64,000 nt of DNA from an uncultured Methanomassiliicoccales archaeon (GCA_949298875.1 CASFYI010000063.1:2021-66020); one strand, 5' to 3'. Positions 1 through 64,000 are shown, counted from the stretch's first letter. The notes: a model not told the origin generated them from the letters alone. Made by a program: numbers and translations.

Positions 1-813
1 GACGGACTCAAGGTCGCCGAGTTCGCCGATGCCGTCAAGGACGCGGACGTCGTCATGATCCTGCTCCCCGACGAGATCCAGCCCGAGATCTACGAGCAGT
101 ACGTCAAGCCCAACCTCAAGAAGGGCGCCGCCCTCGAGTTCGCCCACGGGTTCAACATCACCTACAAGCTCATCGTTCCCCCGGAGGACGTCGACGTCAT
201 CATGATGGCCCCCAAGTCCCCCGGAGACAAAGAGAGGGACGAGTTCGTCGCCGGATTCGGCGTCCCCGCCCTCATCTGCGTCTACCAGGACTACACCGGC
301 AACGCCAAGAACGTCGCCCTGGCCCTCGCCAAGGGACTCGGATCCACCCGCGCCGGTGTCTTCGAGACCACCTTCGACAACGAGACCTACACCGACCTCT
401 TCGGCGAGCAGGCCGTCCTCTGCGGCGGAATGACCGCCATGATCAAGGCCGGATTCCAGACCCTCGTCGACGCCGGCTACCCCCCGCAGATGGCCTACTT
501 CGAGGTCTTCCACGAGACCAAGCTCATCGACGACCTGCTCTACGCGGGCGGATTCGAGCTCATGTGGCACGTCGTCTCCAACACCGCCGAGTTCGGAGGC
601 CTCACCAGGAGGGACAGGGTCATCACCGAGGAGTCCAAGAAGGGCATGCAGTCCATCCTGGACGACATCCACGACGGCACCTTCAAGAACGAGTGGAGGG
701 CCGACTACGACGCCGGTCTGAAGAGACTCCACGAGATGGAGGCCGACGAGAAGGCCCTCCAGCTCGAGGCCGTCGGAAAGGAGATCCGCTCCCTCTTCCA
801 GAGGAAGAACTGA
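1..813 (+). CDS. ilvC: Ketol-acid reductoisomerase (5' truncated by window edge)
   Basis: FAHGFNI, MMAPKSPG, TDLFGEQAVLCGG and SNTAEFG motifs; ends TGA. Confidence 0.96.
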   Translation, partial: DGLKVAEFADAVKDADVVMILLPDEIQPEIYEQYVKPNLKKGAALEFAHGFNITYKLIVPPEDVDVIMMAPKSPGDKERDEFVAGFGVPALICVYQDYTGNAKNVALALAKGLGSTRAGVFETTFDNETYTDLFGEQAVLCGGMTAMIKAGFQTLVDAGYPPQMAYFEVFHETKLIDDLLYAGGFELMWHVVSNTAEFGGLTRRDRVITEESKKGMQSILDDIHDGTFKNEWRADYDAGLKRLHEMEADEKALQLEAVGKEIRSLFQRKN

Positions 814-836
814 AACTTCACGGGCCGGGTGGCGTG

Positions 837-1217
837 ATGAGCGGTCTGAGCGTCAGGACGAGGTCGGGAGTGTTCCCGGCGGAGCTGGACGACTCGGACA
901 TCTCGAACGCCATCTGGCTCTCACTTCCCCTCGAGCTCACCTCCAACATGCTCGGGGGGATGATCTACTGCGAGTGCCCCCTGAGCGCGGTCATGCCCAA
1001 GGAGGGCAGGGTCACCGAGCTCGAGGTCGGCGACATCGCATACTGGCCCGGCCCGGGCGCACTCTGCTTCTTCTTCGGGCCGACGCCCCTCAGCGGCGAA
1101 GACGGCAAACCGATCTCACCGTACCCGGTCATAAGGATAGGCAGGTTCACCGGCGACTGCTCCGAGCTGGACGGCACCGGCGACAGACAGAGGATCGTCC
1201 TACTACCCCCGTACTGA
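837..1217 (+). CDS. Cyclophilin-like fold protein (DUF369/TM1367-like)
   Basis: ATG at 837 within ORF 564..1217; EVGDIAYWPGPGALCFFFGPTP motif. Confidence 0.8.
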   Translation: MSGLSVRTRSGVFPAELDDSDISNAIWLSLPLELTSNMLGGMIYCECPLSAVMPKEGRVTELEVGDIAYWPGPGALCFFFGPTPLSGEDGKPISPYPVIRIGRFTGDCSELDGTGDRQRIVLLPPY

Positions 1218-1265
1218 ACCGAACCGTTATCTAGGCCCCGCCCATACCGTCGACTGGTGCGACAC

Positions 1266-2093
1266 ATGTCCAGACATGTCATGGAATGCCTCGGGATGAG
1301 CCGTGTGACGATCGAGGATGGCAAGGTCACGGAGGTCACCGAGCCCCGTGTGAGGTTCTGCCCCCTGTTCGCGAAGCTTCGCGGGATAGAGGAGCTCGAT
1401 GAGGGCACCATCCGCGAGAACATCGAGTTCCGCATCGATTCGTTCGGGATGTGCAGCGAAGACCGCGAGACCGAGATGGACGACGTCCTGTCGTTCGGGA
1501 TATCCGAGACCATGAGCCACGCGCTCCGCGACGGCAGGATCGACGCCGTCGTGCTGGCCGCGGACGGCTGCGGCACCGCCGTTGTGACCGATCCGAGGAT
1601 AGTGCAGGGCCTCGGGGGGAGGATCTCGGGGATCATCGAGACCGAGCCCATACCGAAGGTCGTGAAGGCCGTCGGGGCTGAGAACATGGTGGATCCTGAC
1701 ACCGCCCGCATAGACATGGAGGCCGGTGCCGACCTGGCGCATTCCAAGGGATACCGCAGGTTCGCCCTGACCACCCCATCCGTCGATGTGGCGAGAAGAC
1801 TCCGCGCAAGGTACGGAGATTCCGTGATCCTGATCGGGGTCCACACCACAGGCATGTCCGAGGACGATGCGAAGAACGCATTCGACGTCTTCGACATCAT
1901 AACCGCCTGCGCGTCCAAGCATCTGAGAGAGGAATGCCGCAGGCGTCCGGAGACGCTGGTTGCTGGCAACAAGGTCCCCGTCTACGGCGTCTCCGAGATC
2001 GGCAAGGCCATGGTCCAGGCGAAGCTCGACGAGCTCGGAATGAAGGCCTGGGACCCTTCGGTGCCGGAGGAGCCGCCGCAGCCCCTGATCTGA
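1266..2093 (+). CDS. Methanogenesis marker 8 protein (DUF2099)
   Basis: HVMECLG..RV...GKV, CPLF, NIEFRI..FGM, DGCGT, GGRISG motifs; the upstream GTG (1257) is followed by CGA, so ATG 1266 is preferred. Confidence 0.85.
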   Translation: MSRHVMECLGMSRVTIEDGKVTEVTEPRVRFCPLFAKLRGIEELDEGTIRENIEFRIDSFGMCSEDRETEMDDVLSFGISETMSHALRDGRIDAVVLAADGCGTAVVTDPRIVQGLGGRISGIIETEPIPKVVKAVGAENMVDPDTARIDMEAGADLAHSKGYRRFALTTPSVDVARRLRARYGDSVILIGVHTTGMSEDDAKNAFDVFDIITACASKHLREECRRRPETLVAGNKVPVYGVSEIGKAMVQAKLDELGMKAWDPSVPEEPPQPLI

Positions 2094-2103
2094 GGTTTTC
2101 ATC

Positions 2104-2123
2104 GGGGGCGGAAGACCGCCCCC
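2104..2123. terminator. GC hairpin between convergent genes
   Basis: ggggcgg-aaga-ccgcccc inverted repeat between two TGA stops. Confidence 0.4.
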
Positions 2124-2131
2124 GCCAGGTC

Positions 2132-3562
2132 TCAGGCGTGCCTGATGCCCGTGTGCTCCGAGATCTCGGAGCTCGTGGTGCAGAGATCGTCCAGCGACAG
2201 CTGGGAGAGGTCCGTGTGACCTGAGACCCTCAGGAAAGTCCTTAGCTCGGAATTCAGCGCGTTGAGGAAGTTCCCGACGCGCTTCGCACCCGCCTCCTGG
2301 TCGAGACGGTGCTCCAGCTCCGGGTCCTGTGTCGCGATGCCCATCGGGCACATCCCCGAGTTGCATATCCTGTACCTCTGGCACCCGAGAGCCATCAGCG
2401 GTGCGGATGCCATCGCCACGGCGTCCGCCCCCATCGCGAGGGCCTTGATGCAGTCCCCACTGGTGCGGAACCCCCCGGTTATGATGAGGTCCTGGGCCAT
2501 GTCGTGCTCGTCCATGTACCTCCTGGCACGGGAGAGCGCATAGACCGTGGGGACGGACGAGGCGTCCCTCAGGAACTTGGGCGAGGACCCCGTGGCACCT
2601 CCGCGCCCGTCGATGGTTATGAAATCGCAGCCGGAACGGGAGATGAACTCGAGGTCCTCCTCGATGTGCCCGGCCGCGATCTTGACACCTATGGGCAAGC
2701 CCCTGCTCCTCTCGCGAAGCATCTCCACCATCGCCCTCAGGTCCTCGGGCGAATCGATGCCTGGGAATCTCGAGGGGCTCTGGATGTCCTGCCCGCGATC
2801 CTTCCCCCTCATGACGGCGATGATGTCCGTGACCTTCTCGCCGGGCAGGTGACCGCCCATGCCGGGCTTCGTGCCCTGGCCGATCTTGATCTCTATGGCG
2901 CTGCAGTGCTCCAGCGTGAGGTCGTTGAAGCTGTACCTGTTGGGAATGAACTCGAAGATGTAGCGATGAGATGCGACCATCTCGTCCCACAGCGCCCCGC
3001 CCTCCCCGCTGCACATGGCGGTACCGGCCATGGCACTGCCCTTCGCGAGGGCGATCTTCGCCCTTCCGGACAGCGCACCGAAGCTCATGTGGCTGATGAA
3101 AACGGGGGATTCCAGCTCCATCGGACGCTTCGCTCCCTTCCCGATGACGGTCCTGATGCTGACGTCCGCATCGGTGTCGCAGGGCATTGGGGCCAGCTGG
3201 GCCCCGAGGAAGAGTATGTCCCTGAAATCCGGCACGGGCTCGAGGGTCTCCATCGCACCGTCTACGCTCCTGCCGGTCTCGGCCATGGCGTGGATGTCGT
3301 CCATGACACCGCCGTCGCGCCTCACGAGAGCGGGATCGACCCTGATGTCCTCCGAACGCCCCCCGGAGGGGACTTCCGCGCTTGCAACCTCCCTGATGAC
3401 GGTCGACTGGATGACGCTCCCGTCCTCTTCCATGAGGAAGAACGCGGATTTCGGCGAATGGCACATTGGGCAGACCCAATCGTCCGGGAGGTCGGCGAAC
3501 TTCACTCCCTCGTATTCCTCGTCGTAGATCTCTCCGCAGAGGCTGCAGCGGTACTTGGCCAT
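2132..3562 (-). CDS. FMN-binding glutamate synthase family protein with N-terminal rubredoxin domain
   Basis: CSLCG...[10 protein letters not shown] rubredoxin; [30 protein letters not shown], CxxxRxCxxGxCPxGIATQDP. Confidence 0.9.
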
Positions 3563-3599
3563 GGGGGCTGTATCGTCTTGCAGGATATATCAGCGAACG

Positions 3600-3860
3600 T
3601 CCTTGACAGCGGAACTCGTCAGCTGTCACCTCTCACGTTAACACGGCGGTCAGACCACCTGCGCCCCCGTCGGTCACCCGGAGGCGGCGCACTCCCACCC
3701 TCCGTACCTTGTCATGAACCTCTCGGGTGCGCCGCAGTACTCCCCGCCCTCCTGCGAGATTACATCGAACCCATCGTCGGTCAGGGGTGGAAATCGCCCT
3801 CCGTCCCATAAGGTCGGATTCGCGGGCCGGGACGTGCCCGACTCGCTGTTGAGAGCCCGG
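3600..3860. ncRNA. Candidate structured non-coding RNA or leader (unidentified)
   Basis: About 260 nt intergenic stretch with several stems (gacagc/gctgtc, gcggcgcac/gtgcgccgc) and possible 5'/3' end pairing; RNase P and SRP signature motifs not found. Confidence 0.3.
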
Positions 3861-3874
3861 AGGGGCCCGGGGTT

Positions 3875-5197
3875 TCAATTCCCGACGAGCTCGGCGCCGG
3901 AAAACGACATGGTGGGCGTGCTGATCACGCCAGTCTGCGTGAGGTCGGACCCGATCATCTCGACCGAGCGGATCGCGTCGAACATGTTGCCCATGAGGAG
4001 CGAGTTGTTCACCACCCCGACGACCTCGCCGTTCCTGATCAGGTAACCACACCTGACGTTCAGACCGAACCTGCCGGACAGCTCGTCGGCCTCCGGGTTG
4101 GCGAACCTCTCCACGAGGATCCCCCTGTCGGTCTGCTCGATCATCCGCTCCCTCGTCAGATTCCCGGGGGAGACCACCAGGTTGAGCGGCTTGACGATGG
4201 GCGTCCTCTCGTAGGCGCCCATGGCCTCGACGCTGGACCTGCGCATGCCGTTGCCGGTGCTGTCGCCGCAGAACGAGTCCCTCAGGAACGTGCGGAGGAC
4301 GCCTCCCTCTATGACGGGCTTCCTGCAGGCCGGGGTGCCCTCGTCATCGAACACGCATGAGAGCGGGGCGGGAACGGTCGGATCATCGGTCATGCTCACG
4401 CAATCCGACGCGACCTCCTGTCCGACAGAGTCCTTCCAGAGGCTCCTGCCGTACTTCACGTTCTCGCCGTTGACCGCGGCCCCGACGGAGGACATGAGCA
4501 TGTCCCCGAGCTGGCCCGGCGGAAGGATCATCGAGAGCGACTCGTGGCCCTCGAACCCCTTCGCCGACGCGGAGTCCCTCGCCTGCCTGGCCAGGGATGC
4601 ACCGATGTCCTCGATCGGGATGTCCAGATGGGTGCCGTGGAAGGTCTCAACGCCCTCGCCCGGCTGCTCGCCCCTGAACATCGACGTGAAGTGACCGTAC
4701 ACCAGGGTGCTCCTGTGGCCGACGTCGACGCCGTTGGAGTTCATCACCCTGCTGACGTTGGTCGACACACGTATCTGCGCCCTGGGGATGTCCACACCGC
4801 ATGAATCTATGAGGCGCTGGGCCATCTCCCTCAGGACGTCGGGGGTCACGTCCTCGACCCTCCCGTCCCAGACCCCGGGATCGGATATCCTGGCGCTGCC
4901 CGGTTCGGCGTACCTGACCGCGGGGCCCTCCGGAGAGTGCCTGATGACCGCCTCGGCCATCCTCACGCACTCCTTGACGGAGCTGTCGCCACCGATGGTG
5001 ACCGAGGACTTGCCCTGGCGACCGCCGTCGGCCATCCTGACCATGAGGCCGGACTCGCGCTTGGTCTCTATGTTGCTGATGCGGGTGCCGTCCACGTAGA
5101 CGGTGTGGATCACGGACTCCAGACCGTAGGCCTCCGCCTGGCCGTATCCCTCGAGGGCGCGGAGCGCGCTCTCCACGTTGACTTCGAGGTCGCTCAC
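3875..5197 (-). CDS. pmbA: TldE/PmbA family protein
   Basis: GTG at 5197 overlaps the tldD stop; FDDEGTP, STGNG, GYLIRNGE; no HExxxH. Confidence 0.85.
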   Translation of the reverse strand: MSDLEVNVESALRALEGYGQAEAYGLESVIHTVYVDGTRISNIETKRESGLMVRMADGGRQGKSSVTIGGDSSVKECVRMAEAVIRHSPEGPAVRYAEPGSARISDPGVWDGRVEDVTPDVLREMAQRLIDSCGVDIPRAQIRVSTNVSRVMNSNGVDVGHRSTLVYGHFTSMFRGEQPGEGVETFHGTHLDIPIEDIGASLARQARDSASAKGFEGHESLSMILPPGQLGDMLMSSVGAAVNGENVKYGRSLWKDSVGQEVASDCVSMTDDPTVPAPLSCVFDDEGTPACRKPVIEGGVLRTFLRDSFCGDSTGNGMRRSSVEAMGAYERTPIVKPLNLVVSPGNLTRERMIEQTDRGILVERFANPEADELSGRFGLNVRCGYLIRNGEVVGVVNNSLLMGNMFDAIRSVEMIGSDLTQTGVISTPTMSFSGAELVGN

Positions 5198-6603
5198 TGG
5201 CCTCCCCCCACGATCATCCTGGCGCGCATGTAAGGGCCTCCCGTCGATACGCGGACCCAGTCCTCTATGCCCTTGCCGCACATCCCCCCGTCCAGGAGGA
5301 CCTCCTTGGACAGGGCGTCCACCGAGGACAGGATGTCTATCGACTTGCCCGTGAGCGTGAACGACTGCACCGGCTTCACTATCTCCCCGTTCCTCACCAG
5401 GTATCCGCGCAGGCACTTGGCCTCGAAGCATCCGCCCACGGGGTCCTCCATGCCGTTGAGCATCTTGTCGCAGAGGATGCCCTCCTTCGTGTCGGCGATG
5501 AGCTCGTCCCTGTCCCAGTCGCCCGGTCCGAAGAACGTGTTGGTCATCCTGACCCAGACCCTCTTGCCGGCGTTCTCCGCCCTGCCGTTGCCGGTGGGGT
5601 GGACCCCCAGGCGGGAGGCGGTCTCGAGACTGTGCATGTAGCCCTGGTAGACCCCGTGGTCGATTATCGTGACCTTGGACGCCGGTGTCCCCTCGTCGTC
5701 GAAGCGTATGGACCCGTGCGCACCGGGGACCGTGCCGTTGTCGTACATCGTTATCAGATCGGAGGCGACCTTCCTGCCGACGGCGTCCGTGAGGAACGAG
5801 CGCCTCTTGGTGATCTCGTCGCCCTCCGACGCGTGGCCCATGGCCTCGTGGGCCAGGAGGCCGGAGACCATGGGGTCGGAGATGACGGTCATGTTGCCGG
5901 ACGGGGCGCGGTCCGCGGAGAGCGTGACGATGGCCTCGCGGGCGGCGTTCCTGCCTATCTCCTCCAGGTCAGCGTCCCTCACAACCTCGAACCCGCGGGT
6001 GCTGTCCGGACCGTCGTAGTACTGCTCCATCCTCTGGCCGTCGGCCGCGATGGACATGGCGCGGCAGATGGTGCGGACCTCCTCCCAGCTCACGTCGGAG
6101 CCGGCGGAGTTCACGAGGGCGTTGGTCTTGACCTCCTCGGAGTAGGCCCCGGTGCGGTTGATGATCCTGTCGTCGATCGCCTGGGCCTTGTCCAGGTCGA
6201 GCGCGGCCTGGATCTTCTCGTCCAGGTCGACTGAGTCGGGATGGACCCTCACATCCGCGCGGTGGTCCCCGCGGGAGACCGAGGGCTCCAGGTCCAGCCT
6301 GACGGCGGAGTCGTCCCTCGAGTTGGAGACGGCCTCCTCGGCGGCCCTCAGGACCGCGTCCCTGTCGAAGGATGTGGCGGTCCCGTAGCCCCAGCGGGAG
6401 CCTCCCCATGCCCTGAGGCACACGCCGCCCGTGCTCTTCTCCACCAGCTGCTTCAGGTTGCCGTTGATCGTGGTGGCCCCGGCGACGCGGACCGTCTGGG
6501 ACCTGGCGTCCGCGAACACGGCGCCGAGGTCGCGCATACGGTCCACGGCCTGGTGGAGGACGTCCTGGGCCTCCTCGGCCCTCATCAGAACCGCCTCCAT
6601 CAT
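5194..6603 (-). CDS. tldD: TldD family metalloprotease
   Basis: HEAMGHASEGD, FDDEGTP, TGNGRA, RMTNTF, GMCGK, GGP motifs. Confidence 0.9.
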   Translation of the reverse strand: MMEAVLMRAEEAQDVLHQAVDRMRDLGAVFADARSQTVRVAGATTINGNLKQLVEKSTGGVCLRAWGGSRWGYGTATSFDRDAVLRAAEEAVSNSRDDSAVRLDLEPSVSRGDHRADVRVHPDSVDLDEKIQAALDLDKAQAIDDRIINRTGAYSEEVKTNALVNSAGSDVSWEEVRTICRAMSIAADGQRMEQYYDGPDSTRGFEVVRDADLEEIGRNAAREAIVTLSADRAPSGNMTVISDPMVSGLLAHEAMGHASEGDEITKRRSFLTDAVGRKVASDLITMYDNGTVPGAHGSIRFDDEGTPASKVTIIDHGVYQGYMHSLETASRLGVHPTGNGRAENAGKRVWVRMTNTFFGPGDWDRDELIADTKEGILCDKMLNGMEDPVGGCFEAKCLRGYLVRNGEIVKPVQSFTLTGKSIDILSSVDALSKEVLLDGGMCGKGIEDWVRVSTGGPYMRARMIVGGGQ

Positions 6604-7688
6604 ACCACCGTGAACGAGTGGTCGAAGGACGTGAGCACCTCGCATCCGTCCTCGGTCACGAGTATCGTGTCCTCGATCCTTATGCCTCCGACCCCGGGTA
6701 TGTACACGCCGGGCTCGGCGGATACGATGTTGCCGGCCTTGAGTATCTGCTCGGACCTCGGGGACACGGAGATGTGCTGGTGCACGTCCATGCCGATGCC
6801 GTGCCCGAACGAGTGGATGAACTTCCCCTTGAACTCGGACTCGTCGATGACCTTCCTGGCCGCGAGGTCCGGTTCGAACGCCTTGATTCCGGCGCGGTAC
6901 GCCTCGATCCCGGCCCTCTGCGCCTCTAGGACGACCTCGTAGGCCCTCTCGAGGACCTCCGGGGGCCTTCCGAGGAACACGGTCCTCGTCATATCGGAGC
7001 AGTACCTGTCGTACTTGGTACCGAAGTCGAATAGGGCTGTGTCCCCCCTCTTCAGGGAGTAGTCGCAGGGCATGTGGTGGGGCTGAGAGGACCAGGGGCC
7101 GAACGCTGCGATGGTATCGAAGGCGTTCCCGGTCCCGCCGAGCTCGCGCATCCTGTTGTCCATCCTGGCGGCCACCTGCTTCTCTGTGACGCCCTCGGAC
7201 AGCATGTCCGGGATCTCCCCGGCGACGATGGACGATATCCTGCAAGCCTCGCGGGTGGCGGCGATCTCCTTCTCGTCCTTCACGGAGACGGTGTCCCCGA
7301 TGGCGTCGGATGCGTTGACGACCTCGATCCCCTCCGCGACCTTCTTCACGTACTCGACGGCCGCATATGTGGCGTTGTTCACGTTGAACCCGACTTTGGT
7401 GCAGCCCTTCAGCGCCTCGCGGATGAACTCGTCGCGCTCCTTCCCGGTATGGTAGACGTGCACGTCCCCCGCCCCCTGGCGGGCGCCCTCCTCCTCGAGG
7501 ATGCTGACGATGACGTCCAGCTTCCCGCCGGGTCCGGCGATGGCGAAGCTCCCCTCGAACGTTCCAGAGGTCTGCTCGGTGAGGTACCAGAATGCCGAAT
7601 CGAGGAACGGCTCGCCGTCGTTCGCGATGACGACAGCGTCCATGCCCTCGGCGTTCTCCATGAGCCTCTCGGCCCTTGATTTCTGCAT
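6600..7688 (-). CDS. pepQ: Xaa-Pro aminopeptidase (M24 family)
   Basis: DFG..Y..YCSDMTRT, HSFGHGIG, EPGVY...GGIRIED; ATG at 7688 preceded by a TATTTA box. Confidence 0.9.
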   Translation of the reverse strand: MQKSRAERLMENAEGMDAVVIANDGEPFLDSAFWYLTEQTSGTFEGSFAIAGPGGKLDVIVSILEEEGARQGAGDVHVYHTGKERDEFIREALKGCTKVGFNVNNATYAAVEYVKKVAEGIEVVNASDAIGDTVSVKDEKEIAATREACRISSIVAGEIPDMLSEGVTEKQVAARMDNRMRELGGTGNAFDTIAAFGPWSSQPHHMPCDYSLKRGDTALFDFGTKYDRYCSDMTRTVFLGRPPEVLERAYEVVLEAQRAGIEAYRAGIKAFEPDLAARKVIDESEFKGKFIHSFGHGIGMDVHQHISVSPRSEQILKAGNIVSAEPGVYIPGVGGIRIEDTILVTEDGCEVLTSFDHSFTVV

Positions 7689-7733
7689 GAACCTGGATTG
7701 GGGACTCCCTAAATAGGAATGGCGATGGACCCA

Positions 7734-8222
7734 TCGGTCGGATGTGGGCAGGTCCGCGAAAGCGAAGGACGCGCATCCGTCCGAGATGAGCGACTCCAGG
7801 TCCTCCGTGCCGACCCAGACAGTGCACGTGTTGTCGTTGGGATGTACGCCCATGCGGGACCCGCGGAAACTGGAGTCGACCACCACGTCCACCGAACGGT
7901 CCGGGTCGTTGAGTATGCCGAACGGCGTGACGGACCCGCGCGTTAGCCCGAGGTGCGACATCAGGTCCTCCTCGGAGGCCATGCTGAGGGGCCTGGAACC
8001 TATGACCGTACGGAGGGCCTTCAGGTCCACCCTCTGATCCTCCCTGGCGACCACGAGATAGTACCTGCGCTTCTTGTCGTCCCTCAGGAACAGGTTCTTG
8101 GCGATTAGCTCGGGATGCGGGAGATCCTGCTCCAGCATCTCCTCGATGGTGAACACCGGAGGGTGATGCGCCTCCTCGAATGCTATGCCTCTGGACCTTA
8201 GCAGGCCGAGGATGTCCTCCAT
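7734..8222 (-). CDS. YbaK/ProX prolyl-tRNA editing domain protein (ends at in-frame CGA)
   Basis: HPPVFT, KNLFLRD, GSVTPFG, HPNDN motifs; CGA at 7734-7736 right after the domain end; alternative start 8246. Confidence 0.85.
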
Positions 8223-8334
8223 GCCGAGATGCCGACGCTCTTCCATGCGGAGACGGAACGCGTACGGTGATGATAATGGAGTGTCCTCCGGAATCCCGGA
8301 GGTCGGCGGGCATGCGCCCGCCAGGGTTTGATTA

Positions 8335-9141
8335 TCAGATCCCGATCCACTCGTTGCCGACGATCCTGTGGAGGGCGGCGATGGCAGAGAGGGATGCGAG
8401 ATAGGACGTCTTCGGGTTGTCCGGGGACGGCACGTTGTAGGTGTGGCAGGTCATCTCCCCGAACTCGCCCTTGATCCTGAGCTCGTGGGAGTTGCTGTGG
8501 CTGCCCGGGTCGAGGACGATCTTGACCTTGGTCCTGTCGAACCCGACTCCGAGGAGCGAGACGGTGGCGGCCACGTTTATGTTCCTGGGGAAGAACCTGA
8601 CCGCGTCCCTGGCCGTTCCGGAGAAGATGACCGTGGGCTCCTTCACCTTGTCCACGTCGATCCCGTGGTCGATGATGTACGGGACTCCCTCCAGGCTCTT
8701 AGGGCCCTTGGTGGTGATGAGCTCGACCTCGTCGAGCCTGCCCACGGCGGACGCCCTCAGGCCGTCGGTGCCGCATATCGCACCGGAGGGGATGAAGATC
8801 TTGGCCTCGGAGTTCTTGGCCTTGTCCTTGACCATCATACGGAAGTCGTCGTCCACAAGGGCTCCGACGGACATTATCATCATGTCGACACCGCGGGACA
8901 CGACGCGGGGGGCGATGTCCCTGGCGGCTGCCTGGGAGGCGGCCTCGATAACGAGGTCGCAGTGGTAGAGCTCCTCCTCCACGCTGTCGACCACGATTGC
9001 CTTCTTGAGCCGGGCGGCGAGATCCTCGGCGAGATGCCTCTCCATGTCGACGAGGTAGATCCTCTTGACCTCGGGCATCTCATCGGCGGCGCTGGCCAGC
9101 TTGGAACCGATGGACCCGCAGCCCACTATCGTTATGCGCAT
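8335..9141 (-). CDS. nadX: L-aspartate dehydrogenase
   Basis: GCGSIG, EAAS, SVGAL, PSGAI.G.D, FPRNINVAA, NPKTSYLA. Confidence 0.92.
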   Translation of the reverse strand: MRITIVGCGSIGSKLASAADEMPEVKRIYLVDMERHLAEDLAARLKKAIVVDSVEEELYHCDLVIEAASQAAARDIAPRVVSRGVDMMIMSVGALVDDDFRMMVKDKAKNSEAKIFIPSGAICGTDGLRASAVGRLDEVELITTKGPKSLEGVPYIIDHGIDVDKVKEPTVIFSGTARDAVRFFPRNINVAATVSLLGVGFDRTKVKIVLDPGSHSNSHELRIKGEFGEMTCHTYNVPSPDNPKTSYLASLSAIAALHRIVGNEWIGI

Positions 9142-9280
9142 GGATGGCCGACCGACGGCTTCGGATAATAAGGTTTGCAGACTTTGCAGGAATCCCGCTG
9201 GTAATCGTTCGGATTTCGCGGAATAATTGCGGTATCCGGATGTTTCCCGACGGATTCCGTAGAACCCGTCGGGTGGATGC

Positions 9281-10810
9281 TCAGCGGAGCATCGCGGCCA
9301 TGTCGGAATCGACGTCCGAGACGGCGTGGATGTCGAACTCCCTGACCAGGATGTCGAGCACGGCAGGGGACACGAACGCCGGGAGCGACGGTCCGAGGTA
9401 TATGCTCCTGATCCCCAGATGGAGCAGCGTCAGGAGGATGCACACCGCCTTCTGCTCGTACCACGAGATGACCATCGACAGGGGCAGGTCGTTGACCCCG
9501 CATCCGAACGCGTCGGCCAGCGCCACGGCCACCTGCACCGCTCCATAGGCGTCGTTGCACTGGCCCATGTCCATGAGACGGGGGAGTCCGGCGACCGTCC
9601 CCAGGTCCAGGTCGTTGAACCTGTACTTCCCGCAGGCCAGCGTGAGGACGACTGAATCCTCCGAGGTCTTCTCGACGAACTCCCTGAAGTATCCGCGTCC
9701 GGGCTTGGCGCCGTCGCATCCGCCCACGAGGAAAAAGTGGTTGATTTGGCCCGACTTGACGGCCTCGACGACCTTGTCGGCGACGGAGAGCACGAACCCG
9801 TGTCCGAACCCGGTCGCAAGAGTCGCTCCGGTGCTCGTGGGCTCGGCGAAGCCTCCCAGCTCCAGGGCCTTCTCGATGACGGGTGCGAAGTCCTTTCCGT
9901 CCCCGATGTGGACCGTTCCCGGGAAGGCCACGGGTCCTGTGGTGAACACCCTGTCCCTGTACGAATCCTTGGGAGGCATGAGGCAGTTGGTCGTGTACAC
10001 GATGGCCGCGGGGACCCCATCGAACTCGTCCCTCTGGTTCTGCCAGGCTGTTCCGAAGTTGCCCTTCAGATGTGTGTACTTCCTGAGCTCGGGATATCCG
10101 AAGGCCGGGAGCATCTCCCCATGGGTGTAGACGTTGATCCCCTTGCCCTCGGTCTGCTCGAGGATCAGGCGGAGGTCCTCCAGATCATGCCCGGTGACGA
10201 TGATCGCAGGTCCGGCGGCCACGTCGCGGGGGACGGTGGCAGGGGAGGGCACGCCGAATCTGGCGGTGTTCGCACGGTCCAGCATCGCCATGCAGGCGAG
10301 ATTCGCCTTCCCCAACCTCAGGGCGACGTCGAGGAGACCGTCGGCACCCATGTCCGACCCCACGGCGCGGAGAGCCTCGTACATCATCGAATCGACCTCG
10401 GAGTCGGTCTCGCCCAGGACCTCGGCGTGGTATGCGTAGGCCGCCATGCCACGGACCCCGAACAGAATCAGGGACTTCAGCGAGCGAACATCCTCCTGGG
10501 CGCACCAGACCGACGACATCTGTATCTCGCCCTCCCCTCCGGACACCTTCCAGACCTCGTCCGTCAGATCTCTGATACTGTCGGCATCAAAGTCCACGTT
10601 GGTCAGGGTGGCGAAGAGCGCCCTCCTGACGAGGGAGTCGATCCCGGGCGTGGGGGTTTCGACGGTATTGACGAGGCCCACGAGGGCGCCCGTGAGCTCG
10701 TCCTGGAGCATGGCCACCTCGGAGGTCTTGCCGCAGACCCCTGACCTGCCCGCACATGCGCGGCCTCCGGCGGTCTGCTCGCACTGATAGCAGAACATCT
10801 CTTCCGACAT
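9281..10810 (-). CDS. hcp: Hydroxylamine reductase (hybrid cluster protein)
   Basis: MFCYQCEQT, GVCGK, YTHGEMLP, TTNC, GGCDG, GQCNDAY, SWYEQKA. Confidence 0.97.
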   Translation of the reverse strand: MSEEMFCYQCEQTAGGRACAGRSGVCGKTSEVAMLQDELTGALVGLVNTVETPTPGIDSLVRRALFATLTNVDFDADSIRDLTDEVWKVSGGEGEIQMSSVWCAQEDVRSLKSLILFGVRGMAAYAYHAEVLGETDSEVDSMMYEALRAVGSDMGADGLLDVALRLGKANLACMAMLDRANTARFGVPSPATVPRDVAAGPAIIVTGHDLEDLRLILEQTEGKGINVYTHGEMLPAFGYPELRKYTHLKGNFGTAWQNQRDEFDGVPAAIVYTTNCLMPPKDSYRDRVFTTGPVAFPGTVHIGDGKDFAPVIEKALELGGFAEPTSTGATLATGFGHGFVLSVADKVVEAVKSGQINHFFLVGGCDGAKPGRGYFREFVEKTSEDSVVLTLACGKYRFNDLDLGTVAGLPRLMDMGQCNDAYGAVQVAVALADAFGCGVNDLPLSMVISWYEQKAVCILLTLLHLGIRSIYLGPSLPAFVSPAVLDILVREFDIHAVSDVDSDMAAMLR

Positions 10811-10867
10811 TTCGAGTCACCTCTGTTCTTCGGTCGATCCAGGTTACGTAGGATATAAATCGGAAAC

Positions 10868-10881
10868 GTTGTTATAACAAC
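10868..10881. promoter_or_regulatory. Perfect 14-bp palindrome GTTGTTATAACAAC in the hcp/crp divergent promoter
   Basis: Exact inverted repeat next to TATA-like gatataaat; candidate operator. Confidence 0.55.
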
Positions 10882-10887
10882 AATTAT

Positions 10888-11547
10888 ATGAGAAGCCCAA
10901 TCCCCATCCTCAGGAACACCGGGATCTTCCTGGGGACATCTGATGATGAGATCACAGCGATGTGCAGATGCCTGAACGCCCGCAGGGAGAAGTATCCCAA
11001 GGGAGAGTTCGTGCTTCGCAGCGGGGACCCCGTCGACTGCCTGGGCGTCGTCCTCGACGGCCGCGTCGATGTCATAAAACAGGATTGGTGGGGGAACAGG
11101 ACTCTGGTCTCCTCTCACGGACCGGGCGATGTGATCTTCGCAGAGTACGCGTGCTCGATGGGCGAGCGGGCGGACACGAGTTTCGTCACCAGCGATCGGT
11201 CCGAGATCATGTTCTTCGAGATTTCCAGGGTGACGACGACCTGCCCGTCATCATGCCAGTTCCATTCGAGAGTCGTCAGGAATCTGGTCCAGGCCCTCGC
11301 CCGCGGCACCGTGGAGCGCGACAGGAGGCTGGGGCAGATGTCGAAGAGGAGCATCCGCGAGAAGGTGTGCGCCTACCTGTCCGACCAGGCCAGGATCGCG
11401 GGGAGCAACGAGTTCTCCATACCGCTGAACAGGCAGCAGATGGCCGACCATCTGGGCGTGGACAGGAGCGCCCTGTCGGCCGAGCTCGGAAGGATGCAGG
11501 CCGACGGCGTCCTGAGGTTCTCCAAGAACCGGTTCGAGCTCCTGCGA
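10888..11547 (+). CDS. Crp/Fnr family regulator, HcpR-like (ends at in-frame CGA, 219 aa)
   Basis: cNMP-like domain plus HTH RQQMADHLGVDRSALSAEL; family C-terminus KNRFELL followed by CGA 11545-11547. Confidence 0.88.
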
Positions 11548-12183
11548 TCGCCTGCGGCCCTCCCACTCGTCCAGGAACTCCTCCAGGAAGCCCTCCATGT
11601 AGCGGTGGCGGGACTCCGCCATGGCGCGGGCGGTCGGGGTGTTCATCATGTCCTTCAGCAGGAGCAGCTTCTCGTGGAAGTGGTTGACCGTCGTCCCGCG
11701 GTTGGCGAAGTAGGCGGCCTCGCCCATGCCCTCGCACGGCGGGACCTCCGGATCGTGCATCAGACGGCCCCTGCTCCCGCCGTAGGCGAAGGCCCTGGCT
11801 ATGCCGACGGCGCCTATGGCGTCCAGCCTGTCGGCGTCCTGAACTATCCTCCCCTCCAGCGATGCGGGCACCTCGGTGTCGGCTCCCTTGAACGATATCT
11901 TCGATATGATTTCCACGACCTCGTCCTGGATGCCGGGAGGTATGCCCTCGGAGTCCATGAAGTCCCTGGCGTTGCGGCTCCCCTGTCCGAAGAGCTTGCG
12001 GTCGTCCGCGTCGTGCAGGAGCGCCGCCAGACGGACGACGTCCATGTCGCCTCCCTCCCTGCTGCAGATGGTGACGGCGAGGTCGTGGACACGCATCGAA
12101 TGCCAGTAGTCGTGACCGCCGCTGTCGCCATCGAAGAGGTCGCGGATGAATGCCTTGGCGCGGTCGAAGGTCGCCTCGTCCAT
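11548..12183 (-). CDS. HD domain phosphohydrolase, YedJ-like (ends at in-frame CGA, 211 aa)
   Basis: GHDYWH, LLHDADD, VQDADRLDAIGA, HFHEKLL; family end FLDEWEG followed by CGA. Confidence 0.88.
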
Positions 12184-12207
12184 GCGGGGTCAACGGCTCG
12201 GGGGATA

Positions 12208-12789
12208 TCGACCTTTGCGAGAGGGCATCGCGTCAACGAGAGCCTCGGGATCGTCGCAGGTCATGGCCGACGACATCACCGCGGCGCCTTGCGCACCTGC
12301 CTCGAGGACGCTCTGGTAGTTGTCAGGGCCCACGCCCCCGATGGCGTACACGGGGACGTCCACGGCCGAGCAGACGTCGCGGAGGAATCCGAGCCCCCTC
12401 GGCTCGGTAGGCTTGCAGGCGGTTCCGAAAACGTGCCCCGCTATGAGATAATCCGCCCCGAGAGACACGGCCTCCTTGGCCTCCTCCACGGAGTGCACGG
12501 ACGCACCCACGAGGTCGAACCCCGACACGTCCCCCTCGCGGAGGTCCGGCATCGGCAGGTGGATCCTTCTGATCCCCAGCATGCCGGCCACCCACACGAA
12601 GTGGTTGACGACCAGAGGCACGCCTAGAGGGTCGCAGATGCGCTTGCATCCAGCCGCCAGTGCCAGGTACTCGCCCTCCGTGAGGTCCTTCTCCCTCAGG
12701 ATTATCATCTCCGGGCGGGCCTCGGCCAGCCTGGCGACCCTCGTCAGGAACGGCTCCCCGCACAGCGAGCGGGACGTGACGGCGATCAT
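12208..12789 (-). CDS. thiE: Thiamine phosphate synthase/TenI-like protein
   Basis: LREKDL, GASVHS, GHVF.T.CK, YAIGG; CGA at 12208, TGA at 12190 if read through. Confidence 0.8.
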
Positions 12790-13922
12790 TCCCTGGGCCC
12801 CGTGCGGACATAGTCGGCCATGACGGGCTGGAGGCCATTGGACCTCAGCGCCGAGACCACGTCGTCCACGCCCCTCGGGTCCGATATCACGAACTGGCCC
12901 TCGCCGTGGCCCGCCCCGCTGTGCTCCCCGATGCCGACGCTGACCCCGGCCGAGATCTTGGTGGCCGATATCCCGACGATCCCGTCCCTGAAACCGGGGC
13001 GCTCCCTGGTGGAGATGGTCTGCCCCGCATATGGCAGGAACAGGCGGTACGCCATGGAGACCTGGAGGAGCTGGGCCTCGCTCACGCCGGAGGACTGGTC
13101 CATGTGAGCGGCCGGCCTCAGCCTCGGGAGCGACATGGAGATCTCCGCGGCGGGATATCTGCGCTGTATCTCCATCGCGTGGAGCCCGCAGGCGAACGCG
13201 TCCCTCCTGAAATCGGCCAGACCCAGCAGGGCGCCGAAGGCCACCCCGCGCATGCCTCCCATGAGCGCCCTCTCCTGGGCGTTGAACCTGTACGAGAACA
13301 CGGACTTGGGACCGAACGGATGGAGCTCGTCGTACCTCCCGGTGTCATATGTCTCCTGGAACACCGTGACGTAGTCGGCGCCTGCCGCCTGGACCCTAGC
13401 GTAGTCTCCCGAGTTCATGGGGAAGACCTCGATGCCCACCTCGGCGAAGCGCTCGGCAGCGAGGGAGACACAGTCGCAGACGTACCTCACATCCTCCTCG
13501 GAGTGGGTCTCCCCTGTGAGCAGGAGGATGTCCTCCAGACCGGTGGCGGCGATGGCGTCGAGCTCGCGGGCGACGTCGTCCAGACCGAGCTTGAGGCGCT
13601 CGATCCGGTTCCCCTTGTGGAACCCGCAGTAGACGCATCCGTTGATGCAGTAGTTGGAGACGTACAGCGGGGTAAACATGCAGACGGAGTTCCCGAAGTG
13701 CGCGCGGGTGACCTCCCTCGCACGTGCGGCGATCTCCTCGAGGAGAGGCTCCGCAGCCGGCGACAGGAGCGCTGCGAATCCCTCGACGGACGGCTCAGCG
13801 CACATCGCCCTGCGGACGTCCGACTCGGTGTACGGTGAGGGATCGTAAACCTCGCGGGCGGCGAGGACGCGGTCCATGATGTCTGTTCCTATGTCCTCCA
13901 TCCACGGGAGGGGGTCCCTCAA
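12786..13922 (-). CDS. thiH: 2-iminoacetate synthase (radical SAM)
   Basis: [32 protein letters not shown]. Confidence 0.93.
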
Positions 13923-14701
13923 TCGGATCCCCCCAGGAACCCGGTCAGCGGGCTGGAGGCCTCCGCGCGCCCCTCGAGAACCCTGCCGGTCCCCGCCAGA
14001 TAGGCCATGCGGCCCGCCTCTATGGCTGTGCGGAAGGCGCGGGCCATCATCGGGACGTCACGGGCGGTGGCGATGGCCGTATTCGCCATGACGGCCGCGC
14101 ATCCCAGCTCCATCGCCTCGCAGGCCTGGGACGGCTTCCCGATGCCCGCGTCCACGATAACGGGGACGTCGAGCTCCTCCACCATCATACGGACGAAGTC
14201 CCTCGTCAGGAGCCCCCTGTTGGACCCTATCGGGGCGCCGAGCGGCATGACGGCCGCGGCGCCGGCGTCCGCCATGTCCCTGGCGGCGGTCAGGTCCGGC
14301 ATCATGTACGGCATCGGGATGAATCCCTCGTCGGCGAGCATCCCGACGGCCCTGACCGTCTCGCGGTTGTCCGGCAGGAGGTACTTGGTGTCGCGGATGA
14401 TCTCCACCTTGACGAAGTCCCCGCACCCGAGCTCGCGGGCGAGCCTGGCTATCCTCACGGCCTCCTCGGCGGTGCGGGCACCGGAGGTGTTCGGAAGCAG
14501 CGTTATGCCCTCGGGCATGCTGTCCAGGACGTTCCCCTCCCCGGCGGCGTTGGCCCTCCTCACGGCGAGGGTCGCCATCTCCACGCCCCCCTCCTCGATG
14601 ACCCTGCGGGTCATCTCCAGCGAGAACTTCCCGGACCCGAGGATGAACCTCGAGTTGAACCTGCGACCTCCCAGAACCAACTCATCACTCATATCAATCA
14701 C
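13919..14701 (-). CDS. thiG: Thiazole synthase
   Basis: [39 protein letters not shown]; start may be 14689. Confidence 0.96.
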
Positions 14702-15278
14702 CTTGAATGCAAAATCGGGGTTCCTCCCCCTGTGCCAGATGCATGGCCGCGAGCGCCATGTGACCCGCGCACACGGACACGCGGGCGGCGTTCAGCCTCC
14801 CCTCGGACGCCACGTCAGACACCCCGTCGCCGCAGACCCAGAGACGTCCCATCGCCCTGCGCGTGACTATGGAGTTGGCATCCCCGTCGCCGGCCATCCC
14901 GGAGCATGCGACCACCGTGAACCCGGCCTCCAGCAGGGTCTCGACGAGCATCGCCTTCGACTCCGGGTCGTCCAGGGCCTCGCACACCACGTCGCATGCG
15001 GAGAATATCCCGGCGGCGTTGGAGGTGTCGAGCCTCGTATCGTGGACCTCCACCGATGCCTCGGGATCGATGTCGTGCAGGACGGATACCAGAGCGTCCG
15101 TCTTGGACATGCCCAGATGGCGCGGCAGATATGCCTGTCTGGCTATGTTCGATTCGTCCACCGTGTCGAAATCCGCCACCACGAGGTCGCGGAACCCGGA
15201 GCGGACCAGCATGACGGCCACGTTGGAGCCCATGCCGCCCAGCCCGGCGATCCCTATGCGCACGCCGCTGCCCATCAT
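14694..15278 (-). CDS. thiF: Sulfur carrier protein adenylyltransferase
   Basis: [20 protein letters not shown]; thi operon context. Confidence 0.9.
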
Positions 15279-15502
15279 CCGCCTCCGACGAAGGAGACGA
15301 CCTCGACCGTCTCACCGCCTCTGATGACACGGGAGCCGAGATCCGCGCGGGGACAGATGTCCCCGTCGACCTCCACCGCGATGCGGGACCGGTCGTACCC
15401 CTCAGATCCCAGCAGATCCGCCAGCGTCGTCCCCTCAGGGAGCTCAATGACCTTCCCGTTGACGGTGACCGAGACGCAGGGGGATTCCATGACCATCCGC
15501 AT
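15275..15502 (-). CDS. thiS: Sulfur carrier protein
   Basis: VNG, IAVEVDG, C-terminal EVVSFVGGG. Confidence 0.92.
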   Translation of the reverse strand: MRMVMESPCVSVTVNGKVIELPEGTTLADLLGSEGYDRSRIAVEVDGDICPRADLGSRVIRGGETVEVVSFVGGG

Positions 15503-15555
15503 GATGAGCTCCCGTTAATTTCTATCGAATCCCCAACGGAACGTAGTTATCGACC

Positions 15556-15981
15556 ATGCCCGATGCCCGCCACATGGAGAGATACGTCCTCATCGACCAC
15601 ACAGCCGACATGATGGTCCGCGCCTTCGGCTCCACTCTTGAGGAATGCTTCGGCAACGCCGCCTATGCGCTGTTCGACCAGACCGTGGACCTCTCCAACG
15701 TCGGGACGTCCGAGTCCGTCGACATCCGCGTCACCGGCATAGACGACGAGGACAGGCTGTTCTCGTTCCTCTCCGAGATGCTGTTCATCGAAGACGCCGA
15801 CAACCTCATCCTGAGGGAGTTCGACGTCCGCTTCGAGGGGGACGACGTGGTCTGCACAGCGAGGGGCGAGAGGCTGGACCGCTCGAAGCACCGTGTGAGA
15901 TCAGAGGTCAAGGCCGTGACGTACCACATGATGCAGATCGACAGGGACACCCCGTCGGTCACGGTCCTGTTCGACGTCTGA
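15556..15981 (+). CDS. Archease
   Basis: DHTAD, EVKAVTYH, C-terminal LFDV. Confidence 0.93.
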   Translation: MPDARHMERYVLIDHTADMMVRAFGSTLEECFGNAAYALFDQTVDLSNVGTSESVDIRVTGIDDEDRLFSFLSEMLFIEDADNLILREFDVRFEGDDVVCTARGERLDRSKHRVRSEVKAVTYHMMQIDRDTPSVTVLFDV

Positions 15982-15993
15982 CCTGCCCGTGCC

Positions 15994-17424
15994 TCGGTCC
16001 ATCAGGGCCCAGCGACCCTTGTTCCTGGAACCCTCGCGGACCAGGACGCCCGCTTCCTTCAGCTCCCTGATTCTTCTAGAGATCGTGCTCGGAGATGTGT
16101 TCATCGCTGTGGCGATCTCCGACATCGTTGCATCCGGATTCGTTCTGAGGTATTCGATAACTCTGGCCCCTGTAACACCGACGGCGGGGTCGTGCGTCGG
16201 CGGCTTGGACGCACCTCTGACGATCTGCATCCTCACTTCCACTGTGGCCGGGTCCACGCTCTCCGTGAACGAAGGTGCTTCGAGACCCTGTTCGATACAG
16301 GTCCTGATCATGCGATGCATTCCGCTCCCGGCACGATCGACCAGACCGACGAGCATGAACATTTTCATGACATTGCGGTTCCTCGGATCGGAGTGTCCAC
16401 CCCGCTCGGCGAGACTTATGGGGATGCGAAAAGTTCCCGGGTTCCTAACTGCGAGAGAATCGCGTCTGAGCTCCACGCGTACACCACCGCTCCCGTTGTA
16501 ATCTGCATGGACAATCGCATTCAGGACGGCTTCCCTCTCGGCCTTCAGGAAATCACTGTCGTCCACGCGCACCACCCCGTCGAGATCGAACGGTCTACGC
16601 GCACCCCATCCGAGACGGTCGCTCACATATGTGTAGAAGTCGAACAGATTGCCAGACCATTCCCCGGTGTCGGTGGTCAGCCTGTCGGACCACTCATCGC
16701 CGTCCTCGTACTCGACGTAGTCTAGAAAGTACCTGGGGAGCTCTCTCGTGATCATATAGTCGCTGCCGAACATGAGGATTCCTGCGATTGTCGGCCTCAA
16801 TTCGCCAGCATCATCGAAGTCGGCCGCACCGATGAGCCTCAGGAACTCCTCGTTAGACTCCTTGTTCCAACGATGCGCCGGCATGCGACTAGACAACATG
16901 TTCCTGTATGCCCCTACAGCCTTGGAGTCCAGGTCCCTCAGGAGAGCCCTGGTACAGAGCGAGCTGTCCATCGAATCATCGCGGGCATCACGCAGCATCT
17001 CCGAGATCTCAGCCATTGAGCAGAGATAGTCTCCCTGACCATTGCGACGATAGGTGCCGCTGTTCATGGATCCGTTGATGTACACCGGGCGTCTCTGACG
17101 CTCCGCCCTGGGAACGGTCACGACTATGACGTCGACACCATCGACTTTCTCCACACTGATGTCATCGTTCAAAAGAAGGTTTACATTGACCTTTATCGGA
17201 TTGTTCAGAAGACTCCATAGATCGTCAACTACGCTGTCTGGATTCTCCACACCCGTCGCTATCAACTTCCTTTTGTCAGCGGGGTCCTCGGAAAGTCCCA
17301 GCACTATGGTCCCACCGAAGGTGTTGGCGAAAGCGGAATATGTCGGCCAGAAATCCTTGGGAAGCTTGTCCGAACACCTCTTCGCTTCGAAATTCACGCC
17401 TTCCCTCATCTTGTCGATATTCAT
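15994..17424 (-). CDS. Schlafen/AlbA_2 + HATPase_c_4 + wHTH protein, 'RecG-like' (ends at CGA)
   Basis: FEAK, YSAFANTFGG.IVLG, REAVLNAIVHADY, NPG, PRN, GSG; family end REGSRNKGRW then CGA 15994-15996; lower GC. Confidence 0.85.
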
Positions 17425-17576
17425 CTCTCGTCACCATGACTCATATGTTCATCCACATTAATAAGTCAATGGTAGATATAGTATGGTGATTGTTCAATCT
17501 CGTTTGAAATACGTACATAACATGATGCCAGATGTGGATTCTCGTTGATTATTTTCGTTTTCAACAACTGTATTTA

Positions 17577-17640
17577 TTCATGTCACACATCAAGTTAATG
17601 TCACTGTTCATGTCACTGTTCATGTCAACATTCATGTCAT
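17577..17640 (+). repeat. Tandem 12-bp repeats (ttcatgtcactg-like, about 5 copies)
   Basis: tt(c/a)atgtca cores at about 17577, 17595, 17607, 17619, 17631. Confidence 0.75.
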
Positions 17641-18165
17641 GACATTTTGCCGATGACAGTTGACATGTGTGTCTGTCTCCTGAACTGTGCGCTCCTCATG
17701 TGCGACGACCAGGAATCCACGTTTCCGCAACCCCCATGCATCTGCCGATGGACTTGTGTTCGCCGGAGTCAGAAAGTTGGACCGCCAAGGACATCGCATA
17801 AAGTATGAGACGAAGACCTTGACCTGCCACGTGACAGGAATCGCCGCGAAACGTTGTCGGTCACCGTGCTGTCCAACGTCTGATTGGAATCGAGCCTTCG
17901 TGACGACCACCTTGTCCTGCCTTTCGGTGACCAGATCATTGGAGTTGGACTCCGCCTAGCAGGTGACCGTTCGGAATCCGTCTGCGGACGATTCCATCGG
18001 GATCTGGACTCCGGCCCAGCAACAGGACTCGGAAGCTCAGGACCGTGCCGGCCCCACCACCTGCCCGCCGATGCGACGGTGCCTTGGGGACGCGGCGTCC
18101 CGTCCCACTCCGCCTCCGTCGTCAGAACGCCTTTAATTAGACGCACGCGCATAGACAGGGACATC

Positions 18166-18993
18166 ATGCTTAGACTCGGCTGGTTCTCCACAGGCAGGGG
18201 CCCGGGGTCCCGCAATCTCCTGAAGGCTGTCATGGACAGGAAGCTCGCCGGCGACCTGGACGTCGAGATCGCATTCGTCTTCTGCAACTGGTCCAACGAG
18301 GAGTCGGACAACCCGAAGCGCGACCAGCGCAGAATGTTCTTCGACATGATCGAGGGGTACGGGATACCTCTGGTCACGGTCTCGTGGAAGGAGTTCATGC
18401 CAGAGCTCAGGGCCTCCGACGAGGCCGCATGGCGCGACGAGTACGGGAAGGCCCTGAGGGCCGCCGTCGAGCCCTACGACTTCGACCTGGGAATCCTCGC
18501 CGGATACATGCTCTGGATGGACGACGAGACCTGTAACGAGTTCGACATGCTCAACCTCCACCCGGCGCTACCGGACGGACCCGAGGGCACCTGGCAGGAG
18601 GTCATCTGGCAGCTCATCTCCGAGGACGCGGAGAGACAGGGCGCCATGATGCACGTGTGCACCAAGGAGTGGGACCGCGGGGCGGCCATCACATACTGCG
18701 GGTTCCCTATCCGCGGAGGCGACTACGACGCCCTCTGGGAGCAGATGGGAAGGAAGCTGGAATCGTCCACCCTCGACCGGATCAAGGCATCCGAGGGACA
18801 GGAGGAACCCCTCTTCAAGAGAATCAGAGAGGATGGCGCGAAGCGCGAACTCCCTCTCATAACCGAGACCATCAGGGCCTTCGCCGACGGCAGGGTCAGG
18901 ATAGAGGACAAGAGGCCTGTGACCTCGGACGGTACCGTCCGCGGACCCGTGGACCTCTCCGAGATGGTCGACAGGGCGCTGGAGGACCAGCGA
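18166..18993 (+). CDS. purN: Phosphoribosylglycinamide formyltransferase-like protein (ends at CGA)
   Basis: LAGYM, LNLHPALP, GAMMH...WDRG; CGA 18991-18993 overlaps the next ATG (CGATG). Confidence 0.8.
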
Positions 18994-20105
18994 TGCCGGG
19001 AGAGTACGACCCCGCGGAGGAGCTCGGGCTCTTCCCCGACAGGATCCTCGTGACGAACCTCTGCGGTTTCGTCCTTCAGAACGACCCCCTCCGCGACGTC
19101 TGCGCCCGCTTCATCCGCAACGGCGCCCACTTCTACGACGTGGTCAGGAGATACGACCACCTCACCGCCTATGTGCTGGGCAGGGAGGAGGCCACGGCCG
19201 GCAACACCGCCAAATGGGTCATCCCTTTCCTGAAGGCCAACGGCGCCACCGACCATCTCCTGAAGAAGGCGTACGAGGAGACGCTCAGGTTCATGCCCGG
19301 CTCCGAGGACGCGCTCCGCTTCATATCCCGGATGCTCCCCACCTTCGTGTCCACCTCGATCTACAATCACGGATGGATGACCGTCGCCGACAGGATCGAC
19401 GTACCGCTGTGCGAGGTGTTCTGCTCCCAGACCGACCTCGACCACATGCAGTTCGGCCGCGCGGACGCCCGCAGGATGCGCGAGATGTGCGAGACGGTGA
19501 CGTCCCTGCGCATCCCGAAGGTCGAGTACGAGCTCAACGTCCCCATGGAGATCGACGAGTGGGACGTCAAGATCATCAGGACCCTGGACGACATCCTCCA
19601 GAACCAGATACCCGAACTCCCGGCCATGAGCCTCATGGAGTCCTCGGTGCCTGTGACGTCACACCGCAAGGCGTACCAGCTCCTGGACATCAGGAAGCAG
19701 ACCAACATCGACCTGGACTGCACCATGTACATCGGAGGGGACGACACGGACTACCAGTGCCTGGACCTCGTGAGGGACGCGGGCGGGGCGGCAGTCTCGT
19801 TCAACGGGACCGACTTCGCCGTGCGCGGGTGCAACATCGCCATCATGTCAAAGGAGTCCACCGTCGGGGCGGTCTTCGCCTCGCTGTTCTACGACCGCGG
19901 GATCGAGGCCATGATGGACCTGGCGTCGAACTGGGAGAGGCCGTACCTGAAGAAGTGCGAGTTCTCCGACAGGAACCTCCTGGACAGGATGCTCGCGGCC
20001 AACCCGCGCAGGCTGCCGGAGGTGCGGGTGGTGGACAGGCACAACGTGGACGAGGTCGCGAAGAGGAGCGCCGAATTCAGAAGGAAGATGATGCTCGGCC
20101 GCCGA
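18993..20105 (+). CDS. HAD-like protein (EhaR-like), apparently degenerate (ends at CGA)
   Basis: YIGG..TD, GGAAVSFNG..FA motifs; CGA 20103-20105 lies 20 nt before tRNA-Glu. Confidence 0.65.
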
Positions 20106-20125
20106 TGCGGTCGGGATTGGGGACA

Positions 20126-20201
20126 TGGTGCTCCGGACGGGATTCGAACCCGTGTGTCGGCCTCGAAAGGGCCGAATGATTGGCCGCTACACTACCGGAG
20201 C
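20126..20201 (-). tRNA. tRNA-Glu(TTC), CCA encoded
   Basis: gctccgg acceptor stem, anticodon arm cggcc-ctTTCga-ggccg, GGTTCGAATCC. Confidence 0.96.
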
Positions 20202-20305
20202 GTCGGAAGGCCATCGGAATCGCATTAATAAACCCTCTTGCGACGGAGACCGGGGGTTCGAAACATTATATAAATAACCGCCAAATCACCGGCCACGGGA
20301 GGAAG

Positions 20306-22111
20306 ATGGAAGAGACGGTGATGCTGACGGCGCTGGCGCTGTTCTCGCTGCTCGCCGCGGTCTGTTCCATCGTCTTCAACAAGTTCAAGCTGCCCCCGCT
20401 TATCGGCTACATCATCGCGGGCATCGTCCTGGTGAACGTCATGTTCCTATTCCAGGACAAGGGGACGATCCTCGCCGAAGAGGAGATCATCTCCTTCCTG
20501 AAGGACTTCGGACTGGTCCTGCTGATGTTCTGCATAGGGCTGGAGATCAACATCAAGAAGATTCGCAAGCAGGGGTCCTTCGCCATCCTCGTGGTGGTCA
20601 TCCTGCTGCCCCTCATGCTCACAGGGGGATTCGTGGCCGGGACGCTCCTCGGCTACGACATGACCCAGTCCCTCGTGCTGGGCGCCATAATCTCCGGATC
20701 GTCGTCCGCCGTGCTGCTCGCCGTGCTGAAGACGCAGAACAAGCTCGACCGCGACCACGTGGACATGCTCATCCTCGTCGCCATCATGGAGGACATCGGC
20801 CAGGTCATCATCCTTTCCATGATCACCCCGCTGATGGCGAACTACTCGGCAGGCGCCATGGGCGGGATGGACATCAACGAGATCATCGTCCTGATCGTCA
20901 AGATCCTCGCGTTCATGATCATCAGCATCGTCGTGGGCCTGAGGATCGTGCCGAGGATCATCAACTGGATCTCCGACAACGTGTCCGACGAGATCCTCAC
21001 GGTCGCATCCGTCGGACTGGCGTTCCTCATGGCCCTGCTGGCCACCTACGCCGGCCTGTCCATGGCCATCGGAGCGTTCCTGATGGGCATGATGGTGGCC
21101 AGCAGCAGGAAGGCCAAGGACGTGAACAGCAAGATCGGCCCCATGAGGGACCTGTTCATGGCCGTGTTCTTCATCAGCATAGGTGCGGAGGTCTATCCCG
21201 CGTCCATCCTGGTGGACAATATCGGCACCATCCTGATCTTCTTCGTCATCTACTTCGTCCTGATGACCTGCAACGGGTTCCTGGCGTACTGGATCGGGAA
21301 CGAGACCTGCAGGAACGGGTTCCTTTCTGCGATCAACCTCTGCGCCATGGGGGAGTTCGCGTTCATCATCGCCGCCGAGGCGCTGGCGGACAACGTCATA
21401 GACGACGGGTTCTACACCTCGGTCATCGGCGCGGCGCTGCTCTCGATGATAACCCTCCCGATCGTGTCGCGCTATGCAGGGAGCATCTGGGACGGGGTCG
21501 TGTCCAAGTGCCCCCGCCCCATCTACGCGGCCTGCTGCTCCCTCAACGATGCCAGGTCCAGGACCTACGACCGCCTCTCCGCATCCTCGAAGAAGTCCCA
21601 GAAGGCCGTCTACCGCAGCATGACCCATGCGTACATCAACATCCTGGTCATCGCGGCGATAGAGATCGCCTTCTACTTCCTCACGCCCCCGCTGAGCGGA
21701 TGGCTGCTGGAGTCCTTCGGATGGGATCGGACCGGATGGGTCCTGATGATCCTCGGCGTGAACTTCCTGTTCCTGACGATCCCCACGTACTACATGATCA
21801 ACAACGTGAAGTTCCTGGACGAGATCATCATCGGCGGCGCCAAGCGCATCGCCAACAGGGAGGGGCGCGACTCGAACCCCGTCGCCATGTACGAGAGGTT
21901 CCTGAACTTCCTTGACATCAACACGTACCTCCTGATCGTGCTGATCGACTTCCTGATAATCCTGATCGTCCCCAACGCCGTCGAGGTGGAGCTGTGGTAC
22001 TACGCGGCGATCGTAGCGGTGGCCGCGCTGGCGATACTCGTCCTCTACGTGAGGAAGCGCCGCCAGATAAGGACCGAGATGGCGGGGCAGGATCAGGAAG
22101 AGGATCAGCGA
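20306..22111 (+). CDS. Cation:proton antiporter (CPA2/KefC-like) (ends at CGA)
   Basis: GYIIAG, LLMFCIGLE, SSSAV, MEDI, GAFLMG, FFISIG, GEFAF; CGA 22109-22111. Confidence 0.88.
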
Positions 22112-22936
22112 TCGTCTCCGGACCATCCCGCGCGCCTTTACCGATACCGTCGAGGGCACGTGGCGTGCGAACTTCATGGCCGAGGCGGAGCCGGTGACGA
22201 CCTTCTCGCGGATGTTCTTCTCCTGGCCGATGACATCCACCCGATGACGTCTCACATCCTCCAGGATCCCCTCCACGGTGGACGACTGGCACACGGTGAC
22301 GACGCCGCCGAGGCCGTTGAGGACATGGGAGTCGGTGCCCCCGGTGAACCCCAGCCCGTACCCCCTGGCGGCGGCGAGGGAGTTCTCGTTGGATTCGCGG
22401 GTCATGCCCCCGGAAATCACCTCGTACGCGTCGAGGCGCCTCGCCACCGATGGCATGAGGATGCCCTTGCGGATGCAGATCTCGACGCCCTTGTTGGTGT
22501 TGAAGTATCCCGAGGGATGGGCGGCTGAGACGACGCAGTCCTCCATCTCGCACATGTCCAGGAGCCTCTCGGTGGTGCAGTCCCTGAGGGCCAGCCACGG
22601 GTTCTCCTGGATGCGTGGGCGGATGCGCGTGTACCAGAACCTCTCCAGGGAGCGGGATGTGGGGAAGTAGACCAGTATGTGCGGGCCGTCGGTGGTGCTG
22701 ACCTCCATCCCCGGGACGACGGGGACGGAGGAGCGCACCTCCTTCAGCCTCAGCACCGACTGGATCAGGTTGTGGTCGGTGACGGCGAACCCCACGCCCA
22801 TGCGCTCCGCCAGACGGAGGGCGGCGACGGGATCCGTGTCAGAATCCGAGCACCTGGTGTGGTAGTGCATGTCCACCGGCGTCAGGCCCTCGGACCTGAT
22901 CGCCGGTATGTCCGGCACCTCGAACTCCGCCCTCAT
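22112..22936 (-). CDS. PHP domain phosphoesterase (ends at CGA)
   Basis: DMHYHT..SD, AVTDHN, GMEVST..GPH, AAHP, GGTDSH; ATGA overlap with upstream gene; CGA 22112-22114. Confidence 0.88.
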
Positions 22937-24222
22937 CTCAGGCAGAGGTAGCGCCAGGCGTCCTCGGACCTGGCCAGGACGTCCTCTGTGTCCAGGGTGG
23001 TGATGCGTCCGTCCTCGACGACGACGTCCCCCTGGCACATCACGGTCTTCACGTTCAGGCTGTTGCCGGAGTAGACTATGTTGGCGATTATGTTCTCGGG
23101 GAGGAGCGGCCTCAGGTTGGGGGCCTTCCCGTCCAGGATCACCAGGTCGGCGTACTTGCCGGGCTCGATGGATCCGATGGAGTCTGCCATGCCGACCGCC
23201 TTCGCGCCGTTGATGGTGGCGAAGTCCAGGAGGTCCTGGGCGGGGGCGACGGTCGCGTCCCAGTTGCCGAACTTCTGAAGGAGTCCCAGCAGCCTCATCT
23301 CGGCGAACATGTCGAGGGTGTTGTTCGTGGTGCTCCCGTCGGTTCCGATGGTCACGTTGACCCCGTTCTGCTGGAACTGGGGGACGGGGGCGAGACCGGA
23401 GGTCGCGAGCTTCATGTTGGACGCGGGGCAGCTGGATATGGACATCCCGGCCTCGCCCATGAGCCTGACCTCCCTCATGGTGAGGTAGGCGGAATGGGCC
23501 GCGACGCCTCTGGGTCCGAGGACCCCGATACCGGACAGCCACTCGGCGGGGCGCTGGCCGGTCTTGCGCTTGTGCTCGTTGACCTCGCCCTGCGTCTCGG
23601 ACAGATGGAAGTTCATCGGCGCCTGCATCTCGTCGGAGAGGGCCTTCGCGCCGACGCAGGTGTCCTCGTCGCAGACGTACACGCCCTGGAGCCCCACTCC
23701 GGGGACGATCTTCCTCTTGCCCCTGTGGGTCTCGATGAACCTGCGGCAGTTGTCCAGGGGGTTGCCCTTCTGGGTGGTCTTGTCCTCGTCGAGGACGCAC
23801 CAGCAGAGCACGCCGCGGATGCCAGCCTCCTGCGTGGCCTTCGCGATGACGTCCTCCGAGTAGTAGAGGTCCATGAACGTAGTCGTGCCACCGCGCATCA
23901 TCTCCATGCATCCGAGCTTGGTGCCGACCTCGAGGTCGTCGTCGGTGCGGTCGGAATCGATCTTGAACGTCCTATCCAGGAAGTCCGGGAAGGCCAGGTC
24001 GTCCACGACCCCCTTCATGACGGACATCGAGATGTGGGTGTGGGTGTTGATCATCCCCGGCATGACGATGTCGCCGGTGGCGTCGATCTCCCTGTCTGCG
24101 GTGCCGTCGTACGCCGGGCCCACGGAGACGATCCTCTCGCCGTCGATGACGACGTCCCCCTTCAGGACCCTGCGCTGGGCGTCCTGGGTGACGATCCAGG
24201 CGTTGCGGATGGCTGTGATCAT
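22933..24222 (-). CDS. Amidohydrolase (MTA/SAH/5'-deoxyadenosine deaminase family)
   Basis: PGMINTHTH, HLSET, AAH, CPASNMKL, GTDG..TNN, GKYAD. Confidence 0.88.
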   Translation of the reverse strand: MITAIRNAWIVTQDAQRRVLKGDVVIDGERIVSVGPAYDGTADREIDATGDIVMPGMINTHTHISMSVMKGVVDDLAFPDFLDRTFKIDSDRTDDDLEVGTKLGCMEMMRGGTTTFMDLYYSEDVIAKATQEAGIRGVLCWCVLDEDKTTQKGNPLDNCRRFIETHRGKRKIVPGVGLQGVYVCDEDTCVGAKALSDEMQAPMNFHLSETQGEVNEHKRKTGQRPAEWLSGIGVLGPRGVAAHSAYLTMREVRLMGEAGMSISSCPASNMKLATSGLAPVPQFQQNGVNVTIGTDGSTTNNTLDMFAEMRLLGLLQKFGNWDATVAPAQDLLDFATINGAKAVGMADSIGSIEPGKYADLVILDGKAPNLRPLLPENIIANIVYSGNSLNVKTVMCQGDVVVEDGRITTLDTEDVLARSEDAWRYLCLR

Positions 24223-24345
24223 GAGGGGGCGGATGCAGGACGCATCGTGAATAGGTTTCGTTCGATAGGTCGGCATATGCATCCAGCTTCGTCGTGGGAG
24301 GGGCCGTTCGCCAATACGAAATAAGACAAAGTGCTTCCCGCAGGC

Positions 24346-25191
24346 ATGGGCTTCCGCATGACCTTCCTGGGGACCGGAGGTGGGCGTCACACCACCATGT
24401 ACCAGACCCGCAGCACCGGCGGGTTCCTGGTGGAGCACGACGGCCGTTTCCTGCACATAGACCCCGGACCGGGGGCCCTGACCAACATGCAGAGGATAAG
24501 GTACGACCTGACCCGCACCGAGTCCGTCGTCATCTCGCACTGCCACCCCGACCATTATTCGGACGCGGAGAGCGTCATCGAGGGCATGACCCGCGGAGGA
24601 TGGGAGAGACGCGGATCCCTGTACGGCTCCGAGACCGTGATCGAGGGGAAGGACGGGCTGGGACCGGCGGTGTCCGCCTACCATCTGAGCAGACCTGAGC
24701 ACGTGTCGGTGTTCCATCCCGGGGACGTCCTCGACATCGACGGACTGCGGACCGAGATCTGCCGGGCGGACCACAGCGACCCCACCAACGTCGGGTTCAG
24801 GTTCGACACCGGGCACGGGATACTCTCCTACGTCAGCGACACGGCGTACTCCGACGAGATAGCGGACCAGTACGTCGGGAGCAGGGTGCTGCTCCTGCCG
24901 GTCACGACCCCCATGGGGAACCGCATCCACTTCCATCTCTGCACCGACGACGCGATAACGTTCATAGACCGCGTCAGGCCGGAGCTCGCGGTGTTCGTCC
25001 ACCTGGGGATAGTCATCCTCAGGAAGGGGGCGGATGATCAGGCCCGCATGGCCGAGGAGGCCACCGGGATCAGGACGATCGCGGCCAGGGACCTCATGAC
25101 CATCGATGTGGGCGATGAGATCGTCGTAGGGGACGCCGAGGCTCACGACGAGCCGTGGATCCCCGACTCCGCGCCGGACCCGGACATCTGA
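24346..25191 (+). CDS. MBL-fold metallo-hydrolase
   Basis: FLGTGGGR, DPGPG, SHCHPDH, SDT. Confidence 0.88.
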   Translation: MGFRMTFLGTGGGRHTTMYQTRSTGGFLVEHDGRFLHIDPGPGALTNMQRIRYDLTRTESVVISHCHPDHYSDAESVIEGMTRGGWERRGSLYGSETVIEGKDGLGPAVSAYHLSRPEHVSVFHPGDVLDIDGLRTEICRADHSDPTNVGFRFDTGHGILSYVSDTAYSDEIADQYVGSRVLLLPVTTPMGNRIHFHLCTDDAITFIDRVRPELAVFVHLGIVILRKGADDQARMAEEATGIRTIAARDLMTIDVGDEIVVGDAEAHDEPWIPDSAPDPDI

Positions 25192-25196
25192 GACGA

Positions 25197-26303
25197 TCGC
25201 TCGGCCGCATCCAGCGGATAGAAGCCCGCGGTGCCCCAGTGGGTCCCGCGTCCGAACTGGGAGGAACCGCCGGACATGTAGCCCACCGGCACCTGGTCCC
25301 TCGTAGTCTCCGCCGCGTAGAACACCGTGGATGCCGTCTCGCCCTCACAGGTGCCCTCCACCGGAACGGACGCCGCCAGGCGGAAGTACCCGTATCCGAG
25401 ATCGTCCAGACGATCGGCGGGAACCTCCTCGAAGCCCGGGATCGCTACCCCTGCGAACACGTGCCCGTTCGTCCCTCCGACCGCCGCGTCGTATCCTGCC
25501 GAGGCGTACATCGCCGCCAGGAGGACGGCCGTGTCCTCGCAGTCGCCCTTCATCATGGCCAGCGTCTGGAGCGGGGTCGCCCAGTACTCGTCGGCGCCGT
25601 AGATCTCCATGTCCTCGCCGGCTATCGAGCCGCCCTCGTACACGCGGTCGGGATACTCTATCGCGAGCTGCGGGAACGAGGCCAGGAAGTCGGCCAGGGC
25701 CTGGCGGTCGCCGGCATCGCCTCCGATCCTGGAGAACTCGGATGCCAGGGAGTCCACCAGCGAATCGACGGTGTCCGACCCCATCGCGAGACCCGGCAGG
25801 TCCGAGAAGCGGCGGGTGTCCTCCCCGCCGACCGAGTTCTCTCCGTTGTAGGCCTCCGCGACAAGGTACTCCGCGTAGAGGTCGTGGGGGTCGATGCCGT
25901 AGGCGACCGTGACCGCGTGGACAGCCCCGTCGAGATCGTACTGCCAGGTGGCCTCCCTGCGGATCTCGCCGTCCATCACGACGTCGAACTCGAGGTCCCC
26001 GGTCCTGAGCGTGTAAATCCCGGGACCCAGGCGTATCGTGTCCCCGTGCATCGTCTCCCATCCGGCGACCTCCAGGCCCCCGTCGGTGGCGGTGCCGTAG
26101 GGTGCGGTCAGGTCCAGGACGTACCATGTTCTCGCGCCCTCCATCGAGACCGTCCCGGCCTCCCAGTCGACCGCGACCCCGTCCGGATAGTCGTATGACG
26201 GATGCTCGTCGGCGGTCTGGCCGCCCCCGAGGCTGAGGATGGCGACGGCTGCCACGGCGATCGCCACGATGAGGGCCAGGAGCTCCATCGCACGGAGGCT
26301 CAT
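25197..26303 (-). CDS. Membrane-anchored transglutaminase-like protein (ends at CGA)
   Basis: N-terminal TM; EYWATPLQTL..GDCED, GH, AETT; CGA 25197-25199 just past the MBL stop. Confidence 0.75.
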
Positions 26304-27448
26304 GGTACCACCATCGTGACGCTGTCCAGGGCGTCGATGCCGTCCAGGACCTCCTTCGTGACGTACCCGCACGGGACGGCCACATCCGTCGCCGTCTCGC
26401 AGAAGAACAGGTTCTCCCCAGTGGACGTGACCCTCTTCTCGGCCAGCTCCAGGCCTGTGACCGCGGAATGCGGGGTGAAGTCGCCGAGCACCACGGCCAC
26501 GACCATGTGGTTGGGGATCGTGGCTATGGCCGCGCCGTATCCGGCGGCGGAGAACAGGGAAGCGGCGAGGAACGTCGTGTCCTCGCAGTCCCCGTAGCCC
26601 GTGTGGATCGTCTCCAGGGGATACGACCAGCGCTCCCACTCCCCGTGGAGGAACATGTCCCCGCTGCCCTCCTCGGCGTCGAGAACATATCCTCCGTCCG
26701 CGGACGTTATCGGATCGGGGTACGAGATGCAGCTCTGGACGAAGGACAGCAGATAGTCCGCATAGTCCTGGCCGCCGATGACGGCTGCGCTCCCGCGCAC
26801 CTCCCTGTACTCGGCCTCCAGGGCGGACTCCAGCATCCTGACGGTGTCGTCGATGACGACGAACCTGGCATCCGAATCCTGATTCTGATAGCGGACGGCG
26901 TCGTCCTGGTGGTAGTCCAGATAGTCGGAGTACATATAGCGGACCGACACGGAGTAGCTGTGGGATGCCCCGGAGGCGAGCGTCTGCGTCCATGAGAACG
27001 TCCTATCGACCGGTCCGTCCAGTATGGCGGTGCCGCTGCGGTCTAGATCCCCGTTCACGTAGAGCCTGACGGAGTAGCGGCCGGGCTCGTCGATGGTCAG
27101 CGTGCGGCCGTTGGAGGCCGTCGTGTACCCGCGCTCCGAGTACCCGCCGCCGATATCGCGGACGAATACCGTGTCGTCCAGGTCGAGTATGCGCCATTCG
27201 ATGTCCGATCCGGACAGCTCGTACGTGAGCGTGGCCACGCCGGCGTACTCGTCGGCCTCGACGCCCTCCTGCGCTATCGACCCCCTCACGGTGAGGTCCC
27301 CTCTGACGAGCTCGGGCTCCGGATGGTCCGATGAGATGATCGAATATGTCAGGACCCCTGCCGTGGACGCCACCGCTATGATCAGAACTATCAGCGCGAT
27401 CTTCGCGCGGGGCTCCCAAGCCCCGATCCCGGCGAGGAGGTCCTTCAT
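26300..27448 (-). CDS. Membrane-anchored transglutaminase-like protein (paralog)
   Basis: N-terminal TM; YPLETI..GDCED, PNH, CETA. Confidence 0.75.
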   Translation of the reverse strand: MKDLLAGIGAWEPRAKIALIVLIIAVASTAGVLTYSIISSDHPEPELVRGDLTVRGSIAQEGVEADEYAGVATLTYELSGSDIEWRILDLDDTVFVRDIGGGYSERGYTTASNGRTLTIDEPGRYSVRLYVNGDLDRSGTAILDGPVDRTFSWTQTLASGASHSYSVSVRYMYSDYLDYHQDDAVRYQNQDSDARFVVIDDTVRMLESALEAEYREVRGSAAVIGGQDYADYLLSFVQSCISYPDPITSADGGYVLDAEEGSGDMFLHGEWERWSYPLETIHTGYGDCEDTTFLAASLFSAAGYGAAIATIPNHMVVAVVLGDFTPHSAVTGLELAEKRVTSTGENLFFCETATDVAVPCGYVTKEVLDGIDALDSVTMVVP

Positions 27449-27500
27449 GCCAGGGGGGATGGAGTCCCCCCTTAAGATTGAAGCGTTTACCGTATGGGTG

Positions 27501-28127
27501 TCAGAGGATCTCCCACTCCATCGTGACCGAGTCGTGGAACTCCGCGTCCTCGGGGACGATGCTCCCGACGTCCATCGACATCGCCCTCATCCTGGGGGTG
27601 GCGACGTTGCACGGACTGGAGACGTAGGATATCGACACCAGCGACCCGAGCCTGACGCCGGCGGCCTCGGCCAGGTCCTTCGCCCTGTGTCTGGCGTCCT
27701 TCACGGCCTCCACCCTGGCGCGGGCCATGGGCTCCGTTGGGTCGCTGACCGTGTAGGATACGCGGAACTCCGGCGCGTTGGCGCATCCGAGCATCGCCTC
27801 AAGGAGCCTCCCGAGGCCGTCCTCTCCGGCATCAACGGTTATCCTGACGCCGTGGCTGTAGCTGAACCCGTCGAAGACCGTGACCCTGGCCCCGTCCCTC
27901 TCCACCTGTTTGTATGAAGCCGAGACGGAGAACCCGGTCGTCTTGAGGAGGTCCATGTCGAACCCGGCCTCCCCGATGATCTTCCTGAGCTCGGCCACCG
28001 ACGAGGCGGAGGCCTCGACGGCGGAGGCGTAGTCCGTACGGTGTCCGCTTATGGTCCCGTCTATCCTGACCTGATCCGGTTTGGCCGTGGCGGTGCCTGC
28101 ACCCGTGACTGTGATGACCCTGTCCAT
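27501..28127 (-). CDS. SIMPL (DUF541) domain protein
   Basis: ITVTGAG....PD, ARVEAVKDARHRA..LA.AAG..LG. Confidence 0.85.
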   Translation of the reverse strand: MDRVITVTGAGTATAKPDQVRIDGTISGHRTDYASAVEASASSVAELRKIIGEAGFDMDLLKTTGFSVSASYKQVERDGARVTVFDGFSYSHGVRITVDAGEDGLGRLLEAMLGCANAPEFRVSYTVSDPTEPMARARVEAVKDARHRAKDLAEAAGVRLGSLVSISYVSSPCNVATPRMRAMSMDVGSIVPEDAEFHDSVTMEWEIL

Positions 28128-28253
28128 GATACGTGGATGCGCGGACGTGGCTTAAACCCGTCCTCGGTATCCGAGGTACCGGGTACGTATGCGTATGTAT
28201 GGAGAAGCTGAAGACCCCCGAAGCCGTTAAGTCGGCCACTCCGTTCTACGGAT

Positions 28254-29426
28254 ATGGCCGAACACAGTGGCCCGATCGGGCAGCACAGGCTGAAGCGCGG
28301 CGCGTACGCCTTCTACTGCATCTCCTTCGCGATGATCGTCGTATTCACGGCGATCAGCTTCGCCGTGGGGGAGATGACCGCAGGCCTGACCGGTATACCG
28401 ATGGTCGTCATCTTCGGACTGGCGGTGTTCACCGACCGCAAGGCGATCCACGTCCCGCCGGAGCTCATCGTCATGGTCGTCCTGGCGTTCTTCCTGGCGT
28501 TCTTCGGGCGCCTGGCCGCCGACGGCGGGGCCCTGCTGATCCTGACCAACCTCGTCACGGGCATCAACCTGGGTCTCCTGGGCATGATCCTCGTCTACTC
28601 CGTCCTGCGCGTCCTTCCGAGGGACCGCGAGGGGAGCCGTGCGACCGTGTCGTTCATCTCGATCTGCATCGCCCTCTCGGCGTACACCCTCACGAGGATG
28701 CTCCAGTACTGGATCGCGCAGATCACACCCTACGGGGACGGCCTGAGCCTGGGCGTCTTCATGGAGGACCTCACCTACATCCTGATCGGAGCGCTCGTGG
28801 TGGCCGCCCTGCACACGTTCCAGCGCAGGGACAGCGTGTTCGACGGCATCGTCAACACGTTCCTGGAGGAGAACTCCGAGACCATAGGCCTGGAGGGCGC
28901 GGAGGAGGCGGCGATCCGCCGCATCATCGAGGAGGGCGAGTCCGAATGGACGGAGTACAAGTCCACCCTCAGGACCAACCTGGCCACCGGCGAGAACGAC
29001 AAGAGGATGGAGAAGGCCGTGCTGAAGACCATCGTGGCCTTCCTCAACTCGGACGGAGGGGACCTCCTCGTGGGTGTCGCCGACGACGGCTCGGTCATAG
29101 GCGCCGACGTGGACTCGTTCGACGGGAGCAGGGACAAGATGGGTCTCCACCTCGGGAACCTGATCTCCTCCCAGATAGGGTCCGGGTTCCTGCCGTTCAT
29201 AACCTCGAGGATCGTGGACATCGACGGCAAGGCCGTCATCCACGTCCACTGCGAGAGCTGCCCCAAGCCGGTGTTCCTGAAGGACGGGAAGATCGAGATA
29301 TTCTATGTGAGAAAGGGGCCCCAGACCGAGGAGCTCACCGGGAACGCGCTGCTCAGCTATCTGACCAGCCGCGGGATAGTGCTCAAGAAGATGTTTCGTG
29401 GGCCCGGGCGCAGGTCCCGGACCCGA
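28254..29426 (+). CDS. Multi-TM membrane protein fused to Schlafen/AlbA_2 domain (ends at CGA)
   Basis: About 6 hydrophobic segments, then GESEWTEYKST, IVAFLNSDGG.LLVGV.DDG, FYVRKG; CGA 29424-29426, 2 nt before the convergent TGA. Confidence 0.8.
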
Positions 29427-29428
29427 GG

Positions 29429-29701
29429 TCACTCCTTGTCCTCCTTGGCGAGGTGGAGGGCTTTCTTCGCCTTGCTCAGCGAACGGGCGATGAGCAGGGT
29501 CATGATGACCGCCAGGACGGTCACGATGATCGCGTAGACGGTGAGCCCGACCAGATCGTCAGAGGAGTTGAAGACCGCGGCCACAGCCTGCTTGATCGCC
29601 TCGTTCCACGCCAGTGCGGCCACGAGACCGAACGCGGCGGTGATGAGGGAGGCGAAGGTCTCCAGGAGCTGTACCTTGAATTCGTCGCTTTTCTCCGACA
29701 T
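29429..29701 (-). CDS. Small membrane protein (DUF5654-like)
   Basis: LITAAFGLVAALAWNEAI motif. Confidence 0.85.
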   Translation of the reverse strand: MSEKSDEFKVQLLETFASLITAAFGLVAALAWNEAIKQAVAAVFNSSDDLVGLTVYAIIVTVLAVIMTLLIARSLSKAKKALHLAKEDKE

Positions 29702-29749
29702 GGGTTTCGAATCATTATGCATCCGTTAAGACACTTTGGGGTGGAAAGG

Positions 29750-29832
29750 TGCGGGGAAGGGGGTTCGAACCCCTGAACCACTATGGACGGGATCTTAAGT
29801 CCCGCGCCTTTGTCCGACTCGGCTACCCCCGC
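29750..29832 (-). tRNA. tRNA-Leu(TAA)
   Basis: gcggggg stem, cggga-ctTAAga-tcccg, long variable arm, GGTTCGAA. Confidence 0.95.
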
Positions 29833-29885
29833 TCGACAGACCGATGCGCGCCGAGGATATAAACAAGAATACGCATCCAGGCCGC

Positions 29886-30539
29886 ATGGCCTACAGGATC
29901 CCCAGCGACGACGAGGTGGCCAGGTCCATCGACGACTGCCTCGCCCGGTGTCCGCGCATGCGCTCCCAGAGGGAGCTCTGCGACGCCGTCGCCGCCGACC
30001 TGGCGTACCGCGACCCGCTCTTCAGGGTCGGGGCCGACCGCGTCAGGCGCATCGGGATCGAGAGGGGGCTCATCAACCTGGAGATCAGCTACGCTTCCAG
30101 CGACCGCCCCGTCGGCGACCTGTGCCCCGTGTGCGGCAACCCTATGACGTCGGTCCGCAACCGCACCCTCGACGGGGGCACGGTGGAGATGAGCAGGTCC
30201 TGCAGGAGATGCGGGTACATCGCCAAGGGAACGGAGACCAAGCCCGCCCGGTACGAGATCGGCAGGAAGGCGAAGGTCGATCCGGACACCCGCATAGGCA
30301 TGCTCCGCGAGGCGCAGACGCTCCTCCTTCGTGCGGCGGACCTCATGGACGGCGCCCTGAGGATGTCCGGCCTGGAGGCCCGCTCCGGCGACGACTCCAA
30401 GACCATCCGCAGGATCGCCGGGGACCCGTCGTACGGCGGGAGCCTCCGCAATCTGGCACTCGACCTGGAGAGGCTCGAGGACGACCCGCTCTGGACCCGT
30501 CCGCTGACCTCCCCCAAGCGCATGTTCGAGAAGGACCGA
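29886..30539 (+). CDS. Hypothetical Zn-ribbon protein (ends at CGA)
   Basis: CPVC..CRRC; CGA 30537-30539 ends the ORF 49 nt before the next gene. Confidence 0.7.
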
Positions 30540-30588
30540 AGGGGCCTCGGCGCAACCTTAATGTCGATACCCGCGATGGTCGTAGCCA

Positions 30589-31497
30589 ATGAAGATATGG
30601 GAGTTCGCCAAGGCAGAGGGCTCGTCCATCAGGATGGACAGCTGGATGTCGGACACCATGGGCCTCGTCGACGGCGGCGTGGTGTACAGCACCCTTTTCA
30701 AGCACCCGGCGGAGGGACCCAAGGACTACGAGATCATCCTCTCGGTCTTCCCGCAGGAGAACTACAGGACGCTCACGCACATCACGATGTACCTCGACGA
30801 CGTCCCGGGCTCCAGCGCCCAGGCGTCCGAGTTCCTGGCATCCCGCGAGATCAACATCCTGAACTCCGTGTCCCTCAACGGCATATCGGACACGGTCATC
30901 GTCTGGAAGCTCATGGCCGACATGAACTTCGCCGGCGAGGCCGACATCCTCAGGGAGACCTTCGAGAACCTCAAGGCCTCCGGGGACCCGTCCGTCTCGA
31001 AGATCAGGCGCATCGACATCAAACCGGCGGACATCGGCAGGCTCTTCAAGGGCGCCACCGGGAACGGCGGCAAGGAGGAGATCAGGAGGGGCTACCCGAC
31101 CGTCATCCGCGACGGCCTCTTCAACGTGGCCGACCAGTACGGCGACATCCTCAGGGACATCGACGGGAAGAACGTCCTGATCACCATGGACGCCGACTCG
31201 TGGATCCTCTCCGTGACGTTCTTCAAGGAGGGCACCAGGCTCGTCAAGGCCGGTCTGGAGATGCCCGACTGCCCCGGAGGCATCGGACAGGTCCTGGACG
31301 TCATCGCGGGATGGAACATCAACCTCATCTCCGTGTTCAGCAAGGTCAAGATCTGCTACGAGACCATGTACCTCGAGCTGGTCATGGACATCGGCAAGAG
31401 CGACCTCACGTTCGACGAGATCCGCGACCGCCTCCCGAGCAGCATCGAGGGGCTCAACGGCGTGTACACCCTCAAGGAGTTCTCCGAGTTCAGATGA
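30589..31497 (+). CDS. ACT-domain protein
   Basis: Two ACT-like repeats (DVPG....FLA...INIL; DCPG....VIA..NINL). Confidence 0.75.
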   Translation: MKIWEFAKAEGSSIRMDSWMSDTMGLVDGGVVYSTLFKHPAEGPKDYEIILSVFPQENYRTLTHITMYLDDVPGSSAQASEFLASREINILNSVSLNGISDTVIVWKLMADMNFAGEADILRETFENLKASGDPSVSKIRRIDIKPADIGRLFKGATGNGGKEEIRRGYPTVIRDGLFNVADQYGDILRDIDGKNVLITMDADSWILSVTFFKEGTRLVKAGLEMPDCPGGIGQVLDVIAGWNINLISVFSKVKICYETMYLELVMDIGKSDLTFDEIRDRLPSSIEGLNGVYTLKEFSEFR

Positions 31498-32231
31498 GCA
31501 GGAGGAGACAGCTGGCCGAGGTCGTCCTCGGCAGGGGCGACTACGCGGCGGGAGGGGCGTGCACCGAGCCGTTCCTCGAGCAGGACGGCGCCAGGCGTCG
31601 CAGGCCCATGGTGCTGGGGGAGGTCCTGTGCCACGAGCCGGAGGACCCTCTCGTGCGCTCCATGTTCTCGGGAAGGACCTCCAACCCGGGGGACTGGGCG
31701 ATGATGTGGAGGGAGATCGGCGCGGACGGCGTGTGCGTTCGTGTCGAAGATCCCGACGACTCGATGGTCGTCGCCGCGGTGGCGATCAGGACCGGTCTCC
31801 CCGTGGCCGTATCTGGCCCCAGGGAGGCAGTGGACGCGTGCACGGACATCGACGACACCGTCCTGATCCTCATGGACGCATCCCCCGGGGATGACGGACA
31901 TATCCGCGCCATGACGTTCGGATCCGAGGCCTCGGAGGGGCCAAACAGGATGCACCTGGTGACCGGGAGGTTCCCGGAGCCTGACGCGTTCTCGGAGGCC
32001 GCGTCCATCAGGGACCGTGCGCTGGACGGGGACGCGTACTGCGACGCGCCCATCGCGTTCGACGTCACCCCCGTGTGGGACGACGGCTTCTCGGACGAGC
32101 GCGGAGCGTCGATGATGGAGGGCGAGGCCGCCCTGGCGGCGATGCTCTCGGGAGCCGACCTGCTGATCGTGAGAGGCCCCGGCGCGGCGGACATGGCCCG
32201 CGTGTACGGGGAGGAGCTGGCGGACCTATGA
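31494..32231 (+). CDS. Divergent CdhD/AcsD-like (CFeSP small subunit) protein
   Basis: IRDRALDGD...API and AALAAMLSGADLLIVRGP resemble the CdhD C-terminus; shortened. Confidence 0.5.
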   Translation: MSRRRQLAEVVLGRGDYAAGGACTEPFLEQDGARRRRPMVLGEVLCHEPEDPLVRSMFSGRTSNPGDWAMMWREIGADGVCVRVEDPDDSMVVAAVAIRTGLPVAVSGPREAVDACTDIDDTVLILMDASPGDDGHIRAMTFGSEASEGPNRMHLVTGRFPEPDAFSEAASIRDRALDGDAYCDAPIAFDVTPVWDDGFSDERGASMMEGEAALAAMLSGADLLIVRGPGAADMARVYGEELADL

Positions 32232-32884
32232 CATCATTCGAGAGGGCATCCTTCGCGCTGTCCGTGTCCGATGCCATGGACGAGGATTCCGTGTCGGAGC
32301 GCGTGGCACGCATCGCATCGATCGCCTCCGGTACGCCGTCCCTCGGTTTCATATGCGTGAGGGACGACGCCATGGACGCGGGGCTGCTGACCGCGGCCGC
32401 ACTCGCTGCCTCCGGATCCGGACTCGGGATCATACTGGAGTCCGACGACGTCGGCAACCTTGCGGCGGCCGCATCGGCGATCCCCTGCTCCGAACCCGTC
32501 CTGTGCTCCCAGAACGGGGACCAGGAGGCTCTGGCGGCGGTTGCCTCGACGCTCGGCGCACCCGTCATCCTGTCCTGCGAGAACCTGAACGGCCTGATGG
32601 AGCTCTCCTCGGCCGCGGAGGTCGGGGGCTGCCGGGACATCCTGCTCAACCCCATGGCCAGGAACATGAAGCAGTGCCTGGAGTCCACCGTCGCCATGCG
32701 CAGGCTGGCAGCCTGCATCCCCTCGGCGGACAGGCCGCTGGTCGTCCGCGCGTGGTCCGGCGAGTACGCCCTCGCGATGGCTTCGGTGTCGGTCATGCGC
32801 GGCGGACGCCTGGCCGTGTTGGACGATCTGGACCCGCAGGGATGCGGGGTCCTGGACTCGCTCATCTCCAACTTCTCAGCGTGA
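32228..32884 (+). CDS. Divergent CdhE/AcsC-like TIM-barrel fragment
   Basis: DILLNP, AMRRLA...RPLV resemble the CdhE mid-domain; no Fe-S cysteine cluster or cobalamin domain. Confidence 0.4.
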   Translation: MTSFERASFALSVSDAMDEDSVSERVARIASIASGTPSLGFICVRDDAMDAGLLTAAALAASGSGLGIILESDDVGNLAAAASAIPCSEPVLCSQNGDQEALAAVASTLGAPVILSCENLNGLMELSSAAEVGGCRDILLNPMARNMKQCLESTVAMRRLAACIPSADRPLVVRAWSGEYALAMASVSVMRGGRLAVLDDLDPQGCGVLDSLISNFSA

Positions 32885-32888
32885 CGGC

Positions 32889-33467
32889 ATGCGCATAGCA
32901 TCTTTCTCCAGGACCGACATGGTCACGTGGCCCGGCAGACAGGTGAGCGTCCTCGTCGTCGACGGCTCCGACGGACCGGGCGAGGACCCCGAAGCGGTGG
33001 CCGCCGTAGCCGGACGCGACACCGACATCGTGGACGCCATGATAGTCCGCAGCTCCGGCGGGGATCCGGAGGCGCTCCCCGGGATCCACAGGCTCATCAA
33101 GGCCGTCCGCCCCAAGGGGCTGCCCGTCGTCATCGAGACGTCCGGAAGGCATCCGGACGAGCTGGACGACCTCATCGGCGCGGGATACGCGACCGGCATC
33201 GGGCTCCTGATGGACGGGTCCGCCGACGCGGACCAGCGCAGGAGCATCCGCATCGCCGAGGACGACGGGGGGACCTTCGACGCCATCGCCCGCCTGGACG
33301 CGGGGACGCCCGAGGAGACGATCCTCGCGGCGGCGGATTCCGTAGAGGGATACGGGATGTTCGTGCTCCGGATGCCGGCGAGGCCGGCCCCCGGGTACGA
33401 CAGGAAAAGGTTGGACGCCCTGGCGAAATCCCTGAGGGGACGCGCCAGGAACGTCCGCGTCGGCCGA
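32889..33467 (+). CDS. Degenerate NrdG-like activase lacking CxxxCxxC (ends at CGA)
   Basis: WPG..SVL, SGGDP, IETSG.HP..L..L resemble NrdG-type radical SAM activases; CGA 33465-33467 abuts the convergent TGA. Confidence 0.5.
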
Positions 33468-34868
33468 TCAGAACTTGTCGAGATCGAGACCGACCACGGG
33501 GCTGAGGCGCCTCGTGCTCTCGTTTACATATTTCACAGGCGCATCGCAGTCGCTCTTGAGCCTCGCGATGGCCTCGGCATTCTTCGAGAAGATGCCCGCG
33601 GACATGCCGCACTCGGTGTTGGAGAGCTCCTCGAAGGCGCCCTCGAGGTCCGGGACCACCTTGACATCGAGGATCGGGAGTCCGGAGTCCATGAAATCCA
33701 GCTCGTTCTCCTCGTCCAGTCCGGAGACGATGAACGGGGACACGTAGTTGGGAGCGCTGGGATCCATGCACCTGGGGGCCTTGGATATCGTGAACGCGGC
33801 GTTCTCCATCGCGAGCTCCGAGAACCTCTCGGCGGCCTCCATGCTTATGACGGGTCCGGTGAAGGTGGTGTCGAGGACGGGGTCCCCCACGACGAGGTCC
33901 TTCATCCTCTCCACGAGGGCGTCCACCAGCTGCTTCTGCTCGTCCATGGTGACGATGACCTTGGAGCAGGAGTGGATCCTCTGGCCGCTGTAGGCGAACG
34001 CGGACTCCAGGATCATCCTGGCAGCCGCCTTCATGTCGCCGGGGCGGTAGACGATGCACGGGCTCATGCCCTTGAGGTTGTTGACGAAGCGGAGCTCGTC
34101 GTCGATCTGGAGGAACATCATGTCCTCCATCCTGTCGCCGGAGCCGGAGGCCACGACGCCGCGGAGCGACATATCGTTGGCCAGCTCCTGGGTGGACTCG
34201 TACTCGTTGCGGTCGACCACGAGGTTCAGGACCCCTCCGGGGAGCCCGCTGCGCTCCGTGGTGGAGTAGAAGTCGTAGATCGGCATGGGGCACGTGTTGG
34301 ACGGATTCATGACGACCGCGTTCCCGGCGATCATCGCCCCGACGGCGTACGCGACGGGGGATGCGAGCGGGGAGTTGTGCTGGGTGATGACCGCCCACAC
34401 CCCGGACTTCCTACCCTTGTAGGAGGGGGCGTCCGCGATGAGCTTCTCCAGCGCGGCGATGAGCGAATCCACCTCGAACAGCGCATCCTCGCGGACCATG
34501 CCGGAGGCCACGGAGACGATCGCGGCGTAGTGCATCCTCCTCGCCTTCAGCCCGTTGAGGTACGGGACGAAGTACGAAGCGCGCTTCTCCGCAGGGATGC
34601 GGGACCACTCGGCGACCTTCTTGCCGGCCTCGGCGACGGCGGCCCTCATAGTGCCGGCCTCGGGCTCCTGGAAAGAGCCGTAGCGGATCGACTCGTCGAC
34701 CGGGCTGCACAGGTAGAACAGGTTGCCGGACCCGATCTTGAGCCCTCCGATGTAGCAGGGGTAGTCCTTCTTCTCCCCGCCGAGGACGGTGTCGAACTCC
34801 TTCTCGAAGAGCCTGCCCTCCTCGGTCCTCTGGGTCTCGGGTATTTTCGCTTCCGAAATCTGTGCCAT
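33468..34868 (-). CDS. Aldehyde/P5C dehydrogenase-like protein with degenerate active site
   Basis: GLPGGVLNLV, AFAYSGQR.., GPVI; NLKGMSP replaces ELGGK. Confidence 0.75.
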   Translation of the reverse strand: MAQISEAKIPETQRTEEGRLFEKEFDTVLGGEKKDYPCYIGGLKIGSGNLFYLCSPVDESIRYGSFQEPEAGTMRAAVAEAGKKVAEWSRIPAEKRASYFVPYLNGLKARRMHYAAIVSVASGMVREDALFEVDSLIAALEKLIADAPSYKGRKSGVWAVITQHNSPLASPVAYAVGAMIAGNAVVMNPSNTCPMPIYDFYSTTERSGLPGGVLNLVVDRNEYESTQELANDMSLRGVVASGSGDRMEDMMFLQIDDELRFVNNLKGMSPCIVYRPGDMKAAARMILESAFAYSGQRIHSCSKVIVTMDEQKQLVDALVERMKDLVVGDPVLDTTFTGPVISMEAAERFSELAMENAAFTISKAPRCMDPSAPNYVSPFIVSGLDEENELDFMDSGLPILDVKVVPDLEGAFEELSNTECGMSAGIFSKNAEAIARLKSDCDAPVKYVNESTRRLSPVVGLDLDKF

Positions 34869-34961
34869 CGGGCGGGAATCGCCTAGGTGGGGTTAAGCGT
34901 TATGCGTCGTCCGCGCTGGATATGGGTATCGCGACGGAATCATCGGGAATTAGAACATGAG

Positions 34962-35035
34962 TGGACCCAGCCGGATTCGAACCGGCGACCTCCGCCGTGT
35001 GAAGGCGACGTCATAACCAACTAGACCATGAGTCC
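34962..35035 (-). tRNA. tRNA-Val(CAC)
   Basis: ggactca/tgggtcc stem, tcgcc-ttCACac-ggcgg. Confidence 0.95.
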
Positions 35036-35082
35036 GTTAGGACAGGGCAACAGGTCGCCCTATTTATTGATGACGAAAGGAG

Positions 35083-35158
35083 TGGTGGGCCCGGCCGGGA
35101 TTGAACCGGCGACCTTCGCCTTGTAAGGGCGACGTCATAACCACTAGACCACGAGCCC
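35083..35158 (-). tRNA. tRNA-Val(TAC), CCA encoded
   Basis: gggctcg stem, tcgcc-ctTACaa-ggcga. Confidence 0.95.
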
Positions 35159-35250
35159 GCAGGTTCCGATAGATGGATTTGGTATTTAAAGAGAACACAG
35201 ACTGGACCATCAGCCTCAATTAAATATGTAGACTGTATTCGAGCCCCTGC

Positions 35251-35325
35251 GCGATTGTAGTCTAGCGGTTAGGACGGGGGCTTCCCAAGCCTCTGACCCG
35301 GGTTCGATTCCCGGCAATCGCACCA
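35251..35325 (+). tRNA. tRNA-Gly(CCC), CCA encoded
   Basis: gcgattg/caatcgc stem, ggggc-ttCCCaa-gcctc. Confidence 0.95.
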
Positions 35326-35394
35326 TCTCCTGAATTCTGCATCGTTTCGACATCCATCGAAACCCCTAAAAGAACGGCCCCCAATCGCCGTCGC

Positions 35395-36432
35395 ATGGAT
35401 ATGCTCGAGATAGACGGCTCCCGCGGAGAGGGAGGGGGACAGATGGTCCGCACGTCGGTGGCCATGTCCACCGTCACGGGCATACCGCTGCACCTCACCC
35501 GCATAAGGGAGAACAGGCCGACCAACGGACTCTCCAGACAGCACGTGGCCGCGGTCAAGGCCGTCGCCAGGATGGCGGGATCCACCGTGGAGGGATGCAC
35601 CATGGGCTCCGGGGACCTCAAGTTCTACCCCGGGACCGAGCAGGAGTACGACATCGACGTGAACATCAGCTCCGCGGGCAGCATCAGCCTGGTCCTGCAG
35701 GCGATGCTCCTGGCCGCGAGGAACCACACCCGCAGGCTCACCGTCGACATCAGCGGGGGGACCAACGTCATGTGGGCCCCGCCCATCGACTCCTATTCCA
35801 CCCTCCTGTTCCCCATGATGAGGCGCATGGGCATCAACGCCGACGTCAAGATCATCGACAGGGGCTTCTACCCCCAGGGCGGGGGACGCGTCATCGCCAC
35901 CCTCGACCCGATAGGCGACATAACCCCGCTGGCGCTGGACTCCCTGGGGGAGCTCGTCCAGGTCCGCGGGATCTGTTTCTGCCAGCGCCTGGCCGACTGG
36001 ATACCCGAGGCCATGGTGAAGAGCTGCAGGCAGGCCTTCGAACCCGACATCGACGTGGACATCGAGGTCCAGCGCACCGAGGGGGACTCCCGCGGAGCGG
36101 GACTGGTCCTGGTCGCGGAGTATGAGAACGGGATGCTCGGCAGCAACGCCCTGTCCGCCAGGGGCCAGTCACCCGAGAGGAGCGGCAAGGACGCCGCCAG
36201 GGACCTGATCAGCGAGATGCAGAGCGGTGCGACCATGGACGTCCACACCGCCGACCAGCTCCTCCCGTACATGGCCATGGCCACCGGGGAGAGCTCGTTC
36301 AACGTCTCCAGGATCAGCAGGCACCTGCTGAGCCAGATGGATACGCTGGAGTCCTTCCTCGATGTGAAGTTCGGGGTCGAGAGGACCAACGATGTCTACC
36401 GTTTCACGGTCACGCCGGGGGCGAAGAGATGA
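35395..36432 (+). CDS. rtcA: RNA 3'-terminal phosphate cyclase
   Basis: IDGSRGEGGGQ, GL..QH, RGFYPQGGG, HTADQL. Confidence 0.95.
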   Translation: MDMLEIDGSRGEGGGQMVRTSVAMSTVTGIPLHLTRIRENRPTNGLSRQHVAAVKAVARMAGSTVEGCTMGSGDLKFYPGTEQEYDIDVNISSAGSISLVLQAMLLAARNHTRRLTVDISGGTNVMWAPPIDSYSTLLFPMMRRMGINADVKIIDRGFYPQGGGRVIATLDPIGDITPLALDSLGELVQVRGICFCQRLADWIPEAMVKSCRQAFEPDIDVDIEVQRTEGDSRGAGLVLVAEYENGMLGSNALSARGQSPERSGKDAARDLISEMQSGATMDVHTADQLLPYMAMATGESSFNVSRISRHLLSQMDTLESFLDVKFGVERTNDVYRFTVTPGAKR

Positions 36433-37058
36433 GACCTTTCGTGCACGTCAACTGCGCAATGTCCGCCGACGGCAAGATAGCCGGGGACGACAGGACCCAG
36501 GTAACGATCTCCTCCGAGGAGGACAAGGCCCGCGCCAAGGGGCTCAGGCGCAAGTACGACGCCATACTCGTGGGCGTCGGCACCGTCGTCGCCGACGATC
36601 CGCACCTCACGCTCAAGGACCTGGACTACGACACCAACCCCATCAGGATCGTCCTGGACCCCCACGGGAGGACCCCGGACGAGGCGAAGATCCTGGACGA
36701 GAGGGCGCCGACCATAATGGTCACCCTCGAGGGCTGCGACCGCGAGTGGGACTGCGAGGAGATCATCCGCGCCGGCACCGACCGCATCGATCTGGGGAAG
36801 GTCATGGAGGAGCTCGCGGACATGGGGGTCGAGAACGTCCTCGTGGAGGGCGGCGGCGAGACGATATCGTCGTTCTTCAGGGCCGGCATGGTGGACAGGT
36901 ACACCGTGTTCGTCGGAGGCCTCGTCATCGGCGGAAGAAACGCTCCCACGCCCTGCGACGGCGACGGGTGGGTGGCCGACGGGGGAGTGAGACTCACGCT
37001 CGTGTCCTGCGAGACCCTGGGCAACGGCGCCCTCCTGACGTTCGAGCCGTCAAGATGA
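36429..37058 (+). CDS. 2,5-diamino-6-ribosylamino-pyrimidinone 5'-phosphate reductase (RibD C-terminal type)
   Basis: AMSADGKI, DAILVG.GTV..DDP.L, VEGGG. Confidence 0.9.
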   Translation: MRPFVHVNCAMSADGKIAGDDRTQVTISSEEDKARAKGLRRKYDAILVGVGTVVADDPHLTLKDLDYDTNPIRIVLDPHGRTPDEAKILDERAPTIMVTLEGCDREWDCEEIIRAGTDRIDLGKVMEELADMGVENVLVEGGGETISSFFRAGMVDRYTVFVGGLVIGGRNAPTPCDGDGWVADGGVRLTLVSCETLGNGALLTFEPSR

Positions 37059-37805
37059 TCGCTGGCTCACTGGCTCGATGGTGAAGCGGAAGTAGTTGCC
37101 GTCGAGGCCGAAGACCTCGCTGGATGTTACCGAATAGGTCTTTCCGGTCGCGTCCTCCAGGACCTTGCTGAAGAATCCGATGGCGTAGTTGCCGAGGGAC
37201 TTGGCGGCATCCTCCGAGAACGAGAGATCGTCCTTTATCGTGATGGACAGCGGCTTCAGGGAGAACACGCTGGCGTCCCCGAACCCCATCTTCTTGTAGT
37301 AGTCCCTGGCGTTGGCGACCGTGTCCTCTATGGTTGGCCCCGTGAGGAACCCGCCCAGCGCCATGGCGTGTATGGACCCCAGGATCGTGGCCATGGGCTC
37401 CACCGACAGCCCCATCCCGTCGAACCCCAGGAAGAGGAACTTGGTCAGGGCGTTGCGCGTCGCGATGGGATCGTCCGCGACCTCCGAGAGGACCTTCATC
37501 GCCATGGTCATGGCGTCGTCCGACGGGGGCTTGGAGTAGGCGAGCATGATGGACACGAGGGAGTACACCTTCCTCCTGCTGTCCTCGGGATCGTCGTGGA
37601 CGGCGATGAGGCTCTCGTCGACCATCTTGTCCAGATGCACAGACAAAGTCGACTGCGCCTTGCCGAGGATCTTGGAGAGGTCGGTGAGGGACAGGTCCCT
37701 CGTTTCCAGCTCGTGGAGGATGCGGCGCCTCACGTCGTTCGACACCTGCACCAGTCCGTTCTTGGTGAAGTACAGCTCGAAGTCTGTGAGGGGGCCGTCG
37801 GTCAT
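37059..37805 (-). CDS. ArsR-type wHTH regulator with V4R-like C-terminal domain (CGA end; TGA three codons later)
   Basis: RRILHEL...KAQSTLSVHL..M; CGA 37059-37061 abuts the upstream reductase TGA. Confidence 0.8.
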
Positions 37806-37920
37806 GAGCCGGGTGATGCCTGCGAATGATAAAAACTGTACGCATCATGAAACGGGAGCTCCGCAAGGACGGGGGTCGGCATCATCTTATCTACGTTCCC
37901 GACCTTCCCCCGCTGTTAAC

Positions 37921-38919
37921 ATGAAGGCTGTCGTAGACGGAATCAGGAAGGACATCAGGGCCGTCTGGTTCGAGGGCGGCGAGGTCCGCATGATCGACCA
38001 GAGGCTGCTGCCGGCCAGGATCGGCATCGTCGGGTTCAGGGACTACCGCGACGTGGCCGAGGCCATCAGGAACATGACCACCCGCGGGGCGCCGTCCATC
38101 GGTGCCTCCGCCGCTTACGGCATGTGCCTCGCTGCCCTGAACGGGGACGACCTCGCCCGGGCCGCCGGCGATATCAAGGCCGCCCGCCCCACCGCGTACG
38201 ACCTCTTCCACGCCGTGGACTGGATGTCCGCCAGGCTCGCCGAGGGCGAGGACCCGGTGAAGGCCGCCGACACGTACGCGGAGACCACCGTCGAGAAATG
38301 CAGGAGCATCGGCAGGTACGGCGGAGAGCTCATCGAGGACGGCATGAAGCTGATGACCCACTGCAACGCGGGGGCCCTCGCCACCGTCGACGTCGGCACC
38401 GCGCTCGCCCCCATGAGGTACGCACACGACGCCGGCAGGGACTTCTTCGTCTACGTGTCCGAGACGAGACCGCGCCTCCAGGGCATGCAGCTCACCGCCT
38501 GGGAGCTGTGGCAGGAGGGCATCGAGCACAAGATCATCCCGGACGGGGCGTCCGCCTACTACATGAGCCAGGGCGTCGACATGATCATCACCGGGGCGGA
38601 CAGGATCACCGCCAACGGAGACTTCGCCAACAAGATCGGGACCTTCGACAAGGCCATCGTCGCGAAGCACTTCGGCATCCCGTTCTACGTCGCCGCGCCC
38701 GTGTCCACCTTCGACCTGTCCATGGAGTCGGGCAAGGACATAGTCATCGAGCAGCGCTCCCAGGACGAGGTATGCGTCATGAACGGCACCAGGATCGCCC
38801 CCGAGGGCTCCCAGGCGCTGAACCCCGCGTTCGACGTCACCCCCGCGGAGCTCGTGACCGGGTTCATCACCGAGAAGGGGATCCTCAGACCGGACGAGGT
38901 CCACGTCATGAGGGACTGA
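37921..38919 (+). CDS. mtnA: Methylthioribose-1-phosphate isomerase
   Basis: IDQRLLP, RGAPSIG, ARPTA, THCNAGALA, ETRPRLQG, NKIGT, NPAFDVTP. Confidence 0.93.
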   Translation: MKAVVDGIRKDIRAVWFEGGEVRMIDQRLLPARIGIVGFRDYRDVAEAIRNMTTRGAPSIGASAAYGMCLAALNGDDLARAAGDIKAARPTAYDLFHAVDWMSARLAEGEDPVKAADTYAETTVEKCRSIGRYGGELIEDGMKLMTHCNAGALATVDVGTALAPMRYAHDAGRDFFVYVSETRPRLQGMQLTAWELWQEGIEHKIIPDGASAYYMSQGVDMIITGADRITANGDFANKIGTFDKAIVAKHFGIPFYVAAPVSTFDLSMESGKDIVIEQRSQDEVCVMNGTRIAPEGSQALNPAFDVTPAELVTGFITEKGILRPDEVHVMRD

Positions 38920-38920
38920 C

Positions 38921-39523
38921 ATGGACGAGACGGAGGCTCGCAGGGCGCTGGTCGCGACCTGCAGGATGCTGTACGACAGGGACCTCACCGTGTCGGCCGG
39001 CGGGAACATGAGCGTCAGGATCGACGATGGGATCCTTATCACGCCGTCCGGCAGGAACAAGGGCCTGCTGTCCCCCGAGGACCTGGTGAAGGTCTCCATG
39101 GACGGCACCGTGATCTCAGGAGGGAAGCCGTCGATCGAGACCGGCTTCCATCTGGCACTGTACCGCGCCAACCCCGGGACGAACGCGGTGGTCCACTGCC
39201 ACCCGCTCAACTGCATCGCGATCACCGTCAGGGGCGAGAGGCTCAGATGCAACCTCACCCCCGAGGGGGCGCTCCTCCTCGGAAGGGTCGCGGAGGTCCC
39301 GTACGTGACCCCGGGCACCCAGGAGCTCGTGGACGCGGTCGCGGAGCACGCGGATGCGAAGGCTATGCTCATGGTCCGCCACGGGGCACTGACCCAGGGG
39401 ACCACCCTGGAGGAGGCCTTCGACAGGATGGAGGAGCTGGAGTTCCAGGCCCGCCTGCAGCTGCTCTGCGGCGATGCGGAGGACCTTCCGGACTCCGAGC
39501 TCGCGAAGCTGGGGGTGATGTGA
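38921..39523 (+). CDS. Class II aldolase/adducin family protein
   Basis: GGNMS.R, ITPSG, PSIE..FH, HCH, RHG. Confidence 0.9.
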   Translation: MDETEARRALVATCRMLYDRDLTVSAGGNMSVRIDDGILITPSGRNKGLLSPEDLVKVSMDGTVISGGKPSIETGFHLALYRANPGTNAVVHCHPLNCIAITVRGERLRCNLTPEGALLLGRVAEVPYVTPGTQELVDAVAEHADAKAMLMVRHGALTQGTTLEEAFDRMEELEFQARLQLLCGDAEDLPDSELAKLGVM

Positions 39524-40626
39524 TGGCAGTATTGGTCACCAAATGGTTCGGGTGCTTCCTCGTGGACGAGAAGTCCGGGAGGATCCTCGACAAGAGGCTG
39601 ATGCCCAAGGACGCCGAGGCCGCGGCGCAGAAGCTGGCGGAGATGCAGCGCGGAGGCGTGCTCGACGAGGAGCGCGAGCTCGTCGCCGGGATCGAGAAGC
39701 CGTCGGTGTCCGAGCGCAGGCAGTCCGAGCTCGGGAAGCCCATGATGTTCGACTCCTCGTTCATCCATGCCGCCGACTACGGATACGACGACGCGTTCAT
39801 GCACGAGGTCATGCTGGGACTCGGCAGGCTCAGGACCTCCGAACCCATAGCCAGGGACCGCAGCATGGCCCAGGCCATCAGATGCCTGGACGACCAGATC
39901 GCGACGATCAACCTGTACAGCGAGAGGCTGCACGAGTGGTACGGGATGCACTTCCCGGAGCTTGCGGACTACGCCCACGACAGGAGATACGCCGAGCTCG
40001 TCGCCAGATACGGCGACAGGGACTCCGTGATGGGGGAGCTCGGGATCGACATCGAGTCCATCGGGTCCGACATGGACGAGGAGGACCTCCGCGCGGTCAT
40101 GGACCTGGCGGACACCCTCGACCGCCTCTACGACGACGAGCTCAGGACCCAGGCCTACGTCCAGGGGATCGTCGAGGAGTCGTGCCCCAACATGTGCGCC
40201 ATGCTCGGGGGGTCGCTGGCCGCGAGGCTGGTGTCCCTCGCCGGAGGGCTGGAGAGGCTCGCCTCCCTCCCGTCCTCCACGGTGCAGCTCCTCGGGGCCG
40301 AGAAGGCCATGTTCAGGAGCATGCGCTCCGGCAAGAGGGGACCCAAGCACGGCATAATCTACCAGCACCCGGAGGTCCACCGCTCGCCGTACTGGCAGCG
40401 CGGGAAGGTCGCCAGGGCGCTGGCCGGCAAGGTCCTGATCGCTGCGAAGATCGACGAGTACCACGGCGAGTTCGCCGGCGACCGCCTGAACGAGGAGTTC
40501 AGGGCGAGGGTGGAGGACATCCGCAGGAGGTACCCCGACCCGCCGAAGAAGCCCCAGAAGCAAAAGTCGGGCAAGCCCAGGAACAGGGGCGGCAAGGGCA
40601 AGGGCGGACCGCGCAGACGGCGATGA
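39523..40626 (+). CDS. nop5: Box C/D RNP protein Nop5 (ends CGA-TGA)
   Basis: EWYG.HFPEL, PSSTVQLLGAEKA, PKHG.IYQHP, RGK.AR.LA.K. Confidence 0.93.
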   Translation: MAVLVTKWFGCFLVDEKSGRILDKRLMPKDAEAAAQKLAEMQRGGVLDEERELVAGIEKPSVSERRQSELGKPMMFDSSFIHAADYGYDDAFMHEVMLGLGRLRTSEPIARDRSMAQAIRCLDDQIATINLYSERLHEWYGMHFPELADYAHDRRYAELVARYGDRDSVMGELGIDIESIGSDMDEEDLRAVMDLADTLDRLYDDELRTQAYVQGIVEESCPNMCAMLGGSLAARLVSLAGGLERLASLPSSTVQLLGAEKAMFRSMRSGKRGPKHGIIYQHPEVHRSPYWQRGKVARALAGKVLIAAKIDEYHGEFAGDRLNEEFRARVEDIRRRYPDPPKKPQKQKSGKPRNRGGKGKGGPRRRR

Positions 40627-40943
40627 GTGTGTACCTCGGTTACATCCTCTGCGCAGCGGCAGTCGTCATCGCCACCGCGACCCTGGGGCTCATGTTCGCG
40701 TACAGAGCCAGAGCCAGACGGCTCCGCGCGGACATCCCCTCGGGTGCCTGTCCAATCGCGTACTGGACACCATTGGTAGTGCTCACCGCCGTCGCCGCGG
40801 GCGGATACCTCGCAGGTTCGAACGATCCGGCATGGATGATCCTGGTTCCGATCGGATTCCTGCTGAGGTATCTGCTGTACTATGTCATCGATGTCAGGAG
40901 ACTCCTCCGGGACTCTGACAGGTTATCCTCCGATCGGACCTGA
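40623..40943 (+). CDS. Small hypothetical membrane protein
   Basis: ATG overlaps the nop5 end; about 3 hydrophobic segments. Confidence 0.55.
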   Translation: MSVYLGYILCAAAVVIATATLGLMFAYRARARRLRADIPSGACPIAYWTPLVVLTAVAAGGYLAGSNDPAWMILVPIGFLLRYLLYYVIDVRRLLRDSDRLSSDRT

Positions 40944-41135
40944 TTCATACATGCTGGCACCAGACGACTGTCAGATTCCGATTATCCCAGTAATCTTAAT
41001 ATCCAGATATTCCCGTAGGGGTGGTCCAGATAGCATGATTGCAAAGAACATGCGTATCGACACCTCCTTCACGGGGGTGAACCTCCGGCCTTGATGGGCA
41101 CGGAGCCATTCATCAATATGAGAGAGTGAGTCCAA

Positions 41136-41513
41136 ATGTGGGAGATGAAAGAGATCAGGGAGCTGAAAGAGGGCAGGTACGTCAACGTCGACGACGAGCC
41201 CTGCAAGATCATCAAGATCACGACCTCCAAGCCCGGAAAGCACGGATCCGCCAAAGCCAACGTTGACGCGGTCAGCATCTTCACCGGCGCGAAGAAGTCC
41301 ATCGTCGGACCCGTGAGCACCAAGGTCCAGGTGCCCGTCATCGACAAGAGGAAGGGACAGATCCTGACCCTCAGCGATGAGGAGGCCCTCATCATGGACA
41401 TGGAGACCTTCGAGCAGATCTCTATCCCCATCAACGCCGACCACGAGCAGCCCCTCGCCGAGGGCGGAGAGATCCTCTACCTCGAGGCCATGGGCAGATA
41501 CAAGATAATGTGA
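41136..41513 (+). CDS. eif5a: Translation initiation factor aIF-5A
   Basis: SKPGKHGSAK hypusine motif. Confidence 0.96.
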   Translation: MWEMKEIRELKEGRYVNVDDEPCKIIKITTSKPGKHGSAKANVDAVSIFTGAKKSIVGPVSTKVQVPVIDKRKGQILTLSDEEALIMDMETFEQISIPINADHEQPLAEGGEILYLEAMGRYKIM

Positions 41514-41514
41514 G

Positions 41515-42381
41515 GTGAAACCTATGTCGTACGGGCTTGCCTACGCCGGCGCCGAATCGGAATACAACGACGCGGAGGCCGTGATATTCGGCATCCCGTA
41601 CGACCACACCGCCTGTTTCAAGGCGGGTGCCAGGGAGGCTCCGACCGCCATCCGGCGGGCCTCCTACAATTTTGAGGAGATACACTTCGAGCACGGGATC
41701 CACCAGAGACGCCTCGAGGTGTACGACTACGGGAACTGCGACGACTTCATCCTTCCCGAGGACATGTTCGCCGAGGTGGACTTCGCCGTCCGCCCCGCCA
41801 TCAACGACGGGAAGTTCACGGTGGCCATCGGTGGGGAGCACTCCATCAACATCCCGATCATACGCGCATTTCCCGAGAGGAGCATCGCGCTCATCTCGAT
41901 AGACGCCCACCTCGATTCGAGAGACGAGTACCTCGGGACCCCGAACAGCCACGCCTGCGTCATGAGGCGCGCCGCGGAGCACCTGGGGCTGGACAACGTC
42001 TACGTCCTCGGAGCCAGGGCCATCGGCGAGGAGGAGCTCGACAGGGACGACGTCGTCCCGTTCATCAGCTCCTACGACATCATGGACATGGGGATCGAGA
42101 AGGCCATCGGCAAGGCCCTCGACGAGGTCAAGGCCGAGAAGGTCTACCTCACCGTGGACATCGATGGGATCGACCCCGCGTTCGCACCCGGGACCGGCAC
42201 GCCCGAACCGTTCGGACTCATGCCGATGGATGTGAAGAATGTCATCAACATCATCGGCGAGAGGCTCGTGGGATTCGACGTCAACGAGGTCTGCCCTCCG
42301 GCCGACCCCTCCGGCATAACCTCGATCCTGGCGGCCAGGCTCATCAACGAGGCTCTGGCTGTGCACGCGAAGCATCTGTGA
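41515..42381 (+). CDS. speB: Agmatinase
   Basis: GGEHS, DAHLD, SHAC, DIDGIDPAFAPGTGTPEP; next to eif5a. Confidence 0.93.
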   Translation: MKPMSYGLAYAGAESEYNDAEAVIFGIPYDHTACFKAGAREAPTAIRRASYNFEEIHFEHGIHQRRLEVYDYGNCDDFILPEDMFAEVDFAVRPAINDGKFTVAIGGEHSINIPIIRAFPERSIALISIDAHLDSRDEYLGTPNSHACVMRRAAEHLGLDNVYVLGARAIGEEELDRDDVVPFISSYDIMDMGIEKAIGKALDEVKAEKVYLTVDIDGIDPAFAPGTGTPEPFGLMPMDVKNVINIIGERLVGFDVNEVCPPADPSGITSILAARLINEALAVHAKHL

Positions 42382-43732
42382 ACCCACGGACCAGGTCCTT
42401 GACCATCCTGGAGTACTCCGACAGTATCCTGTCGGCGGTGCCGGCGTCCATCGATTCCGAATACACCCTGATGCAGGGCTCCGTCGTCGAGGCGCGGATC
42501 AGCGCCCATCCGTCGTTCAGGATGATCTTGATGCCGTCGGTCACGTCCATGCGGGACCCCGCTGCCTCCACATCCCTGTGAAGCCTGTCCATCACGGGCA
42601 CCTTGAGCCCGTCCGGGCAGGGGACCTTGACCTTCCTCGTGCTGTACGACGGGAGCTGCGACACCATGTCCGCCAGCGGACCGTTCTTGGCGACAATCTC
42701 CAGCATCTTGGCCAGCGCCATGCCGCCGTCCCTGCACATCTGCATCTGGGGGAACACCATGCCCCCGTGCTCCTCGACCCCGAACACCGCGAGGTTCTCC
42801 TGCATCTTGCGGACGACCTGATGCGAGAGGACCTCGGTGTACTTCACCAGCCCTCCGGCCTCGGTGACGACATCCTCCAGTACCTTTGACGAGCTTATCG
42901 GGGTCACGACCTTGCCCTTGCCCTCGGCCAGGATGCTCCTGGCGACGATGGCTCCCGAGACGGATCCGTTGAGGAACCTCCCGGTCCCGTCTATGAACAC
43001 GGCGCGGCCCCCGTCGCCGTCGTGGGCGATGCCCATGTCCGCGCCGGAGGATCTCACAAGGCCCATGAGGGTCGTGAGATTCTCCTCCGTCGGGTCGCTG
43101 TCCCTATGCGGGGACGCCACGGGATCGCAGCCTATCGTCACCGTGGAGACGCCGAGCCTCTTGAGGAGCAGCGGCGTCGAGAAGCTGGCCGCACCGCAGG
43201 CGCAATCGACGCACACTGTCAGACCGGCGGAGCGGATGGCGTCGGCGTCGACCTTGGAGACTATCGCGTCTATGTAATCGGATATCGCGCCCTCCTCGGT
43301 GCGGATGCGCCCTACCCTGTCCCAATCGGCATCGCGGGCCTCCATGGCGTAGGATGTGCCCAGCTCGGCCTCGTCCTCGGTGGTGGCCTCCATGCCGTCG
43401 CCGAGTATCAGCTTCATGCCGTTGTACTCGGGAGGGTTATGGGAGGCCGTCACCATGACGCCTCCTGATATCCCCGGATGCTCGCGGACATAGAACTGCA
43501 GTGCCGGCGTGGGGATCATGCCGAGATCCACGACGTCCGCCCCGACGGCCATCATGCCGGCCACCATGGCCGACCTGACCATGCGGGCGGAGTCCCTGGC
43601 GTCGGTGGCGAGCGCCACCGTGCCGCCGAGGGTCCTCCCCACGGCGCGTCCGAGATCCAGCGCCACCTCCGGCGTCAGGTCGCTGTTGACGACGGCCCTG
43701 ACGCCGCCTGGCCCGAAGAGGGTCAGGCTCAC
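42344..43732 (-). CDS. Phosphohexomutase (PMM/PGM/GlmM family)
   Basis: TASHNP, HDGDG.R, RAS.TEP..RVY; GTG overlaps the upstream stop. Confidence 0.85.
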   Translation of the reverse strand: MSLTLFGPGGVRAVVNSDLTPEVALDLGRAVGRTLGGTVALATDARDSARMVRSAMVAGMMAVGADVVDLGMIPTPALQFYVREHPGISGGVMVTASHNPPEYNGMKLILGDGMEATTEDEAELGTSYAMEARDADWDRVGRIRTEEGAISDYIDAIVSKVDADAIRSAGLTVCVDCACGAASFSTPLLLKRLGVSTVTIGCDPVASPHRDSDPTEENLTTLMGLVRSSGADMGIAHDGDGGRAVFIDGTGRFLNGSVSGAIVARSILAEGKGKVVTPISSSKVLEDVVTEAGGLVKYTEVLSHQVVRKMQENLAVFGVEEHGGMVFPQMQMCRDGGMALAKMLEIVAKNGPLADMVSQLPSYSTRKVKVPCPDGLKVPVMDRLHRDVEAAGSRMDVTDGIKIILNDGWALIRASTTEPCIRVYSESMDAGTADRILSEYSRMVKDLVRGFTDASRAQPEPR

Positions 43733-44409
43733 ACCCTCTTGGCATAGTGGAGGATCGCGACGGTGTCGGAGCAGGCCTTGCAGGTGTCTGCGGCCATCTC
43801 GATGGCGTCCACGATCCTGAGCAGCATGATGACCGCCTTGGGGTCGATGTCGGCGCGGAAGATGGTCTTCGTCATCTCGTAGTAGGCGCGGTCGAGCGTC
43901 CTCTCCATCTCCCTGATGCCGCGGACGCACTCCATGATGTCGGATCCCTCGGACCCCATCATCTCTATCGAGTTGGCGAGACCGCGGACCTCCGACTCCA
44001 GGTCGGACACGGACTGGGCGAGCATGTCCCAGATGCCCTTGGGCACCTTCATGCCCAGCTCGTCGACGAGGGAGACGCCGATGGCGGCCTCCTTACTCCA
44101 GTTGGCGATCTTGTCCGTCTTGCGGATGAAGTGCATCAGGTCCTCGCGCTCCTGGGCGCCGAGCTCTCCTATGCTTATCTGGTTGCAGAGCTCGTCCTCC
44201 TGGGCGTCGGCCTCGTGCTCGCACTTGAACAGCCTCTCGATGGCCTTCTTGGCGGCGGAGGAGTCCTCCTCACCCATGGCGCGCAGTGCCAGGCCAAGTT
44301 CGGTTACGCAGTCGCGGACGGACAGGGACATGGCGCGGAGACCGTCCCCTACGACGCCCTCCTTCCTCTTCCCGAACCATCCAAGCAGGCCGGATTGATC
44401 CTTACTCAA
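43729..44409 (-). CDS. DUF47/PhoU-like protein
   Basis: EHEAD, REDL......D.IA, E...D. Confidence 0.8.
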   Translation of the reverse strand: MSKDQSGLLGWFGKRKEGVVGDGLRAMSLSVRDCVTELGLALRAMGEEDSSAAKKAIERLFKCEHEADAQEDELCNQISIGELGAQEREDLMHFIRKTDKIANWSKEAAIGVSLVDELGMKVPKGIWDMLAQSVSDLESEVRGLANSIEMMGSEGSDIMECVRGIREMERTLDRAYYEMTKTIFRADIDPKAVIMLLRIVDAIEMAADTCKACSDTVAILHYAKRV

Positions 44410-45487
44410 GTCTGATCTCCTCCTCTATTCCGCCCTCGGGTCTGGGGAACACGACGGATGCGTTCCTGTCGAAGGACAGGCGCACGGTATCTCCCACCTC
44501 GGGGACCTCACCGTCTGCAGGTACATCGTACTCAATATAGTCACTGCTCTCGGCCATGGTCCTCACCCTCCAGTAGACCCCTCTGAAGGACACAGAGCGC
44601 ACCTTGGCCTCGATCCCGTCCTCGTCCGGACGCACGTGCTCCGGCCTCACGGACACGACGACGGCGTCCCCGGGACGGAAGTCCGTGCGGGACACGCGGA
44701 TCTCACGGCCGCCGCGCATAGTGACCCTGGTCTTCCCGCTCTTGGACCAATCGGAGACGGTGCACTCGAAGAGGTTGGTCTCCCCGATGAAGTTGGCCGC
44801 GAAGACGGACTTCGGACGGCGGTATATGTCCAGGGGCGCGCCGGACTCGGCGATGGCGCCGTAGCGCATGAGCACGATGCGGTCGGAGACCGACATGGCC
44901 TCCTCCTGGTCGTGTGTGACGTGGAGCACGGTTATCCCGAGCTTCTTGACGATCCTGCGGAGCTCGTACCTGAGCTCGACGCGGACGCGGGCGTCCAGCG
45001 CGGACAGGGGCTCGTCGAGCATCAGCATCTTGGAACCGGATGCCAGCGCGCGGGCGATGGCGACCTTCTGCTGCTCCCCTCCGGAGAGCTCCGACGGGAG
45101 CATCCCAGCCCTCTGGAACATGCCCACGAGCTTGAGGTACTCCTCGGACAGCTCGGCCATCCTCTCGTCGCCCTGGTCCTTCACCCTGGGGCTGTACTCG
45201 ACGTTGTCCCTCAGGTTCATGTGCGGGAACAGGGCGATGTTCTGGAACACGTATCCTACGTCCCTGTCCTCCATGGGGATGTTCGTGACGTCCCTCCCGT
45301 CCACGTAGACCTTCCCCTCGGTCGGGGTCCAGATCCCCGATATGACCTTGATGAGCGTGGTCTTGCCGCAGCCCGAGGGACCGAGGATGGTCACGTACTC
45401 GCCGTTCCCGATCTCCAGGGAGATGTCCCTGACGGCGTAGAAATCGCCGAAGCGCATGGAGATCCTGTCCAACTTGATCCTTGCCAT
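44402..45487 (-). CDS. ABC transporter ATP-binding protein (TOBE domain)
   Basis: GPSGCGKT, LSGGEQQ, LDEP; ATG lies in a CGATG overlap; ends TAA. Confidence 0.92.
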   Translation of the reverse strand: MARIKLDRISMRFGDFYAVRDISLEIGNGEYVTILGPSGCGKTTLIKVISGIWTPTEGKVYVDGRDVTNIPMEDRDVGYVFQNIALFPHMNLRDNVEYSPRVKDQGDERMAELSEEYLKLVGMFQRAGMLPSELSGGEQQKVAIARALASGSKMLMLDEPLSALDARVRVELRYELRRIVKKLGITVLHVTHDQEEAMSVSDRIVLMRYGAIAESGAPLDIYRRPKSVFAANFIGETNLFECTVSDWSKSGKTRVTMRGGREIRVSRTDFRPGDAVVVSVRPEHVRPDEDGIEAKVRSVSFRGVYWRVRTMAESSDYIEYDVPADGEVPEVGDTVRLSFDRNASVVFPRPEGGIEEEIRLE

Positions 45488-46587
45488 CGGTCCAACCTCA
45501 TCTCCTCTTCGAGCCCGCCGGCGGGCATCTGGAACACCGTCGCCTTGTCGGCCGGCCACGACACGTCGACCGTGGCACCGACGCTGAACTCCTCGAACCT
45601 CGCGCTCGGCAGCTTGGACGACACCAGGCCCAACGCCCCGGCGGAGACCTCCACGGTCACGGTGGCGCCCTCGTACACGATGCGCTCCACTATGCCCTTA
45701 ACGGACCCCTCCGGGCCCTCTCCGGGGGCCGAGAGCCTGGTGAACCCGACCTTGACGGCGAGCACCGCCTCGGAGCCGGGCTCCATTCCGTCCCCCCTCC
45801 CGGTCAGGACGATCCCGCCGACGTCCACGGACACCCTGCCGTCGCCGGCTCCGACGACCCTGCCGGAGAATATGTTGGACCTGCCCACGAAGTTGGCCAC
45901 GAACGGCGTGGCCGGGTTCTCGAAGACCTCGCGGGGGGTCCCGAACTGTATGATCCTGCCCTTGCGGATGACGGCGATGCGGTCGGCCATCTCCAGGGCC
46001 TCGTCCTGGTCGTGGGTGACATGGATGCACGTGAGCCCCATCTCCTTGGCCAGGGACCTGAGCTCCTTCCTCAGGTCTATCCTCAGACGCGCGTCCAGCG
46101 CCCTGAGCGGCTCGTCCAGCAGGAGGATCTTCGACCCGGACGCGAGCGCACGCGCGAGGGCGATGCGCTGCTGCTGCCCTCCCGATAGCTCCCCGGGGAC
46201 CCAGTCTGCCTTCTGGTCGAGATGCACCAGGTGCAGCATGCTCCTGACGATCTGCTTCGACTCGTCCTCCGGCCACCCCTTGGTCTTGGGGGCGAACATG
46301 ACGTTGTTGTAGACCGTCATGTGCGGGAAGAGCGCGTAGGTCTGCGTGAGCATGGTGGCGTTCCTTGAGTCCGGCGAATCCATGGTCACGTCCCTCCCGT
46401 CCAGGAGCACCCTCCCGGAATCGGGGATCGTCAGACCGCAGATCATCCTCATGGCGGTGGTCTTCCCGGCCCCGGTGGGGCCCAGGATGCAGACGTACTC
46501 CCCGTCGCCTATGGTCAGGCTCAGATGGTCGGCGGCGACATGGCCGTCGAAGTCCTTGCAGAGGTCGTCCAGAACTATCTCAGGCAT
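45487..46587 (-). CDS. ABC transporter ATP-binding protein (ends at CGA)
   Basis: GPTGAGKT, LSGGQQQ; ends EEEMRLD-CGA, matching the paralog's EEEIRLE-TAA. Confidence 0.92.
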
Positions 46588-48226
46588 CCCTACCCTGCCT
46601 CCTGTGTGTGAGCATCCTGACGACCATCATCAGCACGAAGCAGATGGTGATCAGGACTATGGAGCACATCGCCGCCTCGGTGTACATGTGGTCCTGGACC
46701 AGGTTGGTGATGTAGATCGGGACCGTGTTGACGCTGTCGCTGATGGCGATGGTCGCGCCCGTCTCGCCCAGGGACCTGGTGAACGCCAGGATGCATCCGG
46801 CGACGACGGACGACTTGATGATCGGCATGAGGATGGTCCTGAACGCGCGGAAGGGCTTGGCGCCGAGGGTCATGGCGATCTCCTCGCACTCCGGATTGAC
46901 CTCCTCTATCGCACCCACCAGGTTCCTCACCACGAGCGGGTACGTGAACGAGATGTGGCCGAGGATGACCAGCACGATGGCCATCGAATCGCCTGCCCCG
47001 AAGCTGGCCCAGAACAGCGCCAGGGAGAATCCCAGGGCGGTGGTCGGGATGATCAGGGGGACGTTCACCAGCCCGTCCAGGATGCCGGCGAGCTTCCCTC
47101 CCTTGTGCCTCGCGATATACAGAGACAGCGGTATGCCCAGAATGAGGTCGGCGAGGACGGCCACACCCGCCACCAGGAACGACACCCCGGTGGACGACAG
47201 GAGCGTCCCGTAGTCTATATCGGGGATCGGCTCCGTCAGATACGCGAATATGTAGAACGAGGGCAGCAGGACCACGATGATCAGGAACGCGACGGTGATG
47301 ACGTCCTTGGCCTTCGGGAGGGGACCGCGGCTTACGCTCCTGCCGATCTCGGGCCAGACCTTCTTCCAGGGGATCCTGAACCTCGCGATGATCCACTTCA
47401 CCACCACGAGGAGGATCAGGGCCAGGACGATCATGACCACGCTGATCAGGATCATGGCGCCCATGTAGTCCCCGGAGTCGACCATGGTCGGATCGGACTT
47501 CAGCCAGCTGATGAACGACGGCCCGGTGAAGAAGGTGCTCTCGACGCCCATCATGGTCAGGGCGATGTATGTGCCCCCGGTCTCCGACAGCGACCTTGCG
47601 AAGCACAGGATGAACCCAGTGGCGAGACCTGCGCGGAACAGGGGGATCGTGATGGTCCTCACGGCGGTCCACTTGGATGCGCCGAGTGTCATTGCCGCGG
47701 TCTCGTAGTTGACGTCGATCTGCTCCAGGATCCCGGACAGGGAGCGGACCATGTACGGATAGGTGAATATGATGTGGAGGAACAGGAGCATCACGTACGG
47801 CGAGAGTTCCAGCCCCAGCCCCGGGATCGTGATGCCCTCGGGGGCGCCCCAGAACATGACCACCGATATTCCCAGGACGGCGGTCGGGAACGCCAGGGGC
47901 ATGTCCAGCAGGGTGTCGAGCCATTTCTTGCCCTTGAAGTCCCTGCGGACCATGATCCACGCCATCGGCAGTCCTACGAGGATGTCGATGACCGTGACGA
48001 TGAACGCTATGCTGAACGAGTTCCACACCGCGCCCTCGATGACGTCCATGCTCGCAGGATCGTTCAGGACCCCGCTGACCAGATCCCACTCGGTGAAGAT
48101 CTTGGTGACTACGAATATCGCAGGGATGACTATGATCGCTATGAAGAGAACTATGGCGAACGTCAGCCAGGCGTTCCTCGCCTTGTAACTGCCAGATATC
48201 TCATCTATCTTCTTCAGGAGGGACAT
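46580..48226 (-). CDS. ABC transporter permease (duplicated, molybdate/tungstate/Fe-like)
   Basis: Two permease halves with EAA motifs and FARSL.ETG / FTRSLGETG. Confidence 0.88.
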   Translation of the reverse strand: MSLLKKIDEISGSYKARNAWLTFAIVLFIAIIVIPAIFVVTKIFTEWDLVSGVLNDPASMDVIEGAVWNSFSIAFIVTVIDILVGLPMAWIMVRRDFKGKKWLDTLLDMPLAFPTAVLGISVVMFWGAPEGITIPGLGLELSPYVMLLFLHIIFTYPYMVRSLSGILEQIDVNYETAAMTLGASKWTAVRTITIPLFRAGLATGFILCFARSLSETGGTYIALTMMGVESTFFTGPSFISWLKSDPTMVDSGDYMGAMILISVVMIVLALILLVVVKWIIARFRIPWKKVWPEIGRSVSRGPLPKAKDVITVAFLIIVVLLPSFYIFAYLTEPIPDIDYGTLLSSTGVSFLVAGVAVLADLILGIPLSLYIARHKGGKLAGILDGLVNVPLIIPTTALGFSLALFWASFGAGDSMAIVLVILGHISFTYPLVVRNLVGAIEEVNPECEEIAMTLGAKPFRAFRTILMPIIKSSVVAGCILAFTRSLGETGATIAISDSVNTVPIYITNLVQDHMYTEAAMCSIVLITICFVLMMVVRMLTHRRQGRDA

Positions 48227-48309
48227 CGGCAGTCCTCCGGGTCCCGATGGACTGCACTGGCACTCGGAGCGGCATCTACGTCGGCGGAGGGCACCGTCAT
48301 GATGCTCAT
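48226..48309 (-). CDS. Putative 27-aa leader ORF ending in CGA over the permease ATG
   Basis: GAGGGTGAG SD-like sequence then ATG at 48309; ...TGC CGA TG overlap. Confidence 0.4.
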
Positions 48310-48474
48310 CTCACCCTCGTGAACCCATATAAGGATTTTCTTTAGGGATACGTAGTCCAGACAGGATAGATAGCGATATAGAATTGTCCTTATGCAATAT
48401 GTATGCAATCGGATGCCATGCGACACCCGATTGCGGAAAAGGATTGTGTGAGACGGATGCCTATATGCAACCTG

Positions 48475-48999
48475 TCATTCCTGGCCGTCTTCGGGCATGC
48501 GGGAGTTGGACGCCTGGGACTCGATCCACTTGCGGATGTCCGCCTTGCGTGTGGAGCCGATGCCGAAGTAGTCCGAGAACTTCTTGGTCGTCGTCAGCTC
48601 CAGCGTCTGCCCGCTCTTCTTCCCCGAGACGAAGCCCATCTCGATCAGCCTGTGGACGTCGTCGTACCCGCGGGGGCCCCTGGTCCTCACGAGCTCCGAC
48701 TGCAGCACGGGCTGGTTGTAGGCGATGGTGCTGAGGGTCCTCATCAGCCCGCCGGACATCTCCGCCTTCCCGAACATGCCGGGGAAGTCGGAGTACTCCG
48801 CGCGGAGCATCATGCCGTACTCGGAGCCTATCTTGGCTATCACTATCGCCGAGTCACGTTCCTCGTACTCCCTGCGGAGGTCCATCAGCGCGGTGCGGAT
48901 CTCCTCCTCCGGGAACCCCGTGCGCTCCGCTATGTCGGAGATCCTCAGGTTCTCCGGACTGGCGAACAGCGCGGCCTCGGCCGCTCCCTTGGCGTCCAA
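48475..48999 (-). CDS. scpB: SMC-Scp complex subunit ScpB
   Basis: EAALF, TLS.IAY.QP, RG, TT..F..YFG. Confidence 0.92.
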   Translation of the reverse strand: MDAKGAAEAALFASPENLRISDIAERTGFPEEEIRTALMDLRREYEERDSAIVIAKIGSEYGMMLRAEYSDFPGMFGKAEMSGGLMRTLSTIAYNQPVLQSELVRTRGPRGYDDVHRLIEMGFVSGKKSGQTLELTTTKKFSDYFGIGSTRKADIRKWIESQASNSRMPEDGQE

Positions 49000-49000
49000 A

Positions 49001-49870
49001 TCGGTTCACCGCCTCGGTCACCAGCTGGCCGGGCGAGTCCTCGAGGGTCCCTGAGGACCAGTCCGTCTTGATCTCCAGATAGATGGTGCCGTAGGGCAGC
49101 TCGTCCTGCCAGACGGCGAGCCTGCCGTCCCTGACCAGGTGGAGCACCGCCACGAAGGTGGTGAGGTTCTCCTGCAGGTCGGCGGTGTAGAGGTCGCGGA
49201 TGGCGATCTGCCCGGTGCCGAGCCTCTCGATCCGCTTCCAAACGGCCTCGACGTCGCGCTCGTCGTCCTCGTCGTGGGCCTTGTTGTCGAACCTCTTGGG
49301 CTCCTTGGCCTTGAGCTCGCGGCGGACGCGCTCGCGCTCGCGCTGGATCTCGATGTCCCTGCGGGCGTCCTCGAAGGCGTCGATGAGCTCGTACACGGTG
49401 ACGGGCCTCTCGGTCTGCCTCCTGAACGCCTCCTTGAAGCTGACCTCGGGCACGTACAGCGGCTCGTCCTCGAAGAAGAAGCTGTCGTCCGCCTCCTCGA
49501 TGACCGGCTCAACCGGCGGCTCGCTCCTGGCCCTGGTGGACTCGGACTGCATGCGCAGGATCCTCCACGCCATGAGCAGCAGCTTGCCGGCGACGATCAT
49601 GTCGAAGCTGTCCCTGGAGACCTTGGCCTCGTACATGCGGGCGAACTCCGAGAGGTCGACCTCCCAGGGGTCGATGCCCTTCTCCAGCACCAGGCTGAAG
49701 ACGGCCCTGATCGACTCGTCCACGGGGTCCTGGAGCCTCTCCCCGGACTCCGCCCGGGAGAGGATGTCCATGTATCCTCCTATCCTCCTGAGCGACTCGT
49801 CGTCGTCGGCGAGCGCCCTGTGGAACAGCAGATGCTGCTCCAGATCCTCCATCCTTGTGTTCCCATCCAT
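49001..49870 (-). CDS. scpA: Segregation/condensation protein ScpA (ends at CGA)
   Basis: IDPWEVDL, AGKLL.MAW.IL, F.A.LHL...G...WQ; CGA 49001-49003 ends 1 nt before the scpB TTG. Confidence 0.9.
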
Positions 49871-49871
49871 C

Positions 49872-52800
49872 TCACATCGCCTCCTTCCTCTTGGCCTCGG
49901 CCTCCTCCTCGTACTTGGAGACCTCGGCCAGGTCCGGCTGCATGATTATCCTGCTGATCCCCGTGGGCGGCCTGGTGACGCCGATCAGATGGTCGGCGAG
50001 CGCCAGGGTGACCTTCCTCAGGGACACCTGTATGAACTGCGCCTTCGAGGAGCTCTCCTTCACCCTCTTGGCCACCATCTCCGCGTTGACGGAGTCCAGG
50101 AACATGTCCACCTCGTCCAGCACGTAGAACGGGGACGGCTGGTATTCCTGGATGGCGAAGATGAACGAGAGCGCCGTGAGGGACTTCTCCCCTCCCGAGA
50201 GCGCCTCCAGCCTCAGGAGCTTTCCGTTCCTGGGCTTCGCGTTTATCATGAGGCCGCCCGCGAACGGGTCGTCCTCGTTCTCGAGGCCCATGAACGCCTC
50301 CCCTCCTCCGGAGAGCTGGGCGTATATGGCCTTGAAGTTCTCGTTGACCGCCTCGTAGGACGACATGAAGAGCCCGCGCTTCTTGGAGGTGAGCGTGTCC
50401 ATCAGGTCGTTCAGCTCCCTGATGTGGCGGTTGAGGCTCTCCACCTCGGCGCCCAGGGCGTCGTGGCGGCTCTTGCGCTCCTCGTAGTCCTGGATCGCCC
50501 TCAGGTTGACGTTCCCGATCTTGGCGATGGTGGACTCGTGGGTGCGGATGGCCCTGCGGATCTCCTCCTCCGAGGGGATCGGCTCCGGGACCTCTATCGT
50601 TATGGCGGCGACCTCCGCGCGGCACTGCTCCACCGCGTCGGCCACCTGGATGGCCTGCGCCCTGAACGAGGACAGCGCCGACGTGGAGTTCTCGATGTCC
50701 TTCGACTTCTCGCGGATGTCCGCGTCCAGCTTGTAGCGGGCCTCGTTGAGGGCGTCCTTCTCGTTGCGGAGGCCCTCGATGCCGCTCTCCATCTCGGACT
50801 CAATCCTGCGGAGAGCGTCCAGGTCCAGCCTGGACCTCTCTATCTGCGCGGTGCCCTCGGCTATGGCCGTGCGGTCCTGCTCGATCGCGCGGAGCACCGA
50901 GTCCAGCTGCACCTGCAGGGACTCGTTCTGCTTCGCGAGGCCGTTGATCTCCGTGGATGCGCCGTTGCGCTGCATCCTGAGGTCGGACAGCCTGTCCTTC
51001 AGCCTGTATATCCTGTCGCGGACCGCCTGTATCCTCGCCTGGAGGTCGGCCGGGGCAATCTTCGCCATGCGGTCCTTGACCGCGGCCCTCTCCTCCGACA
51101 CGCGGGACATCTCCGAGGAGCCCTCGGAGAACGCCTTGGTGGCGGCCTCCAGCGCGGTGTCTGCGGCGGACATCCTCTCGCGGGCGGCCCTCATCTGCTC
51201 GGCGGCGGCCTTCCTGGAGCGTTCCAGCTCCTCCACGCGGCCCTTGGTCTGGGCCATGAGCTCCCTCTGCTCCATGCCCGACGAGGACGCCTTGCGCATC
51301 TCGTCGTCTATGCCGCGGATCTCCTCGCGCACCTGGCGGAGCTTCGCGCGCACATCCGCCAACGCCTCCTGCGCCTTCCGGAGCTTCTCGCCGGTGGCGG
51401 CGAGCTTGTCCTCCGACGCCGCGCCGAAGCGCGGCATGTTCTGGAGGCTCAGCGTACCTCCCACCATGGCTCCGGAGGCCTCCACGAGCTCCCCGGCCCT
51501 GGTCACGATCCTGACGCCGCCCATGATCCTCCTGGCGGCGTCCATGTCCCTCACGACAAGGGTGTCCCCGAGGACGTACCAGAAGGCGTTCTGGTACTTC
51601 GGGTCGAAATCGATCAGGTTGATGGCGTACCCCTCGGAGTCCTTCTCCGAGATGATCGCCTTGGCCCTGGGCTTGCCGCCCATCATCTTGGTGAGGGGCA
51701 GGAACGTCACGCGGCCCAGCCTCTCCCTCTTCAGGAACGCGATCGCGTCCGCGGCGACCTGGTCGTCGTCCACGACGACGGCCATCATCTTGCTGCCCGC
51801 CGCGACGGACAGCGCGGTCTCGTACTCCTTGTCGACTGTGGCGAGCTCCTGGATGGTGCCGTGGATGCCGCGCATCTCGCCGCGGTTCCTCAGCGCCAGG
51901 ATGGCCTCCACGGCCGCGCTCCCGCGGCCCATGCGCTCGGTGACGCGCTTCTCGGCCTGCAGTGCGTTGTACTCTCCGTCGATCCTGCGGTACGCGGAGT
52001 CCAGCTCGGACTCCTGCCTCTCCAGCTCCGCCTCGCGCCTCTTGGCCTCCAGGATCCTCTGCCCGAAGTCCTCGGTGCTGGGCCCGGCCTCCGCCTTCAG
52101 CTGGTCCAGGCTCCACTTGGCGTCCTTGATCTCGAAATCGATGCTCTGGATGCGCTCGTCCAGGTCGGCGACGGCCGCATGGGCCTCGTCCGCCTCGGCC
52201 TCCGCCTTGGACAGCTCCGCCTGCGCCTGCCTGAGCGATTCGGAGCGCTGCGAGAACTCCGCGTCGAGCCTGTCCAGCTTCGCCTGGAGCTCCCTCTGCT
52301 CCCCTCCGGTCTGGGCGATGGCCTCCGAGGCATCGGCCTCCTCCGCGGATGCGGCCTGGAGCTCCGACTCCGCCTTGGCTATGGCCTCGTCGAGCTCCAC
52401 GGATTTCTGCCTGAGCGTGTTGGCCTGCTCGTTGTTGGCGGCCATGGACTCCTCGAAGGTCTGGCGGAACTCCTCCTGCTCCTCCATGTCCGTCTGGGCA
52501 CTCTCGACCACGTTCTTCTTGGTTGCCAGATCGATCTTCGCGCCCTCGATCCTCTTCTTGAGCTCGGTGTACTCGGGCCCGATCCTAGACGCGATCTCCT
52601 GCTCCTTCGCCTGGATCTCCGCGATCTTCGCGTCGCGCTGCCTCTCCATCTCGGCCTTGGAGTCCGTGTCCGACGAGATGGACGCCTCGAGGCGGCCGAT
52701 CTGCTCGGCGACGGAGGCCTGCTTGGCGGTCTCCATCTGGAGCCTGCGGTGGGCGTACTGCGCCTTGGCGGTCTCCAGGGCGGCCTGCGCGTCCAGGTAC

Positions 52801-53456
52801 CTCTGGGCGTCCTGCCTGTCGTGGTCGAGCCTCTGGATCTGGACGGCGAGCTCCTCCATCACGATGCCGATCCTGTCCAGGTTGGTCTCGGCCTCCGCCC
52901 TCTCGGTGCGCGCCTTCTCGATGTCGGCGTCGAAGCTGGAGATGCCCGAGATGCCGTCGATGATGCGGCGGCGCTCCATGTTGCTCATCTGGACGATGCG
53001 GGTGACGTCCCCCTGCTGGACGAGGTTGTACCCGTCGGCGGATATCCTGGCCTTGGTGAGGAGGGCGTCGAACTCGGACATCGTGGACTTGCGGTCGTTG
53101 ACGTAGAAGTACGAGCTGTAGTCGGTGCCGTTGTCGGAGAGCTTGACGAAACGCGTGAGACGGACCTCGTCGTCGTCCCACGGCATGAGGCGGTCGGTGT
53201 TGTCGAACACGAGGGAGACCTTGGTGAACCCTGCCTTCCCGCGGGACTTCCCACCGTCGAAGATCAGGTCGGTGAGCTTCCCGGCACGGACGGCCTTGGA
53301 GCTCTTGGGCCCCAGGACGAAGAGGATGGCGTCGGTGATGTTGGACTTGCCCGAGCCGTTCGGTCCCGTGACCGCCGTGTATCCGTCCATGAGCGGAACG
53401 GCGATCTTACCGCCGAACGACTTGAAGTTCTCCATCTCGACCGCTTTCAAATGCAA
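49872..53456 (-). CDS. smc: Chromosome segregation protein SMC
   Basis: NFKSF, GPNGSGKSN, hinge GR.TFLPL, LSGGEKS, LDEVD..LD. Confidence 0.97.
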   Translation of the reverse strand: MHLKAVEMENFKSFGGKIAVPLMDGYTAVTGPNGSGKSNITDAILFVLGPKSSKAVRAGKLTDLIFDGGKSRGKAGFTKVSLVFDNTDRLMPWDDDEVRLTRFVKLSDNGTDYSSYFYVNDRKSTMSEFDALLTKARISADGYNLVQQGDVTRIVQMSNMERRRIIDGISGISSFDADIEKARTERAEAETNLDRIGIVMEELAVQIQRLDHDRQDAQRYLDAQAALETAKAQYAHRRLQMETAKQASVAEQIGRLEASISSDTDSKAEMERQRDAKIAEIQAKEQEIASRIGPEYTELKKRIEGAKIDLATKKNVVESAQTDMEEQEEFRQTFEESMAANNEQANTLRQKSVELDEAIAKAESELQAASAEEADASEAIAQTGGEQRELQAKLDRLDAEFSQRSESLRQAQAELSKAEAEADEAHAAVADLDERIQSIDFEIKDAKWSLDQLKAEAGPSTEDFGQRILEAKRREAELERQESELDSAYRRIDGEYNALQAEKRVTERMGRGSAAVEAILALRNRGEMRGIHGTIQELATVDKEYETALSVAAGSKMMAVVVDDDQVAADAIAFLKRERLGRVTFLPLTKMMGGKPRAKAIISEKDSEGYAINLIDFDPKYQNAFWYVLGDTLVVRDMDAARRIMGGVRIVTRAGELVEASGAMVGGTLSLQNMPRFGAASEDKLAATGEKLRKAQEALADVRAKLRQVREEIRGIDDEMRKASSSGMEQRELMAQTKGRVEELERSRKAAAEQMRAARERMSAADTALEAATKAFSEGSSEMSRVSEERAAVKDRMAKIAPADLQARIQAVRDRIYRLKDRLSDLRMQRNGASTEINGLAKQNESLQVQLDSVLRAIEQDRTAIAEGTAQIERSRLDLDALRRIESEMESGIEGLRNEKDALNEARYKLDADIREKSKDIENSTSALSSFRAQAIQVADAVEQCRAEVAAITIEVPEPIPSEEEIRRAIRTHESTIAKIGNVNLRAIQDYEERKSRHDALGAEVESLNRHIRELNDLMDTLTSKKRGLFMSSYEAVNENFKAIYAQLSGGGEAFMGLENEDDPFAGGLMINAKPRNGKLLRLEALSGGEKSLTALSFIFAIQEYQPSPFYVLDEVDMFLDSVNAEMVAKRVKESSSKAQFIQVSLRKVTLALADHLIGVTRPPTGISRIIMQPDLAEVSKYEEEAEAKRKEAM

Positions 53457-53655
53457 CTGTCACACCTCTCCGGGACATGCGTCCCTGCATCCCATGCCGT
53501 GCCTGTGCGGTTTCCGGCCGGGAACCCTTCTTTTCCCGGACGCGCGCACGACTTAAAAGGGTAAGGGGTGCGAATATTTAAAGGGGGTTTAAAGCCAGAG
53601 GATGTCTGGCCATCAGTCCTCGGGGATCCGTAGGATGCCCTGCAACCGGCTGACG

Positions 53656-54996
53656 TCGATCGTCGAATGACTGGAGTATGAGCTCGGGGAGCTCCGCGAC
53701 GGACCCGAGGACGGCGGTCGGATGGATGTCGGAACCCTCCAGCATCCTCTCGTCGGTCTCTCCGGAGAGGACCAGAACCGACTGCGTGCCGGCGTTCTGC
53801 GCCATCGCGATGTCCGTGTACAGACGGTCACCAATCATGACGCACTCGCCCGGGTCGACGCCCATCTCGCGGGCGGCCATCTCGAGCATCAGACGGTTGG
53901 GCTTCCCGATGACCGTCGCGGTCGTCTGGCACATCTGCTCGAACATCCTGATGAACGGCCCGATGTCTATGTCGTAGGAGTCCTCGGTGGGGCACAGGTC
54001 GTCGGGGTGCGTGGCTATTAGTTCGGCACCGCCCTTCAGGAACCTGTACGCCCTGTTGATCTTCTCGTAGGTGATCGTCGTGTCGAAGGTCAGCAGCACG
54101 ATGTCCGGGTCATCCTCGACAAGCGGGATGCCCGCCTCCCTCAGCTCGTCGACCACCCCGGGCACAGCCACGGGGTACACGGTCCTGCCCATCCGCTGGG
54201 AAAGGAGGAACCTTATGGTCGCGATCGTCGAAGTCAGGACATCGCGGTCGGTGACGTCGAACCCCAGGTGCCTGAGCTTGTCGCCGTAGAACGAGCGCGG
54301 GTGGGACGAGTTGTTCGTCAGGAAGACGAAGGGCACCCTCTGGTCCCTCAGGAACGAGATGAGCTCCCTGGCCCCCGGGATCGGGACGCCGCCCTTGTAG
54401 ACGGTCCCGTCCATGTCCAGCATCAACCCGCCGAACCTCATGGCCTTCGGCTCCCGCCGCTCCGGCTTCCCCAGCCACTGGGACACGACCCTCATGGTCT
54501 CGTCCAGCGCCGCGCGCGAGTTGCGGTTGTATATCGTCGCCGCCGGATGGTACGTGGGGATGAACAGGACCTCGCGGCCGTTGATGTCTATCGTCACGGG
54601 AACGTTGACGATCTGGGACATCGGGCCCTCGTACCCCATCAGGTCCCTGCACGCCGACTTCCCCAGGCCGACCACCAGCCTGGCGTCCTCCAGCTCGGAG
54701 AACAGGAACGGGCGGCAGGCGGCCATCTCCTCCGGGAGGGGGTCCCTGTTGCCCGGAGGCCTGCACTTGACTGTGTTGGTGATCATGACGTCGGCGCGGC
54801 TGAAGCCGTGGGCCGCCATCATATCCTCCAGGATCTTCCCCGACTTGCCGACGAACGGTCTGCCCTTCAGGTCCTCGTTCTCGCCAGGACCCTCCCCGAC
54901 GAAGATGATCCCGTTGCCGGGGTTCCCGTCCGGGTAGACGACCTGTGTGCGGCCCTCGCAGAGTCCGCAAAGCCTGCAGTCGGGATCCGGCCTCAT
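53656..54996 (-). CDS. Family-4 uracil-DNA glycosylase fused in-frame to a HAD-IIA (NagD-like) phosphatase (ends at CGA)
   Basis: CxxC, GEGPG..E, KCRPP.NR, YHPAA; then DMDGT, TNN, GKP, GDRLYTD; CGA 53656-53658. Confidence 0.8.
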
Positions 54997-55523
54997 CTCT
55001 CACCCAGGAGCTCGGAGCCCTTGACGAGCGGGATGAACCTCACGCCCTCGGCCTCCAGGGCCTCGGCGCCTCCGGCCTCGCGGTCTATGACAGAGAGGAC
55101 CCACTTCACGTCCGCCCCGGCCTCGCGGAGCACGTGGATGCCCTTGATGCAGGATCCGGCGGTGGTGACGACATCCTCCACCATCAGGACGCTCTCGCCC
55201 TCGTTCAGATCGCCCTCGATCTGCTTCCCGGTCCCGTGGTCCTTCTTCTCCTTGCGGACCATGACGAACGAGAGGCCCGTCTCCAGGGCAAGCGCGGCCT
55301 CCAGGGGCACGGCTCCGAGCACGACGCCGGCGATCCTGTCGGCCTCGATGCCGTTCTCGCGGACCTTCTCCGCCATCAGGCGGGCGATGAGGCCCAGGAC
55401 CTTCGGGTCCGTGCTGGCCTTCTTGATGTTGATGTAGTAGTCGCTCTTGGCGCCGGAGGCGAGGGTGAACTCGCCGAACTGCAGCGCTCCGCACTCCTTC
55501 AATGCGTCGGATAGCTCGCTCAT
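54993..55523 (-). CDS. pyrE: Orotate phosphoribosyltransferase
   Basis: FTLASG..S.YY, RKEKKDHG, VEDVVTTAGS. Confidence 0.95.
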   Translation of the reverse strand: MSELSDALKECGALQFGEFTLASGAKSDYYINIKKASTDPKVLGLIARLMAEKVRENGIEADRIAGVVLGAVPLEAALALETGLSFVMVRKEKKDHGTGKQIEGDLNEGESVLMVEDVVTTAGSCIKGIHVLREAGADVKWVLSVIDREAGGAEALEAEGVRFIPLVKGSELLGER

Positions 55524-55528
55524 TTGAA

Positions 55529-56101
55529 TCACCAGGGTTCCTTCTTCAGGCCCATCCTGTAACCGATTATGTTCACCAGCCTGTGGATGGCGAACATGAT
55601 GACTATGATGAAGATCAGGGCCGCGATGTGCCAGCCCTCGATGAAGTTGGCGTAGACCCAGTCGGGGAAGAACAGCGCCGTCACCAGGAACGCGCCTATG
55701 ACGAAGTCGTACTGGTCCAGGATCGGGGCCTTCTGACCCCTCTCCATGCCGAGGCGCCTCTTGATAAACGCCCCGCAGAGGTCCCCGAGCACCGCTCCGA
55801 AGGACAGACAGGCGAGCACGCCCACGTTGCCCCAGAACTCCCCGAAGCCCCAGTAGTCCTCCGATCCGAAAATGGCGGAGATCCCGATCAGGATCAGCCC
55901 GAACAGGATCCCGGAGAACGCCCCTCCGAAGAATCCCCTCCAGGACTTCCCGTCGCCGAAGATCCTCTTGCCCCTCCAGGACTTGCCGAAGTCTATCTTG
56001 GTGCCTCCGCCGAACACGACGGCCGCCGAATTCGGCAGCATCGCGGGCAGGAACAGCCAGAGTCCGTTCAGCATGATGGCGATAACGCCGATGACATCCA
56101 T
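55529..56101 (-). CDS. carS: CDP-archaeol synthase
   Basis: PN..AV.FGGG..ID, GDGKSWRG, GDL..AFIKRR, DQYDF. Confidence 0.92.
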   Translation of the reverse strand: MDVIGVIAIMLNGLWLFLPAMLPNSAAVVFGGGTKIDFGKSWRGKRIFGDGKSWRGFFGGAFSGILFGLILIGISAIFGSEDYWGFGEFWGNVGVLACLSFGAVLGDLCGAFIKRRLGMERGQKAPILDQYDFVIGAFLVTALFFPDWVYANFIEGWHIAALIFIIVIMFAIHRLVNIIGYRMGLKKEPW

Positions 56102-56150
56102 GTTGGCACCTGGTTCCGGATGGTGGCCCCACCTAAAATGGTTATGCGCG

Positions 56151-57590
56151 TCGCCGCCGGACGACCCATCTGCCGCGGGTGCCGCCGGATCTCTCCACCA
56201 CACCCATCGCCTTCAGATTCTGAATGCGAGTGTACACGGCCGAAGGGGTCAGATCCAGCTTCTCGGCCATGGAGCTGACCGAAATCCGGTCATTCTGTTC
56301 CATCATGGACATTATGGATTCGTCGGCCTTGCTATCGCTCGATGCCGACATGAAGCTAAGTCTGAGCACCACTCTCGGAGGACCGTACTCCTGGACGTAC
56401 TCCGGTCTGGCCAGACCGTTGGATTCCCAGATCGACATTATGCGCAGCACCCCTACGCCGATGCGCTCCACCTTCCCAATCAAATCGAACATCCTCGCCA
56501 GCGTTGGATTGCGCGGATCGCTGTGACCTCCAGCTTCGGCCTTCTCCAGGGGGATGTGGAAATCACCGTAGTTTGATACGGTCAGCGTCCTGATGCGTCT
56601 GACCAGGCGTACGCCTTCACGACCAGCGTAGTCATTGTTGATCAGAGCATTCAGCAACGCCTCCCTGATGGCTGTCTGTAGGTCCGTCGACATGATGCGA
56701 TCGAACCCGTTCGGGACGGATGTTCCACTCGTTTCGGTGGAAAGGCGTCTAACGACTCTGCTGTAAAAGTTGTAGATGTTCCCGACCCAGGTCGTATCCC
56801 TTGTGGAGAGTCTGTACTCCCAATCCAGACCAGCATCAGTACATTCCAGATAATCGAGATTGAAGCTGCCGTTCCAACGCAATATGCGTTCATAGCGACC
56901 GAACATCAGCAGACCCGCTACTGTGAGATGTGACTCGCCGCCTTCGGAATCCATGGCTCCGATCGCTTTCAGGAAATCCTCCACCTCCAGCCTGTTCAGG
57001 ATGCTATCTGGGTTGGCTGAGCGGAGTTCATTGCGATATTCAATCACGGAATTCATGTCGAGATCGTCGATTCCCATATTGGTCAGGACGGAACGGTCGA
57101 TCGGACCAACGTTATCACGGATCATCGAATCGATCTCATCCATGGTACACATGAAATCGCCCTCACCTCCGCGACGGAAAGTGCCATCGTCACGACGGCC
57201 GTTGATGAACACCGGCCTCAGACGACGATCGGCACGCGGCACCTCCAGGATTATGATGCTCTTCCCATCAACTTCCAGCGTCTTGATGTCCTGTATCAGA
57301 TTCACACTGACCTTCTGATGGTTGTGAAGACAGGTCCATATGTCCTGCACCATCTTGTCCGGATCGGCGATACCCGTGATCGTAGGCTTTCCATCGACCT
57401 CCGATACACCTAGAACGATGATTCCTCCCTCCGTATTGGCGAAGGCGGAATATGTCGACCACATCGATTCGGGGAGGCCCTTGGATGCCGACTTGTATTC
57501 CACATCGACGGATTCCGAACATAGGTCGGAACCTTCGATCAGAAACTCACTTCTGTCAATTATGTTCCTGAATGCCTCCCTGATTTCCAT
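56151..57590 (-). CDS. Schlafen/AlbA_2 + HATPase_c_4 + wHTH protein, second paralog (CGA end; TAA at 56142)
   Basis: EYK, YSAFANTEGG, REALLNA, PRNP, GGTRGRW; lower GC. Confidence 0.85.
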
Positions 57591-57624
57591 GAATTGGTGA
57601 TTGATTACTCGATATTTTATACTT

Positions 57625-57681
57625 ATTATTTGAAATAATTAGATTATTATTCGAAATAATCCCCGTATTATTTTGAAATCA
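57625..57681. promoter_or_regulatory. Three imperfect palindromes ATTATTYGAAATAAT at 21-bp spacing
   Basis: Copies start at 57625, 57646 and 57667 in an AT-rich promoter. Confidence 0.6.
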
Positions 57682-57692
57682 GGGTTTATTGT

Positions 57693-58649
57693 TTACCTGA
57701 CGGATCTCAGGTCCCCGTCGCTGACGATCCTGCGGTACACCGCCTCTATGACCGCCGACGGGTCCATCCCGCCCTCACGGATGATCCTCTCCGCCTCCGC
57801 CTTGAGGACCGAGTCCACCCTGGCATCGACCACGGATCCGCGTCCGCTCATCGGCAGACCCGACGCCGCGGCACCGCGGAGGGAGTCGATGTACTCGTTG
57901 TACCTCATGCCCCTCTCCCTGGCGACCGCCCTTATGAGGTCGGTGGTCCCGGAGCCGTACTGGGACGACTTCTTCCTCCTGTCCAGGAGGCAGTCGAACC
58001 CCAGGTCGCGGGCGACATCCTTCAGCACCGCCTTCCTCGAATCCATGTCCCTCGGCAGGAGCTCCTCCGGATCCAGAGCCTCCGCCTGTGCGATGACCTC
58101 CGGGTCCATGTACGGGTAGCGCAGGTCCTTCGAGAAGTGCGATGCTATGGCGAGCTCGCACGGGATCGACACCTCGCGGAGACGGTCCTTCCCTGCCCTC
58201 ACCAGGGAGTCGTAGGCCTCCGGCGTCCTCCCCACGTACTTGGCGCACCCCATGAAGTACTCGTCCGCGCCCTGGCCGGTGAGGACCACGTCCTCGGGGC
58301 ACTCCCTGCAGACGCTGAAGAGCTGGAGCTCGTAGGATACGGTGAACGGGTCGGTCACCCCCGTTGCGGACATCAGCTCGACGATCAGCTGGCCGATGTT
58401 GCCCGTGGTGAGCTTCACATGCGTCCACGGCAGGCCGAGCCTCTTCGAGAGCTCGTCGGCCGCGACCACATCGTACGCGTTGGCGGTGCCGCAGGTGTAC
58501 AGGTGCACGGACCTCGCATATCTCGCGGCGAGACCGGCGACCAGCCCGGAATCCAGGCCGCCGGAGAACGCTATCGCCACGTCCCTCCCCTCGGACATCC
58601 TGCGGACTGCGGAGACGATGGAATCCTCGAGTTCGGGGCGGCGGCTCAT
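57693..58649 (-). CDS. Asparagine synthase C-terminal domain protein with RelB/DinJ-like C-terminus
   Basis: AFSGGLDS, TGQGADE, RYPY, KK..QYGSG; tail ARVD..LK..AE.I....G. Confidence 0.75.
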   Translation of the reverse strand: MSRRPELEDSIVSAVRRMSEGRDVAIAFSGGLDSGLVAGLAARYARSVHLYTCGTANAYDVVAADELSKRLGLPWTHVKLTTGNIGQLIVELMSATGVTDPFTVSYELQLFSVCRECPEDVVLTGQGADEYFMGCAKYVGRTPEAYDSLVRAGKDRLREVSIPCELAIASHFSKDLRYPYMDPEVIAQAEALDPEELLPRDMDSRKAVLKDVARDLGFDCLLDRRKKSSQYGSGTTDLIRAVARERGMRYNEYIDSLRGAAASGLPMSGRGSVVDARVDSVLKAEAERIIREGGMDPSAVIEAVYRRIVSDGDLRSVR

Positions 58650-58750
58650 GCCCCGGCGATGGCGACGCTGAAGATAAAGGGAGCGACCCGGGGATGGTAT
58701 AATCCGTTTCCCCTTCCAGTATATACGCCGGATCGCGATATATCATCCTC

Positions 58751-59611
58751 ATGACATCAGGAGTGCTGGGAATCATCGGATGCCCCATGCTCGAGGACAA
58801 CCTGGTCTACTGTCTGAGGAAAGACCCCGAGCCCAGGGACATCGCCATCATCAGGAACGACAACATCGGGTCGATATGCAGGAAACTGGAGATGCACTCC
58901 ATCCCCTACAGGATCATAGAGGAATCCGATTTCAAGGCCGGGAGATACGAGCCGGTCGAGGGGGAGTTCAACCTCGTGATCATGCTGTTCAGCCTGGGCC
59001 TCCACGCGGTCCCCGAGGATCTCAAGGCCACGGTGGAGTCCATGACGGAGGAGATGCAGCCCTTCGTGGATGCTATAGGGTTCTACCTGGGCACCTGCGG
59101 GACATACGAATGGGACATCCCCAAGTGGTGCGAATCCAAGGGCTACAAGCCGTCGGCCATGTTCTGCGACGAGAAGGGCAACCTGTGCCACGACTGCGTC
59201 GGCGTCAACATCGCCGGCGGACCCAAGTACCTGCAGATGGAGAAGCACTACCCCGGCTGCATCTACGTGTTCCCGGCCATGGCCACGAACTACGACGATT
59301 TCATGAGGGCCAACAACAAGGAGCAGGAGGCCATAGCCAAGAACATGACCCCCGAGATGATGGAGGTCCTGGGCATCGAACCCGGTGCGGACGGGTACAT
59401 GAGATGGCTGCTGAGCCTCGGCAACTACCGGTACCTGCTGAAACTCGACAATGGCATCGGCGACGAGGGGTTCGACGAGAACCTGAGGAAGCTGGAGGAG
59501 AGGACCCATCTCGAGATCAAGGACGCCGAGCCGGGGTGGGCCAGCACCCAGCCTACCGTGGATCTGTACGCGAAGTGCAAGTCGCTCCTGGATCAGGCTC
59601 ACAGCGGCTGA
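58751..59611 (+). CDS. DUF1638-like protein
   Basis: GC.MLE, LGLH..P..L, YLG.CG, HDC; typical neighbour of corrinoid methyltransferases. Confidence 0.7.
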   Translation: MTSGVLGIIGCPMLEDNLVYCLRKDPEPRDIAIIRNDNIGSICRKLEMHSIPYRIIEESDFKAGRYEPVEGEFNLVIMLFSLGLHAVPEDLKATVESMTEEMQPFVDAIGFYLGTCGTYEWDIPKWCESKGYKPSAMFCDEKGNLCHDCVGVNIAGGPKYLQMEKHYPGCIYVFPAMATNYDDFMRANNKEQEAIAKNMTPEMMEVLGIEPGADGYMRWLLSLGNYRYLLKLDNGIGDEGFDENLRKLEERTHLEIKDAEPGWASTQPTVDLYAKCKSLLDQAHSG

Positions 59612-60183
59612 AGAGGACGGGATCCGTCCGGAGGCTGGCTGTAGAAGACCATCGAGAAGTAGGACTGCTCCGTGTTCCCGCCCCTGCGGTCTATCCCGTT
59701 GGACAGGAGGAAGGCCGTGAGGTCGATCCCGTAAGACTCTATCGAGAACATCCTGTCCTGGGGGTGGATACAGCGGCCCTCCGGGCACGGGCAGGACCCG
59801 CACAGAGAACACGCGCCGGCTCCGAGCATCTTGAACCCGAGACCGGCCATCCCCCTGAGCCTGTCGCGGACCTCGAACGTGTACCTCGCGTGAGCCGCCA
59901 TCGACTCCCCCATGCCCTTCAGGTCGAAGGGGCCGTCGCGAGGATGGGTCGTCCTGATGAGGATGACCCTGTCGTAACGGGAGAGGATCGACTCGCAGGT
60001 CGGGCAAGGCGGGACGTGCGGGAGGCAGGACCAGCTCCTGCCGTAGTGCCCGCAGTAGTTCATCTCGCAAGCGCGGCGGACCTCCTCGATGATGCTGACC
60101 GGATGCTCCGACAGGTCGAAGGACCCGATGTAGGTGACGTTCGGATTCCCGACCGAGCGCACGGCCGCCTCGACGAGATCCAT
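59599..60183 (-). CDS. DUF2284 metal-binding protein
   Basis: C..N.CG.YGRSWSC.P, GAC..C..C, SIESYGID. Confidence 0.8.
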   Translation of the reverse strand: MDLVEAAVRSVGNPNVTYIGSFDLSEHPVSIIEEVRRACEMNYCGHYGRSWSCLPHVPPCPTCESILSRYDRVILIRTTHPRDGPFDLKGMGESMAAHARYTFEVRDRLRGMAGLGFKMLGAGACSLCGSCPCPEGRCIHPQDRMFSIESYGIDLTAFLLSNGIDRRGGNTEQSYFSMVFYSQPPDGSRPLQPL

Positions 60184-60184
60184 C

Positions 60185-61318
60185 TCGGCATCCCCCCTCC
60201 GAAGAGGACCTCAGCGGGTTGTAGAACACGAACACGACAGCAAGCAGCGCTCCGACGGCGGCCGCCGCCCACAGGTTGAACACCAGGTGCTCCCCTGCCA
60301 GCACGTCACCGACCGTGCTCCATGCCAGCGAGATGAAGCAGCCGGCGTACTGCGCCGACGTCGCCAGGGCGGTCGCGAACGCTAGGGTTGACGGCTTGCT
60401 GATGATCCCCGCCCAGTCCACGAAGGCCGGGATTATCATGCCGAATCCGAATCCGAACACGGCCAGCCCGACAGTCATCATCGCGCCGCTGTCGAAGACC
60501 GCCTGGATGAGCGCCCCCGCCGCGGTAGCGACCCACAGCACCGGGAAGACGGCGCGGGTGGAGAGCGACCTGATGCGCGAGTAGAGCATGCCTCCCACGC
60601 ACCCTAGGGCGGTGAAGACGGACAGTGCCAGGCCGGACACGGCGGATCCTCCGGCGCCACGCTGCTCGAACAGCTCGGACGTGTTCTGCATGACCGAGAA
60701 CTGCAGCATGCCGTACACCATGAACAGGACCACGATGAGCAGGATCCTGCGGTCGAGGCCCCTCCATCCCATCGGTCCCGCGCTGCGGACGTCCGGGATC
60801 ATGAAGGACATCGCCAGTGCCACGACGAACAGCAGGTAGCCGTAGAACGTCGTCTGCCAGCCCATGTCCGCCAGGAAGCCGCCCATCGACTGCAGCACTA
60901 TGCCGCCCAGATTGAGCATCAGGCTTCCCACGGACAGGAGCTTGGCCCTCGCGTCCCCCTCGAACCCTCCGTTGACCAGGGCGTTGGCCATGGGGATGAG
61001 GAGTCCGACCCCGATCCCGACCGCCGCGCGGCAGACCAATATCGCGACGAAATCATCGATGAACGCCGGCACCACGCCCGCCACGAGGCACAGCGCGGAG
61101 CCGGCGACCGCCATCGTCCTGTAGCCGACCCTCCTGCCTGCGACGAAGCCGAAGGCGATGCCGGCGATGGCGATGAAGATGGTTGGAAGGGAGTTTATGA
61201 GCGCGTACTCCTGGTCGGGGAAGGCCTCTGCGAACTTCGCCATGGCCGGGGTCACTATGCAGAAACCCAGGCTGAAGAAGTACAGGGTCATGACGGCCGC
61301 CAGGTCGGTTCTGCCCAT
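60185..61318 (-). CDS. MFS transporter (ends at CGA)
   Basis: About 12 TM segments, G......G.R and R...G.G motifs; CGA 60185-60187 ends 1 nt before the next ATG; start could be 61339 or 61348. Confidence 0.85.
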
Positions 61319-61349
61319 GCCCTCCGAGCACGCGCCCATGTCCGGCACC

Positions 61350-63167
61350 TCAGTCGAACTTCTCCGCGGAGATCTTGTCGATCGCCTTGGAGACGGAGTC
61401 GTACACGCCGGGGACGATTGAGATGCCCAGGCCCCTGGTGAGGCACGGGATGTAGCTGTGGCAACCGTTCTGCTCGATCCTCTGCCTGACGAACTCCTCT
61501 ACACCCTTGTCGGTGAAGCCCGGGGCATCGATGATGGAGTTGTCGATACCGCCCATGAAGATGAAGCGGTCTCCGTACTTGTCGATCAGCTCGGGGATGT
61601 TGTTGGCGCTGACGGGGCCCTGCCAGATGTCGGCGCCCATCTCGATCTGGATGGGTACGAGGTTGGCGGCGTAGCTGTCGGAGTGGTGGATGACGACCTT
61701 CCCTCCGAGCTCCCTGAAGTGCTTGAAGATCCTCTTGTAGGGCTCGAGGAAGAACTCCCTGTGGGTCTCGGGGTCGAGGAACGAGTTGATGGCGGTGCCC
61801 CAGTCGTCGTGGTGGAACAGGACCTCGGCGTGGTAGCGGCCCATGGTGGCGTCCAGGGACCTGCACTCCCAGTCGGCGATCCAGTCGATCAGCTCGTGCA
61901 TCTCGTCGGGGTGCTCGTAATACGCGGTGAGCGCGGCGTTCATGCCCATGAGGAAGTGGGTCCTCTCGAACAGTCCGGGGAACATCGGGATGGCTATCGG
62001 CCTTCCCGCCTCGCGGGCGGCGGCGGCCTGCTGATCCGACATCGCCCAGGCCTCCTCGGGGAATCCGGTGGTCTGAGGCTGCTCGTGGACGTACTCCCTC
62101 CACTTGGTGATGTCCTTGATGACGATGGTCTCGGGAGTCTCCTCGGGGTGGGATCCGGCGGAGCCCTCGGGATTGAGGTGTGTGACACCCCACGCGTCGA
62201 CATACCTGGGCTTGGGCTGGAGGAGCTCGTCGACCAGGTTCCTGGAGTTCGCCATGACGGGATCGAAGAGCACGTCGAAGAAGTACTGGTTCAGGAATGC
62301 GTCGGGGACCCCCTCGTCGTGCTTGAGCCACTCCTGGAGGTTCTCCCAGATGGTCAACTTGGACTTGTCGTACTTTCCGGCGTCCCTGAGGGCCCTGATC
62401 GCCGGGGGCTCCATGTGGCGGTGGCGGGTCTCGACTGCCTCCTCGGCCTTGATTCCGTCATTGAAGGACTTCACGGCGGCGTAGGCGACCTTCCTGGAGG
62501 CTTCGGAGAGCTCTGCGATGGGGCATCCGCCGAGGAGGGTCTTCGCCCTGTCCGCGGCGGTAGCGGCATCCACGGTGTAGACGTCGGCCTTGATCTCGTC
62601 GCTGAACATCTGATCCATGGTCGCACCTCCGACGAAGATGGCGAAACCGGACCTGTCGGACCTGGCGTTGAGCCTGTCTGCGGTGTCCTTCAGGGCCTGG
62701 CGGGTAGGGGTCATGGACGAGGAGCACGCGACGATCCTGGTGTCGGGGTTCTCGTCGAGCGTCTTGACGAAGTTCTCCGGAGGCACATCCGCCCCCAGAT
62801 CGATGGTGTCCATGCCGGCTCCCTGCAGCATGACGGTCACGAGATTCTTGCCGATGTCGTGGACATCGCCCATGACCGATCCGATGATGGCCTTCCCCTT
62901 GACTCCGGACTCGCCGGACTCCGCCAGCTTGGGCCTCAGGATATCGAGACCGGCCTGCATGGTCTTGGCGGCCATGAGCATCTGCGGCATGAAGATCGTG
63001 TTGTTCTTGAAGCCCTCGCCGATCTCGTTCATACCGGCGATCATGCCTTCATCAAGAATCTGTCCGGCGGTGAAGCCAGCATCCAGAGCCGCGTTCACCT
63101 TGGGCACTATGTCCCTGAAGCGGTACTTCGTGATGCATTCCTTGACATCGTTGATCTTCTGTTCCAT
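61350..63167 (-). CDS. Corrinoid protein fused to a URO-D/MtaA-family methyltransferase domain
   Basis: B12 cap plus GDVHDIGKNLV and VGGA; C-terminal DAWGV, HDDWG, HSD, MGGID. Confidence 0.85.
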   Translation of the reverse strand: MEQKINDVKECITKYRFRDIVPKVNAALDAGFTAGQILDEGMIAGMNEIGEGFKNNTIFMPQMLMAAKTMQAGLDILRPKLAESGESGVKGKAIIGSVMGDVHDIGKNLVTVMLQGAGMDTIDLGADVPPENFVKTLDENPDTRIVACSSSMTPTRQALKDTADRLNARSDRSGFAIFVGGATMDQMFSDEIKADVYTVDAATAADRAKTLLGGCPIAELSEASRKVAYAAVKSFNDGIKAEEAVETRHRHMEPPAIRALRDAGKYDKSKLTIWENLQEWLKHDEGVPDAFLNQYFFDVLFDPVMANSRNLVDELLQPKPRYVDAWGVTHLNPEGSAGSHPEETPETIVIKDITKWREYVHEQPQTTGFPEEAWAMSDQQAAAAREAGRPIAIPMFPGLFERTHFLMGMNAALTAYYEHPDEMHELIDWIADWECRSLDATMGRYHAEVLFHHDDWGTAINSFLDPETHREFFLEPYKRIFKHFRELGGKVVIHHSDSYAANLVPIQIEMGADIWQGPVSANNIPELIDKYGDRFIFMGGIDNSIIDAPGFTDKGVEEFVRQRIEQNGCHSYIPCLTRGLGISIVPGVYDSVSKAIDKISAEKFD

Positions 63168-63326
63168 GTCTTCTTCCTCCTTCGAGGTTGAAACATAGAC
63201 ATGACGAACGAAAGGTAAAGACCCACGTCAGGATATCATGGTTATTAACGCACAGGGGCTTTCTGACGATCTGGGTATTCAGGCACATATATTGTTTAAT
63301 AACTAGTTATTACAATCATAGTTATC

Positions 63327-64000
63327 ATGTCGTATAACGTTGTCCAGAAAATCCGTGACAACTACTACCTGTACGAGGTCACCGCGGAATGGGATCCGGA
63401 GACTAAGCGTTCCAAACAGAAGAGGAAATACATCGGTAAGTGCGACAAGGATGGGAACCTCGCCTCATCCGAATCCATCACGGTCGACTGCAGGAACATG
63501 GGGGAGTACTACCTCATGTTCAACGTCTGCAGGAGATGCGGACTCTGGGATGCACTGTGCAAGGTGTACGGCGAGGAGAGCTCCAAGTACATCTTCTCGC
63601 ACTGCATCAGCAGGACGCTGCGCTGCTGCCCGCCGACCCAGTCGCCGCAGAACATCAGATCGTCGGTCCTTCCTGACTTCTTCGGCCTCCCGCTGGACTC
63701 GGCACCCATGTCGCTCTCCGGCTACATGAGCCTGATGACATCCGTGTACCGTCACCGCCATGAGATCTTCAGGGAGCTGGCGACAGGCAGCTCGGCCATA
63801 GTGTACGACATAGATGTCCTGAAGGAACCGATCAGCTTCTACAAGCTGTTCGGAACCAGCAGCCACGCATCCTTCGACCGCTTCCCCTCGAAAACGCTGT
63901 TCATGGGCCTGAGCGTCGATTCGAAGCTGCCGTTCTACTTCCGCATGGCTAACTACTCAGGTGCGGACCGCAGCACCATGAAGGCGATAGCCGCCGACCT
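63327..64000 (+). mobile_element. IS1634-family transposase-like ORF, divergent, 3' truncated by window edge
   Basis: My translation from ATG 63327: YLYEVTAEWDPETKRSKQKRKYIGK, ...IVYD..., LPFYF.....D.STM; open to the window end. Confidence 0.6.

Follow-up and report, generated by a model that had tools for sequence, protein, structure and literature searches.

CGA as a well supported termination signal, and probably a rare arginine codon, in an uncultured Methanomassiliicoccales archaeon

Can CGA, an arginine codon in the standard code, end genes in a cellular genome? The question is raised by a stretch of 64,000 nucleotides from an uncultured Methanomassiliicoccales archaeon (the window), for which a first-pass annotation listed 20 genes with an in-frame CGA at the end of the protein family. 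After rechecking the coordinates on the window sequence all 20 sites proved real, with CGA in frame on the strand given and an open frame of 201-643 codons ahead of each, and the end of thiF (14715-14717) could be added as a 21st site. Offsets of orthologue stops are in codons relative to CGA; G045 and G091 are relatives.

7734..7736, minus: ybaK-like gene; orthologue TGA at offset -3 in G045; Pfam tRNA_edit
11545..11547, plus: crp-like gene; orthologue TGA at offset 0; tail-to-tail with the CGA of the HD gene (CGATCG)
11548..11550, minus: HD-domain gene; orthologue TGA at offset 0
12208..12210, minus: thiE-like gene; orthologue TGA at offset 0; C retained in an RNA-library contig
14715..14717, minus: thiF; orthologue TAA at +1 (G045) and TGA at 0 (G091); absent from the first list
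15994..15996, minus: AlbA_2/HTH gene 1; open frame; HTH matches extend to residue 471 of 476
18991..18993, plus: purN-like gene; orthologue TGA at -2 and -3; overlap with next ATG (CGATG)
20103..20105, plus: 370-aa gene (first named HAD; without Pfam match); orthologue TGA at -1
22109..22111, plus: Na/H antiporter; open frame; adjoins the CGA of the PHP gene
22112..22114, minus: PHP-like gene; orthologue stops only at +36 and +22; as arginine, 554 codons into the antiporter
25197..25199, minus: 368-aa gene (first named transglutaminase-like); open frame
29424..29426, plus: membrane AlbA_2 gene; open frame; Pfam match
30537..30539, plus: 231-aa gene (first named Zn-ribbon); next canonical stop 563 codons on
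33465..33467, plus: NrdG-like gene; adjoins a convergent TGA (CGATCA); next canonical stop 472 codons on
37059..37061, minus: ArsR-like gene; orthologue TGA at +4; canonical stop 2 codons further, so weak by itself
40621..40623, plus: nop5; TGA directly after; orthologue TAA at -4 in G091; weak alone
45487..45489, minus: ABC ATPase; orthologue TGA at offset 0 in G045 and G091; overlap with next ATG
49001..49003, minus: scpA; orthologue TGA at offset 0
53656..53658, minus: UDG-HAD gene; open frame; Pfam matches extend to residue 436 of 446
56151..56153, minus: AlbA_2/HTH gene 2; Pfam match; canonical stop 2 codons further, so weak by itself
60185..60187, minus: MFS transporter; Pfam match; next canonical stop 475 codons on

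Gene ends in the window, the genome and the family

For 12 of the 21 window sites an orthologue stop could be measured in the DNA of relatives, and in 11 of these it lies within 5 codons of the CGA. The sole exception is the PHP-like gene, whose terminal CGA is without confirmation by homology because its orthologues stop at +36 and +22. With CGA as stop the open reading frames of the window are tiled with little overlap compared with the reading as arginine; under the latter the next canonical stop lies 359 (crp), 554 (PHP), 475 (MFS) and 472 (NrdG-like) codons past the CGA, which matches the deep run-on into neighbouring genes described at first.

In the genome of this archaeon (G000; 93 contigs, 80% complete) CGA is the end codon of 304 of 1,271 predicted genes. 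A comparison with orthologues at stop positions, as the first-pass annotation had proposed, places these CGAs at homologous 3' ends: for 113 of the 121 testable genes the orthologue in a relative stops at most 5 codons away, while the same test on eight control codons gives 5-27%. The matching stop is TGA in 99 of the 113 cases, and CGA is found where orthologues carry TGA or TAA. TAG ends only 8 of the 1,271 genes, and a pyrrolysyl-tRNA synthetase gene is present. Since 33 CGA ends overlap the ATG of the next gene by one base, these are likely to lie inside operon mRNAs. The function of CGA as a termination signal is well supported. A change of CGG to Trp in G000 can be ruled out, as CGG stands opposite arginine in 158 of 304 aligned cases, and in tryptophan columns TGG occurs 1,471 times with CGG outside the six commonest codons.

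CGA-ended genes are found throughout most of the sampled Methanomethylophilaceae loci, including the pelota gene, which ends at CGA in five of the 27 genus loci that reach the gene end. The CGA share of gene ends in three relatives is 4-47%. In the sister families CGA is an ordinary arginine codon.

Sense CGAs, tRNA-Arg(UCG) and the release factor

Inside genes CGA is very rare. Alignments of G000 contain 10 CGAs among 13,733 Arg-box codons, only three of them clearly internal, and for the relatives the counts among arginine codons are 3/10,429 (G045) and 1/1,527 (G091). The DNA covered was 1.06 of 1.89 Mb for G045, 0.42 Mb for G046 and 0.16 Mb for G091, so that more shared internal CGAs may exist than those counted. 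Seven loci with Arg or Asn at position 65 of the release factor aRF1 have CGA at 56 of 1,209 arginine codons, and none of their 48 genes ends at CGA. In the genes spot-checked at first CGA never encoded arginine; for the rest of the genome near-absence holds but total absence does not, because CGA occurs inside aRF1 (codon 78), L18e (codon 30) and a CarB-like gene (codon 301). The same codon thus serves as sense and stop within one genome, as judged from orthologues and arginine columns. CGA at conserved arginines of essential genes had been named in the first-pass annotation as evidence against its reading, and such codons do exist in small numbers, namely those of aRF1 and L18e.

Around the CGA of L18e the bases hardly vary within the order. 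A read-through structure at this site was rejected, since neither a stable fold (z -0.34) nor an Rfam match was found for the region. The L18e CGA is followed by GAT, as is the terminal CGA of the MFS gene, and GA follows 9 of the 304 terminal CGAs; local context alone therefore has no power to sort sense from stop. L18e is a ribosomal protein needed in quantity, and read-through of its own CGA must be obligatory, which weighs against the dual reading set out below. The CarB-like CGA was rejected as a conserved regulatory site because it is private to G000 (the near-identical genome G062 has CGT). Of the 23 candidates that a coding-score scan returned for internal CGAs, most were antisense or off frame, and the L18e codon was not among them; the sense CGAs named here are therefore not a full list. 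On contig C6 a further CGA stands opposite an arginine of a 650-aa homologue, with no open frame upstream.

Loss of tRNA-Arg(UCG), part of the original inference, was wrong for this genome: the gene is present at C24:31886-31959. It has a broken pair in the anticodon stem, and all 17 genus tRNA-UCG genes examined have an anticodon stem of 4 pairs; in other genera position 31-39 is mostly paired, as read by eye. The retained tRNA is thus probably weakened, judging from its sequence. Loose tRNA sequence patterns gave mostly chance matches, and a stricter pattern missed a C33 variant that was recovered with an RNA model. In G006 (93% complete) no tRNA-UCG was found, though both internal CGAs (aRF1, L18e) are present.

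As to the other part of that inference, an altered aRF1, a residue next to NIKS does differ, and the NIKS and YxCxxxF motifs themselves are intact. Position 65, aligned with Arg68 of human eRF1, is Met or Leu throughout the clade, and all 97 tips with Met/Leu65 group together (support 0.978). The eRF1 loop holding Arg68 has been linked to recognition of the first base and to positioning in the A site (PMC3632111). Yeast eRF1 is described as competing with tRNA for release at CGA, more strongly with L123R (PMC7379694). All 106 aRF1 rows have Arg at the corresponding position, which cannot be the switch because it is common to outgroups. Met65 by itself is not sufficient, as locus L237 has Met65, yet uses CGA for 21 of 254 arginine codons, and in several Met65 loci that branch early a few CGAs lie inside genes, though not inside aRF1.

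The aRF1 gene is also where internal CGA is concentrated (103 of 2,016 arginine codons versus 60 of 18,127 in neighbouring genes). Codon 78 is CGA in 19 of 21 genus genomes. Among 92 distinct Met/Leu65 aRF1 genes 87 contain an internal CGA, 81 of them exactly one, so that the clade retains, mostly early in this gene, an in-frame codon at which termination is to be expected. Its place differs between lineages (codon 78, 25, 11, 123, 50 or 327, mostly in the N-domain), and keeping the codon while its site moves points to selection for the codon and not for local structure. The frame is continuous, and the full 410-aa product matches TIGR03676 above the cut-off.

In G046 CGA ends 177 of 373 genes (47%), none is clearly internal among 3,960 arginine codons, and both internal CGAs are replaced (CGC in aRF1, CGT in L18e). 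No tRNA-UCG was seen among the best-scoring tRNAs of this genome (87% complete; 6 of 24 matches inspected), an absence that may be an assembly gap given the result for G006. Taken together G046 likely represents a completed switch of CGA to stop.

A codon with two meanings and the alternatives

We consider it probable that CGA is a dual codon in G000, mostly read as a stop by aRF1 and sometimes as arginine by a weak tRNA-Arg(UCG), and that the CGA of aRF1 provides a predicted negative feedback. Of the first proposal, that CGA was reassigned to stop, termination remains and clean reassignment falls with the retained tRNA and the sense CGAs in aRF1 and L18e. As CGA has almost gone from inside genes and stands at about a quarter of gene ends, it is likely a leaky fourth stop. 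aRF1 would accept C at the first codon position, aided by U at +4 (U follows 179 of 304 CGA ends compared with 290 of 917 after TGA), and competition between tRNA and aRF1 at every CGA would make termination leaky and context-dependent. At high aRF1 levels its own synthesis would be truncated at codon 78, at low levels arginine would be inserted, and this feedback would at the same time limit the harm done at the L18e CGA, which cannot be avoided. Once CGA terminates, mutation of TGA to CGA would be nearly neutral and accumulate, most in GC-rich lineages; G046 would have completed the switch. As regards leakiness, backup stops after CGA are enriched in G045 (24/46 versus 233/857), not in G046 (35/176 versus 44/164), and canonical ones within 10 codons are not clearly enriched in G000 (92/300 after CGA versus 227/898, p=0.07). 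Tandem in-frame CGAs, in contrast, are enriched after CGA ends in G000, with 107 versus 48 and 60 off frame.

Could the CGA ends be errors of assembly or base calling, or chance? The fragmented and incomplete state of the G000 assembly speaks for this. However, a DNA contig of run X3 agrees with the window at 7266-8105 with 0 differences and at 10035-14395 with 2, and in the loci compared with G062 27 of 27 stops are identical, three of them CGA, which upholds the first judgement that a base-calling error is unlikely. Because CGA ends are also present in many other genomes, one of them single-contig, and control codons behave differently, this explanation is already refuted and its probability practically nil. 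C-to-U editing, by which a terminal CGA would become UGA in the mRNA under the standard code, was the alternative named at first. It would suit the predominance of TGA among orthologue stops and the retention of tRNA-UCG and sense CGAs, and two small deaminase-family genes are present in G000. RNA-library contigs cover 2 of 10 window CGA ends among the matches listed. One of the two, thiF, reads TGA, in a strain about 2% diverged, but thiE keeps its C in the same run and the same operon, and the G>A (17) and A>G (25) differences of the diverged strain are balanced, as for strain polymorphism. Editing would also have to spare off-frame CGAs in coding DNA (28,327 of the form nnC-GAn, 6,945 of the form NCG-A), and accounts neither for the purge of sense CGAs nor for the moving CGA of aRF1 or the joint changes in G046; it is disfavoured and seems unlikely.

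An impaired tRNA-UCG, the presence of pelota and the rescue-like release at CGA in yeast (PMC7379694) would also fit a codon that is nearly unread, where ribosomes stall and the chain is freed by pelota with peptidyl-tRNA hydrolase, or by unspecific aRF1. This is hard to reconcile with 24-47% of genes ending at CGA in G000 and G046, the 33 one-base overlaps with ATG fit ordinary termination and re-initiation, and the preference at +4 as well as a feedback-like CGA that aRF1 has and pelota lacks (0 of 30 pelota loci), point to aRF1, so we regard stalling and rescue as quite unlikely. Strict recoding, with CGA always a stop except for a dedicated mRNA signal at aRF1 and L18e, and neither leak nor feedback, would explain the near-invariant bases around the L18e CGA and the lack of clear backup-stop enrichment in G000. 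We give it very little weight, as the aRF1 CGA occupies at least six different codons across lineages, the L18e site has neither fold nor Rfam family, and the CarB-like gene carries, and may tolerate, a private CGA. The dual codon remains our preferred reading. Beyond G000, it seems reasonably likely that the Methanomethylophilaceae represent a living series of a sense-to-stop change in cellular life, in which an altered aRF1 made CGA a fourth stop, a hobbled tRNA-Arg(UCG) was kept for the self-limiting CGA of aRF1 and the ancient one of L18e, while both codons and the tRNA were given up in one lineage or more (G046), giving a new code with CGA as the commonest stop.

Comparison with known systems and meaning

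Sense codons have become stops in organelles, AGA/AGG in vertebrate mitochondria and UUA/UCA in peDinoflagellate plastids, the latter called the first case outside mitochondria by its paper (PMC12574857). As far as that account goes, the shared features are a sense codon at homologous 3' ends and a changed release factor proposed as cause; the present case differs in its cellular archaeal genome, an eRF1-type factor, a retained cognate tRNA and a few remaining sense uses. For two Njordarchaeales assemblies a candidate CGG-to-Trp code was described, and its author mentions CGA as stop as an untested option (bioRxiv 10.64898/2026.04.02.715157). CGA is likewise missing from conserved domains there, in another archaeal order that lacks tRNA-UCG and reads CGG as Trp, whereas here CGG is arginine, tRNA-UCG persists and the test covered gene ends. 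Our literature search turned up no account of CGA acting as a stop in Methanomassiliicoccales.

In ciliates with dual codons the meaning is set by nearness to the 3' end of the mRNA. One codon with sense and stop meaning in one genome is known from these ciliates (PMC4967479) and from the amber/pyrrolysine ambiguity of methanogens (PMC12626013; bioRxiv 10.1101/2024.09.30.615893), but there, in the accounts given, canonical stops gained sense, while here a sense codon gained stop meaning. The yeast eRF1/eRF3 misdecoding (PMC7379694) resembles our case as release by an eRF1-family factor at CGA against a poor tRNA; as presented it is a weak side reaction on reporters, whereas here it apparently ends hundreds of native genes. 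Autoregulation of bacterial prfB (RF2), by +1 frameshift bypass at UGA (PMC11463598, PMC13245932), shares the early in-frame codon at which the gene's own product can terminate. Unlike prfB as described, the aRF1 frame is continuous without a +1 frameshift and the site moves between lineages; because the frame continues and CGA sits at an arginine column, bypass would be by tRNA decoding.

Sense-to-stop changes have so far been described for organelles. According to the KACI preprint (bioRxiv 10.64898/2026.04.02.715157) current code-finding tools cannot call stops, so a change of CGA to stop would be missed. Gene calls with table 11 in these gut methanogens are wrong (extended or fused) for 4-47% of genes, and a plain table with CGA as stop would break aRF1 and L18e. 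The family includes the cultured Methanomethylophilus alvi, for which proteomics exists. If true, the dual codon would make the 'ambiguous intermediate' route of code evolution accessible to test, with a single family holding its early, middle and finished states. It would also reveal how the first-base rule of an eRF1-type factor can be relaxed, and would add a release-factor feedback loop for archaea.

CGA at gene ends

All 20 positions at which the first-pass annotation had placed a terminal CGA hold an in-frame CGA, closing frames of 201-643 codons, and the end of thiF is a 21st such site in the window. The window belongs to contig C63 of the source genome (G000; assembly of 1.34 Mb in 93 contigs, 62.7% G+C, 80% complete), which has its closest aRF1 among genus-named archaeal records in Ca. 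Methanoprimaticola sp. (locus L177, 91% identity). A self-trained gene model with CGA set as stop predicted 1,333 genes, and the 1,271 closed ones end with TGA (917), CGA (304), TAA (42) or TAG (8). In ORFs read with the standard code (table 11) the coding score per codon falls from +0.37 before the first CGA to -0.29 past it. Of 71 ORFs that have at least 20 codons on each side, 55 score negative past the CGA.

Alignment of relatives' orthologues, suggested earlier as a check, bears the stop reading out. Compared with the single-contig relative G045 (1.06 of 1.89 Mb, 586 orthologues), 113 of the 121 measurable CGA-ended genes have the orthologue stop at most five codons away, 57 at the exact position; these stops are 99 TGA, 2 TAA and 12 CGA. 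TGA-ended genes agree in 382 of 390 cases, eight control codons in 5-27%. Under table 11, 23 of the 113 genes end near the orthologue stop and 58 overrun it by more than 30 codons. Orthologue stops bear out 11 of the 12 window sites that could be measured, PHP being the exception. CGA gene ends are also found in relatives: G045 has them in 47 of 993 predicted genes, G046 in 177 of 373, and G091, from another genus, in 6 of 159.

Terminal CGA shares one base with the next ATG in 33 cases (TGA in 27), of the 25 stop pairs that abut tail to tail 22 involve CGA, and U directly follows 179 of 304 terminal CGAs versus 290 of 917 TGAs (p=8e-17). When genes are ranked by codon bias, a rough proxy for expression, the top fifth has CGA at 22 of 252 gene ends and the lowest at 107 of 253, though false gene calls are possible in the latter. 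The 12 CGA ends common to G000 and G045 include that of a presumably Elp3-like gene. In a 97-aa gene (G000:C69:6263; L285) CGA stands at the same place in both genomes, with a similar five-residue tail and a canonical stop behind it, and can be either stop or Arg. G000 also encodes a pyrrolysyl-tRNA synthetase (score above the family cut-off), and in-frame TAGs inside a few aligned genes (C52, C93; L256, L260, L289) are pyrrolysine candidates. CTAG is strongly avoided genome-wide (observed/expected 0.25).

A sequencing artefact was rejected as source of the CGA ends: a DNA contig from a separate run (X3) spans the 7734 site with 0 differences, a second, which differs at 2 of 4,360 bases, spans three CGA sites, the near-identical genome G062 has identical stops in 27 of 27 cases at the loci examined, three of them CGA, and other genomes have CGA ends as well. 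That C-to-U editing turns terminal CGA into UGA in the mRNA is unlikely. Contigs from an RNA library, whose strain diverges by about 2%, have TGA for the thiF CGA and an unchanged C at the thiE CGA. Transitions occur in both directions (17 G>A, 25 A>G), which strain differences predict; the thiF C-to-T may be either editing or such a difference.

CGA codons inside genes

In the genes spot-checked in the first-pass annotation Arg was never CGA, and across the genome this nearly holds. When relatives' table-11 ORFs were aligned to G000 (208,469 codons), CGA made up 10 of 13,733 Arg-box codons: six at ragged ends, one on contig C6, and three that lie clearly within genes, each at an Arg column and followed by sequence of 88-93% identity.

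C33:48329, internal CGA, aRF1 codon 78, at an Arg column
C41:6253, internal CGA, codon 30 of ribosomal protein L18e, at an Arg column
G000:C86:2231, minus strand, internal CGA, codon 301 of a gene which we take from its motif to be CarB-like, at a conserved Arg

CGA at conserved internal Arg positions of essential genes, named beforehand as speaking against a stop reading, is what aRF1 and L18e show. The CarB-like CGA is private to G000; it could be a sequence error, or else a leaky nonsense allele of recent origin. Another in-frame CGA (G000:C81:9708) lies in an apparent group II intron reverse transcriptase, presumed such by motif, a foreign gene which the host code would truncate. At G000:C41:3385-4416 a gene ends at CGA and a HAD frame, without start codon ahead of its first motif, continues in frame. 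We take the two to be gmhA-like and gmhB-like; a fusion produced only via read-through is possible, and no homologue was found among the loci examined.

The L18e CGA is present in 30 of 30 genus loci. By pattern, counted by eye, it was seen across the order in 142 of 145 genome rows among the matches listed, outgroup families contributing 39 of 39 (49 further matches lie outside the count, as do 5 listed rows that belong to other genes); the codon is CGT in G046, G001 and G053. Being order-wide, outgroups included, this CGA is therefore older than the code change. The surrounding bases (G000:C41:6250-6272, L382, codons 29-33) are near-invariant order-wide, even where CGA is ordinary Arg. No fold and no Rfam match was found for this region, which may bind a protein or a small RNA; L18e is the first gene of its operon, presumably L18e-L13-S9-RpoN. 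Against a leaky stop speaks that L18e, needed in quantity, has to be read through a CGA whose context is shared with terminal CGAs.

Codon 78 of aRF1 is CGA in 19 of the 21 genomes of the genus. When 20-kb regions from 40 genomes were compared, most family members had a single internal CGA, which lay in aRF1; five outgroup regions hold 5-26. Over 98 loci, some of them duplicates, CGA provides 103 of 2,016 Arg codons in aRF1 versus 60 of 18,127 in the genes around it. The codon that is CGA in aRF1 varies (78, 25, 11, 123, 50, 327 or others), and on the aRF1 tree the site shifts repeatedly, in 20 parsimony steps when multi-site labels are counted and two rows, gapped or partial, are excluded.

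Release factor and tRNA-Arg(UCG)

A candidate for the altered aRF1 postulated earlier is Met or Leu at position 65, while NIKS and YxCxxxF are intact. Met/Leu65 forms one clade (97 tips, support 0.978); of 92 distinct Met/Leu65 genes 87 contain an internal CGA, 81 exactly one, and 5 of 98 Met/Leu65 loci have none in aRF1. In the seven loci with Arg or Asn, CGA is ordinary Arg (56 of 1,209) and ends 0 of 48 genes. Structures matched to aRF1, which we take to be Halobacterium-type and Aeropyrum-type, have Arg there. Position 65 aligns with human eRF1 Arg68; according to the accessible text of PMC3632111 the 59-68 loop sits at the first base and R68A loses release at all three stops. Yeast eRF1 release at CGA competes with tRNA and is stronger with L123R, and an archaeal aRF1 is noted to have Arg at this place (PMC7379694, accessible part). 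As Arg occupies it in 106 of 106 aRF1 rows, archaea may be predisposed to release at CGA. Met65 is insufficient: L237, a family member, has it, yet shows 21 CGA among 254 Arg codons. L237 also has four TAG ends, and a reversal to the standard code is possible. Among the CGA-rich genomes, Ser replaces Gly of the GTS-type loop in the aRF1 of G000 (C33:48098-49327) and G062, and G046 (L124) has Asn-His at positions 66-67.

Loss of tRNA-Arg(UCG), the other part of that proposal, does not hold: the gene lies at C24:31886-31959. Its tRNA has A20, but positions 31 and 39 are mismatched (A31-A39) and position 38 is C. The anticodon stem has four pairs in 17 of 17 genus genes examined. It is broken at 31-39 in 14, and at 27-43 in three (L334, L337, L339 of G007, G008, G015), with A37 and with C33 for the U usual at tRNA position 33; this variant is a second route to altering the tRNA. 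By eye, outgroup genes are paired and near-invariant, those of other family genera variable and mostly paired. Of 201 genomes from the order, 173 contain a tRNA-UCG-like match. For G046 the best 6 of 24 RNA-model matches contained no tRNA-UCG; G008, G015 and G007 gave theirs. None was found in G006 either, though both internal CGAs are present, so that the lack in G046 may be an assembly gap. A study of four-pair-stem tRNAs concerns bacteria and, in its accessible text, omits the UCG/CCG pair from one analysis (PMC13092985).

A probable leaky sense-to-stop code

From the observed CGA distribution, the odd but retained tRNA, the aRF1 substitution and the conserved internal CGAs we infer that aRF1 would terminate at CGA in competition with tRNA-Arg(UCG), that the CGA within aRF1 would act as negative feedback, and that first-base T-to-C changes at TGA would then accumulate. 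In G045, 24 of 46 CGA ends have a backup stop at most 10 codons downstream, versus 233 of 857 (p=0.0006). In G000 a tandem CGA follows in frame in 107 of 303 cases, versus 48 and 60 off frame. Such an excess would also be expected if some CGAs were Arg near the C-terminus. For canonical backup stops G000 shows no clear enrichment (p=0.07), and none was seen in G046. There the aRF1 and L18e codons are CGC and CGT, and CGA is found once in 3,960 aligned Arg codons, where a gene end is probably shared. Both the G046 pattern, with no tRNA-UCG among its best matches, and the enrichment of backup stops in G045 and of tandem CGA in G000 fit with the proposed mechanism.

No paper on CGA termination in Methanomassiliicoccales was found in the literature searched, which mostly excludes subscription journals. 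In its accessible text the Codetta screen finds no sense codon read as another amino acid in archaea, with 218 left uninferred (PMC8629427). The KACI preprint, as far as accessible, raises CGA-as-stop for two Njordarchaeales assemblies, with a method which cannot infer stops (bioRxiv 10.64898/2026.04.02.715157), and CGA is absent from the main text of the Pyl-code preprint, as available (bioRxiv 10.1101/2024.09.30.615893). Mitochondria and one plastid lineage are known to have sense-to-stop changes (PMC12574857, in part), and release-factor autoregulation is described, according to partial sources, for prfB and plant eRF1. The CGA case would work like the organelle change and like prfB feedback, yet fails a defining test of each, and is therefore filed as a variant apart from both. 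The CGA gene ends are real and family-wide; judged from sequence, they likely reflect a leaky sense-to-stop code which has probably been completed in one lineage, that of G046.
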